A DNA stretch of 64,000 nucleotides, from positions 21,772,576 through 21,836,575 of the forward strand of contig NC_057719.1 in the NCBI RefSeq assembly GCF_004010195.1. The letters run 5' to 3'. Below, in pieces: positions 1 through 64,000 of this stretch. A model generated the notes under the pieces. The model was not told the origin of the DNA and did not search any database. It saw only the letters and a program-made list of their open reading frames with translations. The position numbers were made by a program, and so were the translations under genes. The stretch is from Chiloscyllium plagiosum. Taxonomy: Eukaryota. The number at the start of each line of letters is the position of its first letter. The stretch's first letter is position 1.

Positions 1-265
1 CTTTTACTATCCTCCTTTATATTATTGGCCAGTTTACCTTCGTACCTCATTTTTTCTCTGCGTATTTCCTTCTTAGTAATCCTCTGTTGTTCTTTAAAAG
101 CTTCCCAGTCCTCCATTTTCCCACTTATCTTTGCTATGTTATACTTTTGCTCTTTTAACTTTATATGTTTCTTAACTTCCCTCGTCAGCCACGACCACCC
201 ATGCCTCCTCATAGGATCTTTCTTCCTTTTTGGAATGAACTGACCTGCAACTTCTGCATTATACA
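1..265 (-). mobile_element. CR1-clade LINE ORF2 fragment (linker between endonuclease and RT), runs off the window start
   Basis: Minus strand reads QFIPKRKKDPMRRHGWSWLTREVKKHIKLKEQKYNIAKISGKMEDWEAFKEQQRITKKEIRREKMRYEGKLANNI, typical of the CR1 ORF2 linker and similar to the ORF at 4269-4631. Confidence 0.85.
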
Positions 266-1084
266 CACTCTGAGGTGAAAGATGTCAGGTCTTGAAGAAT
301 GGAATCCTTCTCTATGTCTTGTGTTTCTGAGAATCTGCAAGAAGGCTTTGACTAGTCTCAGTGCACCGTTCTGTATCCTCAATATATTGATCTCACCAGA
401 CTGTGTGTGAAATTCTGTGGAGATCCTGCAGCATACATGACTCAGACATTTCCAAGACCATCAGGTTCCACCTTCCTTCCTACTTACCACTAGATTCTGT
501 AAATAACAGCAAGCACTTCTTTCAGGAGGTTCTCCAGTTCACCCCATCCCCAGCACACCAAGAAAGCCTTGAGGAAACTTTTCATAAATCATTACCTGTA
601 TAATGAGTGGTTGGAGGACCTTAGAGCACAATTGCACTAGAATTTGAGAGACAGTACTTGCCTATTTCTTAACACTCTCAGAGCTTTCAGATATAAAGTG
701 CACTTGCCTCAACAATGTGCACTAATGCTCATGTTCAATAAGTGCCTTCTGTTGTACCAAGCTGCATTAACAAACGAAACATCACAGAACTGTCTATGAG
801 CCAGTTGATAAATTGCTCTGAGCAGTTGAACAATATAAAGCAGACGTTTCCATATTTTGTCCCCAGTCTGTGCTTCTCTGAGCCAGGGTGGCAAGAAGCA
901 ATACCGGACAGGATCTTTGACCAGGTTTTTCGCTCCCTCAACGATGACTGCAGGGAAAGTAAGCTGGGAGCAGGATTGAGCTCCATTGTTGAAACTGTTT
1001 AAAAACAGCTTCACCACTCTCTTAATGACTTGGCTTACAGTTGAAGGTTAGCTACTTTCATGTTTAAAATCTGTGATGGGTTGC

Positions 1085-1210
1085 CAGTGTCACTGATCAG
1101 GCCAGCATTTGTTGCTGTCACTTAGTTTCCCATGAGCAGTTGATGTTGAGCTATCATCTTGAACTATTGCAGTCTTAACCAGTGTAGATGCACCCACAGC
1201 ATCAGTGCTT
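1085..1210 (-). mobile_element. Decayed 3' tail of an L2/CR1-type LINE
   Basis: ggccagcatttgttgc...cttgaactattgcagtc...cacccacagc resembles the tail seen at 17.2 kb and 23.1 kb. Confidence 0.5.
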
Positions 1211-2493
1211 TTATGCAGTGAAGGTCATAAAGCTCCCGGTCAGGATGGTTGGTGAACACTTATATTCTCTAACATCCGTCACCCTCACTCTCTAAAAACA
1301 ACTATCTTCCTTTGTGCTATTTCTGTCTCCAATCAGTGGAGATACCTTTTGTTCTCAATTGTGCCAATGTCTCCTTGCTGGCATGAAGTGCTGACTAGAT
1401 GTCAAAGGTAGTTACTCTCACTTGCTTCTGGAAATCAGCTTTTTTTAATAATGTGCATGAGGTATTGAAGGTGACTTTGAGACATGGGAGATGACTTTTA
1501 CATTGGCATGACCAAACACCCAACTTTTCAGTATGGTTTTAACTGAGCTTTGTGCTATTTCCTGACCGTGATCATGCACAAACCATTTACAAAGAAGATC
1601 ATCCATATTCCTATTTATGGTCGGGATTGTTTGATCCAGGTTCTTGATCCAGAATCTATCTCATTAGGATTACAGCCTCATTCCTGGAAGATGATGAGTT
1701 ACGATCTTCTAACTGATGACGGAGAAGTCTACAATAAACACTGTTTCATTCCTGATAGCAAACTATGCTTGATTTACTTTGTAGCATTGCTGAGACGTTT
1801 AATTTATATTGTGAGGAGACCACAGGCTATTATGTTAAGTGGTATTTATGAGCTGGCATAGGAAAAAAATGACACAAATTTGCCTCACTGCCCTTTTATG
1901 GATCGTTATTCAAACAAACGCAGAAGAAAAGATCACTTAAGGAGACGGTTGCTCTTCAGAATGCTGGTTTATAAGTTCTCTTTTATTTATGTAGCTCCAT
2001 GCTTGATTCAGACTCATAATGGCAGAGTGCTAAGTGAGCGGAGAATTTGTTTCAATGGCAGCATGAGACTTGTTCCATCCATAACGTAGTCAGTGAAGAG
2101 TGGCTGACAAAAATTCATTTTGTTTGCCAAAAATCTGTCATTTACAGTGATTTTCTTCTGAGTGCCTTGTTCATCTTATTTTAAAATTATGCTCTGCTCT
2201 CCTGAATTACAGACTTTATCATATAGAAACAGTACAACTGGTCAAGACCTGTTGATACAATGCATGTGCGTCCTCCTGCCTTCCTATCTCCCACAATCAA
2301 CATATACTTCTGTTCCTTCTCCTGCAGCTATTTAGCTAACTTTCCCTGAAGTACACCCCTTATTCACCTCAGATATTCTATTTGATAGTTCCATGTTTAA
2401 CAACTCTCAACAAAGCTTTTCCTGAAGTCCTTATTGAAGTTCTTATTAATTCTTCTACTTATAGCCTTAGGACTCCTACACATGTGAGCACAT

Positions 2494-4980
2494 AGTCATA
2501 GGGTCATAGAGATGTACAGCACGGAAACAGACCCTTCGTTCCAACCCATCCAGATATCCCAACACAATTTAGTACCACCTGCCAGCACTTGTCCCGTATC
2601 CTTTAAACCCTTCCTAATCATACACACATCCAAATGCCTCTTAAATGTTGCAATTGTCCTAGCATCCACCACTTCCTCTGGAAGCTCATTCCATATAAGT
2701 ACCACCCTCTGCGTAAATAAATTGCCCCTTAGGTCTCTTTTATATTTTTCCCCTCTCACCCTAAACCTATGCTCTCTAGTTCTGGACTCCCTCACCCCAG
2801 GAAAAAGACTTTGTTTATTTATCCTATCCATACCCCTCATAATTTTGTAATTTTCACCCCTCAGCACCCGATGCTCCAGAGAAAACAGCCCCAGCCTGTC
2901 CAGCCTCTCCCTATAGCTCAAATTCTCCAACCCTGGCAACATCCTTGGAAATCTTTTCTGAACCCTTTCAAGTTTGACAACATCTTTCCGATAGGAAGGA
3001 GACCAGAATTACACGCAATATTCCAACAGTGGCCTAACCAATGTCCTGTACAGTCGCAACATGACCTCCCAACACCTGTACTCAAGACTCTGATTGATAA
3101 AGGAAAGCATACCAAATGCCTTCTTCACTATCCTATCTACCTGTGACTTCACTTTCAAGGAGCTATGAACCTACACTCCAAGGTCTCTTTGTTTAGCAAC
3201 ACTCCCTAGGACCTTACCATTAAGTGTATAAGTCCTGCTAAGATTTGATTTCCCAAAATGCAGCATCTCGCATTTATCTGAATTAAACTCCATATGCCAC
3301 TTCTCAGCCCATTGGCCCATCTGATCAAGATCCTGTTGTAATCTGAGGTAATTTTCTTTGCTGTCCACTACATCTCTAATTTTGGTGTCATCTGCAAACT
3401 TACTAACTATACCTCTTATGTTCACATCCAAATCATTCATGTAAATGACGAAAAGTAAGTGGACCCAGCACCGATCCTTGTGGCACAGGCGTCCAGTCTG
3501 AAAAACAACTCTCCACACCACAATCTGTCTTCTACCTTTGAGCCAGTTCTGTATCTAAATGGCTAGTTCTCCCTTTATTCCGTGTGATCTAACCTTGCTA
3601 ATCAGTGTCCCATGGGGAACCTTGTTAAACTCCTTACTGAAGTCCATATAGATCACATCTACTGCTCTGCCCTCACCAATCTTCTTTGTTACTTCTTCAA
3701 AATCTCAATCAAGTTTGTGAGACATAATTTCCCATGCACAAAGCCAAGCTGACTATCCCTAATCAGTCCTTGCTTTTACAAATACATGTAAATCCCGTCC
3801 CTCAGGATTCCCTCCAACAAGTTGCCCACCACCGACGTCAGGCTCACTGCTCTACAGTTCCCTGGTTTGTCTTTATCACCTTTCTTAACAGTGGCACCAC
3901 GTTAGCCAACCTCCAGTCTTCTGGCACCTCACCTGTGACTATTGATGATACAAATATCTCAGCAAGTGGCCCAGCAATCACTTCCCTAGCTTCCTAAAGA
4001 ATTTTAGGGTACACCTGATCATGTCCTGGGGATTTACCCACCTCTATGCATTTCAAGACATTCAGAACTTCCTCCTCTGTACTATGGACATTTTTCAAGA
4101 TATCACCATCTATTTCCCCACACTCTATATCTTCCATGTCCTTTTCCACAGTAAATACTGATGCAAAATACTCATTTCATATCTCGCCCATTTTCTGAGG
4201 CTCGACACAAAGGCTGCCTTGCTGATCCATGAGGGGCCCTATTCTCTCCCTAGTCATCCTTTTGTCCTTTATGCATTTGTAAAAACCTTTGGATTCTCCT
4301 TAATTCTATTTGCCAAAGCTATCTCATGTCCCCTTTTTGCCCTCCTGATTTCGCTCTTAAGTATACTCCTACTTTTTTTATACTCTTCTAAGGATTCACT
4401 CGATCTATCCTGTCTATACCTTACATATTCTTCCTTCTTTTTCTTAACCAAACTCTCAATTTCTCTAGTCATCCAGCATTCCCTATACCTACCAGCCTTT
4501 CCTTTCTCCCTAACAGGAATATACTTTCTCTGGATTCTCGTTTCTGAAGGCTTCCCATTTTTCAGCTGTCCCTTTATCTGTGAACATCTTCTCCCAATCG
4601 ACTTTTGAAAGTTCTTGCCTAATACCGTCAAAATTGGCCTTTCTCCAATTTAGAACTTCAACTTTTAGATCTGGTCTATCCTTTTCCATCATTATCTTAA
4701 AACCCATAGAATTATGGTCATGGCCCCAAAGTGTTCCCCCATTGCCATCTCAGTCACCTGCCCTGCCTTATTTCCCAAGAGTAGGTCAAGTTTTGCAAAT
4801 TCTCTAGTAGGTACATCCATATACTGAATCAGAATTTTTTCTTGTGCACACTTAACAAATTCCTCTCCATCTATATCCGTAACACTATGGCAGTTCCAGT
4901 CTATGTTTGGAAATTTAAAATCCCCTACCATAGCCACCCTATTTTTCTTACAGATAACTGAGATCTCCTTACAAATCTGT
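2494..4980 (-). mobile_element. CR1/HER1-type LINE, 5'-truncated ~2.5 kb copy with frameshifted ORF2
   Basis: Successive minus-strand ORF pieces: endonuclease end (MVGDFKFPNIDW...LDLLLGN), linker, RT (SKFADDTKI) and C-terminus (LGLFSLE...WNELPEEVV). Ends in a ctatga-type tail at ~2494. Confidence 0.95.
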
Positions 4981-5104
4981 TGAACCTCATATTTCCCATT
5001 ACTTGTAACTATTGCATCCCATTGTAATTTTAAAGAGCTCTATTTTTAGATAAGTCTTGCACGCATTCTCTGTCATTTCTTAATTTCAGTCTTCCTTTTT
5101 CTCC

Positions 5105-5240
5105 AGTACTGATGACGAGTTACTAGAACTCAAAATATTAACTTTGTTGTCTTCCCCCGGATACTGCCAGAACTGCTGAGTTTTCCCAGCAATTTCTGCT
5201 TTTGTTTCAGATCTCCAGCATTCGCAGCGCTTTGTTTTAT
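5105..5240 (+). mobile_element. Penelope-type terminal-repeat fragment (family A) with decayed hammerhead core
   Basis: CTGATGA-C-GAGTT/AACTC stem-AAAA, followed by the family A body (ctgctgagttttcccagcaatttctg...ctccagcattcgcagc). Confidence 0.7.
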
Positions 5241-5605
5241 CTTTTTCTCTCTTATCTGTTCTTGGGTAGTGAGTGATACTGGCTAAATGAAAGTTTCTGC
5301 CTCCACTCTGTTTCCTTGGGGAGATGCTGCTGGACTGCCTCCATGAATCACTGAGTTTACTTATGAAGATGTTCAGTAAAAAGATCCATATTGTACTTCG
5401 CATTCATTATGTACGGGATAAGAGAAGCCCAAGGTTACTTTATCTGGAGGCTGAGCTGTCTTGCCCCTACCTAAACTCTTGCATTCTCCATTTTGTAAAA
5501 AAATTCTTTTTAGTGTTCCTGAGTAGTATCCCTCTTTGTATTTTCACACTCCTTAATGCTCTGCTAATAGTAACAACTTAAATGCTGTGCTATCCAGATT
5601 TCAGA

Positions 5606-5725
5606 GGGCCCCTCTTGTGGCTCAGGCGTAGTGACACTGTCCCTATCCCTAAACCAGGAGACCTGGGTTCAAGTCCCAACTTGATGTGTAATTACATCTC
5701 TGAATAGATTGATTCAGAAAAATCA
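5606..5725 (+). mobile_element. Short tRNA-derived SINE
   Basis: A-box-like tggctcaggcgtagtg and B-box-like gggttcaagtccc. Confidence 0.5.
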
Positions 5726-7389
5726 GTTAATCAAAAATGAAAGCAGACCCCATTCTCTCCTGACCGTCCCCCTCACTTTGAAAAAAAAAATCCAGAATTC
5801 AGCTACTTCAATGAAGTCTGGGGTTTGAATCACTCTCGGCCTACATGGCTCGACACAAACAGCCAGGATTTAACTGAACTCAAGGCAATTCAAGCTTTTA
5901 AGATATCTTTACGCTCTTGACGTCATTGCTAGGGTATTTTTTTCCTTTGCTCTTCTCGTAAATAGTACCAGGAAATAGTTACAGTGTAAAGGGTGTAAAG
6001 GTGAAAGCTAGTTCTATGCTCCAGTACATGACAAAAGGAAATGAAACACATTTGGTGTGGGTTTTATGCCATTACTTTCTAAAACATGGCATTTCTAATA
6101 AGCTGGCACCCGAGTCTCGCTATAAGCTAAACATATGCTTTGCAATGGGGAACAACCCTCACCTTCATGTTTTATTCATTTTGACTTGTCCCTGTTTTCT
6201 CTTGATTACTCCTGTTTTCTCTTGATTTCTCCTGTATTCTCATGAGCACCCACCATTGACTAAGCGTGTTGGCATCTGGCAAGCACACAGTAAGATGTCA
6301 AACCTAGCCAAAATTGGCGAGCATAACAATTGACAGCGGTTTTATCATAATTTGTCTAATTCAGGTGAGGTCAACCAAGTAGTAGCAATGTTAATTGTAT
6401 GTTTAACCCACAGTTGAATCCTGCTATTGTACAGTGAAGGCAATGCCTTCTTTCCCCATAGAATTCTGAAAACTTTGTGAAGTCAGTTGGTTTGATAATT
6501 TACACGTGAATTTGCATAAGTCAATACAAGTGCTTCAACATAAATCAACAGATTTGCAGTGCATAAGAAATCCCATGTGAAAAATGTGCACATTAACAAA
6601 AGTGCCAAACCCACTTGTAATGTTACCATTTGCTACTTTAACACACTATCCTCTTGCCCTGCCACTGAAAAGCCTTTTCTGAAAGCTGCAAATCGCATTA
6701 GCAAAGAAAGCTCTAAATTATATTTTTGTAAAGCCTGCTGTTTTGACAGCATCACTGAGTTGTGACACGGTCTGAATCTATCAACATGTAGAAGGAAAAC
6801 TTTTCTAATAAAAACAGAGTTTATAAAAGGAAAACAAGCAGTAAGCTGTTTTTCTTGTAACTGTGTCTGTGATTCCAGCTGCAGTGTAAGAATAATCTAC
6901 AGAGACATTAAGTGTCCCGTAGTCTGTATCATGCATTTGTTTGGTGAAATGAGGTTGTGAGAACTGAATAACACACAAGGTACTATTCAATGCAAAGCTA
7001 ACTTCTTACCTCATATTAAACAACTTTAGATATTAGTTATATTCATTGATGGGCAAATAGTATTTCAATTGAATTTCCCCTATCTTGATTAGCACAATCT
7101 TGGAAACCTATGGACAGCATGTGTAGCATGTTTATCAATTTTCAAAATTGATTGCAAGATTACCTTTTAGGAAATGAATTACTAGGCACCACTATCAACC
7201 CATTGTTACATTATCAAATGCTGTCTATTTAAAGAATATTAAATGCTTCATAGTAAAATAAATTGAGGGCTGCCATTTCTTAGACTTGCTTTCACTTACA
7301 TTGCTAATTATTGACTGTAACAGGAGTGGACAGTAAGCATATGTTTCCTAAACTAACCAAAAATGTAGACCAATCAGTCATAAAAGTTC

Positions 7390-7630
7390 CAAAGCAGTAT
7401 TCAAATAAGATCAGAGCTGTTCCCCCAGTGTCTTGACCAATATTATCCATCAGCCAGCACCTAACAATATCTGATCTGATAATTTATTTTATTATTATTT
7501 CTTGGAGGTCTGGCTGGCAGACTGGTTTTCGAACAAAGACAAGATTTTAGAATTAATTCAAGAGTTGTAATAAAGCTTGGAAACATTCCGAGGTTATGGA
7601 GACAATATGTAAATAGTCTTTCTTTCTGTC
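7390..7630 (+). mobile_element. Decayed Deu-domain SINE (SacSINE1-like) fragment
   Basis: cccagtgtcttgaccaatattatccatcagccagcac matches the Deu core as I recall it; similar to copies at 39.5, 54.6 and 59.6 kb. Confidence 0.55.
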
Positions 7631-8044
7631 TTCACCTCTTTCCTCCCTGTTTCTGAAACCAACTGAATAGTTATCATAGCTGTACAATACAAACTGTTAC
7701 AGATTGTCATTTTAGGTCGAGAGCCCTCTGTCTTTTAAAAACACAATTTAAAAAGGCACCACCCAAATTGATGTGAACCAGGGACCATCTGAAACAATAT
7801 GTCTTCATTTTTCATCTGCCAGAATTTCCAAATATCCTACTGAGTGAAGGGGAAGCAGCTGTTGTCTGTAGCTGAAGTCGATATCAAAAAAGCAGTTTAA
7901 AACTAAATATTTGTATTGAATTTTCGTCTGTTACCAGTTCTTTAGCATCCAGCATGTCACGATATTTTAAATCACTTCTGGGTGTTAATGTATTTTTAGA
8001 ATTGCTACTAATGAATCATAATTCTACCTGTTATTAAATAGTGA

Positions 8045-8240
8045 AATATAAGAACTAAGTGCAGAAGCAGAGCATTCTGCCCTTTGAGTTTACTCCACCA
8101 CTTAATAGGGTCATGGATGATCTATTTGTGTTTTGAATTCCACATTAATATGTACCCCTGATAACCCTTGATTTCTTGTCTAGCTAGAATATATCCACCC
8201 CATCTTTAAAAAAAAATCAACAACCCCCCCACCTTCTCCA
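8045..8240 (-). mobile_element. CR1-type LINE 3' tail fragment
   Basis: ataagaactaagtgcagaagcagagcattctgccctttgag tail similar to 32.2 kb and 62.8 kb. Confidence 0.6.
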
Positions 8241-8865
8241 TCATAAGTACTCTAGCTACAAGTCAAGGCAGAGGCTCGAAATCCCTGAAGAAAGTAACTC
8301 ACCTCCTGACTCCCCAAAGACTGATAGCTCATTGATAGCTCACTGCTTCTTTTATACATTTGTTGAGCAATGAGGCAAGTTCCTATCTCGGCAGCAGTGA
8401 CTTACCAATTATAGAGAGATGATAAATTGTTAAATGTACTATTAATGACACAACCCTCCTCATTAATATTCAAATTCCTGTCTTACCAAACAAGCTAAAG
8501 AAGTTAGATATCTTGACAAGGAAACCAGAGCAGTTACCCAGTATCTTCAGTTTGTCATTCACTCCAAAGGATATCCATGTAAAATGATGGGCACCAACAT
8601 TTCAGGGCATGCACTGAGAGCATTAACCAAAGCATCTCATAACCATGTACATTGACATCTGACCTATAACACCTCTAAGAGTCTTGATGACACATCTCTG
8701 ATCCACTTACAAAATGTCTCTGCACATCAATGCCACACCTCAGGCTACATCACAACTCTCATTGTAAAGCTGTAGCAAGGGCACTTTGTGCTCAGGGACA
8801 CAAGCCCAGCTCATGCACTGGACCAGACTGCATCTCTGTGCAGCTCATTGCAGTCATAATATTTA

Positions 8866-9040
8866 TTATGTAGAGGTGCCTGTGTTGGACTGGGATGGAT
8901 AAAGTTAAAAATCACACAAACACTCCCTTCATCAGGTCACTGTGGAGCAGGATCATAAGACACAAAGATTTATAGCAAAATATCACAGTGCCATGCAACT
9001 GATACAATATATTGAACAACCCAAATGGTTGTTAAGTTTA
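8866..9040 (-). mobile_element. Penelope terminal-repeat fragment (family C)
   Basis: gtgttggactggg...aaaaatcacacaa...ccttcatcagg...gatcataagacacaaagatttatagcaaa is homologous to 49848-50030. Confidence 0.8.
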
Positions 9041-9249
9041 TGAATGTTTATTCACTGTAAGCCTGCCTCGATGTTCACAGAATCCCTGCCTTTCAATGCT
9101 TTGTCTTTGTATGCCACAGTCAGGGATACCGGGCTCACAGTACTACTATATTGCCATGCCATTTAATGCAGACACAAAACCAGCAAGCTTGTTGTTGCCA
9201 GCAGTTGTCAATCCAATCAAACGAGACAGTCTTCAGTCAGGGGCTCCTG

Positions 9250-9960
9250 AGTCAGTAAGTCAAGGGCACCCTCCAATACTAGTCCAGGTGTGTGGGTATG
9301 GTCAGTCAGCCCCTCAGGATAATCAGAGTGAGGATGTTCTCTCCACAGGGAGTGAAGAACCAAATGTTGGGCGCCCACTACCTGTCTTGACTCATTCTGC
9401 CATATATTGTTGGCTGTTTTTATCCAGGAATGAGAGAGAGAGGACAAGTATTAACTGCAATGAAAGTGGCTGGCACTGCTGTTATTTTTGTTGTAGATGC
9501 GGAGGTGTGCCAAGCAAGTGAATAGGCGGCACAGAGGGTGTGAAGGGTTAGTGGTGCCTGGGTCAAGGTGGCTGACAGTGAGGGAAGATATTGCAGGCCA
9601 GCATGAGAGTGTTAGAGCATCAACCTAGAGTGGGATGTGCTTACAGTAGCTGCAGTAGTGTGAGTTTGAGGTATCAGGCAGAATATTGTGGCACTCATGC
9701 TGACAGGGTGGAGAAGGTCATTATTCTACTTCCTGCGGTGTGGTGCAGTCCTCCAGATGGCTGAGACTGCACTGACCTGGGTGGCAAACCTCAGACCAGG
9801 CTGGCACGGTTTGGGGTCATGATCTCCACTATCCCTCCTGGGGTTACAGGGTATCTCACAAGCGTACCACCCCATCCAGAAAAGCTCCTGATCCATGCCC
9901 TTAAAACAGGGCACCACACTTCCTTTCCCGGAAATATCAGGAACCATGCTGGGCATCTCC
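9250..9960 (-). pseudogene. Decayed Harbinger-type Myb/SANT-like accessory ORF (two segments, probable intron)
   Basis: Frameshifted peptides VPCFKGMDQEL / LDGVV / PAWSE / ATQVSAVSAIWRTAPHRRK*NNDLLH, then KTGSG / APNIWFFTPCGENILTLI, resembling Harbinger Myb/SANT (NAIF1-like) proteins. Confidence 0.55.
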
Positions 9961-10377
9961 AGACATGCAACTCTTCTCCAGGTTCCCAATGAGCTTTTAA
10001 AGATGGTGTCAGTGTCAGGGATGGAGGTCAGTTCTGGGATATCCTGGCAGTAGTGAGTTGTTCCATGAACAGTATATGGTGAGAAGGACACCACTAGGGT
10101 GGTGCAGGTGGTTCATAAAATGAGTTTGGTAAGATACAGTGGGAAAAACTTTGAAGGCTCATGGCATAAAACCCTCCAAAAAACTCAACACAACTGGCAC
10201 TTAGCCAAAAATTCATAAGATGGGACCTGAATAATCACAAGCTCAGTTCAGAGTAGTACAGCATGGCAAGGCGACAAATAGACCAATGTCCATTCCACAT
10301 TATAGCCAGGATAAGTGGCTCTCAGTGTTTGAAGATCATATTTGATTCAGTCTTACGAACTAATGACAGCTACTCGA

Positions 10378-10545
10378 ATAAAAGCAAATTACAGCAGATG
10401 CTGAAAATTGAGCTCACTTTATTTTTGGCAAAACAGTTCTGAAGAAGTCTGACTGGACTTGAGATCTTAACTCTGTTTCTCTTTCCACGGATGCTGCCAG
10501 AGCAGCTGAGTTTCTCCAGCATTCTCTGTGTTTGTGACAGATGCT
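10378..10545 (+). mobile_element. Penelope-type terminal-repeat fragment (family A), partly fold-back
   Basis: gttctgaagaagtctgactggacttgagatcttaactctg...gatgctgccagagcagctgagtttctccagca. Confidence 0.7.
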
Positions 10546-10679
10546 CGAAATGGTCCCAGAGATAAATTTGGGTTTACATGGACATATATTCAACAAGTTA
10601 TTGCTATCAGAATCCTTTCTCCTAATATAAAGTCTATTTGCAGAAAGACTAATATCCTGATCATTTCCTTACAAAAGAA

Positions 10680-11358
10680 CATCCAAAGATGTGCATGTTA
10701 GGTGGTTTGCCCATGCTAAATTGGTCATAGTACCCAGCGATGTGCAGGCTGGGTGGTTTAGCCATGGGAAATGCAGGGTTACAAGGATAGAGTGGGGCGG
10801 GGGGGTGATGGAGCTGGATGGGATGCTCTTCAGAGGGTTGGTGTGGAATTAGAGTCATAGAGATGTACAGCATGGAAACAGACCCTTCGGTCCAACCCGT
10901 TAATGCCGACCAGATATCCCAACCGAATCTAGTCCCACCTGCCAGCACTCGGCCCATATCCCTCCAAATCCTGCCTATTCATATACCCATCCAAATGCCT
11001 CTTAAATTGCACTAGCCTCCACCACATCCTCTGGCAGCTCATTCCATACACGTACCACCCTCTACATGAAAAAGTTGCCCCTTAGGTCTCTTTTATATCT
11101 TTCCCCTCACCCTAAACCTATGACCTCTTGTTCAGGACTCCCCGACCCCAGGGAAAAGACTTTGTCTATTTATCCTATCCATGCCACTCATAATTTTGTA
11201 AACCTCTATAAGGTCATCCCTCAGCCTCCGATGCTCCAGGGAAAACTGCCCCAGTCTGTTCAGCCTCTCCCTGTAGCTCAGATCCTCCAACCCTGGCAAC
11301 ATCCTAATGGATCAAATGGCCTGCTTCCAAACTGTAGGGATTCTATGATTCTATGATT
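10680..11358 (+). mobile_element. 3' part of an HE1-related V-SINE, interrupted by a LINE
   Basis: SINE tail runs 10680-10850 and resumes at 11306 (aatggatcaaatggcctgcttcc...attctatgattctatga). Confidence 0.75.
10851..11305 (-). mobile_element. CR1/HER1-type LINE 3' fragment
   Basis: Highly similar to 2500-2945. Confidence 0.9.
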
Positions 11359-12791
11359 TTATATTATTACAACTCTCAGGTCACAGACAACATAGATTGA
11401 AATAACAGTTGCTCGACTATGAATAACAGATTAAGAAAACCATGTTTGTTGATATAGTTTCACTCACTGCCCTATAGTCCACCTTATTCCCTATTTGTAG
11501 ACCTTCAATGATTTATTATACAATCATCCTGTTTATTTCTGTTCAAAATGACAAGCTTGATCTCTCAAAAGAAATATAATCAATTAGTATTCATTGTTTG
11601 CTGAATCTTTCATCCCTCTCCCTCGGTTTGGACTTTCAGCCTGTTAGATAACTCTGATTTTATTTGACAGGCGTAACATGGCATCAATATAAACTACATT
11701 TTCTCTTTAAAATAAAAGCTGCTCGATAAATCGTAATTCAATCTGCGAGATGGTGTGGAAGAATTACAAGACCCATAGTCAGAGAAAGCAAATTCTCAGG
11801 AGTGAGCTACTCACACGGCACATAATCAAGCGCTGGCTGTGAATAGTTTATTACCTCATGGCTCTGTCTGTCGAACATCAATGGGATGAAAAGTCTTACC
11901 CCACACTGTGAGATTATGATAGTTATTTCACATATGCAACAGTGTACAGCACTGAAACCTGATAGCTACAGGCAACTGCTTGTGAGGCCGACTCCCAATG
12001 TGAGATATGCTTTTATTGTGTTTGTGTGGCGTCACTTCAGACCCACAGGTTACTTTTGGTCACAATGCATTCAATAAGCACTTAATGTGTGCAATGTTAT
12101 TTGGGGTTTCAGTAAACAATACTGTCATGAAGCAAACAGTAGTGGAGTTTATTTCCTCTCTTTCTTGCTGAACAGATTCTCTCTTTTTGAACTTTGCAAA
12201 CAAGGTAACCAACAGGGATATACTAACTGGAACAACTCAATGCAGGAAATTGCGGGATTTATCAAACAGAAGTTGAGTTTGAAGAAACCTCGAATTATCA
12301 AAGAAATTTTCTACCATGCACATGTGGGCTTTTTTTTAATTAAAACCTAATCACCGGAAAATGTTGCTGCTAGGACATTAAGAGACTGGGTATAGGTCTG
12401 ACAGTTGGCATACATTCCATTCGTGAACTGTAAGTAGTAACAGGAGTTACTCGACTTGACAAATGGGTACAGCTGTTACTTTACAACCTGGGAATTTATT
12501 TTTTTTAAATAGATGGCTGTCCACGAGTTGAAAAATTTGGTTGCACATTAACTAAAATACAGATGTTACGTCTAGACAGCTTTTAAACTGTAAAAAAACC
12601 AAACAACACACATTGAACAAAATTTTATATTTTTCTTACACTCATGAAAAGATCAGTTGTCAAAGTTTATTGGAATATTTCTGTTCTAAGGATGGGTAAT
12701 GTTGGCAATGGTGAAAGGATCACATTTGACTAAGAGTAAATGTTTCTTTCCAACCACATTCCAAGTAGAAGATGTTGAAGCATCAGTTTGT

Positions 12792-13145
12792 GGGGAAGGC
12801 GATGACTGAATGGTATTATTGCTAGCGTATTAATGTTGGGGGGGGGGGGGGGCGGGGTGTGGGGGCGTGGGTGCAGGTTTGATTCTCACCATATTAAATG
12901 TTGGAATTTGAATTCAATTTCAAAAAAACCTGGAATTAAATATCTACTGATGAGCATGAAACCATTGCTGATTGTCAGGAAAAGCCTACTGGATCTACTA
13001 ATGTCCTTTAAGGAAGGAAACTGCCATCCTGACTTGGTTTGACTTTGACTCCAGACCCACATCAATGTGGTTGACTCTCAACTGTCCTCAGGGCAATGAA
13101 GGCTGGCCGAGCCAGTGATGTCCACGTACTGTGAATTAATTTTTG
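12792..13145 (+). mobile_element. tRNA-headed SINE with an L2/CR1-like tail
   Basis: A/B-box-like head, body ggaattaaatatctactgatg...ctaatgtcctttaaggaaggaaactgcc, tail gggcaatgaaggctggccgagccagtgatgtccac. Reverse copies at 49.3 and 53.3 kb. Confidence 0.7.
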
Positions 13146-13191
13146 TAAAAAAACTGAAATATTGTAAAGGAGTCAAACACATCTTTCAATA

Positions 13192-13382
13192 AGGTAAAAA
13201 CTATGACTGCAGATGCTGGAAACCAGATTCTGGATTAGTGGTGCTGGAAGAGCACAGCAGTTCAGGCAGCATCCGAGGAGCAGTAAAATCGACGTTTCGG
13301 GCAAAAGCCCTTCATCAGGAATAAAGGCAGAAGCGTGGAGCCTGAAGCGTGGAGAGATAAGCTCGAGAGGGTGGGGGTGGGC
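13192..13382 (-). mobile_element. Penelope terminal-repeat fragment (family B)
   Basis: Homologous to 42063-42256, 43007-43140 and 55983-56190. Confidence 0.8.
13287..13322 (-). ncRNA. Minimal type-I hammerhead ribozyme motif (family B)
   Basis: Minus strand: attc CTGATGA A GGGC TTTT GCCC GAAA C GTC gatt. All core residues present, GUC cleavage triplet, stem I short and imperfect. Confidence 0.75.
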
Positions 13383-13424
13383 AGCTCAGTTGAGACGATG
13401 ATGGGTCCATTTTTTGAAGTCAAT

Positions 13425-14272
13425 GGAAGTGATTTGATCAACTGGGCCAATTGGCTCAGGAGTGGAAGATGGAGTTTAATTTGAATAACTATGAGGTATT
13501 GCATATTGATGAAACAAACAAGGGGAGAACTTATACAGTTAATAGTAGGGCCCTGGGTAGTGATGTTGGACAGAGAGACCTGGGGTTCAGGTACATAGTT
13601 GTTTGAAAGTTGCATCAAGGTGCACAGGGCAGTTAAGTTGTTCAGCATGCTGGCGTTCACTGCTCAGACCATTCAGTACAGGAGTTGGGCTAGCATGTTG
13701 AGGTTGTACAGGACATTGGTGAGGCCATTTTTGTTGTACTGTGTACAATCTGGTTACCCTGCTACAGGAAGGAAATTATTAAATTGGAAAGGGCTCAGAA
13801 AATATCTACCAGAATATTTCCAGGAATGGGAGGTTTGAGTTATAATGAGCAGCTATGTAAGCTGGGAATTTTTTTTACTCAAGTGTAGGAGGTTGAGGGG
13901 TGACCTTATAAAGGTTTATAAAATCATCAGGGTCATGAGATAAGGTGAACATCTAAAGTCATTCTCCAAGGGCCAGAGAGTCAAAACTAGGAATGTTTTT
14001 AAGGTTAGAAGAGAAAGATTTAAAAGGGACCTGAGGGACAACTTCATCACACAGATGGTGGGTCGTATGTGGAATGAAGTGCCAAAGGAAGTGGTGCATG
14101 CAGGTATAGTTGCAACATTTAAAAGGTATTGGAGAGGCACACAAATAGGAAACGTTTAGATGCATATGGACCAAAGGTAGGCAACTGGGGCTAGTTTAGT
14201 TCGGGAAAGTTGTTTGGCATGGACAAGTTGCACTAAAGGGTCTTTTTTCCATGCTCTATGAATCTATGACTC
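13425..14272 (+). mobile_element. CR1/HER1-type LINE 3' fragment
   Basis: ORF piece MLRLYRTLVRPFLLYCVQ; ends ctctatgaatctatgactct. Confidence 0.9.
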
Positions 14273-14304
14273 TGTGCTGATTTTGCTACCAACCTCAAAG
14301 AAGG

Positions 14305-14595
14305 GTGTCCACAGTTTGAGGTTAGAGGGGAAAGAATAAATGGGAACCTGAAGAGCAACTTTTTCACATAGAGAATGATATCCATATGGAAGGAGCTGCC
14401 AGTGGAAGTGGGAGTGCTTAAAAACATTTAAAAGGCATTTCGGCAAACACATGAATAGGAAGGGTTTAGAGGAATATGGGCCAAGTGCAGGGAAATGGGG
14501 TTAATGTGAATGGATATTTTGGTCAGTTTAGACCAGTTTGGGCCAAAGGGCCTGTCTCCATGCCGTAAGACTCTATGACTGTCTCCATGACTCTA
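14305..14595 (+). mobile_element. CR1/HER1-type LINE 3' end
   Basis: cacagtttgaggttagaggg...ggaaggagctgcc...gactctatgact. Confidence 0.85.
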
Positions 14596-14739
14596 AGATC
14601 TTGCAATCTCCATGGTGTGGACTTGCCCTTTCCAATGTTGATCTGAACCTGTTGCAAAGTCAAGGAAATACCCTGGTGCCTACATCAGGCAGGTACTTAA
14701 ATACCTGATTGGTACTTGTTGATTTGTTAAACCTGATGT

Positions 14740-15048
14740 GGGCGGCATGGTGGCACAGTGGTTAGCACTGCTGCCTCACAGCGCCGGAGACCCGGGTTCA
14801 ATTCCCGCCTCAGGCGACTGACTGTGTGGAGTTTGCACGTTCTCCCCGTGTCTGCGTGGGTTTCCTCCGGGGTGCTCCGGTTTCCTCCCACAGTCCAAAG
14901 ATGTGCAGGTTAGGTGAATTGACCATGCTAAATTGCCCGCAGTGTTAGGTAAGGGGTAAATGTAGGGGTAGTGGTGGTTTGCGCTTCGGCGGGTCGGTGT
15001 GGACTTGTTGGGCCGAAGGGCCTGTTTCCACACTGTAATGTAATCTAA
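14740..15048 (+). mobile_element. HE1-type V-SINE, full length and little diverged
   Basis: tRNA head gggcggcatggtggcacagtggttagcactg...gggttcaattcc, V-domain tgtgtggagtttgcacgttctccccgtgtctgcgtgggtttcctccgg, taatctaa tail. Confidence 0.95.
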
Positions 15049-15689
15049 ACTAGCCTATCGCATCAAACTCTCCTCAGAGTCTGCAATCCAGGAAGTTAAA
15101 ATTTATTGTCTACTTCTCTAATGTATTTTCCCAGAAAGTGAAATTATGCAAAAATATTATCAACAAACTCTAAATTAACTTTTTTTATAATGGAGAATGA
15201 AGAACTTTTATTTCCACAAATATAATGTTAACTTTTCATGAGTAATGAGAAGTGTTTAGCAGTAATTATGAAGTTAGATACACTGCTAAGAACGCAGTTA
15301 TGCTTTCATCAACATGGTACAAATTTCTTAAGGATTTTTACAGCATCATCAATAGTGCATTGTGGCAATTTATTGTAAGTTCAATAATTTGTGATTAATG
15401 GCAGTTTAGGAGTCTTTTAAAGCACACCCTATGGGAACATTAAAAAATCAGTGATGGCAAGTTCTGCATTTAATTGTACATGTGAGGACTCCAGAAGTTG
15501 TTGTCAAATTCACAAAAGAATGACAACAAACAATGGTGGTCGCATTGTTAGTGCTACTAAAAAAAGTTTGCTAATAAAAGTTTTCTTCTTTAATCTTGTT
15601 AGTTAGTTGATTGTTATTATTGGGACTTGGGGGCCTCTGATAGTCCAGTGTCTGACTGAAGACGAGGAACATTTAATTGGCGACTGGAC

Positions 15690-16110
15690 TTGTATATGCT
15701 TGAGTTTAGAAGGCTGAGAGGAGATCTGATTGAGACGTATATGATTATTAAAGGATTGTACACTCTGGGGGCAGGAAGCATGTTTCCGCTGATGGGTGAG
15801 TCCCGAACCAGAGGACACAGCTTAAAAATAAGGGGTAGGCCACTTAGAATAGAGTTGAGGAGAAACTTCTTCACCCAGAGAGTGGTGAGTGTGTGGAATA
15901 CTCTGCCCCAGAGGGCTGTGGAGGCCAAGTCTCTGGATACTTTCAAGAAAGAGTTGGATAGAGCTCTTAAGGATAGTGGAATCAAAGGTTATGGGGATAA
16001 GGCAGGAACAGAATACTGATTGAGGATGATCAGCCATGATCATAATGAATGGTGGTGCTGGCTTGAAGGGCAGAATGGCCTACTCCTGCACCTATTGTCT
16101 ATTGTCTATG
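15690..16110 (+). mobile_element. CR1-type LINE 3' end (second subfamily)
   Basis: ORF LEFRRLRGDLIETY...RNFFTQRVVSVWNTLPQRAVEAKSLDTFKKELD; ctattgt tail. Confidence 0.9.
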
Positions 16111-17194
16111 AATTGGTCTCAAACAGGATCATGTATTGGAAACATACTTTGAATGTACTTGCTGGAAACACCTAATTGAATTTTTACAAAGACTAAAGCT
16201 GCATTCCAGTGACTTGGGATCACTGTCAAAAGTTTTATTACATTTGCATCATTTTACTTTGTACATTTCCAAAGCTACTGAAATAGCGACAACCTGACTG
16301 CAAAGTCCCATCCGAAATAAATACCTTGTAAATAATAAATAGGAATCATCTCACATCCTGTTAGTAAAGTGTCCAGATAATTATCTGGGTTCTCAAATAT
16401 GTGGGGACAAATTTAATCGCACGGACAATGGGACTGCCAAGTCACATTCCAATTGTACCATGATCAGTTTTTAGCTGAGAGAGTATTCTTAGCCATGAGC
16501 TAATCAAGTTATAATTTCAATCACTGACCAAGACCATATCTTGATCACTGGGCAGCTGGAGAGAGACCATTTAACAAATCAACAAGTACCAATCAGGTAT
16601 TTAAGTACCTGCTTTCTGTGCAGAACAGGGCAAGCAATTGTGATCCTGAAGGAACAAGACCTTGAATGGGCTGTCTTTTTTCTCTCTTTCCTCCCTCCGT
16701 CTGCCGGTGTCTTTGCAGATATTTCAATCTTTGTGCTAATTCTAAGTATCCGGGTGACACAGACAGAGATTTTATCAAGAACTCAACCCAGAAGTATAGT
16801 TGTCAGTTGAGCAATAAATCATTCATCTACAGTTTTAAAGTACCTTGACAAATAAAGCCACAGGACCACCAAATTCAGCCTAAATTTAGCCAAGTCATTA
16901 AACCTAAAGATCATATTCAGCTCACAAATTACCATCTTTCCTGTCACTCAGTAATGTATTTACGTGAATTACAAGTCAGGTCATTTTTATTATTTTTCAA
17001 GACTGGATTTAGAAAAATATGATCTATACCTCACACTTTTTAAAAACTTAAATAAATATGCCTATTCATGCCTTTTATGATCAACGCTTGTAAACAGTTA
17101 ATCTTTCGCAAAATTGGCTGGTGACTCTTTAAAAATTGTTGTGGTCAACTGCATGGAGAAGAAAGAGAGCATCATTGGACCTCTCCTCTTTTTT

Positions 17195-17850
17195 TCAAGG
17201 GATGTAAGAAATATCAGCTAGGTCAACAATTATTGCCCATCCCTTGAGAAGGAGGTGATGCGGTGCCTTTTTGAATTGTTGTGGTCCATGTGGGATCGAG
17301 ATATCAAAATTGCTGCTAGAATTCTGACCCTGGAATAGTGAAGGAACAGCAAAGCAGCTTCAAGTAAGGATAGGGTCTGGCTTAGGATGGAACATGCAGG
17401 AACATGCCATTCCATGTAACTGCTATTCTTGTTCATCTTGGTGCCAGAGATCATGGGTTTCGAAGGTGTTGTCAATGGAGCCTTGCTGTGTTCCTGCAGT
17501 GCATTGTGTAGATGGAACAAACTGCTGCTATTTTGTGGTGTCATTTGTGAAGGGAATGAATGTCCAATGTGGTGCCAATGAAGCAGGCTGCTTTGATTCA
17601 GAGAGTGGCAAGCCTTTTGAGTGTTGTTGGTGCAGTACTCACACATGCAGTTAGGGAATATTCTATTGTATGCCTTACTTGCATTTTGAAATGGTGACTG
17701 GGCTTTGAGGAGACTGAATGCAAATTACTCATTGCAGAATTCCTAACATCTGGCCTACCCTTGTAGCCCTAATACTTACATGACTGATCCAGTTTTGTGT
17801 ATTGCCAATGGGAACCCCAGGATATTGATAACAAGGTGTTCAGTTGTGTT
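17195..17850 (-). mobile_element. Decayed L2/CR1-type LINE 3' portion
   Basis: ttattgcccatcccttgagaaggaggtg...tgaccctggaatagtgaaggaacagc; the tail is shared with the SINE at 12.8 kb. Confidence 0.7.
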
Positions 17851-20374
17851 ATTGTAAACTTCAGAACTTCAATAAGTGTTCATGGATTGAATGAATCAAA
17901 GATAAAATTACACATGGAAAGAAGTAGCAAGAACTCTGCCTGGAATAACCTATTAAGGGACAAGGACAAACTTACACAAGAATTTAAAGCAATTAGCCAT
18001 GCCTGGGAAGAAGAAGGAGTCAGTTACATGGACAAACCTGTTGTCCAATGTCTTGCTGCACACACACTCCTTCACTGTCTGAGGAGTGGTGAATGGTGAT
18101 GAACATTACATTATCATTGAACGTGCCCACTTTGAACATTGTTGGACCAAGTATGATCATCATAACAATCACCTTTGAGTGATTCAATGCCCCAAGGCTC
18201 TGGAGAGAAAACTTGGGGTTAGTTGCCAAACTCACTGTCCAAAGTCTTCTGTTAAAGATACAGATTTCAGATGAGTACACAATGCAGTACTGGTGTAAAC
18301 TGTTACTTTCACATCAAAGTTCATACATAAGTTCGATCAGTTCAAGGATAAGTACACTTACTTCAAAGGAGAATGAGAGAGAAGAAAGTTGACAGGAGGG
18401 AAAAAAAATGAATCAGTATATTTAGCAGGCAGAAGATTAAATATTTTTAAAGTTAAGTGAAAGTTTACTTGCAAGCAATACATCACTGAACCATGCCACT
18501 TTTTGTATCCAAATCCAATTTGTGATTGATTAAACCATATTCAAACACATAACTTATCTAGATCAGTCTCAGACCCATTTATTATTGACAGATGAGCATT
18601 TACCTCAGATGAAAAATTCTAACATAGTGGCGTATGAAATTTTGACGATAAAAATATTCCCAATGTTATTCCCTCTTTTTTTTCTCACTGCCCATGGTTT
18701 AATTCCCCACTTTAAAGCTGGGTTACCATCAAAACAAAAGGGTACATTAATTTCAGTGTCATCATCTGAAGTTTCTTTTCCTTAGAGCAGCCAGTTAATA
18801 CAGATGGAAGGCATCCTTTGAAGAATGTCCAGATTAAATTTTTACCGTAAATAATGGAAACTTTTACCAGACAGCTCAGACATTAAGGAGCAGGCTGTCA
18901 CATGGTGGTTCAGATGGATTTGATCTGCTTGCACTTAAGCAACAGCAACTGGTGATAAAATAACATTGTCAGAGCAGAATGCTATTAACTCTTCATTTGC
19001 AGTTTTGAAAGAGAAGCTATTTTCACTTGTGCATGCGAACAAATCCGAAGGCCGTAAATAAAGAACAGTCACTAATGTATTCAGTAAGGAATTAAGAATG
19101 AACTTCAAATAAAAATCAGACCATAGAAATTGCTTCCATGAGAAATAGTACACTATATAAGTGAGAAAGGAAAAGAAAGCTTTGTCAATGAAGATAGATG
19201 AAAATTAGTTATGTTGAGGCTTATGTGGAGGATAAAAAACAGCATTGACCTAGAAGACTGAATAGCCTTTTTACGTACTGTAAGTACTACGTCAATATAG
19301 GAAAATCAAAGACACCTGTCCTAAAATTGTTGAAGTAATGTTGCTGTTTGCAAAGATTTTCCATAACTTTTGTAATATTGTCATAGTCATCATCCAATAT
19401 GACTGAAATAGTCAGTATGGTGCCACTGTTGTACCTCTTGATATAGTCATGTTAGTGCTTCTTGAGCATGCTTTTAGTGGCAGTGGCGAGGAGAGGGAAT
19501 TGGAAGCAAATGGGAACACAGCTGCTGTTCTACTCTGCCTGAGGCATTGTGCAAAAATAATGTGCCGGCTAGCTGAATTGGGTAATTGTTGGACTCAGGG
19601 CCAGAAGCCTTTAGATTTAAGTCCAGGCAGGAATTTTTTCAGTCTTTCATCCTTCTGAGGTGAATTAGATCAATCCCAAGCCTTTGGACATGCAGAGAAA
19701 GACAGGAGCCTGCAGCAATAGAAGTTTATTTCCTACGCAGCTGCTGCATCGTCTGACTATTTACCAATGGAATCCAGAATCAGTGCAGCATCAAATAGGC
19801 AAGCTGTGCTTCATGCATGCTGGCTCAACAAATAATCTCTGTCTCTGATTGTGTAGTGATTGAGGGTTGGAGTTGCCAATCCATTATGAAAGCTTTTATA
19901 ACAAGTGTGAAGTGAGAGTCATTCCAGTGCAATGTATAATCCAGCTGACTGGGCTCCAACACGTTGCATTGTGCTGTGAGGTGGGAAGATACGATTTTGA
20001 TGCCATCAGTTTCCCACGCAACGGTTTCTCAGAATGACAGCAGTGCCATTGTGTGGGTAATTCTTATTTAGGAAGGTGAAAGCAGACAGGTAGTGAGGTT
20101 CACAGGATAGGATCCTGCAACAACTGGACTATGACCCACATTCAGGTAGATTTTTCAATACTTGTATTTGGATATGTATTTGGATTGCTTCAACATATTG
20201 AATAAGAAAGAATCAGGGATGGAGGAATAAAATGGCCTTGACAAAGGCTACCTGAGCTTCTACCATTAGGTTCCTTTCCTTGAAATTAAGCAGGATTTAG
20301 TCAATCTAATAGATAGAATTATAGAGATCTATCACAAAGAAGGCACAATATGTGATGAAGGGCTATTGGGATCA

Positions 20375-20485
20375 AGATCTTAACTCTGCTATTCTCTTTA
20401 CTGTTTCTGCCAGACCTGCTGAGCTTTTTCCAGCACTTTCTGTTTCTGTGTTACATTGCCAACATCTGAAATTCAATGTTTTTAT
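20375..20485 (+). mobile_element. Penelope-type terminal-repeat fragment (family A)
   Basis: ttaactctgctattctc...ctgccagacctgctgagctttttccagcac. Confidence 0.65.
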
Positions 20486-20859
20486 TGTAGAGCCACCATC
20501 TGGTTAACTATTTCTGTACTTTTGCCGAAGATAATGGTTCTGAAAGGGTTACTATTCATGTTACATTAACTCCAGCCATTCACCTGATGTCTCAGGCAAT
20601 TGCACAAGGAATTCAACTCCATCTTTCTGAGGGAGAAGTGTCTGTACCAGCTCCTTAAGGTTCCAGTAATTATTCCACACCAAACGTAATTATATTTTAT
20701 AGTATCATGAACAAAAAGTCATTTTTATTATCTCAGAAAATTATCTTTTGTGTAGCTAGTTTACAGTGATATAAACTCTACTGCTAATCACAAGTTAGGC
20801 CCAAGACAAAGTAGAGACATATTAATGGCCACAAACCACCTCAACAAGTCGTAAACATA

Positions 20860-21258
20860 ACCACACATAGGTAGAGATGAGAAATACTCCAGGTTATAGG
20901 AGTGGTCATCTGGAAAATCCCCATATCTCAACATTTTCCCAGAGCACCTCAAAACCAAAAAAAAAGAATTGCAGATGTCGGAAATCAGAAATTGGATGCT
21001 GGAAAACTTAGCAGGTCAGACAGCATCTGTAGAGAGAAAGCAGAGTTAATGTTTCTGATCCAGTGACCTTTCTTCAGAATGCAGACCTGTTGAGTTTATC
21101 CAGCAATTTCTGTTTTTATTTCTGATTTCCAGCATCTGCAATTCTTTTGATTTTTCTTTTTGTTTTGGAGTGCTCTGGGAAAAAAGTTGAGACATGGAGA
21201 TTTTCCAGATGACCACTCCTATAATCTGGGATATTTCTCATCTCTACCTGTGTGTGGT
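20860..21258. repeat. ~400-bp imperfect inverted repeat centred on a fold-back family A element
   Basis: 20860-20955 is an imperfect reverse complement of ~21162-21258; the inner arms are family A sequence in opposite orientations. Confidence 0.9.
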
Positions 21259-21309
21259 ATTGTGTGAAGGATTTTAACAGATTGAAAAAGAAAGCGTATT
21301 TCCTATGTT

Positions 21310-21436
21310 AGTGATATGGAAAACTCACCAGGTCAGGCAACATCTGTGGAGAGAAAGCAGAACTAATGTTTCAGGTACAGTGACCTTTCTTCAGAATGCA
21401 GACCCGCTGAGTTTATCGAGCAATTTCTGTCTTTGT
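21310..21436. mobile_element. Second copy of the fold-back family A centre
   Basis: Same junction cagtgacctttcttcagaatgcagacc as at 21061-21088. Confidence 0.8.
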
Positions 21437-21939
21437 CACCCCAAAGCCAATCTCACTGCCTTACCTGTTTCACAAAGCTCAATAACCTTTGCTTTCAATA
21501 CTTACCCAATTTATCCTTCATTGATTCAATTGCATCTGCCTCAAACATTCCACACATTATAATGAACCTGTTGTGAAGAAAATTCACTTCAACTATATCT
21601 GCAATCTCATTGTGATAATTCTTATTTGATAATTCCATCTCACAAACATCGGAAATAAGCTTTCTTTTGTAATCTGCTAAAATCCCTCATAATTAAAAAA
21701 AATTTCACTAAATCTCATTTTAAGCTTCTCGGTTGTCATGGAAATAATGTTTACATTTCTCATAATTTTCCATTTCTGGTATAATTCCGGTAAAACAGAT
21801 ATGCAAATACACATTGAGGAAATCATTCATGTTGGGTAATAATATCAACTAAATAAAATATGTCTGACTCTTATCACTGGTTGGGTTGAATTTTAATTCC
21901 CAGAAATGGGTGACATGTGAAGTTTATAATGGTAGAGTT

Positions 21940-22138
21940 GCCACAATTGGACAGACCATGGGCTGCAGTCTCACGAGGAGAAATAACTGGCTATGGTTTA
22001 ACCTAAGGGTCACTACACCTCAGTTGAGGAAAGAGGGTCACTCATAGTCACCCCAGCTGGTGTAGGAATTGAACCCACACTATTGACTGCATTCTGCTTC
22101 ACAAGCCAACTATCCAGCCATTTGAGCTAACCAACTCC
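21940..22138 (-). mobile_element. tRNA-derived SINE (third family)
   Basis: Minus strand starts ggagttggttagctcaaatggctgg (A-box) and contains gggttcaattcc (B-box). Confidence 0.65.
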
Positions 22139-23059
22139 TGAAGCATTGGCATTGCAAAGTATGAGCACAGCCAATTCACTTCCAATTTTACTGGAGTTTG
22201 GATGAAGACAGTTTGGTTATTTATGTATTATATGTTTCATGCCTTCATTTTAACTGTCATGAGTTTTTAAAAAAATTCAAACTGTATATATTTCTCAAGT
22301 TTCCAGAAATTCAATAGGTGAAAAGAGACAAGAAAGGCTAAATCTGTAAGTTAAGTAAATTAATGCAGTGCTTGTGAATGAGGAATGTTTCCTCCAAGCC
22401 ACATAAATCATCCAACAAATCTACATCGTTCTTTTCACATGATAAGTCAGCTTACAGCCCCTGACCACTTTCAGACTCCCATGACCACATCAGAACTCCC
22501 AAGGTACTATCTGACAACACCTTCCCTGTGACTACCTCCATGCTGACCCTCTTCTCCTCCCAACAATTGGCTCCCCTACCATCATTGTGTCCACGAAACT
22601 CTACACAGCCCACCCATATTATTATCAAATGGATCCCTGAACTCAATTTAATTGACACATTTGGTGATGAGATCCAAGGTCAATGCAGTATTCTCCCTTA
22701 TAGTCCCCACATCCATGAGATGGGCCTTCGGGTCTCCTCCACAATGGTGTTTTGCTGAAGCCTTCTCTGCCTGTTTGATAGGCCCGTGGCCTATTAGGCT
22801 ACCTGTAAACAGGAATCCCATAGAAAAAATTTCAAGGATTTTCAAATAACCTGTTCTTCTGACTTGAAAACAGTTGGATCCTTGGACTAAAGTTCTGGTT
22901 ATTATTGGAATTTCCCATCAATTTAAACTTTTCCAATAATCAGCTATTAGCGTTTCATGCTTATTTAGATACCCTTCCCAATCTCAGGACACTCCAAAGC
23001 ATTTCCCTCTATTGAAGTGCTTTTGAAATATGGTTCATGATGCAAGTTAACATATTCAT

Positions 23060-23230
23060 TCATTCATTCATTCAGAGAATATGGACAACACTGGCCAGAC
23101 CAACACTTATTGCATTTCTCTTACTGCCTTTGAGAGAGTAGAAATAAGTAACTTTCCACAGCTCATGTGCAGGGACAACCACAGTGCTGTTAGAAAAGGT
23201 GACTCAGTAACAGTGAAGGAATGATAATAC
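23060..23230 (-). mobile_element. L2/CR1-type LINE tail with (ATTC)n end
   Basis: cattcattcattca followed by ggccagaccaacacttattgc...cagtgctgttag...cagtgaaggaatg. Confidence 0.6.
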
Positions 23231-23277
23231 ATTTCATAAAAACAAAAGATTCAAGTATTGAAATAACAGTTAAATAG

Positions 23278-23590
23278 CCTCCAGTTTCCTGTCTTCTGTA
23301 TTCCTCACTTCTTGAACAGGTATGTTACATAGCCATTTTCCAGTCCTCTGAGACCCTCCTTGACTTCAATGAGTCCTGAAAGATCACCTCCAATGCCTCC
23401 ACAATCTCTCCAGCAATCTCTTCAGAACCCTGGGGTGCAGTCTATCTGGTTGGGATAATTTATCCACCTTCAGACCTTTCAATTTCCCCAACTCCTTCTC
23501 TTTAGTGATGCTCTGACACATATCTCTGTCCTCTGACTCTCTTGAAGTTCTGGCATGCTGGTGATGTTGTCTACCATGAAGACTGATGGA
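23278..23590 (-). mobile_element. CR1 RT N-terminal fragment
   Basis: ITKEKELGKLKGLKVDKLSQPDRLHPRVLK, the CR1 KSPGPDGLHPRVLKE motif region. Confidence 0.85.
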
Positions 23591-24953
23591 AAGTGTATCA
23601 AAGAAAGGTATCAAAGAAAGTTGGTCGATTTGTTTTCATAAAATGATGAACAGATGAGAAAAGATAGAAATTACAGTGGTGTAATTGCAATGGAAAAACT
23701 GACAGCAATGAAGAAAGGGAAACTGAATGATTGCAATGAGAAGACTGTATAGGCAGAGTTAGCAAATGGTATTTTGGGATAACAAAGACACAGCATTAAC
23801 TGAAAAGATATACAAAGTGGATAAGATGAGTGTTGGCATGAACGCTGGGAGTAGTAAGTGTAGGAAGCTTGTACAGTAAAGTAGAAGGAGATCATCAACT
23901 TAATAAGGTTGGAGGGGAAATGAATGTTAGGTTTAATGATGAGTGTGGGAGAAGATAGTTTCAACTCTAGGGCATTGTCTCCAAAAGAGAGTTTGAATAG
24001 TGCACAGACACCTTTTGTGAACAATCTGGAGGAGGTAGAGTGTCTTTCTGAACTGAGACCGCCAATGTTTATGTCGTGGAATGACCCTGAAACATGTTTT
24101 GGATAAATTATGATCTCTTTGATCTAATGAATTTCCAAAAATCAATTTTTAAAATGCAAAACTTCAAAAAAATACAAAGTTAAAACTTTCTGCAGTAGCA
24201 TATTTAACCAATGTCCAATTCTATAACTCTCTGTCATCATTTTAAAGTCCTTTCGCCTATTTCTTACATTCTTTTCCCCACTCCAATATGTAGGAAGCAT
24301 GTGTCTGTCATGTATAACTGCAGCATAAGTTACCAACTACTACACTTGCTTTTGAATGTCAGGATCAACTTGAGTTATTTGCTTTGTTGGAACTGAATGT
24401 TTTTAAAGTTATTGTTCAGCTTTTCGGAGCTTTCTAAGCTGATGTATGCTCAGAGCTGAGTGACAGTAGAAAGTAACCCTGTATGACTCTATTATCTTGT
24501 CAAATAACAGCTTTCCAAGTGACATCTGTCATCCACCCACCTTGTAGGTTGGTGATTTTGTGTGACATAAATGGTTTGGATAAAAATATATAAAAGGAAA
24601 ATAATAAACTTTAAAAATATTTGTTACATGCAAAAATGTTGATGATTGTTCTAAAATTGTTTTCATTGAATTGACTTTTAATTTTAATGTTTGCATTTAC
24701 AGCAAATGTGTTAAGTTAGAACTATGAAGAGCTTTCAACTCTTTTGATTAACTTAAGGATTTTGTGGATATGGATTGAAGTGAATAATTTGTTTCTCCTA
24801 TCTGAAATACAACTAGCACACTTGCAATCTGTTTAATCACACAATTACTGAAAGTATTTAGCCCCTTGATTGAAGTTTGCTGCAAAATAAGTGAGTATTC
24901 ATTGTTCATGTTTTCTTATATCATCCTGAAATATATTGCCTTGGAAATACTTA

Positions 24954-25420
24954 TTAAAATTAATGCTGGCATTTATAATGTTTATACAGGGTGTGAAATG
25001 CAGACATGACACATATGGCATTAAAATTAGAACTGGTATTTATAATGTTTACTCAGGGTCTCAAGTACAGACACTTCATATTACAGTGGAAAATAGTGCT
25101 GCATTTATAATGTTTGCACAGGACCTGAAATGGAGACACTACAAATGTTGCTGTTAAAATTAATGCTGGCATTTATAGTATTTAGTCAGGCTATGAAACA
25201 CAGACATTGCCATGTTGGTATTAAGGTTCAATCTGGCACTCACAGCATATATGTAGTCACTTAACTAAAGACACAACAAAAATATGGTGTTAAAGTTAAG
25301 ACTTAGGCAGCCACAATGGTACAGATGCTGCAGATACTAGTATTCAAATAGAGTTGGCATTAATGACACTTTTACAGGCCCAGAAATATTGGCACTGCAA
25401 TACTTAGCATATAAATATTA
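24954..25420. repeat. Diverged ~67-bp tandem repeat, about 6-7 units
   Basis: Units beginning ttaaaattaatgctggcatttata recur at 24954, 25021, 25088, 25154, 25221 and ~25290. Confidence 0.8.
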
Positions 25421-25819
25421 ATAGGATTGCTATCACAGAACCACCAGTTCGATTTCATTTAGTTGACAAAGGGAGAGCTTCATCCTGTTAGTCAGCTTGG
25501 ATTGTAAGCTGCACTTGGAGATGAAAGGAAGAAATAAGAGCATGCTGGATCACTATGCCAACTACTTGTGTCTGCAGTATCACCTTTAATGTTCATACTG
25601 AACATGAAACCAAATTCTCACTAATTCTCTGGTTGGAACATGAGCAAAAACATGCCTTGCTCACTTGCCATTAGCAATATAGATACTTAACTTTGCAGGA
25701 AATTGGAAATGCTGAAAATGCCAGTCAAACCTGAAAGAGAAAGGTGGAGATTGATACAAAGCCAAGTTTGCCATGGTTATCAGCAGTCCTCAGTCACTCA
25801 AGAGCGATACCTTTTGCAC

Positions 25820-26450
25820 AGGGATCTAAGCAGCAACCAGGGTCAGCCTCTGATACAAGTTATGTTCAGGGCCAATAGAGTCAGGGTCCTCCACATAAGG
25901 AGTCAGAAACCAACTTTCAGGCAGTCCTGATTCTTCCTGCTCTATGGAAGAATGTATTCATCCTGAAACGAGAGAGGGACAGTTGTTATAAGAGATGAAA
26001 ATGGATAGCAAGTCTGTTACTTTTGATGGAAGTGGGAGGCATTCTGAGTCAGTGAGTAGGCAGCACAGAGTGAATGCAGGGTTAGTGGTGTGGTAGTTAA
26101 GAATGGGTGGCAGTGAGTAAGGAAGGTGTTGCAGCCAAGTGAGATTGGTAGAAAATGAGACTTGGTGGGGAGGTGGGGACAGTAGCAAAGATCGAGTGAG
26201 GCTGAGGTGATGGATGTTAGAGTGGTGAAGGACATTGACCTTCTTCCTACGTTGCTGTTCATTCCTCCAGATGGTTGAGCTTGGTTCTGGCTTGCCATTC
26301 AGACTAGGCTGGTGTGAACTATTCTTGGAGACCCTACTGCAATATGGTGGTAGTGAACATTCTGCCTCTGCAGAATTCTGTCGACTAAGGCATCCAGGAT
26401 ACTGCCCATAAAGCAGGATGCTAATTTTCTCATTTATGTCATGTGCATGG
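25820..26450 (-). pseudogene. Second decayed Harbinger-type Myb/SANT-like ORF
   Basis: STIWRNEQQRRKKVNVLHHS, then after the acceptor ctctctcgtttcag (~25963) GLPESWFLTPYVE; parallels the 9.3-9.9 kb copy. Confidence 0.5.
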
Positions 26451-27177
26451 AAAATGCCAGGAATCATGGGGGACAGCTGTGGGCTGACAGTGTTTGTCCA
26501 TGTGCACATGTGCTTTTAAAGATGGCTGGATGCCAGGGATGCCAGTTCATTCTAGGATATATCAGCAATGCTGAATTGCTCCAGGTATGATCAGCAATGG
26601 AATGGGACTAGAATCAGATAAGAGGGGGAGTCATAAGTGTTGGGTAAGTAGGTAATGAGGCAGTTTTGGGGTGTAAGAAAAGTTTATCTTTGGTGGTGGA
26701 AATGTTTACTGGCCCTTGCAGAGAGAAACCCTCCATAAAAACCAATGAAACTGACACTTAGCCAACAAATTGCAAGATCCAGGTCTTTATCTCAACCCAA
26801 AGACAGTGTGTAACATCTGGAGAATGGATGGAGTCAATGTAAGATGCATATTAATCCTTTCTTACACAATAGCAGATATATCTTATGCTCATCAAGTGCA
26901 TATGTGCTCAATGGGAAAGTAAATAATTTGGGCTCATTTGCACTGTTGCTTTGAAATTAAATTGATTGTCAAAAATAAAATCAAGAAGTCAGATCTAAGC
27001 TTAAAATGTCGTATGGATGACATTAGCTTGTTCCAGGAGTAAGAAATAGATTCATTCACAGCCAACATCTGTTTTACTCCCTGCCTGCTACTCTTGTCAT
27101 TCAAAGTGAATGAATTTCAAATAGTCAGCCCTGCACAAAAGCAGTTTAGGATATAAGTCAGGTCCATGAGCACTCTA

Positions 27178-27305
27178 AAATAAAACAAAGAATGTCAGAT
27201 GCTAGCAGTCTGAAGCTAACAAAAACAGAACCTTGGCAGTTCTGGCAGCACCTGTGGCAAGAAAACAGTGTTAATATTTTGAGTCCAGTGACACGATTTC
27301 AGAAG
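27178..27305 (-). mobile_element. Penelope-type terminal-repeat fragment (family A)
   Basis: aaaacaaagaatgtcagatgctag...ggcagcacctgtgg...gagtccagtgac...ttcagaa. Confidence 0.65.
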
Positions 27306-27684
27306 GCTCCATTTGGTAAGAAAGCACAGATGTAATTAGCAACCACCTCGACATTTAATAAATGATTGGTTACAGTAAATGTGAGGATATACATCACTAA
27401 TATCAAAAAGACTGTGTTGAGATTGCACTTTGTGATATGGGCAGCAAATGCTAATGAGAAATTTCATTGCCTATTACTTGGGAAAGATGAGAAACTGCAC
27501 CTGAATGATCTCACCAGTATGATCTCAGATCCTGTGTATCAAATTTCCACTTAACTTCAAGGAACTGAATATGACCCCACAAACAGTTGTCAGGAAACAA
27601 TTTGTTTCAGATAAAATATTGTCAATAGACAATCAGGGAATGTGTTAGCCACATTTTTACACTTCTCTTTAAAAATTCTAGAAA

Positions 27685-28090
27685 AGTCTAATTCTGACTC
27701 CATTATTTAAGAAGGTAGGAAAGTAGAAATAAACAGGAAACTATGATCCTGCCTGTTTAATGTTAGTTGTGGGTAAATTACTAAAATCTATTGTCAAGGA
27801 CAAAGTAATGAAATAGAGACTGAGGGGCAACCTTAAAGAGGTTTATAAAATCATGAGGGTATAGATAGGGTGAATAGCTAAGGTGTTTTTATGAGAGTGA
27901 GTCCAAACCTAGACAGCATAAGTTTAAGATGAGAGGGGAAAGATTTAAAGAGGATCTGATGGGTAACTTTTTCACAAAGAGGGTGGTGTGTCTATTGAAT
28001 GAGCTGCCAGAGGAGGTGGTGGAGGCTGGGACAGTTACAATATTTAAAAGGCACTATGATGAGCATGTGAATAGGAATGTGGAAGGGTTT
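27685..28090 (+). mobile_element. CR1 fragments (short RT piece followed by a 3' end)
   Basis: PLFKK...GNY...VVGKLL-like segment, then MRGERFKEDLMGNFFTKRVVCLLNELPEEVVEAG. Confidence 0.8.
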
Positions 28091-29030
28091 AGAGTCATAG
28101 AGTTATACAGCTTGGAAACAGACCTTTAAGTCCACGCAGTCCATACTGACCATGTTCTCAAACTAAACTTGTCCCACTTGTCTTCATTTGGCCCATATCC
28201 TTCCAAACCTTTCTGATTCATGTATTTATCCAAATGTCTTTTAAGTATTATAACTGCGCCAGCATCCATCATTTCCTCTAGCAGTTCTTTCCACATATGA
28301 ACCACAGTCTCTGTAAAAAGGTTGCCCCTCATGTCCTTTTTAAAATTTTTGTCCTCTCACCTTTAAAATGTGCCTCCTAGTTTTGACCTCCACCACTCAG
28401 GGAAAAGGCCTTTGCTAGTCACCTTATTTTTGCCCCTTATGATTTGATAAACCTCTGTAAGGTCACCCCCTCAACTTCTTATATTCCCAGTGATAAAAGT
28501 CCCAACATATCCAGCCTATTTATATAATCAAACCATCCATTCCCAGCAACATCCTGGTTTTTTTTACTGAATCCTTTGCAGTTTAATAATATCCTTCCTG
28601 TAACAGGGTGACCACAACTTCACACAGTACTCTAGAAGAGGCCTCACCAATGTCCTGTACAACATCAACATGGTGTCCCAACTCCTATACTCAAAGGTCT
28701 GACTAATGCATGCTGAATGCCTTCCTAACCAACCTGTCTACCTGTGAGACAAGTTTCAAAGAATTATGCACCTGAACTCTTTGGTCTCTTTGGTCTACAA
28801 AATTACCCAGGACCCTATCATTAATTCTAAAGGTTCTGTCCTTGCTTGTTTTACCAAAATGTAATATCTAGCATTTATCCAAATTAGACTCCATTTGCGA
28901 CTTCTTGGCCCATTGACCCAATTGATCAAGATGTCTTTGTAACCTTCTTCACGGTGCACTAGATCACAAAGTTAGGTGACATCTGCACACTTACTAATCA
29001 TGCTTCCTATATTATATTCTAAATCATTTA

Positions 29031-30139
29031 CAGAGGAACCTTGATTATCCGAATATCAATTATCCAAATTTCGGATTATCCGAAGAATATTTCAAAGTCC
29101 CGATAGAAACATTCCATCAAAGTGGTGTTTCAACACTGATCACGTCTTTTGTTTACAATGATTAAAAATGAACTCAGCTTACTGAAATGCTGCCAAAAAC
29201 ATCGATGGGAGCCCAGGCACCATCTCCAAATGACTGACTGGCAGCCCTCCCTCTCTCTCTCCATACACTTTCCCTGGAGTTCTACACAGAGGTGTACCCT
29301 AACCCCCCCCCCTTTTTCCCAGATAATCTGTCCAACATTGTCCTGAATAGGGCAAAGGTGGAACCTGTCAAAATGGTGCAGTTAAAAGTTGTGTGTGTGG
29401 CCGTGTGTGTGTGGCTGCATTTGGGGTTGCGTGTGTTTATGCTATGTTGCGACTCACCCATCCCCCAAAGGCAGCAGCAGTCTTACTGTTGGTGTCCAGT
29501 CCAGCTGCCGAAGGAGAGGGGGCTGCGAACGGGGGTGGCTTATGCAGACGGGCAAGCCAGGGCGCGGATGGGTAGGCATCAGTCAGGGAGGGGGTGAGTG
29601 CAGTGTTGGCTAGGGATCAGCCAGGGAGGGGGTGAGTGCAGTGTTGGCTAGGGATCAGTCAGGGAGGGGGGAGTGCAGTGTTGGTTAGGGATCAGTCAGG
29701 GAGCGGGAGATTGCAGCGTTGTGTAGGGAGGGGGAGGTATGGGAGCCAATTGGTGAGTTGGGGTGGATGGTGGGCAGTGTTGGATGGGATTGGGGGGGCG
29801 GACAGAGGACAGGGACTCGCACGCGGTGTGCTGCTGCCTAGTCTCCAGAATGGGGAGCGGAATTAGCATGTGCTCGCTATGTCAATCCCATTGAACTGAT
29901 GAGGGGGGAGAGGGGGTGCAGGAGGCTTCAGCAATGTCGCAGGTCCCTTATACACAAGTGTGTGTCACCTCAGAAACAAACTCTGAGAGAGAGAGAGCAA
30001 AGCAGGCAGAGCGAGGAAAAAGGAAACTTCAGAAAACACCGAGTCCCAGAGGAGAGGCATTGAATCAATTGACCAAATAATCAATTATCCAAATGAAATA
30101 GTGCCCGCCCTTCTTGTTCGGATAATTGAGGTTCCTCTG
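29031..30139. mobile_element. Non-autonomous pogo/Tigger-like (Tc1/mariner superfamily) DNA transposon
   Basis: 23-bp TIRs cagaggaaccttgattatccgaa and ttcggataattgaggttcctctg (21/23 match); TA duplication at 29029-29030 and 30140-30141; the host LINE rejoins when it is removed. Confidence 0.9.
29572..29720 (+). repeat. ~39-bp G-rich tandem repeat inside the DNA transposon
   Basis: cagtcagggagggggtgagtgcagtgttggctagggat, about 4 copies. Confidence 0.9.
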
Positions 30140-32235
30140 TATCAAAAGGACAAACAAAAGTGGACCCTGTACTCATGTCTGTGGGACATTGCTGATCACA
30201 GGCCTCTAGTTGAAAATCAACCCTCCACCACCACCCTCTGTCTCCTGAAGCTAATTTTGCATCCAATTGGCAAGCTCATCCTAAATCCTCTGTGATCTAG
30301 CATTACTAATTAGTCTATCATGCGGAACATTATCAAAGGCTTTACTAAAGCACAAGTAAATAATGTCTACTGCTCTGCCCTCATCAGTCGTTTTGGTTAC
30401 GTCCACAAAAAACTGAATCATGTTTGTGAGACACACGTTTCCCTCACACAAGTCTATGCAGACTACCCCTAATTATTCGTCCCCTCTCCAAATGCACATA
30501 AATCCTAACTTTCAGAATCACCTCCAACAAATTATCCACCACTAAGGTCAGCTTCACAGGTCTATAGTTATCAGGCTTCTCCTTACAGCCTTTCTTAAAT
30601 AAAGGCACAACATTAGCTACCCTCCAGTCATTCAGCACCTCAGCTGTGTTTATAGATGATACAAATATCTCTGCTAGGGGCCTCATAATTTCCTCCCTAA
30701 CTTCCCACAACGTCCTGGGAAACAATTGTTTAGGTCCTGGAGATTTATCTACCTTTATGTTTTCTAAGACCTCCAGCACTTCCTCTTCTATAATGTGAAC
30801 TGTTTTCAAAACATCAGTATTTAATTCACTGAGTTCTCTAGCCTCTTTTTCCTTCTCCACAGTAAAACTGATACAAAATATTAATTTAATGTCGCTCACA
30901 CCTCCTGAGGTTCAAAACAAAGTCGACCTCATTGACTTTTTGGAGACCCTATTCTCTTTCTAATTCCTCTTCTCTCTTAATGGGCTTGTAGAATCTGTTT
31001 GGATTATCCTTAACCTTGTCTGCCAAGACTATCTCATGTTCCCTTTATGCCCTCCTGATTTCATGAGGCTGGTTTAGTGTAGGCACTGGCTGAATTGAAT
31101 CAAAGGGCGGAAGGATTCACAAATGTTGGCTGCAGCACGCACGTGCCTGGCTGTCTCAATAGGCGGCTTGGTGGTCATAATGTAAAGCCAGATCCAGCAG
31201 AATGCTCAGTTGCTGCCAGAAATGCACACCGCCCTGTGTTCTATCACTTCAGTAATTGGTAGTCAGCATCAACTGCCATTTGACAGAGGTGGCCTTCCTC
31301 TCAAGGAGACCTTGAGATGCCAACAAGCACCCACACCTTTCAGACCCATGGGCTCCAATATAGGGCAGGCTCCTTCCACCCAGATGTGCACTTCAGTACT
31401 GCCCCTCGATGTAGTGGGAGGACAAAGAGAAAACAACTTCTCTGAGCAGACAAAGCTCATACAAGTGACACTACATTGTAAATAGAGTCTTAGATCTGTA
31501 AATATCTGCACTTTCAATCCTCATTTGTCTGACTGATTAGCAGTTTAGCAGTGGGATTGGGTTAACTGGACACTGTATCCGAGATAAACAGCCTCTTTAC
31601 ACATTTCAGAGAGGATCATTTATAGTAAAAAGGCATTGCTCATCTCTGAGAAGCATTGGAGATAGCCATAGGTTTTACACATCTTTCAACCCCTGCATTC
31701 ATGACTGCAGCCAAAGCTTAGTAACCTGGTGAAGGGCTTGCTGATTGTACAGTTAATAGGAACACCTTATAATAGTTCCTCGCCTTAATTCATATCCCAC
31801 AATTGCAGCCACTTTCTTGTGTGACTATGTGCTCATTTATGGCTGCTCCTTTCTCTGGAGGAACTCATTTAAGGATGGGTGATGTTTAACAACCCATTAA
31901 CATCCAAACTCTGCCACATACCCCATTGCTCTTGTTGAAAAATAGGTGATAGGCGCTCACTGTGATAACTTAGATATTGTAATGAAGCCTACTAAAGCAT
32001 TGCATACTCATTTATCAGTGGACGTGAAATCTCAGATGCTGAAGGATGAATGATAATGGATGGGTGGGAAAGGTTGCATCAGAATGCCTCTTAAAATGGC
32101 AATGTTCATAGTAAACTTATTGACCATCTCTCAGATACATTTTCACAAAATAGGTCACAGAAGCTAACTTTACTTAGTGTTATATATTTGTTTGAACTGT
32201 TTCTGAATGACTGCTAATATTTCCCCACATCCATC

Positions 32236-32560
32236 AGTATGGACCATAACAAATAGGAACAGGAATAAGCCTCTGGAGTTTGCTCTGCCATTCAGCAGTG
32301 TCATGGCTGTTCTGGTATTCATGCCCTTTTTGCATAACTCTTGATTCCCCTACTATCAAAAATCTGTCTATCTCAGCATTAAATACACACAGAAACACTG
32401 CCTCACAGCTCTCTGTGGCAAGAAGCCCCAAAGACTCATAACCCTCTGAGAGAAGAAATTCATCCTCATCTCAGTTTTAAATTGGTACCCCATCTATCTT
32501 GAGGTTATGCCTTCTAGTCCATGACTCTCAAAGAAGGGAAACATCCTCTCAGCATTTGAT
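32236..32560 (-). mobile_element. CR1-type LINE 3' end
   Basis: ataggaacaggaataagcc...ccctctgagagaagaaattcatcctcatctcag. Confidence 0.8.
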
Positions 32561-32729
32561 GACAATAATATTGTTATTTCTTGAATGCGGGAGTAACAGA
32601 TGCTGTAAAATGTTTGACCAGTTGTTAACGGTAACTCTTATTGCAGAATAGGAAAGGTGAAGAAAGAAGCGACAAAGAAGCTGGATTTGCTTCTGTGCTT
32701 AAACAAGGGCTGCTGGCCTTTGCAACAAC

Positions 32730-32995
32730 TAGAATCCCAGTCTCAATTTAAGAGGCCAATCGTTAAGGATGAAAATGCAGAGAAATCTCTTCACTCAAAG
32801 GGTTGTGCCTCTTTTTACTACACACCCGCAGAGGATTTGGATGCTTCATCCATGAACATATTTAAAACTGTGACAGAAACATTTCTTGCCACTTCAAAGA
32901 ATCAAGAATAGAAGTGGGTGGGAAAATGACTTTGAAGCTAAAGATCAGCCATAATTACATGAAGTGGCCGTGCAGTCTACTCCTGCTCCTATTTA
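32730..32995 (+). mobile_element. Decayed CR1-type LINE 3' end
   Basis: agagaaatctcttcactcaaagggttgtg...agatcagccata...tctactcctgctcctatt. Confidence 0.65.
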
Positions 32996-34239
32996 TTGTG
33001 TTCTTAATTATTACACTTTTCATTTACATTCTATCCTGTTCATTCCTGTCTTTCATCTCTATTTTTGTAGCTTTACAAAATCTTGTTGTCTTTTAAGACT
33101 CTTTCTTTTCCTAAATTTACTCCTCTTTAACAAATTAATTTTTACAATCAGTTCAGATGTAATGCAATCTTCTTTCATCCATAGATATGGAGCCTTAAAA
33201 CAATTCTGTTGTTCATTTTTGCATTACTTGCTTTGTAGCCCTTCGATCTACATTATTTCCCGCTGCTGATCAGTGGTTCTATTTACCAACTTTTCCTTCC
33301 ATTTAGCTTGAGGAAAAATTGCTTTTATCTCACTCACATCAATTTTCTATTCACTTTTTTTATTATTGGACTGAGCACAGTTACACTGCAGTCACTGTTT
33401 CCAAAACAATCTCTGATTTTTAGGTCATATATTTGCTCTGTTCCATTAGTTAAAACAGGTTTAGTAGTGTTATCTCCTTTGTTGGACTTTTTGAGGAACC
33501 TTTCTGCAGCACATTACAAAAATTCCTACCTTTTTACAACACAGGCATTATCCTACCTCATTCATTAATGAGGTTTTTACCTCATTATCTTACCTCAGTC
33601 TATTTTTGGACCATTTCTATCTCCTATGTTAATAACTACATAGTTAATATATTGTTTTCATTTTTCTAGCCTACCCTCATTTCTCAATTCTACTTAATTC
33701 TTTTCATGACCATTAAGCACATTGCCTGCAATGCCTTGTTTGTGTTTTCAAGACCAGAACTGCTCACATTTCTCAAGATGTGATCAAATCATAATGTTGT
33801 ACCGTTTCAGCATGAAGCCTTCTGATCTGCACTGCAATGGTATGGTTTATAACTTATCATTCTCTTACCTTTTAACAGTGTAGATCTGCCATGCTTGGAC
33901 ATACCCTGCATCAAATCACTATAGTTCTCAGGTCTCTTGGCCTCTCATCTAGTTTGGATATGTTGACTTGCTTGGTCAATGTCACTGCTGTTGTTTCATA
34001 GGATTTTCACTTGTCTGAATTCAATGTTATCTGTCATCTTTCTACCCACTTACAGTTATTTTCTTCGTTTTTCTGGAGCACTAACTTACCTCATTGAGCT
34101 TGACTATTCTTCCGAATTAACACAGTTGACATGATATGAAGCTAATGTACATTTACCTTCACAGATATGCAAAGAGGTACGAAGTTACTTGTGGCCAGTA
34201 AATCAAATAGTAATTGCTCTACTTGCAACTCATCATGGC

Positions 34240-34552
34240 AAGAGATTGTTGGTTAGCACTGCTGCCTTGCAGCGCCAGGGACCCGGGTTCAATTCCAGCC
34301 TTGGGCAACTGTCTGTGTGGAGTTTGCACATTCTCCCCGTGTCTGTGTGGGTTTCTTCCAGGTGTTCTGGTTTCCTCCCACAGTCCGAAAATGTGTGGGT
34401 CAGGTGAATTGGCCATGCTAAATTGCCCATAGTGATAGGTGCATTAGTAGGGAGTAGGTGAATGGGTCTGGGTGGGTTACTCTTCGGAGGGTCGGTGTGG
34501 ACTTGTTGGGCCGAAGGGCCTGTTTCTGCACTGTAGATAATCTAATCTAATT
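34240..34552 (+). mobile_element. HE1-type V-SINE
   Basis: ggttagcactgctgcc head, V-domain, taatctaatctaa tail. Confidence 0.92.
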
Positions 34553-35336
34553 GCCACAAGGAAAGCTGAAATGCTCCAAAGAAGTCCTTAAAATATCCCT
34601 GAAGAAGTAAATCTTTCCCACTGACTTATGGGAGTTTCTGGCCTGTGATCAATCAAAATGGAGAATGGACTGAACTCATCCCCAAGAATCTTTGAGGGGA
34701 TCATGCAGAGATGAATTTGAGGTGGTGAGTAGAGCTCATAAACCTCTCTCATTAATCCTGCACCTCATCATCCAAGCACAATCTGACTCTTCACTTTATG
34801 TCCTTGCACAAAAGAATTGCTTGAAAGCACAAAATTACCCTGGGAAAATGCACCAGGAAATACCTCAAAAATATTAAAACAAGCTCTTGTGTACTTGGTT
34901 TGTAGTTGTAACTAGGATTTCACAAAATTGTATCCTTCTATTGCATTGACCTGAGATAAGAATATTATTTTCACTTTTGAGATAGGTTTTGCAATGAGAT
35001 GGAAAACAATTAACTAAGTCTGAAAAATTGACAGCTCCATTAATCATAGCAGTATCTACATCAGGGGCTTTTTTCTCCTGCCAAGATGTGAGTGGGAGTT
35101 CTGATGTCTGGGAAAAGTACAGACACAAGGACCTTAAGTCTTCAAAGCCAAGCCCTCATGCATCACCCTGAGCTTTTATTCAATCCACAATTCAGGAGGA
35201 CAGAATCATTAACTGTTCAAATGCTGGTTGTCTTTTTAGTTTTATTCATCAACATAATCACAAATATTGCCAGTTCCCAAACCTATGATGTGTTAAAGGT
35301 ATATGTTATGTCAATTTTGTTTTGCTTATAGATTTA

Positions 35337-35670
35337 TAGAGTCATAGAGATGCACAGCATGGAAACAGACCCTTTGGTCCAACTCGTCCATGCCAAACTG
35401 ATATCCTAGAAAGATTTCGTCCCATTTTCCAGCATTTGGCCCATATCCCTCTAAATCTTTCCTCTACAGATACCTTTTAAATGTATCCTCCCAACACCTT
35501 TTAAATGTTGGAATTGTAACAGCCTCCACCACTTCCTCTGGCAGCTCATTCTATACACGCGCACACGCGTGAAAAAGGTGCCCCTTAGGTCGCTTTTAAA
35601 TCTATCCCCTCTGCCTTCTAGTTTTGGACTCCCCCCACCGTGGGGAAAAGACTTTGTCTATTTACCTTGT
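35337..35670 (-). mobile_element. CR1/HER1-type LINE 3' end
   Basis: Similar to 2500-2820. Confidence 0.88.
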
Positions 35671-36284
35671 CTTTAAAATTTCCCCAAAGGGGCAAAATAC
35701 CAGTCCAGTCAACGCCTCTATGCAGCCAATATTTGCATCCAGCAGTGCTCTGGTTTGTTTATTACCTCTATACAGTCATTGTTTCTGTCTGTCCAATGCA
35801 TCTGTCCAGCCAGTAACTACCTCCATGTAGTATCACATTCCAATTCATATTTCAGCCTTACCAAATACTAACATTATATGATGCATTCTAACGCTAGCAT
35901 TTTAAATCACTTTTCAAACACAAATTCTTCATTTTAAAATGTACTTCTACTGTGCTTCCTTTTCAGATTTGCCAGTGTGACCATAAGCTTATGCCACTGG
36001 TTTTATTCCCTTTAGTGAATATCTGATGTTTCCATCCTCCCTATGTGGAATAACTTGTCTAATTACTGGCTACATTTCAGACTGGGAGTCTCAAATGTAA
36101 CAATCACAGATATTCTATTCCTTGACAAAACCTTGATATAAAGTTGCATTTTTGAAATGAGTCCGATAACAGCATCACAGGTATAGTTGCACTAAAAAGG
36201 AGGTAATGAATCTTCTTAAACCATGAGTGTTATAACAAGAGACACACTTGGGCCACACCAGGTAAAAATTCCAACTTTCTTTCT

Positions 36285-37312
36285 AAGAAGGGCATGGAGA
36301 ACGGGTTCGAAGGTAGACGACTGAGGGTAGTGGCAGAGGAATGCTTTACTGACTGGAGGCATGTGATCAATGATTGGTGATGAATCCTTTTCGTCATTGA
36401 TATAAATAATTTGGATGCGAACATAGGAGGTATGGTTAGTAAGTTTGCAGATGATGCCAAAATTGGAGGTGTAGTGGACAGTGAAGAAGGTTACCTCAGA
36501 TTACAACGGGATCTTGATCAGATGGGCCAATGGGCTGAGGAGTAGCAGATAGAATTTAAATTAGATAAATGTGAGGTGCTGCATTTTGGAAAGGCAAATC
36601 AGGGCTGGACTTATAGAATTAATGGTGAGGTCCTGGGAGTGTTATTGAACAAACAGACATTGGAGTGGAGGTTCATAGTCCTTTAAAACAGGTAGACAGG
36701 TTAGTGAAAAAGGCATTTAGTATGCTTACTTTTATTGATCAGTGCATTGAGTATAGGAGTTGGGAGGCCATGTTGCAGTTGTGCAGGATATTGGTTGGAC
36801 CACTTTTGGAATATTGTGTGCAATTCTGGTCTCCCTGCTAGAGGAAGGATATTGTGAAACTTGAAAGGTTTCAGAAAAGATTTACCCAGGTTGGAGGATT
36901 TGAGATATAGGGAGATGCTGAACAGGCTGGGGCTGTTTTCCCTGGAGCTACGGAGGCTGAGGGATGACCTTACAGAGGTTTATAAAATTATGATGGCCAT
37001 GGTCTTTTCCCTGATGTGTGTTGTCCAAAAGTAGAGAGCATAGATTTAAGGTAAGAGTGGAAAGATTTAAAAGATACCTAAGGGGCAACGTTTACACGCA
37101 GAGTGTGGTGTGCATGTGGAATGAGCTGCCAGAGGAAGCAGTGTAGACTGGTACAATTACAACATTTAAAAGGCATCTGAGCAGGTATTTGAATAGAAAG
37201 AGTTCAGAGGGATACAGCCAAATGTAGGCAAATGGGACTAGATTGATTTAGAATATCTGGCTGGCATGGACAATGTTTCCATGCTGTACATCTTTATGAC
37301 TCTATGGCTCTA
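36285..37312 (+). mobile_element. CR1/HER1-type LINE 3' ~1 kb
   Basis: RT SKFADDAKI region through the ctctat tail; reverse complement of the 2.5-3.5 kb copy. Confidence 0.92.
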
Positions 37313-37410
37313 TAGTGAATCAACAGGGTTTTCCAATAAAGCAGCAACATTGAGAACTCTTTTCTGCTTCAAACCCAGCCCAATGAGCCTAGACATCACC
37401 AAAATTATTA

Positions 37411-37630
37411 ACAACAAAAACAGAAATTTCTGGAAAAGCTCAGCATCTGTGGAGAGAAATCAGAGTTAACATTTCAGGACGCCTGACCCTTTCTCAGAAC
37501 AGTCTGAGGAAGGGTCACTTGATCCAAAGCATGAACTCTCACTTCTCTCCACAGATGCTGCTGTGCTTTTCCAGCAATTTCTGTTTTTTTGTTTCTGATT
37601 TACAGTATCCACAGTTCTTTGAGTTTTTAG
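37411..37630. mobile_element. Fold-back family A Penelope-type element with two decayed hammerhead cores
   Basis: Two arms in opposite orientation meet at ~37500; flanked by caaaattatta (37400-37410) and cagaattatta (37631-37641). Confidence 0.8.
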
Positions 37631-38339
37631 CAGAATTATTATTTTTAATATATAGTGGGGTTTGAACTCTTCTTGGTTCATAGTCAGCACTATAAGCACA
37701 ATACCATGAAACTCATTTTTAATGATATCCTTGTTCAATTATTTCATAAAAGAGAAAAATGCCTACAATCTAGTAAGGACTCAGACTCACTAATGAAGCA
37801 CAGGTATTATTCAACATAGTTTCTTTTAAGAAACATTTTCTTTGGGACAAATTGTATTGCAAGTGTCAAGTTTGAAATAATATACAATAAAGCATTTTTA
37901 ACAATAATTCTTTTTCTCTTTATCTACCCTAGAATTCAACTGTGAACTCTGATTTTTGTTTTAAACTACACAAGGATGCATGATAATTCTTTCTGTTTAT
38001 ATTAACTGTCTGTACTTCCAACACAGGAAATGACTTCTACTTTATGAAAATATACCAGCAACATTTTCATATCTTTATTAGGTTCAGTCTACTGCCCTTT
38101 TAACTTTAACATAGCTACTGTAAAGAAAAGAGAGAGAACAGTTTGGTCAGTTGGCTTTCTCAAAATTAATAGCCCATCCTTTTCATTTAAATTAAAGAGC
38201 TCCCTGAAGTAAATTCAATAAATAGCACGCAAAGTATTATGATATGGAATGACAGGGTGGATGCTTTTGTGAAAGTGTCATTTTAAATTCCTTCTGTAGC
38301 ACTGCCAATCCAGCAACTTGAGCTCAATATTACGGTGGT

Positions 38340-38825
38340 GGAATAGTGTGGAAACAGGCCATTTGGCCCAACCAGTCCACACTGACCCTCCGAAGAGTAA
38401 CCCACCCAGACCCATGGGCGGTACGGTGGCACAGTGGTTAGCACTGTTGCCTCATAGCACCAGAGAGACGGGTTCAATTTCCGCCTTGAGTAACTGTCTG
38501 TGTGGAGTTTGCACATTCTCCCCGTGTCTGCGTGGGTTTCCTCTGGATGCTCCGGTTTCTTCCCACAATCCAAAGATGTGCAGGTTAGGTGAATTGGCCA
38601 TGCTAAATTGCCCATAGTGTTAGGTGAAGGGGTAAATGGAGGGGAATGGGTGGGTTGCTCTTCGGAGGGTCGGTTTTTTTAGATTAGATTACTTTTTAGA
38701 TTACTTTACAGTGTGGAAACAGGCCCTTCGGCCCAACAAGTCCACACCGACCCGCCGAAGCGCAACCTAGTAAGGACTCGTTGGGCCGAAGGGCCTGTTT
38801 CTACTCTGTAAGTAATTTAATCTAA
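38340..38825 (+). mobile_element. HE1-type V-SINE composite with two inverted tail pieces
   Basis: Inverted tail 38340-38415, SINE 38416-38674, inverted tail ~38675-38767, remainder of the tail 38774-38825. Confidence 0.85.
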
Positions 38826-38954
38826 CTTTAGTATATAATCCCAGCCTTCACTTCAATCCTCAGTGCCATCTTTTGAGTGAAGCATTCTACCCAGTTCCCT
38901 TCCACCCTCACAGCTGAAAACTGAAAACAAAACCATAGCATTATCACGAAGAAT

Positions 38955-39480
38955 TGCACCGTCTCAGATCATAAGACCTTACAACGGATAGTGTGGACAG
39001 CTGAGATGATCATCGGGGTCTCTCTTCCCTCCATTACAGACCTTTACTCAACACGCTGCAACCAAAAGGCTGAGAACTTTATGGAAGACTCCACATACCC
39101 CTCACTCAAATTCTTCTCCTTCTTGCCATTTGGCAGAAGATACCAGAGCATTCAGTCTCTCATGGCCAAATTGTGCAACGGTTTCTTCCCCCAAACCATC
39201 AGGCTCCTTAACACAGTATGATCAGACTCTTTCCCATCTGCAATTCTTTGCACGGTTTGGAATTGCTGCTAGAACAATGTTTATTATTTATCATTCTTCT
39301 ATTACACTGTCATTTGCATGGTTTGCACTTGTTATGCACTTTATGCTGCCCTTTGTCTGATCGTCTACTTTGTGCTGTCCATCTAACACCTTGGTCCTGG
39401 AGGAACGCTGTCTTGTTTTTCTACTGCATCAGTTGTATAGTGTAGAAATGACAAATAAAATCTAATCTAATCTAATCTAA
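38955..39480 (+). mobile_element. Rex1/Babar-type LINE 3' end
   Basis: CTVSDHKTLQRIVWTAEMIIGVSLPSITDLY...FSFLPFGRRYQSI...FFPQTIRLLN*, then a 3'UTR with aataaa and (tctaa)n. Confidence 0.85.
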
Positions 39481-39554
39481 GAAGAGCAGGTAAATTATCC
39501 TCAGTGTCTAGCTAATATTTATCTCTCAACCACCAGCACTAACACCATTTAGTT

Positions 39555-39716
39555 AGATCAGAAATCACACAACACCAGTCCAACAGATTTATTTGAAATC
39601 ACAAGCTTTTGGAGAGTGGCTCCTTCATCAGGTGAAACTTCGTCAGGATAAGCACTGGTGTTGTGTGCCTTCTGACCGTGTCCACCCCAGTCCAATACCG
39701 GCAGCTCCACATCACA
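39555..39716. mobile_element. Fold-back Penelope terminal-repeat fragment (family C-related)
   Basis: tcacacaacaccag...ccttcatcaggtg, then the inverted ctggtgttgtgtg...cagtccaataccggcagctccacatc; hammerhead GAAA decayed to AAAA. Confidence 0.75.
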
Positions 39717-39743
39717 ATTTAGCTAGTCTTCATGATAATGCTA

Positions 39744-40901
39744 CTCCATCCATGCAACCCAGAAATTCCTAAAAATCATCAAAAACACCAAAATAGAGGA
39801 AGATGAAGCAATGATCTCATTCGACGTAACAGCACTGTTCACCTCCATCAACATCGACCTAGCAAAGGAAACACTCACCACACTTTTAGAAGAGACCAAC
39901 ACACACACACCAACCACCATCAATCACATTACCAAGGAAAACATCATGAAGCGAGTGGACCTGTGCCTCACTACCCACTTCACTTTCAACAACATAGTCT
40001 ACAAACAAACCAACGGCACACCCATGGGATCTCCGCTATCAGGATTCATAGCAGAAGCGGTAATGCAAAGGCGAGAACAAACAGCACTACCAATCATCAA
40101 ACCAAAAATCTGGGTTTGCTACGTAGATGACACCTTTGTCATCACAAAACGAAACAAGACAGAAGAGACATTTAACATCATCAACAACACCTCACAGGCA
40201 TAAAGTTCACCAAGGAGGAAGAAACGGACAACAAACTCACATTTCTGGACGTCACAGTAGAAAGAAAGGACATGGGAGAATTACAAACCTGCGTATACAG
40301 AAAACCAACAAACACTGACCAAATACTCAACTACGCCAGCAATCATCCCAACACACACAAACAAAGCGGTTTCAGAACACTATTCCAACGAGCCACCACA
40401 CACTGCAGCACAGACGAACTTCGAAAAACAGAGGAGAACCACCTATATGACGTATACAGGAAGAACGGATACTCAAAAAACACAGTGCGCAGATTCCTCA
40501 AGAAAAAACCACAACAAGCAGACCAAAAAAAGACATGACCCTCTCTCCCTCGTAGCCCTATACACGGATGAAAAAAGCCACCATTTCGACTGGGACAACA
40601 CATGTATCCTGGGACAGGCTAAGCAAAGACGTGCCAGAGAATTCCTAGAGGCCTGGTACTCCAACCACAACGCCATAAACAAATGCATAGATCTAGATGC
40701 CATCTATCAACCCCTCAGAAAATGAACAGGAAATGACATCACCACAAACCCCAGGAACCCCATCCAGGAGAAAGATATAAATAGAAAGCAGGAGACAACA
40801 GCTTCGCTTCACTTGGAGGTCACCACTGATGATGCTACCTAGCCAGGTAATGAAACGTCTGGAGATCAAACCTACAGCTCAGTGAGCAAACCTACACCCT
40901 A
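39744..40901 (+). mobile_element. Penelope-like element (Poseidon/Penelope type), 5'-truncated and internally deleted
   Basis: RT motifs SFDVTALFTSI, QTNGTPMGSPLS and YVDDTF; thumb YRKPTNTDQILNYASNHP; GIY-YIG C-terminal half HHFDWDNTCILG...REFLEAW. Confidence 0.92.
40823..40862 (+). ncRNA. Minimal type-I hammerhead ribozyme motif (family D, 3' end of the Poseidon-type element)
   Basis: cca CTGATGA T GCTACCT AGCC AGGTAAT GAAA C GTC tgg: stem I cca/tgg, stem II with one mismatch and one G-U pair, GUC triplet. Confidence 0.75.
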
Positions 40902-42062
40902 CTTCTGAGATATTGCTATTCACAAACTGTTACATCTCCTACTTTGCAGCAGTCACTACATTTTAAAAACACTTCATTAGCTGTAAAGCACTTTGCAGCA
41001 TCCTGACAATATGAAGGGCGCTTATAAAAAGCTAGTGGAGTCTTTTCTTTCCTTCTTGTCTGTATCAGAGGACAGAGCCTTACCCAACTCTGGACAGCCT
41101 GTACTGCTGCAGCGTGTGAGTGATGATGGACTGTGCTTCGAGGGAATAGCCACTTCACTCCCCCTTCTCCAATACAGGTTCCTGCCAGCCTCTGCTGCTT
41201 CTTCCCGTGAATCCTGAGACAACATGGTCCTCCCCTGCTAGGGGCTCAGCAGGAGGCCAGTCTCCAGCAATCCTCTGACTACAAATGGCCCAGGACATTG
41301 CTTACTCAATCAACTGCAGAGCTGTTAGTGTGTGAGGATCTCACTCTGTCAGCTTAGGGAACCCACCGAGATATCATCATTCATATAGCTGGGTGGGGAC
41401 AGTTTTGATAATAGTACAGTCCCTGTAAGCCCACTGTGGTGGCTACTCTCAATAACTATCACCCATCTTGTAGCCTGCTGTGCCGTCTGATGCTGTTCCA
41501 CGTACCTATCATACATTTCAGTTCTGTCCATCACCACCCTCAATCCCATCTCCACAGGTCTCTCAGCTTTCACCAAACCTCCCCAGCCTTGCCTCACACA
41601 CCTCTTTAACTAGTAATCTCCCTGCTACAGACCTTTGATCAACTTCAAAGAACAGCTCCAGGACATGACTTACCAGAGATCTGACTGCTACCTTTGCAGC
41701 TCTCAGACTGATGTGTGATTACTATTACAGAGTGTTCACAATAAAATGTTGTCCACTCCCTGAGCTGCATTCCGAAAGATTGAGGAGATACCACAATGAC
41801 AACTGATCTTGGCCAAGCTCCTGGGACAATGCGTGGACTGCTCCCTTGCTTGGGCTAATGATTAGACCTCACCCAGTTTCCAACATATCCTTTAGGTTAA
41901 ATAAACATGTCATGTTTGCCTGTCTATATGCAAGATTGTGCATCGATCTGGCAGTACCGAGAGCCCTTTGCTCTGCCTGAAGCACTAGTCCACTAGCAGA
42001 CATGGCAATGCAAGGCAAGACAATGATGTTATGAATATGCAGGTAGGTGCTAAGTGAACAAG

Positions 42063-42256
42063 GAGAAAGTGAGGACTGCAGATGCTGGAGATCAGAGCTG
42101 AAAATGTGTTGCTGGAAAAGCGCAGCAGGTCAGGCAGCATCCAAGGAACAGGAGAATCGACGTTTCGGGCATAAGCCCTTCTTCAGCCGAAATGTCGATT
42201 CTCCTGTTTCTTGGATGCTGCCTGACCTGCTGCGCTTTTCCAGCAACACATTTTCA
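42063..42256. mobile_element. Fold-back family B Penelope-derived short element with 14-bp TSD
   Basis: Near-perfect inverted arms; gctaagtgaacaag at 42049-42062 and 42257-42270; minus-strand core CTGAAGA A GGGC TTAT GCCC GAAA C GTC. Confidence 0.9.
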
Positions 42257-43006
42257 GCTAAGTGAACAAGCACTAAGACTGCAAGCGACATAAGATTCAG
42301 TCCAATCCATGAGCTGGGTTTTCCCCACCGTGTACAAAGTGTCTTTGTTATAGCCTTTCACTGTTAGTTTCTGGTATGCCCTGAACTGCAGACCTGTGAT
42401 TTCTAAGTGGTCTGCAACTGCAACTTGATGATCGTGAGGTGCTGACAAATGTTAATGTAGTGAGATATAGCATTAATAAGGCATTTAACAAACTACATTC
42501 TCTCTCAAATAGCAACTTGCCATTCCCTAGGATGCTCAGAGAAAGACATAAATAAATACTGCAAGGTGCTGCCGGCAGTTAGGCTTCACCAGACCTCTTA
42601 CCTGACTCTGCTACAAATCTCACTAGAGCTCACAAATACCTGTAACATTCTGCCCTTTATCTCATTTTTTTTGTTTGATAGTCTTTGCTGTAAGGAGGTC
42701 AGGTATTTCACTTGGTTGTGTCTTTGCCTCTTAGCCCGAAGCCTGTGTTCAAGTCCCAGCCCAGGAACTGATGGCCAAGGAAGGTGCATTCACAACATGG
42801 TCAAACAGCTTGTATTAATCTTTCAATGATTCAAACATATACCAGTGGGCAGGCAGTAAGAATGCGAGAGATTTCAGCTCAGCCATCCAATAGAAGAAAA
42901 ATGGAACCTCTAACATCGCTATTTATAGTCCAGGTCAACAATAGGTCAAAATTTACATGCACCAATTTTGACTCCTTGCTGGGGTGGTTGGCTTATTTGA
43001 CAAGAA

Positions 43007-43386
43007 CTGAAAATGTGTTGCTGGAAAAGCGCAGCAGGTCAGGCAGCATCCAAGGAGCAGGAGAATCGACGTTTCGGGCATGAGCCCTTCTTCAGGAATG
43101 AGGAAAGTGTGCCCAGCAGGCTAAGATAAAAGGTAGGGAGAAATGAGGAAACTGGCGAAATCTGAGTTCATCCCTTGTGGTTGGAGGGTTCCTAGGCGGA
43201 AAATGAGGCGCTCTTCCTCCAACTGTCGTGTTGCTATGGTCTGGTGATGGAGGAGTCCAAGGACCTGCATGTCCTTGATGGGGTGGGAGGGGGAGTTGAA
43301 GTGTTGAGCCACGGGGTGGTTGGGTTGGTTGGTTCGCGTGTCCCAGAGGTGTTCTCTGAAACGTTCCACAAGTAGGCGGCCTGTCT
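43007..43386 (-). mobile_element. Penelope-like element 3' end (GIY-YIG C-terminus plus family B repeat) with 14-bp TSD
   Basis: ERFREHL...PVAQHFNSPSH...LEEERLIFRLGTLQPQGMN; ttatttgacaagaa at 42993-43006 and 43387-43400. Confidence 0.92.
43064..43099 (-). ncRNA. Minimal type-I hammerhead ribozyme motif (family B)
   Basis: attc CTGAAGA A GGGC TCAT GCCC GAAA C GTC gatt. Confidence 0.75.
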
Positions 43387-43959
43387 TTATTTGACAAGAA
43401 AGCTAGTGTGATACAAATGGATTCTAACAACAAGGGCTCGATCCCAATTTTGGCTGGGCTGGAGTCAGGACTATGATGGAGCAATGGAGATCACAGCTCT
43501 GTGAGTTGGACCTGGTTTTAGGTAGAGACCTAAAGAAGAAAAGTCAGTCCTTGCAATGCTCAAGCTGACTGCTACAATTGCCTGCATTACAACCGTGATC
43601 TGTACTATCTACTTCAAACATCATTCAGTTCCAAAGGTCTAAGGATGTAGGAAGGCAAAGAGTAAGCACAGGATCTTGCTATTTTCTGTTAAGAGTTAAT
43701 GCTGACTTTATGGTCATTGCATATGATGGCAAATGGGGGATTGAGTAACCACTGCCCTGCAGAGGTGAGGGAGAAAATAGTCTGATTTGTGTCGTCAACG
43801 ATTTGTTATGGCAAAAAGATAGCTGATCCCATCCATCCCCTGTTGAGATGCAAATGTATGAAAGTTTCTTTTTTTTCCTCAAATTAAGAGCTAAAGGTAA
43901 ATGAAAAGTCAATTAAACAAAATTATTGGATGGTCCTCATTAGTTTCCCAGTTAACAAT

Positions 43960-44400
43960 CAAAAAAATCTTTTATCTATATCAGTTTTAGAATATCCCAA
44001 AGAGCTCAACAATCAATGGTGCACTTTGAAATGTTATATTACCGGAAATGTAGCACGTTCCCAGTAATATGCAAATTAGATGATGATCATAGAATTCAGT
44101 TTAGCGATGTGGATTGAGGATTGTGTATTGCCAGGTTATCAACAAAGCAATCTACTCTATCTTAAATCTACCTTAAAATAGTCCCGAGGGATAATTTATA
44201 TCCATTTGAAGCAATAGAAAGAACCATGGTTTGAAGTCTCAGCTAAAAGACAATACCTCGAAGATTGTAGCTGTCCCTCACTGTTGCACCCCCTCCCCTC
44301 CAAGATACCAGCCTAGACTTTGTGTTCCAATCTTTCAGGTAAGAAATGGATCCTGCTTATGAAGGTGATGTGCTAGCATTTTGCCATAACCAGTTGGTGA
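43960..44400 (-). mobile_element. Decayed Deu-domain SINE
   Basis: atcccaaagagctc...gatgtggattgaggat...aaatagtccc...aaagacaatacctc...tccctcactgttgcac. Confidence 0.6.
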
Positions 44401-45491
44401 AGCAGCCACAACACAAAACATGCATTGGGTCTGCAGTGGGGTTGCAGGTTGGATGCTACAGTAAGTGGAACAAAGTTCTCTTGAAGTTGATGTTGGGGTA
44501 CAGTTATGCTATTCATAGTCTGGTAAAAGCTAAGTGAAGGGAGGGAAGAATTTGTTGTAACCGTACTTAACAGAACCATTTGGCCAAAGTATAAACATGT
44601 TCCGTTTCCCAACGTAAAATGCTTCACCTTGAAGAGTATGAAACTTACAACTTACAGAAAAGGAAAAGCAATTTTCTTCAGGAAGTTGATAGAACAATTG
44701 TAAATTTGAAAACAATACTGAGGAAGTCTGAGGATCAGTGAGGTAAGAAATTCTTTAAAAACCCTGGGAATTGTTTGTATCAACTTGATCATTTGAAGCA
44801 GGAAGGTGTCGTCTGGAATAACCTGGGTTATTATATATATCACCACATAAAACACAATGGGTAGAGTTTCTGCAGGGGGTTGACATGGCAACCTATGTAG
44901 CCTCAGTGGAAGATCGAATAAAAACCTGGAGGAACTGCAGAAACAGCTGTACTTTCCAAATATTCCACATGTTTGACCAACCTGCCATTGGAGTTACAGT
45001 GGAGGATTTGACGAATTCTGCAGAAATGTTACCCTGACAATCTAGAATACCACAAAATCATGCTTCAAGCAGAGCCAACTAATTTACAAATCTTCACTCT
45101 ACCTGCCAACACTTCCTTTCTAAAGGTTGCAAATGAATACAAACCGAAAAACTAACATAAACATACTACTCATGATGTGTACATTTATTCTCCGTGACTG
45201 GACCCAGAGAAAACAATTTGTAGGGATCTAATCATACCCCTATATGATCTTCCCCCAATCACCACATGTCTAAATAAAATTTCATCTTTTTTGCAAATCT
45301 CCAACTATGGGTTATACAAAAATAAATATGTGAGTATAAATTATCTTTATTTAATATGCAAAGTAATATCAACTGTTGAATGTTTTATCTTTGTCCCTGT
45401 GTTTATCCTTTCAAAATGTCAAAAAGCAAATTTATCCGAACAATATATGTTATACAATAGAAGACCTATTTTTCTTTGTGGGAGGTTGCTA

Positions 45492-45765
45492 TGAATCATA
45501 GAACCCCTATCAGTGCAGAAGGAAGCCATTTAACTCATCAAATCCACATTGATTCTTTGATGACCATTCCACCCTACCATATCCCTGTAACCCTGCATTT
45601 CCCACGGTCAATCCACCTAACCTGCACATTTCTGAACTGCAGGAGGAAGCCAGAACATGTGGAGAATGTGCAAGCTCCACCCAGACAGTTGCCCAATGTT
45701 GAGACTGAACCCAGATCCCTGGTGCTGTGAGGCAGTAATGCTGAACACTGAGCTACCATGCCGAG
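45492..45765 (-). mobile_element. HE1-related V-SINE
   Basis: Reverse V-domain and tRNA head (gctgtgaggcagtaatgctgaacactgagctaccatgcc). Confidence 0.85.
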
Positions 45766-46569
45766 CAAAATGATTTGTGAGTTTCCTACGTTACAATTGC
45801 TTTGGAACATCCTAATTCTTAAAGGGTGCATTACAAAAAATGAGTTGTCTCTTTTTTAAGAATGTGGAGATTTCTAGGAATACCTTGCTTTCTTTGGGCA
45901 GCGGCAGCTGTAATATCGCAGATTAATCCGTCTTAAACAAGAGTGAGTAATTGTAGAAATTCAAAGTGAATAAATATACAGCTTCTATAAACAGAAGGCA
46001 GAGAAACAGAAGTGCAGAGAAAGTATGTGACAGAGTTAAGATATTGCTGTTTAATCTCAATAGAGGCCTGAAATGGTCTCTCCCCCCTTCTCTCCCTCTC
46101 TGTGACAACTCCAAGTTTTAATCAAATTCCATGTAATTTTACTAAACCAGCCCAGCAGCATCAATCATTTCGTAGTGAAGAATAACTTGCAGAATGACCT
46201 CCCTGTCTATTAAAATCTACAAAAATGTCGTGAAGTATTTCTCGGAGTACACTAACTTTTAGGACTTTTAGGACAGATCCATCACTTTGCTACGTTAGTG
46301 ACTTAAGTAAGATATTTTGTCTTAAATAATGCACATTCTTTAAATGGGATCACATATCTGTGTCATTACAAGACACACAATACAATGCTGATACAGACCA
46401 ATACAAGGATGTGAGAATATTAGACGGGGGGAATTAATAAAAGTTGTTCCATCAACTTTACTTCCACAGAGAAATTAGGAAAGTTGGGAATCCTGTCATT
46501 GGAAAAGAGAAGGTTGAGAAGAGAGATGATAAAGAGGTAAGGATGGAACCCAAAGGGGTGAGCTGTTCA

Positions 46570-46970
46570 GATCAGTGGAAGGATTTCACCAGAGGACAGA
46601 GATTTAGTATAATTAACAAAAGAAACAATAACCAAGTGAGGAAAAGCGTTCTCATGCAGCAAGTGATTAAGATCTGAAATGCACAGCGTTAGAGCATGGT
46701 GGAGGTAGATTCAATCATTGTGTATATTTAAGGCTGATTCCTGATCAGTAGGAGAATCAAGGGTGACAGGGAAAGGCACAAAAGTGGGCATAAGGAATGG
46801 TGATTCAGCCATGATTCTATTGAATGATGCAACAAAGTTGAGGGGCAAAAGCATCCTACTTCTATTTCCTATTTCTCACGGTCTTATGGCATTCAAAAGT
46901 GAACAGGATCATTATCTGAAAAGGGACATTTTTCAGGACTACAAGGAAAGGGGATGAGAATGTGACTAGG
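46570..46970 (+). mobile_element. Decayed CR1-type 3' fragments
   Basis: accagaggacagagatttag...gtgaggaaaagcgttctcatgcagc; tail catcctacttctatttcctatttctcacggtcttatgg. Confidence 0.55.
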
Positions 46971-47084
46971 TAAATTCAGAGCACAATGCCTGAAACAATG
47001 GGAATTACTATGCTAGGGTTCTGAAAGCGAATCTCTTAATTCCACCTGGCAAGTTAAATATAAAATAATTCCTTAATACAGAAA

Positions 47085-47190
47085 CTAAAGTCATTATAAA
47101 CACAGAGAACATCAACAGTTCTGGCAGCATCTGTGGACAGAAAAACACAGCAAGCATTTTCCGTCTGGTACAATTCTTCTTCAGAGCTGA
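47085..47190 (-). mobile_element. Penelope-type terminal-repeat fragment (family A)
   Basis: cagttctggcagcatctgtggacagaaaaacacag...ttcttcttcagagct. Confidence 0.6.
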
Positions 47191-47741
47191 AATGTGTTGG
47201 CCAATGTCTTTATTTATATTTTTGATAAAGACATAGGAGAATCAAGGAGTAGATGTTCTAATGCTTGATCAGTCTGTCCAGTCTGTTGGATTCACAGTAA
47301 GATATCCTACCTTCAAATCCTCTGTAAGTAGTTACATTCATTAAAGTTTGTTGCTCTTTACTCACAAGACTCATATGCCACATACTCAACTCGAAGATGT
47401 CTTTGTGGGTTTAGTCTGGATCACCTAAGTTTGAATTTGATTTGATTTGATTTGGCTTTAATTTTATTGTTATGTATACTTGAGTACAAAAGTAGGGGAG
47501 AACAGTGAAAAGTGTATAACATCTCCACGCAAGGTGCTATCTTAGGTACAACTACCTAGGTACAGAAGCGTAAGTGTAAGATAGAATGAAAGAACAAAGT
47601 TAAAAGTTAAACATTGTAATTCTAGTATAACATAAAACATACAAAATAAGGTTAAAAGTTACACATTTCAGACCTTGTCAGATTTAAGTAGAAAATAAAG
47701 AAATCAAGCTGGAAGTTCAAACATTAGAGTCTTTCTTAAGT

Positions 47742-47879
47742 TTAGCAGTTCTGATGAAGAGTCACTTGACCAAAATGTTAATTCTGTTTTCTCTCCACAG
47801 ATGCTATCAGACGTGCTGACCTTTTCCAGCAAGTTTTTGTTCTGATTTTGAGCATCTGCAGTCCATTCAGTTTTGATTT
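47742..47879 (+). mobile_element. Family A Penelope-type short element with 14-bp TSD
   Basis: gttCTGATGAagagtcacttgacc... decayed core; agtctttcttaagt (47728-47741) and agtcttccttaagt (47880-47893). Confidence 0.8.
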
Positions 47880-47949
47880 AGTCTTCCTTAAGTCCTTAGC
47901 CACTGTGAGACTACACTTTGAGGAATCACCTCTAGGCCGAAAATCCACG

Positions 47950-48360
47950 CTGAGGTCACGCCGGGCTGAGAGACCGCCACGTACTGCTGAAAGACCACCA
48001 TGCCAGGCTGATAGGCCACCATGCTGTGCCATGAGAGATCGCCATGCCCACCATGCCAGGCTGATAGGCCACCATGCTGTGCCATGAGAGATCGCCATGC
48101 CAAGCTGAAAGTCCACCATGCCAGGCTGATAGGCCATGAGAGATCGCCATGCCAAGCTGAAAGTCCACCATGCCAGGCTGATAGGCCACCATGCTGTGCC
48201 ACGAGAGATCGCCATGCCAAGCTGAAAGACCACCATGCCAGGTTGTGAGACCATCATGCTGGTCACTGAGAGTTTGCCACACCAGGCTGAAAGACCATCA
48301 TGCCGGGCTGGTAGAGCACCACACCAGGCTGAGAGACCACCACGTTGGGCCGGGAAACTG
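47950..48360. repeat. GC-rich minisatellite, ~21-bp monomer with a ~65-bp higher-order unit
   Basis: ccaccatgccaggctgataggccaccatgctgtgccatgagagatcgccatgccaagctgaaagt repeats, flanked by simple ccaccatgccaggctgaaaga-type monomers. Confidence 0.9.
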
Positions 48361-49309
48361 CTGTGCCTGACCGAGAGTAGGAGACGGGATTAGTCTGTGC
48401 TAATGTGCCATTTTTCTTTCCCAGTGCTTTCCCTGTACTGGAATAACTTAACTCCATTCAATATTTTTCTGGTATCCTCAGATGAGACTGTGGACTCAAG
48501 TCCAGAAATATGGGATTAAAGCTTTACTTTAACAATGATGTATACTGTACACAAAGATTCTTTTAATGATATGGATCAGCAAACATTTAATCTTTCTAAA
48601 GAATCATGAACAACAAAAATATGAAGTTGGCTTTAATTGCAAAATAATTTTTTAATCATAACCAGGACATTAAGTCAAGAATTATCTTGCAAGATATTGC
48701 TTCTGCGTTCTTTTTAAATGACAGGGTGACTGAGATCATTCACAGCTTGTTCTCTTTGTGATTTGCTGCTCATTATTAGCCATATTAGTAAATTACAATT
48801 GATTAATATAAATTAATGCAACTGGATTCTACTCCCAAGCCTGCATAGTCTTTCATTTTCAGGAACAGTCTCTGTGTATATAATTGTTCTTCAATTTCAA
48901 GTCTGTATATGTTCGAACTTGATAGAGAATACAAATCATGACTTGCAGAGTAGGATTAAAAATGCTGTCTCCAGATGCAGTCAACCTTTTAACAGTAAGA
49001 TTGCAGCTGGACCCACAGCTCCACTGACCCTCATCCATTATGAAATAAGTAGGTTCCTTTTTATCTGTGCGGTCTGTGGAAGTAAAGCGAAACATGGATG
49101 GCTTGTTAAATTGATTTTGGTAAGTGAAATAAGTTAGGCCTTTCGAAAACAAAGATACTTGAATCAAAAAAGAGCTGTACTTTATTATACTATGATAAGA
49201 TATGAAGCTTTTCACCTGCTGAATTTCAACCAAGGTGCAACAGATTGTTCACCCTGTACACGGACACTATCCAAAATTCACTCTATTGAAATCAAGGGAT
49301 TCCTTTTTT

Positions 49310-49630
49310 TTTGTTTGTTCACAGTATGAGAGCATCAATAGTTAGGCCAACATTTATTGTCCAAAAGGCAGTTAAGGATCAGCCACATTGTTGTGGTTCT
49401 GGAGTCTCAGACCAGGTAAGGGTTGTGTTTTCCTTCCCCACAGGGCGTTAGTGAACCAGGTGGGTTTTTCCAGAAATTGACACATGACCATCAGTAGACT
49501 ATTAATTCCAGATTTTTATTGGTTCAAATTTCACCATCTGCCATGGAAGGATTCAAATCCAGATTTCCAAAACTTTACCTGGTCTCGGTATTCACAGTCT
49601 AGTCACAATACTGCTAGGCTGTCACCTCTC
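49310..49630 (-). mobile_element. tRNA-headed SINE (same family as 12.8 kb)
   Basis: Reverse-complement similarity to 12792-13145. Confidence 0.75.
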
Positions 49631-49847
49631 AAACTAATTGTGTGCTTTAAGCCTGTATTTCTATTTACATGTCATTGAGATAACAGTCAGAAACAGCTCA
49701 GGCTATCAGTGGTATACACCTTCTTTGATGGTTGCTTGCTCCTTACCACTACAAAAGCTAAGTCAACATGTTAGACACTGCAACTCTATGTGTATATTGT
49801 AGTTTATCACGTATAGCTCTCTCACCTTCACATGCTAATTCTGGATA

Positions 49848-52272
49848 GTTAAAAATTACACAACACCAGGTTATGGTCCAACAGGTTTATTTGGGAGCAC
49901 TAGCTTTCGGAATCCTGCTCCTTCATCAGGTGGTTGTGGAGTATAAGATCATAAGACACAGATTTATAGCAAAAGTTCATTGTGTGATGCAACTGAAATT
50001 ATATATTGAAAAAGGTCTGGACTGTTTGTTAAGTCTCCCATCTTTTAGATTGACCATGTTGGTTTCAGTTCTTTCATATGTAAATCTCGGAACTTTTTTT
50101 AAAGTTACATTCTCAAGTGAACTTTATCAAAAGGTGCCACGTCAGCTCAGATAATGCATTGAAGTTGTGAGGTACCCTGTGTGAGGCTGTCTGTGCCCCA
50201 GTGTTTAGACTGATTCTCTTTCTAAAAAGGGATTTTCAGAACCTTGCATAGATTCATGCAGTTTTTGAGCAAAATAAAATGTAATTCTGCAAGTACAAAT
50301 TCACCCACAAACTTATATATGTATGTGGGTGTGTGTGTGTGTGTGTGGGGGGGGGGGAGGATATGAGTGCCTGTAAGAGAGTGCGTGTATATGTATGTGT
50401 GTGAATGTGAGTGTAAAGGGATATAAGTCTGTGAGAGGGGTGACGTGTGTGTGTGTGCGTGTGTGTGTGTGTATGTGGTGCAGTGGGGTCAACTGTAGTG
50501 TGACATGAACCCAAGGTCCCAGTTGAGGCCATCCCCATGGCTTGGCTATCAGCCTCTGCTCGGCCACTTTGCATTGTTGCCTGTCACGAAGTCCGCCTAG
50601 GAGGATGGTCACCCGAATGTCCCAGACCGCTGAAGTGTTCTACGATTGGGAGGGAACACCCCTGTCTGTTAATTTTTGTGCTGTGTCCATTCATATATTG
50701 CCGTAGCCTCTGGTCGGTTTCCCCAATGTACCATGCCTCAGGGCATCCTTGCCTACAGCATATGAGATAGACAACATTGGCCGAGTCACGAGTACCTGTC
50801 TCATACATGATGGGTGGTGTCCCCACGTGTAATGGTGGTATCCATGTGGATACTCTGACACGTCTTACAGCATCCACCGTGACCAGATTGCTATGAACAA
50901 TGATCTATTTGAAGTTTGGTGGTTGTTTAAAGGTGAGCAGTGGAGGTGTGGGGAAGGTCTTGGCGAGGTGCTCATCCTCATTGATAATGTGTTGTGGGCT
51001 GCGAAGAACACGGTGTAGTTTTATGGCTCCTGGGTACCCTGTCGGTTGCAGCTCATGTCTGTCTCCTGAGGAGGTCATTATTGTTTCTCGCTGTAGCATG
51101 TTGGAATTGGCAGTTGGTGAGTTGAGCATTGTACCACATTCTTATGAGGGCATCCTTCAGCACCTTCAGGTGCCTGTCAAGTTCCTTCTCATCTGAACAG
51201 ATCCTGTATATGCGTAGGGCTTGTCCATTGTGGATCACTGTTTTAAGGTTTTGGGTGGAAGCTGGAGAAGAGTAGCATCATGAGGTTATCTGTGAGTTTG
51301 CTGTAAAGTGAGGTGCTGAGGTGCCCATCCTTGATGGCAATGCATGTATCCAAGAATGAGACAGGTAGTAGAGAGTAGTCCATGGTAGATCTGATGGTGG
51401 AATGAAACTCGTTGATATCACTATTTAGTTATTTCAGTAACTCCTTGCCATGGGTCCAGAGGAAGAAAATGTCATCAATATACTTGGTGCATAGTGTTGG
51501 TTGGAGGTCCTGTGCAGAAAGGAGGTCTTATTTGAACCTGTGCCTGAAAATGTTGGTATATTGGGCTACAAATTTTGTCCCCATGACTGTTGCGTGTGTC
51601 TGGATGAAAAACTGATTGTCAAAGGTGAAAATGTTGTGGTCAAGGATGAAGTGGATGAGTTGTAGAATGGTGCTTGGAGATTGGCAGTTGTTGGTGTTGA
51701 GTACTGAGGCTGTCACAGCATTGCCATCATCGTGAGAGATGCTGATGTCGAGTGCTGAGACATCCATTGTGATGAGGAATGTTCTCAGTTCAACTGGTCC
51801 ATGGGTGCTGAATTTCTGTAAGAAATCACGACAAAAGCTGGGCGTCCCCTGTAATGGGTTTCAAGATGCCTACACACACACACACACACTTGTGGGGTGA
51901 ATTTGTACTTGCAGAATTACATTTTATTTTGCTCAAAAACTCCATGGAAGGTTCTAGAAATAAAATCAGTCTGAACACTTGGGCACAGACAGCCTCACAC
52001 AGGGCACCTCACAACTTCAATGCATTATCTGAGCTGACGTAACACCTTTTGATAAAGTTCACTTGAGAATGTAAAAAAAGTTCTGGGATTTACATATGAA
52101 AGAACTGAAACCAACATGGTCATTCTAAAAGATGTGAGACTTAACAAACAATCCAGGTCTTTTTCACCATATAACTTCAATTGCATCACACTGTAAACTT
52201 TTGCTATAAATTCTGTGTCTTACGATCTTATACTTCACAACCACCTGGTCCAACACTGGCATCTTCAAATCA
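49848..52272 (-). mobile_element. Penelope-like element (Neptune type), decayed RT and GIY-YIG, with inverted terminal repeats
   Basis: Minus ORF pieces MDVSAL, NIFTFDNQFFIQTHATVMGTKF, YIDDIFFLW and NVVYLICCRQGCPEAWYIGET...EHFSG; ~49925-50345 is inverted at ~51870-52248. Confidence 0.93.
49898..49932 (-). ncRNA. Minimal type-I hammerhead ribozyme motif (family C)
   Basis: cac CTGATGA A GGAG CAGGA TTCC GAAA G CTA gtg: stem I cac/gtg, palindromic AGCU at stem III, CUA triplet. Confidence 0.75.
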
Positions 52273-52481
52273 TAATTCTACATAATGTGTTTTATCTTAC
52301 TGATGTTCGAGGCATGTCATCATGGTTCACATGAATCTCATTAAATGCCACAATGATGATGATAAAAATATGCGTTGGGATTTTCAGAATTACTCTTTTT
52401 GAAAATGTTTCTGTTCTGCAGAAAGAAAGACATACATCAAAGTGGTGTATTTACAAAATCACACCAACCCAGAGTGCTTTA

Positions 52482-52790
52482 GTTTACATAGATTACTTAC
52501 AGTGTGGAAACAGGCCCTTTGGCCCAACAAGTCCACATAGACCCGCCAAAGCGCAACCCACCCAGACCCATTCCCCTGCATTTACCCCTTCACTTAACAC
52601 TACAGGCAATTTAGCATGGCCTATTCACCTAACCTGCACATTTTTGGAGTGTGGGAGGAAACCAAAGCACCCGGAGGAAACCCTCACAGACACGGGGAGA
52701 ATGTGCAAACTCCACACAGTCAGTCGCTTGAGGCAGGAATTGAATCTGGGTCTCTGGCTGTGAGGCAGCAGTGCTAACCAGTGTGCCATT
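52482..52790 (-). mobile_element. HE1-type V-SINE
   Basis: Reverse complement of the 14740-15048 copy. Confidence 0.93.
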
Positions 52791-53269
52791 GATGTGATTG
52801 TAAAGATTAGTCATTGTAGTAGGATTCTCAACAGTCAGGTTATACATAGGAAAGCTTCCACAAACATCTTTGAATGGGATATGGCTGAAGGTGGAGTTAT
52901 CGTTTTGTTGTCCTATCCAAATGTCTACCACTGATGTGTGAGCCCAAACATTGAGTGTCAGAAGGTTTCAACATGAACAGCATTGTCATCAAAACCAGTT
53001 CAGCCTTCTCTTGATATGTCCGCATGCTCCCTTTCCAACAGATATCAACAGACATCAATCAAGAGTGAACCAATCTTTCGATGTTCTCTCATGTATCCAC
53101 TTAGTCTCCATGTTGTGAACTGACATTTTGCAGAAATAATGGGCTGCCAATTAGAAATGAGAGATGATCAGATGATATGTCACCTCCCTGTACTTCTACA
53201 CTGTAATATTGACATAAGCATCATAAAAACTTCCAACTCATCTTCCCATCTGCAAAATGTCGAAAAGCT

Positions 53270-53550
53270 TTTCTTCTCATTCTTTTATTGGATGTGGGCA
53301 TCACTAGCATAACAAGCATTTGATGTCCATTCTAAACTATTTTAAACTGAATGATTTGCTCGAGCACTGCAGCGGGCTGGAGATTTAGTTTTGCATGTTG
53401 GTCAGAACAAGTCAGGGTGAGAGATTTCCCAGAAGTCATGAGAGAACCAGATGAGTTTTTACAACGATCAATGATTGTTTCATGGCTATAATTACTAGTT
53501 TTCAATTCCAGACTTAATTATGGGGTTTAAATTCTAACAGCTATTGTGAT
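53270..53550 (-). mobile_element. Decayed tRNA-headed SINE (12.8 kb family)
   Basis: ggatgtgggcatcactagc...gaaccagatgagtttttacaacgatc...aattccagac. Confidence 0.6.
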
Positions 53551-54494
53551 GTAGACTGTGTGTTGTATGTGTATTTTTAATATAATTTAGTTTAAGTTTA
53601 GATTTTTGAATTTTGGAATAGTAACATATAGGTTTTTCTGTGTGTCTGAAGAGGTTAATGATTGACTTGTAAGTATTTCCACAATCATAATGATTTATTT
53701 TAAAACAGCTTCATGGAATAGCTTTATAAATCAATGTATTTTTCATTACATTAGAAAGGTTTACAACACAGTAAAGGAAACCACTGTGCATCAAGGTTTC
53801 TGTTAGAAAATCCTGGAATTGTGTTTTTTAAGCTTAAGTGAAACTTAAGGGTGAACTTTAAAGGGAGAAACGTACTATAAACTGAACTGTTGACTCCTGC
53901 GAGTCACTGCAGACTGTGAACATAACCGGGGCAAAGATGTTTTACTTTGCATTTAAATTTGTGTGTGTGTGTGCTGCACTATTATTTCTGTTCATGTTTC
54001 ATAACTCAAGAAAGTGGAATTAAATGTGCCTATTATAAAATGTAAATTAATTTGGTCTGAGAGAAAGGTATCCTCAAAAAGAGACTCTTTGTAAATTAAC
54101 CTTGCCACATGGCCAGTGGGAGCCAATTCCTCCTCCTTCCTTTGGAGCTTGGCAATTTGGAGTATCCCACCTGGAACACGATAATCTTTGTTGGGATTTG
54201 ACCATAACAGCAGGTCAGTGCCAAACCTGTATTGCATATCAGGTTGTACCCAACTACAATCACAGTAGTGATATCAAGCCAGTTTTATTCTCACATCTAC
54301 TGGGACAGACTCCACACAGACATTAATCGGAACCTCTCATTGATGTCCCAGGTGGCATTATCAGGAAATCAAAGGGAAACTCCACTGTGATGATTCCCTG
54401 CATTGGTCTATCAATTATTTGCATCAGAAGGCAATATAGTGCAGAAATTGCTGTTTAGCTGACAGCAGTCTTGCCTTTGATTCAGTCTCTACGC

Positions 54495-54805
54495 TGATGT
54501 TTCTGGGCAGTGCTGATGGAATGCGACATGGCTAGAAGTACTGGTTTTTGGATGAGATATTAAACTGAAGTCTTATTTATACCCTCCGCTGCACCGTTTG
54601 GAAATGAAGTAGGGAAGTTTTTTTTTAGAATTCTAGTCAATATTAAATTATCTGAAGAGACTGTCTGGTCATTATCACAAAGCCATTTTGTGACAATTTA
54701 CTGTGTGCAAATTGGCCCCTCTATTTCTTAGATTATTGTAGTAATTCCATTTTATTATAAATCACCTTTGGGCATCCCAAGATTAGGTGAAGTGCATAAA
54801 CAGAA
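54495..54805 (+). mobile_element. Decayed Deu-domain SINE
   Basis: gcagtgctgatggaatgc...ggatgagatattaaactg...tctggtcattatcaca...ctgtgtgcaaattggc. Confidence 0.7.
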
Positions 54806-55783
54806 AAGTGACAGAGTACAACGTGATAAAGTGACAGAATACAACATGATAAAGTTCATTCTACACTGATATTCATGTATATTGTGGTTTCACAATGTTT
54901 GCTGTAAATGTAAAAACATGTATTACAGTCTAGCTTTGTTACATATGCTGTTTCAAGGCAAAGGAACATCATTGTGAAGCTCAGGAAGTGCACAATGTAG
55001 TTGGGTGCAAAACGGCATGAATTGAATTTAAAACCATGATGTGAAATCAGAAGGTGTCTGTGTGCAATGAGTGACTTCCCTGCCTTTCAGTCACACGATG
55101 TGTTCAGGCCTGGGGCTTGATAACCAAAGAATGTGATTTCTATATTGTGGCCAAGTGTAGGTTGAACATGAAATTGTAAGTCTTTTCATGAACAAGACGT
55201 AGTAAGATTGGGAGAGAAAACTGTAGCCTCTACCCTCATTATTCATATCTTCAGGACTACAACATGTGTAAAAGTTCATGCTACGCAGGAACCTGTACCT
55301 CTTGAGAGTCTAGTTAACTCAGTCATCCAGACAGCTATCATAGATCAAATTGATGTCAACAACATGAGGTTCAATTTGGAACCTGCTTCTTTGACCTACC
55401 CATGTTGGAGGTTGTAGCACTGTGAGTTGGATCTGCTTTCTGCTAGAGAACTGAAAATGGGTGAAACCAATTGAAGCAGGCCATCTAACATCATATTAGC
55501 TCCCATCATTGCAAGAGCATGTTCTAAAATAAGTTCCTACACAGCTAAGATAAATACTCTTGATAACTCTTTAAACTTAAGCTTGCAGCAAGTCAATGAA
55601 CCTTCTAGCTCCCTGTTGACATTGAAATATAATCAACATTTTGAATGACAACATTCAGATTCCAGACAGTGTTGCAGTGATTATGAGCTCTTGTGCAGAA
55701 CCAGAGAGTACCAAGGCATGTTGAGAATTTAAATTCATATATCTTTTAATTTTTGGTCCGATGATGTAAGTTGTAAAATGTTA

Positions 55784-55915
55784 AACAACAAAAAACACAG
55801 AACTGCAGATGCTGGAAATCAGAAATTGCTGGAAAAGCTCAGCAGCTCTTGTAGTATCTGTGGAGAGAAAGCAGAGTTAACATTTCGGGTCCAGTGACCC
55901 TTCTTCAGAACACAA
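55784..55915 (-). mobile_element. Family A Penelope-type short element with 13-bp TSD
   Basis: ttgtaaaatgtta (55771-55783) and ttgtaaaatgcta (55916-55928). Confidence 0.85.
55876..55911 (-). ncRNA. Minimal type-I hammerhead ribozyme motif (family A)
   Basis: gtt CTGAAGA A GGGTC ACTG GACCC GAAA T GTT aac: stem I gtt/aac, perfect 5-bp stem II, GUU triplet. Confidence 0.7.
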
Positions 55916-55982
55916 TTGTAAAATGCTACTTGTTTCTTTGCAGGGAAAGCTATTTCCCACACTAGATTCTTGTCCACTCTTG

Positions 55983-56190
55983 GCGAAAGTCAGTACTGCA
56001 GATGCTGGAGATCAGAGTCAAGATTAGAGTTGTGCTGGAAAAACACAGCTGGTCAGGCAGCATCCAAGGAGCAGGAAAATCGATGTTTCAGGTAAAAGCC
56101 TTGAAGGACTTTTACCCAAACTGTCAATTTTCCTGCTCCTCAGATGCTGCCTGACCTGCTGTGTTTTTCCAGCACCACTCTAGTCTTGAC
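55983..56190. mobile_element. Fold-back family B short element with 15-bp TSD
   Basis: Inverted arms meet at ~56100; tcttgtccactcttg at 55968-55982 and 56191-56205. Confidence 0.88.
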
Positions 56191-58724
56191 TCTTGTCCAC
56201 TCTTGTCCACATGAGTTGACTGACTCTTTAGGCCATTTGAAATGGATAGGCTCTCGACTGCAAACTTGCTCAGGTCTGCCAGCTTTATGTTACTATAACA
56301 AACTGTGCCTGAAACTGGTTACTCTAGTGGGATACACACTTAGGACAAACTTTCAATTTCAGCAAGGATATATAACTATTGGTTTTGGATTGCTGGCCTG
56401 TTATACATCTCAACTAGTTTTTCTCAGGCAGCAGATACGACACCACCAGTTCTTAAGGTCCTGCCAAAATTAGAAGTTCTGCTTTGGTTCCTATGAATCA
56501 TAGAATTATACAGCACAGAAAAAGTTTGACTTATTGTGAGTGTGCTGACATTTTGAAAGGACTAGCAATTAAATCTGTGTTCTTTTCAAAGTCTGGTAAA
56601 TTTTTCTCCCATCCCTTTCTCTCTTGCATTAGCTTTCTGCTCAGAACGTTGAAACGAATGAAATCCTGCCATTGTCTACTTGCTATTTGTCTGCTAATAT
56701 GTGATTCTGGTCCACATCTTTCTCAGCTCACCACCCCCTCCTCCAGCACAATTAGGGTTGGGAAATAAATGGTGGGTAAGGAAGCAACACCCATATCCCA
56801 GTTCCCATTTTAACTTGCTGCTGTTAGCCATTGTTGTTTAAACGTTGTTACACTTGGTTATGCTTTATCTTTTTTCATATTCTAAACTCTACTTCTATTG
56901 ACATTGTGATTAGAATGGTTCGAATGAAACATGCTTCCCTTCTCCAGAATTTGGTCCTTCACTACATCCTTTCTCATTGGGCTACACTGGCCAGGATAAG
57001 TCTCTTGTAGATACTTCTAGAATCCCTCCATCTCTTTCAACTGTCCTTATTTCATTGTAAATGTAGACAATGGGTGTTTCTCAATAAGACAAGTCTGTAG
57101 TTTGTAACTAGTTTCATTTAGATGTACAAAAGAGGTTTCTGATGCATTCTGTAAATATACTTTTGTTGAATTCTATAGAATATTTAGCAAAATATTTCCA
57201 ATGTCTAAACCGTGCCTTCTTCACAAAAACAAATTGTATCATATTCAGAATTTGATGTAAAGATGAAAACAACATTTTTGGAGGCCTACAGGGAAGGATC
57301 AGATGATTAAATTGAAGCCAAGCATTGACTCAAACCTGAAGGTCAGTTGGCTGTCTTCTATGCTCGCAATGATTCTCTTTCTGGTTAAACGATACATTTG
57401 GATCAAAGGAGATGAGAAAGGGAAAACTAGATGACATTTAAATTGACTGGTCCCTTTTAAACTCGACAAGGCTTTTATTTCTCACAAAACATGTAGCATG
57501 CATAATATATTTCAATACCTTCTCAATACACAGGACAGAAGCATAGCTTCAGTGCTCTTTAACTGCGACTACAATGGAAATCAACTATTCCCCAGTATCC
57601 TCTTCAGATCAGGAAACAGCTCAGTTTATACTGGGTGCAAGAGCACAGCTATGTCATTCCAGACGGAGTGCACTGGGAAGTACTTGAACTGAGAAATTTA
57701 AGCAGCAAAATACTGAAAGATTACTACTTCACACTACATAAAGCATATGAAATTGTAGGAAATAATTTGGATCTGACCCAGTAGCTTTCTGACAAGGTCA
57801 GTTCTCATGTTAAGACAAGCTACCTACACCACCTTTTAAACAGGGCCCAGTGAGAATGATGTCAGTTAAATCAAAAAATGAAGTTTGTGAATCATGTCTG
57901 TTCCTATCAGAGTTCCAACTTTCTTCTGGGTTCCTGCACTGATTTTACAAATATTTATGTAAAACCTGCTTTCGAAAATATGCACAAAAAAAAACAACAG
58001 ACTTAATGGGAATAATAAGGGCTTGGATTTGACAGACTTTAATTATCACTTTTGTTGCGATTTTTCTCATGAAGGCATCACAAAAGAAATAGTCGTGACC
58101 AATGGAAAATTGTCATAACACCTGGGTGTGTTGAAATCAAAAGCAAGTCTTCAAAAATTGAAGGAAACACTAGCTGTTCAGTGAGATGTTTTGGAATTTC
58201 TTTTGATAGGCATGATCTCTGCACTACAGGGCTCATAAATTAGAGTTCGTAGAAGTGATTATTTTTGTAGATTAACTGATGGAGACAAGGGCGTTGTACA
58301 GAAGCCAAACAATGAACAGGAACCTTAAGTTTAAAGGTGATGAGCAAAATATTTCACCATTCTTTTGACTGAAGAAAACAGAGACAGGAATTCAAGTCCA
58401 AAATTTATTTTACAATGTAACAATGCAAACCTAACTACCTATAAAAGCCACTCTTGATTATCTAAGCATTAAGTCATTTTTTCTTCCCACCTTCTGCAAC
58501 AATGGTAGCACTTTGCTGTTCCAGTCTTCTGACATTTTTTTTACAGGGGTGTTAACTGCCAGCATTTGTGTGAGATAGCTGCATTTTATCAGCAATAAGC
58601 TATTTAACCACAGAAGGCTTCATATCCACGATTAACTTAGATAGTAATAGTTACCCAAATGTATACTATGAAATCACTCTGGGTAAAGCTTAACTGTATT
58701 TATTCTGTGTTCCTTTCAAACACT

Positions 58725-59012
58725 GGGTGGTTCAATGGTTAGCACTGTTGCCTCACAGTGCCAGGGCCTGGATTTGATTCCAACCTTGGACAACTGTGTG
58801 AAGTTTGCACATTCTCCCTGTGTTTACGTGGGTTTGCTCCAATTTCCTCCCACAGTCTGAAGGTGTGCAGGTTAGGTAGACTGGCCATTTAAATTCCCCA
58901 TAGTGTCCAGGGATGTGCAGGCTAGGTGGGTTAGCTATGGGAAATGCAGGGATAGGGGTGGGTCATTCAGTGTGGCTGAATGGCCTGCTTCCACACTGAA
59001 GGGATTCTATAC
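58725..59012 (+). mobile_element. HE1-related V-SINE
   Basis: ggtggttcaatggttagcactgttgcctcacagtgccaggg head plus V-domain. Confidence 0.88.
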
Positions 59013-59434
59013 CATTAAAACATATTCAATAATGTGATTGATAGAGGATAGTGTGAATCATTATTTTCAAAATGTATTGACAGCTGCTTAAACTTTGTTC
59101 TTGAATGGTTGTATTCCATAATATTTTGTTCCATTCTCTTAAGTAACTAACTATTCCTTCTCTGTTTCCCTCAGACATCTTGGATGTGATTAAATGTCTC
59201 TTCAACAAACTCCTACAAAAAACCTGAATGCTGTTCCAGCAAACAGCAACAGTACAGCTTTTGTGCCTGAGATTTCATCACTGTTGTAACATCACAGATA
59301 ATATCTAAGAAACAAGGAATTGAAGTCCTGCCATATTGATTGTATAATCTTAAATGACAAGGAACAGTGTTCTGCAGGTATTCGTAAAGAACAATGCTTT
59401 ATTTGAATTATGTATTCTAGTATCATATGATTAA

Positions 59435-59810
59435 AAATCTAGTGTTTATAAAGCATGTTTCATCACTTTGGGACTTTCCAAAATGCACTAAAGCCAATGA
59501 AGTACTCTTGCAGTGTAGTGATTGTGGTTATGTAGGAAACATAGCAGTCAATTCGCATACCATGACATCATTGCTATCATTACCAAGTAATCCATTTTGA
59601 ATGTTAATTGTGGAATAAATTGTAACCTGAGTGAACTCTCCGCTCTTCTTTGAAATAGTGTCAAGGGATTTTTTTACGTCTACACAACACAGCAAATGGC
59701 ATTTCAGTTGAATATCTTATCTGAAAGATTGCACCTCCAACAATGCGGCACTCCCTTAGCACAAACTGAACCTCAGCTTAGACTCTGTGCTCAAGTTTCA
59801 GAGTAGAATG
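59435..59810 (-). mobile_element. Deu-domain SINE (SacSINE1-like)
   Basis: agccaatgaagtactcttgcagtgtagtg...gctcttctttgaaatagtgtcaagggat...ctgaaagattgcacctccaacaatgcggcactccctt. Confidence 0.8.
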
Positions 59811-61529
59811 TCAATTGAGATTAATCCAATTTCAACAATAAAATGGAGTTGAAAGTATTAGATAAAATGTTTATTGTCAGGTCATGGTTCTGACATTTCA
59901 ACTTTCTTGTGGAAAAAAAAATTGTGTGGATTTTACTTGGAGTAACAAAAACTGCTTTAAAATAAACAATACTTTTCAATATGACCTTAAATGATTCTAA
60001 AATGACATTTGAAGTTGATCTAAACCAACCTGCTGTTTCTGTGATGACATGAAGTAAAACGCTGAAAACTTTCATGTGGAGATGGCGGCACCATGTTACT
60101 GGACTTTTCCTTAGAGGAATCACACAAGTGAATTGTAACATTTTCAGTTTGAACAACTTTAATCACATTGAAGATTCAGCAATTCCAAAACTTGTGACAA
60201 CTTTACCATGTCGATTTCTGAATCTCACCTAAATAGACAGGAGAATGAGGAATGAACCATGCTGAGATATGTTTCTTCAGGACTACATAATTTTGATGTG
60301 TAGGATATTTTTACTGTGGCAAACATCAGATGCAAGGAAGCTCTTATCTCAAGAGGCCAGCATGCATCCACATAAGAAGACAGACCCATTCAAGTGATAT
60401 TTGGATGCCTTCCACTGATTTTCTGTGATTTAATTATGTTTATCCAACAATTAACTGCCAGTAGCCATGTTTCCTCTTCAACACCAACCATAGAACTCAA
60501 AACCATTTGTACACGAGGACCTGCTGATGTATCTTCCCTTAACAAATCCCTTAATAATATCCTGTAATATCATTGATTCTGCCAAGAATGCCAGACTCAG
60601 ATATGATTTATGCCTTTCCATTGCTCGGATGGACAATTAAACTTTCAACTTCCCCAATGAACGCCTTACTAACATTACTATTACGGATTGCTGAATCCCA
60701 TGAATACAGTACTAACAAACTGCAGATGTTTCCATTGATATAAAAGCTAGGGCTTTTGAAACTTCTAAGGCTGCATGACAGGCCACCCTTGTTTCGCAGG
60801 CTGTCCATATGAAGTAATTCCCCAGATGATTTCTCTCGTGATACCTGATATGTGAGTCACCAAGAAGGCAAACTCCACTTGATGCAGGTGTGTCCCATCT
60901 TTACTGTAAAATAAACAAGATTTAAAGCTTTAAATGATGACAAACCATTAAGGGGCTTTCTGAGTGCTGCCACAGGGGAGGTTTGGATAAATCTGAATGG
61001 AAATAAAGCAGCTTTTGGCATCTGTGCTCTATATCCAACACACTAAGTGATAATCTTGCATGGACCTGAGAACAGATTTAAGGTTTGGGTTTATGCAACT
61101 ACTGAAGAAAGACTCTGCCACTGAAATCCTTTTTTTAATCACACATGTTTGGCATTTGCAGAACAGTGTCCATTCTTCAAAAAAAATCTCAGAAGCAGTT
61201 CTCTTATTGAGTTGAATTTTGATTTTGGGTGCTGTTGTGGTGCAGGGCTGAAATCATGGGAGGATGGAGGCTAATACATATGGGCCTGTTGTCTCTTTCT
61301 AGGCCTGAATCCACAAAACATGCACAAACCTAATGCAAATTATTGCAGGCTGAGGACAGAGCGAAGCCTGATTTCACCTCAAATTAATTGAATTTTGGTC
61401 CTCATATTTGTGGTAATGTTAAATCTTGCATGTAACCTGATTATTTTGAATATTACAATAAGTGATAGTGAATTAACAACTATCTTACCAATATTGTAAC
61501 TTTTGAATTTTTAGGGCAATGGATTGCGA

Positions 61530-62085
61530 GGACGTGGGTTGGGCCATTTTTGGAATACTGCATTCAATTTCGGTCTTCCTGCTATAGGAAATATGTTGTG
61601 AAACTTGAAAGGATTCAGAAAATATTTGCAAGGATGTTGCCAGGGTTTGAGGGTTTGAGCGATAGGGAAAGGTTGAATAGGCTGGGGCTGTATTCCCTTG
61701 AGTGTCATAGGCTGAGGGGTGACCTCATAAACGTTTATAAAATCATGACGGGCATGGATAGGGTGAATAATCAAGGTTTTTTTCCTCGGTGTAGGGGAGT
61801 CCAAAACTAAAGGGCATAGATTTAAGGTGAGAGGGGAAAGATTTAAAAGACATCTAAGGGCAACTTTTTCACACAGAGTGTGGTGCGCGTATGGAATAAG
61901 CTGCCTGAGGAACTGGTGGAGGCTGGTACAATTACAATATTGAAAAGACATTTGGATGGTTACATGAACAGGAAGGGTTTAGAGGGATAGGGACCAAATT
62001 CTGGCAACTGGGGCAAGTTTAATTTAGAATATCTGGTCGGCATTGTCAAGTTGGACCAGATGGTATATCTCTTTGATGCTATAAG
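61530..62085 (+). mobile_element. CR1/HER1-type LINE 3' fragment
   Basis: LEYCIQF...LERIQKIFARMLPG...LGLYSLE. Confidence 0.9.
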
Positions 62086-62608
62086 AACATCAAGGCAACA
62101 CAGAGAAGAGAGAAATCTGCAGCTGTAGGCCTCAGGGTAATAATCCAGTGCTTTTCAGTCCCAAAGAAATTTATGCTTTCTTAACGGCTCTGATACTGAA
62201 ACCAGCCAAACAGAGTTTGGAAAGCTCTCCATAATAGGGACACGTATCTGCTGTCCTTGTCTCCACCAGCTGCTTCTGTATATTGGTGTTGTATGTACCA
62301 TCACATGAGAATCCATTATCAGACACAGTGAGTATGGGTCCTGGATGGTGAACATTCTGCATGAATGACTTCCTCTGCACAGTCTGGTACTTCCTTGGCA
62401 ATTCTCTGTTTCGGACCCTTGATGGTCCTGTAAGAAATGAAAGTTGGGAATTGAAACTGTCAAAAGAAGAGGGTGCCAAGATATCACGGTGCCATTATTA
62501 TTTTCTTTTGGCTGCTGACATCATGTCAGCATGAGGAAGAACTGTATACTGTTCCATGGTGTGATTTGCAATAGGTAGTTGTGAGGCTCTGATTTTTTTC
62601 AAGCATAC

Positions 62609-62706
62609 CAAGATGCATATTTTGTCCACTTCCTCGTCTTCTGAGCTGTCAGTATGGATATGGGTGCAGTGCTCTGTCTTCCCATGGTTTCCTGGATTCT
62701 CTTCCC
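62609..62706 (-). other. Candidate 98-nt exon of an unidentified transcript
   Basis: Acceptor ttcttccttctgaccttttag and donor TTG|gtatgc; two frames open (EENPGNHGKTEHCTHIHTDSSEDEEVDKICIL in one). No homology recognised. Confidence 0.25.
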
Positions 62707-62794
62707 CTAAAAGGTCAGAAGGAAGAATCTATGAGTGTAAGAAATACAATGTGTTAATTTGATAGATGATCACCATCTGTAGTTGGGCAGAAAC

Positions 62795-63285
62795 ACAGAA
62801 ATATAGAAAAAAGGAAAGGAATAGTTTTTTTTAATCTGTTCTATCATTCAATGTGATCATGACTGATTATTCATCTCAATATCCTGTTCTTCCTTTCTCC
62901 CCAATCCTTTGATCTCCTTCATTTGAAGAACGAGACCTCCTTCATGAAAGCATTCTCTGTGGCAGAGGCTTACCACAATGTGGGTGAAAATATTTCTCCT
63001 CATCTTAGAACTGAATGTTGTACCCAGTATCCTTAGACTGTGACCACCCACCTGGAAGTGGACTCCTCAGTCATCAGGAACATTCTTCCTGCATTTACCT
63101 TGTCCAGTCCTGTAAGAATCTTATAGATTTCCAGGAGGTCTCCGTTGTTTTTCTAAGCTCCAGTGAATATAGTCCTAATTGGTTCAGTCTCTCTTCATGT
63201 GCCAGTGTTGCCATCTCAGGAATCAGTCTGGCAAAACTTAGTTGTATTCCTTCCATATCCAGAACATCTTTCGTCAGATAAGGGG
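62795..63285 (-). mobile_element. CR1-type LINE 3' fragment
   Basis: PYLTKDVLDMEGIQLSFARLIPEM...ERLNQLGLYSLE. Confidence 0.88.
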
Positions 63286-63539
63286 ATGGGTGTGATATTG
63301 TATCAAGATTGAAGGTGATGTCAAATAAGGGTGTGAAGAAGTGCCTAAACAGAGAGGAATGGGTCAGATGTAAAATGAGTTGGAATGAGGATTGATATAT
63401 AGCAGTATGGGAAGACAAAATGAAGGAGAGTGAGAAGGGACACACATAAGTCAATTGAATGTGTTAGTCCAATCATCTTTCCTGCTGTGATTAGACTATT
63501 AAACTTCCAGCACTGAAGTCTGGAACATAGCCCTACACC

Positions 63540-63840
63540 TCATAAAACTCCTACAGTGTGGGAGCAGGTTATTTGACCCTCTGAAGAGCATCCCAACCAG
63601 ACCCACCACACCCTGTAACCTGCATTTCCTATGGCTAACTACCTAGCCTGCACATCCCTGAACACTATGGGCAATTTAGCATGGCCAGTCTACCCAACCT
63701 ACACATTTTTGGACTGTGGGAGGAAACCCACAAGAGGAGAACATGCAAACTCCACACAGACAGTTGCCTGAGGTTAGAATTGAACCCAAGTCCCTGGCAC
63801 TGTGAAGTAGCAGTGCTAACCTCTGAGCCATCATGCCACT
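63540..63840 (-). mobile_element. HE1-related V-SINE
   Basis: Reverse V-domain (tgcaaactccacacagacag) and tRNA head. Confidence 0.88.
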
Positions 63841-64000
63841 CCATTACTGTGCACTATTATCTCTTTTTCTGACCTGCTCAGCAATTTCCAAACACTTCAT
63901 CTTACTCTCTGCAACAGGCTCTTCTTTCTCCTGTCAACAGGGAATAGCACCATCTCTGAGGATGCCTCTTTGAAGCATGGTGCCACTGTTCCAAAAACGT

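Follow-up and report, generated by a model that had tools for sequence, protein, structure and literature searches.

The 64,000-nucleotide window analyzed here (Chiloscyllium plagiosum contig NC_057719.1, positions 21,772,576 to 21,836,575) contains repeats that carry a hammerhead ribozyme layout, consisting of helix I, CUGANGA, one extra base, helix II, GAAA, a 2-nt helix III, UH, and helix I'. We found this layout where the first-pass annotation had placed it, and the figure given there of over a dozen cores in 64 kb proved accurate. There are 17 cores, intact or decayed, with both halves (11 in family A, 3 in B, 2 in C, and 1 in D), and further broken core pieces lie at about 8940, 52245, and 56104. 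The copies are listed in Table 1, and individual hammerheads are named below by family and by the position of C3. All features are retained only in B13318, B43095, and C49929.

Table 1. Hammerhead-bearing repeat copies in the window, with their cores, ends, and target-site duplications (TSDs)
Feature	Position	Strand	Hammerhead core	Structure and TSD
A insertion	5104..5240	+	Decayed (G12>A)	TSD 9 bp, 5095-5103 / 5241-5249
A copy	10434..10528	+	Decayed	Short 3' end
A copy	20350..20483	+	Decayed	
A copy	20953..21161	-	C3 = 21077	5'-inverted tail arm; within 400-bp palindrome 20860-21258
Partial duplicate of 21077 A copy	21317..21434	-	C3 = 21394	Same inversion joint; 88% identity to 21077 copy over 118 nt
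A copy	27177..27304	-	Decayed	
Head-to-head A pair	37410..37633	.	C3 = 37497- and 37504+; both decayed	Joined at helix I; predicted hairpin -106.5 kcal/mol
A-type copy	47105..47186	-	C3 = 47184; strongly decayed	
A insertion	47742..47879	+	C3 = 47751, G12>A	TSD 14 bp, 1 mismatch, 47728-47741 / 47880-47893
A insertion	55781..55913	-	55876-55911; C3 = 55908; helix II 5 bp; helix III AUGU (decayed CpG, not a perfect palindrome); GUU; predicted cut after 55879	5' end 5 nt before C3; TSD 12 bp, 1 mismatch, 55769-55780 / 55914-55925
B copy	13196..13322	-	C3 = 13318; ACGU; GUC; predicted cut after 13291	No TSD or coding remnant found; 5' boundary not defined
B insertion with 5' inversion	42063..42256	-	C3 = 42186; helix I lost at inversion joint	3' ends long (+124) on the first arm and short on the second; predicted hairpin -141.9 kcal/mol; TSD perfect 14 bp, 42049-42062 / 42257-42270
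B insertion	43007..43386	-	C3 = 43095; intact; predicted cut after 43068	C-terminal GIY-YIG remnant 43124-43386, then hammerhead, short 3' end (+89); TSD perfect 14 bp, 42993-43006 / 43387-43400
B head-to-head insertion	55983..56187	.	Destroyed	Joined inside core; TSD 18 bp, 1 mismatch, 55965-55982 / 56188-56205
C pLTR piece	8863..9037	-	Ribozyme 3' half deleted	
Short C insertion	39557..39712	-	C3 = 39631, G12>A	Inverted tail arm; TSD 14 bp, 2 mismatches
C element	49848..52272	-	C3 = 49929; intact; AGCU; CUA; predicted cut after 49901	Remnants of RT and GIY-YIG with a Neptune-like CxxC linker, 3' pLTR; inverted 5' pLTR 51873-52272, ribozyme deleted; TSD 12 bp, 2 mismatches
D element	39747..40908	+	C3 = 40826; ACGU; GUC; predicted cut after 40859	Remnant of RT, endonuclease with internal deletion, 3' pLTR; TSD 13 bp, 2 mismatches

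A strict minimal-hammerhead descriptor, with the extra base, a helix II of at least 4 bp, a pairing 2-nt helix III, and a helix I of at least 2 bp, matched four sites in the window (55908-, 49929-, 43095-, and 13318-) and none in 200 block-wise dinucleotide shuffles. A loose descriptor gave a mean of 0.085 matches and at most 1 per shuffle over the same 200 shuffles. The Rfam search suggested in the first-pass annotation returned 11 matches with no hammerhead among them, even at E ≤ 10, an outcome that would suit motifs that merely look like hammerheads by chance. However, the shuffles already refute that idea, and an identical layout recurs at an identical place in three unrelated lineages of Penelope-like elements (PLEs), so we give it practically no credence.

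The motif is of the minimal type I form. Of the four bias-free features given for minimal hammerheads by Cervera & De la Pena 2014 (PMC4209133), the extra base, the G10.1-C11.1 pair, and the palindromic 15.2-16.2 segment are seen here, and the fourth, compensatory changes, may be. The extra base between A9 and 10.1 is present in all four descriptor matches and in all seven copies that were dissected, and six of those seven have the G10.1-C11.1 pair, the exception being D with G.U. Helix II spans 4 to 7 bp and helix I 2 to 4 bp in the window copies. The palindromic 15.2-16.2 segment, which has no loop III, reads ACGU in three B copies and in D and AGCU in two C copies; none of the 11 A copies has kept a palindrome, and a C is read at 15.2 in 28 to 45% of the aligned contig depth. 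A core defect is absent in 6 of 14 aligned A/B copies and also in C49929 and D40826. Since helix I of B has only two contiguous pairs and A uses a GUU triplet, even the parent elements may cut poorly. The stems had been described as differing in sequence yet still pairing. A, B, and C all have strict matches, but D fails the descriptor. Its proposed TACCT/AGGTA stem covers just the inner pairs of helix II; the outer ones are G.U at 10.1-11.1 and C x A at 10.2-11.2. Compensatory changes between A and B (U-A/C-G) occur at 10.4 and at 2.1-1.1. Among 14 related in-window copies, 6 of 11 pairs in helices I and II have changed on both sides, and 74.7% of cells are paired versus 24 to 39% with slid partners. 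Measured against shuffles, this covariation is weak (11 of 500 for cells paired, 85 of 500 for pairs changed on both sides). When two copies were folded together at minimum energy, none of five copies gave the dimer hammerhead.

The four families had been called unrelated. The homology of A and B extends past the ribozyme, however, and, as judged from the tails, there are three PLE lineages, namely, A plus B, C, and D. With the ribozyme excluded, A and B tails align at z 9.5 to 20.5 in all nine A-B pairs, and the C and D tails matched neither A/B nor one another to a comparable degree (the best of 20 pairs reached z 2.9). A profile model built on A and B scored C over the core only (E values of 0.014 and 0.5), did not list D, and found no further family. 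The reverse transcriptase (RT) is followed by a C-terminal GIY-YIG domain in C and D, B has only the endonuclease half, and no ORF-bearing A copy was seen in the 64-kb window. The association of B, C, and D with RT or GIY-YIG remnants thus applies to C and D, and to B in just one of its four insertions (B43095). The C-terminal GIY-YIG half upstream of B43095 has a profile E value of 1.1e-4 and falls in an Atlas GIY-YIG cluster (0.94), and the piece had no Pfam match. The D remnant matches RVT_1 at an E value of 4e-10, its RT is 58 to 92% alike to carpet-shark PLE-type proteins, and the peptide read across the D core can be aligned to the beginning of P0009, with 8 of 15 residues identical. In D, C49929, and B43095, the hammerhead follows the ORF remnant of its own element, and the placement of the A hammerhead in a pseudo-LTR (pLTR) comes from its homology to B. 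Identification of the motifs as minimal type I hammerheads of PLEs is upheld, and the Penelope origin that had been inferred for A is now supported by the B tail homology, the TSDs, and the 5' inversions.

The copies bear the traits of PLE-type insertions, namely, 5' truncation, an inverted 5' copy, a TSD, and an optional tail (35 nt in B). TSDs of 9 to 18 bp flank nine insertions, two of them as perfect 14-mers. The two B 3' ends lie 35 nt apart, at +89 and +124. Over the decayed B arm, the majority of aligned copies in run X1 restore the stem II G (98%), C11.1 (70%), and G16.2 (56%), and loose ends on this arm extend into a full core. Most copies in the window are mutated and likely inert. 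We compared core and tail in 9 of the 11 A copies, leaving out 21394 as a duplicate and 47184 as highly divergent. The core was kept at 87 of 99 positions (88%) and the tail at 330 of 392 (84%; P = 0.43), and 17 of the 18 core CpGs were lost, leaving 1 of 18 intact. The core thus being kept no better than the tail, with nearly every CpG gone, the decay of the A copies looks neutral; non-CpG core positions were somewhat better kept than the tail (83 of 90; P = 0.065). The first-pass annotation had presented the hammerheads as the real RNA-level system of the window. That description is not supported. The copies are truncated insertion relics, decay in the A cores resembles that in their flanks, tandem arrays contain none of the cores, and long hairpins are predicted to trap the inverted copies.

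The predicted cut site lies within every copy, so uncut RNA is the likely source of the copies. Contig depth shows no fall at the cut site predicted for A. The A copies start 3 to 9 nt before the core, both in the window and in thousands of contigs. A splice acceptor at the CAG before A helix I was considered and is unsupported, the pyrimidine run at 5109 being the TSD. Scanning metagenome contigs with a pattern anchored on the tail yielded 39 loci, of which none had an upstream core or resembled the window outside the pattern itself, and nothing was found in viral contigs.

The sharp start of A raises the possibility that it is a self-standing, nonautonomous element of about 130 nt whose RNA starts at helix I and which is mobilized in trans by a B-like PLE. 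The mutual similarity of all nine independent A insertions ends within 10 nt upstream of C3, and the TSDs of three of them set 5' ends at -5, -5, and -9. The best-supported loose ends among those listed fall at 55910/55911 (1255 + 2130 contigs in run X1 and 1208 + 2109 in X10), as do the inversion joints. Agreement among those loose ends is only 0.34 to 0.41 in runs of two organisms, which indicates that A has no common upstream sequence. However, B and C insertions with ORF-bearing relatives (42186, 56104, and 39631) stop at the core too, so the end point needs no separate element, and no promoter or tandem array was found. We regard the self-standing element as a tentative alternative that would leave the remainder of the PLE insertion reading in place. 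A related and equally tentative proposal is that, in sharks, the 5' end of the cDNA is set by the hammerhead fold rather than by its cleavage. A would then be a very abundant "hammerhead-first" element of about 130 nt, with copies that start 3 to 9 nt before the catalytic core and retain the cut site. It could be a SINE-like, nonautonomous derivative of Penelope, or it could arise where RT makes a programmed stop or folds back on meeting the protein-bound ribozyme.

The reading that we consider very probable is that the copies are 3'-end (pLTR) insertions of PLEs from three lineages, carrying the known minimal type I hammerhead, likely inert and decaying neutrally. In the parent elements, cleavage after N-U-H would require pairing in trans between the 4-nt palindromes of two copies (ACGU or AGCU), and the element protein probably assists; both steps are extrapolated from published work on other PLEs. 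RT likely starts about 75 to 130 nt downstream of the core, in B at either of two sites separated by 35 nt, and would copy through the uncut ribozyme, usually stopping or folding back at or just past it. Such stops and fold-backs would leave short copies with TSDs and head-to-head inversions. After insertion, the CpGs of the motif (11.1-12 and 15.2-16.2) would be lost first, likely by deamination of methyl-C.

Two further explanations keep the ribozyme active, and both fit the window poorly. The intact copies might be working host ribozymes that cut the transcripts of their locus, given that three copies have every feature and that 4,040 RNA reads of run X21 fall on A/B sequence at a likeness of at least 80%. 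Those reads, however, come from many copies and from both directions within about twofold, with no pileup of starts or ends. The intact B copies lie 30 kb apart, and the cores decay like their flanks. Minimal hammerheads elsewhere showed no monomer cleavage and low dimer cleavage, according to PMC4209133, and an anole hammerhead required the element protein (PMC11167929), so that a host function seems very unlikely. Slightly less so, and still improbable, is an origin as monomers shed from tandem non-LTR retrozymes that replicate as circular RNA. PLE-derived arrays have been reported in one chondrichthyan genome, religated RNA would likewise explain copies that span the cut site, and two A cores lie 317 bp apart. 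That pair shares only 118 nt, lies in a local rearrangement, and has lost G10.1 in both members, and we rejected it as a retrozyme. None of 25 tandem-repeat rows in the window contains a core, and circular templates should leave the copies with a common stretch ahead of the core, a feature that A lacks.

The PLE insertion reading has wider uses. Shark copies that terminate at helix I rather than at the cut site bear on whether cleavage matters for transposition. A genome with many copies is a natural record of RT start and stop points, and descriptor matches in shark genes should be taken as repeat relics and not as host devices. Our literature search found no paper on these carpet-shark families, and sharks are not mentioned in two of the three supplement files or in half of the text of PMC4209133.

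The class has been known since 2014, and the carpet-shark families add to it. As described by Cervera & De la Pena 2014 (PMC4209133), minimal hammerheads in metazoan PLE pLTRs share with the present ones the type I core, the extra base after A9, G10.1-C11.1, a loopless palindromic helix III, several sequence families per genome, and a prevalence of single copies from truncated PLEs, with opposite-strand pairs. For fishes, that paper reports them from Xena, Poseidon, and Neptune elements. The helices here are shorter than its Schistosoma examples, which have 7 to 8 bp in helix II and 4 to 5 bp in helix I. Four strict matches in 64 kb would exceed the density implied there by 4,000 to 9,000 per genome in coelacanth and frog, a comparison between one selected window and genome counts. 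The closest counterpart of D is PAc, a Poseidon element of Anolis carolinensis (Frangieh et al. 2024, PMC11167929), in which the ORF starts at helix II. In D, helix II likewise opens with the ATG, and the predicted cut lies 28 nt on versus 26 in PAc. PAc is intact and was assayed, whereas D is 5' truncated and internally deleted, with a damaged helix II. Unprocessed RNA is the main template of PAc, and its two RT start sites, which give an optional tail, match the two 3' ends of B; the 30 to 40 bp of the optional PLE tail fit their +89 and +124 positions. C is likened to Neptune-clade PLEs (Craig et al. 2021, PMC8557442) by its linker motif only, not by a tree of named references, and for B only the C-terminal half of the endonuclease is present to place it among PLE clades. 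Non-LTR retrozymes (Cervera & De la Pena 2020, PMC7229834; Li et al. bioRxiv 10.64898/2026.07.22.740005) are likewise short, noncoding, hammerhead bearing, and PLE derived, and also occur as monomers, but they are defined by tandem hammerhead units, whereas the copies described here are dispersed insertions with TSDs.

The hammerhead layout that the first-pass annotation had read in this stretch was recovered at the same positions by a descriptor of the minimal type-I hammerhead, which matched the 64-kb window four times, always on the minus strand (C3, the core residue used here as reference point, at 55908, 49929, 43095, and 13318). Against 200 dinucleotide-shuffled versions, shuffled by 1-kb block, its strict form gave no match and its loose form a mean of 0.085 matches per shuffle. 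Rfam yielded no hammerhead among its 11 matches to the window at an E value of ≤10, as would be expected for motifs lacking helix III. Similarity searches and a covariance model trained on 14 A and B copies brought the cores with both halves to 17 (11 A, 3 B, 2 C, and 1 D), in keeping with the earlier estimate of over a dozen intact or decayed cores, and broken ribozyme pieces lie additionally at ∼8940, 52245, and 56104. The motifs are real, correctly classed, and of a kind already known. Their degree of intactness had been overstated; among the copies dissected base by base, every feature is retained in three, B13318, B43095, and C49929 (family letter plus C3 position).

Ribozyme copies and neighboring features in the window
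Feature	Position	Strand	State or remark
B13318 and B43095	13318, 43095	minus	helix II 4 pairs; ACGU palindrome; GUC triplet; helix I 2 pairs, then U.U, then A-U
C49929	49929	minus	helix II 4 pairs (one G.U); AGCU; CUA; helix I 3 pairs
A55908	55908	minus	helix II 5 pairs; AUGU; GUU
D40826	40826		ACGU and GUC; 10.1-11.1 is G.U; 10.2-11.2 is C x A
B42186	42186		helix I lost
C39631	39631		G12>A
Second short core-like word	39631-39650	minus	just upstream of C39631 core, at inversion joint
A tail right after the cut	55859-55878	minus	YUNAY-like word, pyrimidine run, CAG, then ATG, also in other A copies; presumably like a 3' splice site; AG not kept in most B copies
B tail ATG frame (MLPDLLRFSSNTFSALISSICSPHFL)	42109-42141	minus	open to element end, possibly ORF start; stops or frame shifts here in A copies
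Palindrome, 400 bp	20860-21258		75% arm identity, centered on A21077
Direct duplicate, 118 nt	21317-21434		near the palindrome
Inverted pair	21265-21321 / 21633-21689		near the palindrome
tRNA-like match	22054-22136	minus	29.6 bits in Rfam against a threshold of 29; probable SINE head
GC-rich minisatellites	47960-48381, 29553-29729		21/52/65-nt and 38-nt periods
67/133-nt array	24953-25207
Two other repeat groups, first set	2498-3550, 10849-11300, 13882-14550, 27800-28900, 36400-37270, 61470-62080		both sets together: many copies of one group of LINE-type 3' termini and one SINE-like group; presumably CR1-like and HE1-like
Two other repeat groups, second set	14744-14956, 34250-34441, 38435-38626, 52566-52758

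The families had been called four unrelated ones, and they resolve into three lineages (A plus B, C, and D). With the ribozyme excluded, the tails (element sequence 3' of the ribozyme) of A and B were related in nine of nine pairs (z of 9.5 to 20.5), whereas the best of 20 pairs matching C or D with another family reached a z of 2.9. Because the A and B tails are homologous, the U-A versus C-G differences between their helices, at 10.4 and at 2.1-1.1, are true compensations between relatives. In the 14-copy alignment, 74.7% of cells were paired, against 24 to 39% for slid partners. The shuffle controls (11/500 for paired cells and 85/500 for pairs with both sides changed) were borderline, so helix covariation across A and B copies is suggestive, not proven.

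Homology to B, together with target-site duplications (TSDs) and 5' inversions, also supports the Penelope origin previously inferred for A. TSDs flank nine insertions, as perfect 14-mers at 42186 and 43095 and as 9- to 18-bp repeats with zero to two mismatches at 5109, 47751, 55908, 56104, 39631, 49929, and D. The 5' arm is inverted at 21077/21394, 37497/37504, 42186, 56104, 39631, and 49929, and B elements end at +89 or +124 from C3, an optional tail of 35 nt. All three traits are as published for endonuclease-bearing Penelope-like elements (PLEs). Some 35 nt (39712-39747) separate a short C insertion from the oppositely oriented D element, and ∼70 nt separate A55908 from the insertion at B56104. 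Clustering of PLE insertions is possible. In the palindrome on A21077, each arm takes in ∼100 nt more than the usual A tail; the structure resembles the product of local rearrangement by fold-back or of a template extended at its 3' end.

Reverse transcriptase (RT) or GIY-YIG remnants, said to adjoin B, C, and D, do so for C, D, and B43095; none of the A copies in the window, and none of the three remaining B insertions, carries a coding remnant. The D element keeps an RT piece (RVT_1, E value of 4e-10) closest by identity to Stegostoma and Chiloscyllium proteins (58 to 92%), and its endonuclease was mostly removed by deletion. The C element retains pieces of RT and GIY-YIG that have relatives in sharks, together with a CxxC linker, a Neptune trait (PMC8557442). 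The 88 codons before B43095 resemble the C-terminal half of GIY-YIG (profile E value of 1.1e-4; Atlas GIY-YIG cluster, 0.94) and gave no Pfam match.

Across nine A copies (all but 21394 and 47184), 87 of 99 core cells matched, compared with 330 of 392 tail cells matching the majority (P = 0.43); with CpG sites set aside, 83/90 core cells matched (P = 0.065). The cores keep one of their 18 CpG dinucleotides, and TG, CA, or TA now stands at 14 of the 17 lost ones, a pattern that fits neutral methyl-C decay after insertion. In inverted insertions the motif is predicted to be sequestered within a hairpin (-106 to -142 kcal/mol), two-copy minimum-energy folds did not recover a dimer hammerhead, and no core in the window lies within a tandem array.

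Four public sequencing runs were compared with window positions 55740-56230 at a likeness of at least 80%, giving 121,356 contigs (X1), 97,830 contigs (X10, another organism), 13,420 contigs (X16, a third organism, presumably RNA), and 4,040 raw RNA reads (X21), none of which are copy numbers. Among the variants and loose ends listed (98 and 1,749 more lie beyond these), the X1 majority restores the stem II G (98%), C11.1 (70%), and G16.2 (56%) of the decayed B arm, and loose ends at 56089/56100 extend into a full core plus helix I. In A, 15.2 is C in 28 to 45% of contig depth and 11.1 is T in 34 to 45%. Depth over A declines across the core with no drop at the predicted cut (55879), and the best-supported loose ends among those listed, 55910/55911, show an agreement of 0.34 to 0.41, which points to A copies without shared upstream sequence. 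The X21 reads run in both directions within about twofold and show no start or end pile-up; this poly(A) single-cell library is no test of cleavage.

Regarding mechanism, the copies themselves display the motif, its element context, its boundaries, and its decay. By analogy with other PLEs, cleavage may proceed in dimers through the palindrome, a reaction for which PMC4209133 describes weak activity in vitro and none in monomers. Element protein could assist, RT could start internally, and unprocessed RNA could serve as template, as PMC11167929 describes for the Poseidon element of the anole. As the cut site lies inside every copy, RT would here have copied through uncut ribozymes, and in most cases its synthesis would have ended, or folded back, at helix I or inside the core. 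The 5' start lies within 10 nt of C3 in all nine independent A insertions and likewise at 42186, 56104, and 39631. Family A may be a separate short nonautonomous element or may reflect extreme truncation bias; the one lead worth following is the sharply defined 5' boundary at helix I.

No publication covering these shark families turned up in the literature searched; prior description is possible. Shark terms are absent from two of the three supplementary files of PMC4209133. Further related work appears in PMC7229834 and PMC6155905, and a 2026 preprint (bioRxiv 10.64898/2026.07.22.740005) describes tandem retrozymes derived from PLEs in a single chondrichthyan. The present copies belong to the minimal hammerhead class of 2014 (PMC4209133). 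The peptide over the D core is identical at 8 of 15 positions to residues 17-31 of P0009, a longer relative, so the ORF start overlaps helix II, as reported for the Poseidon element of the anole (PMC11167929).
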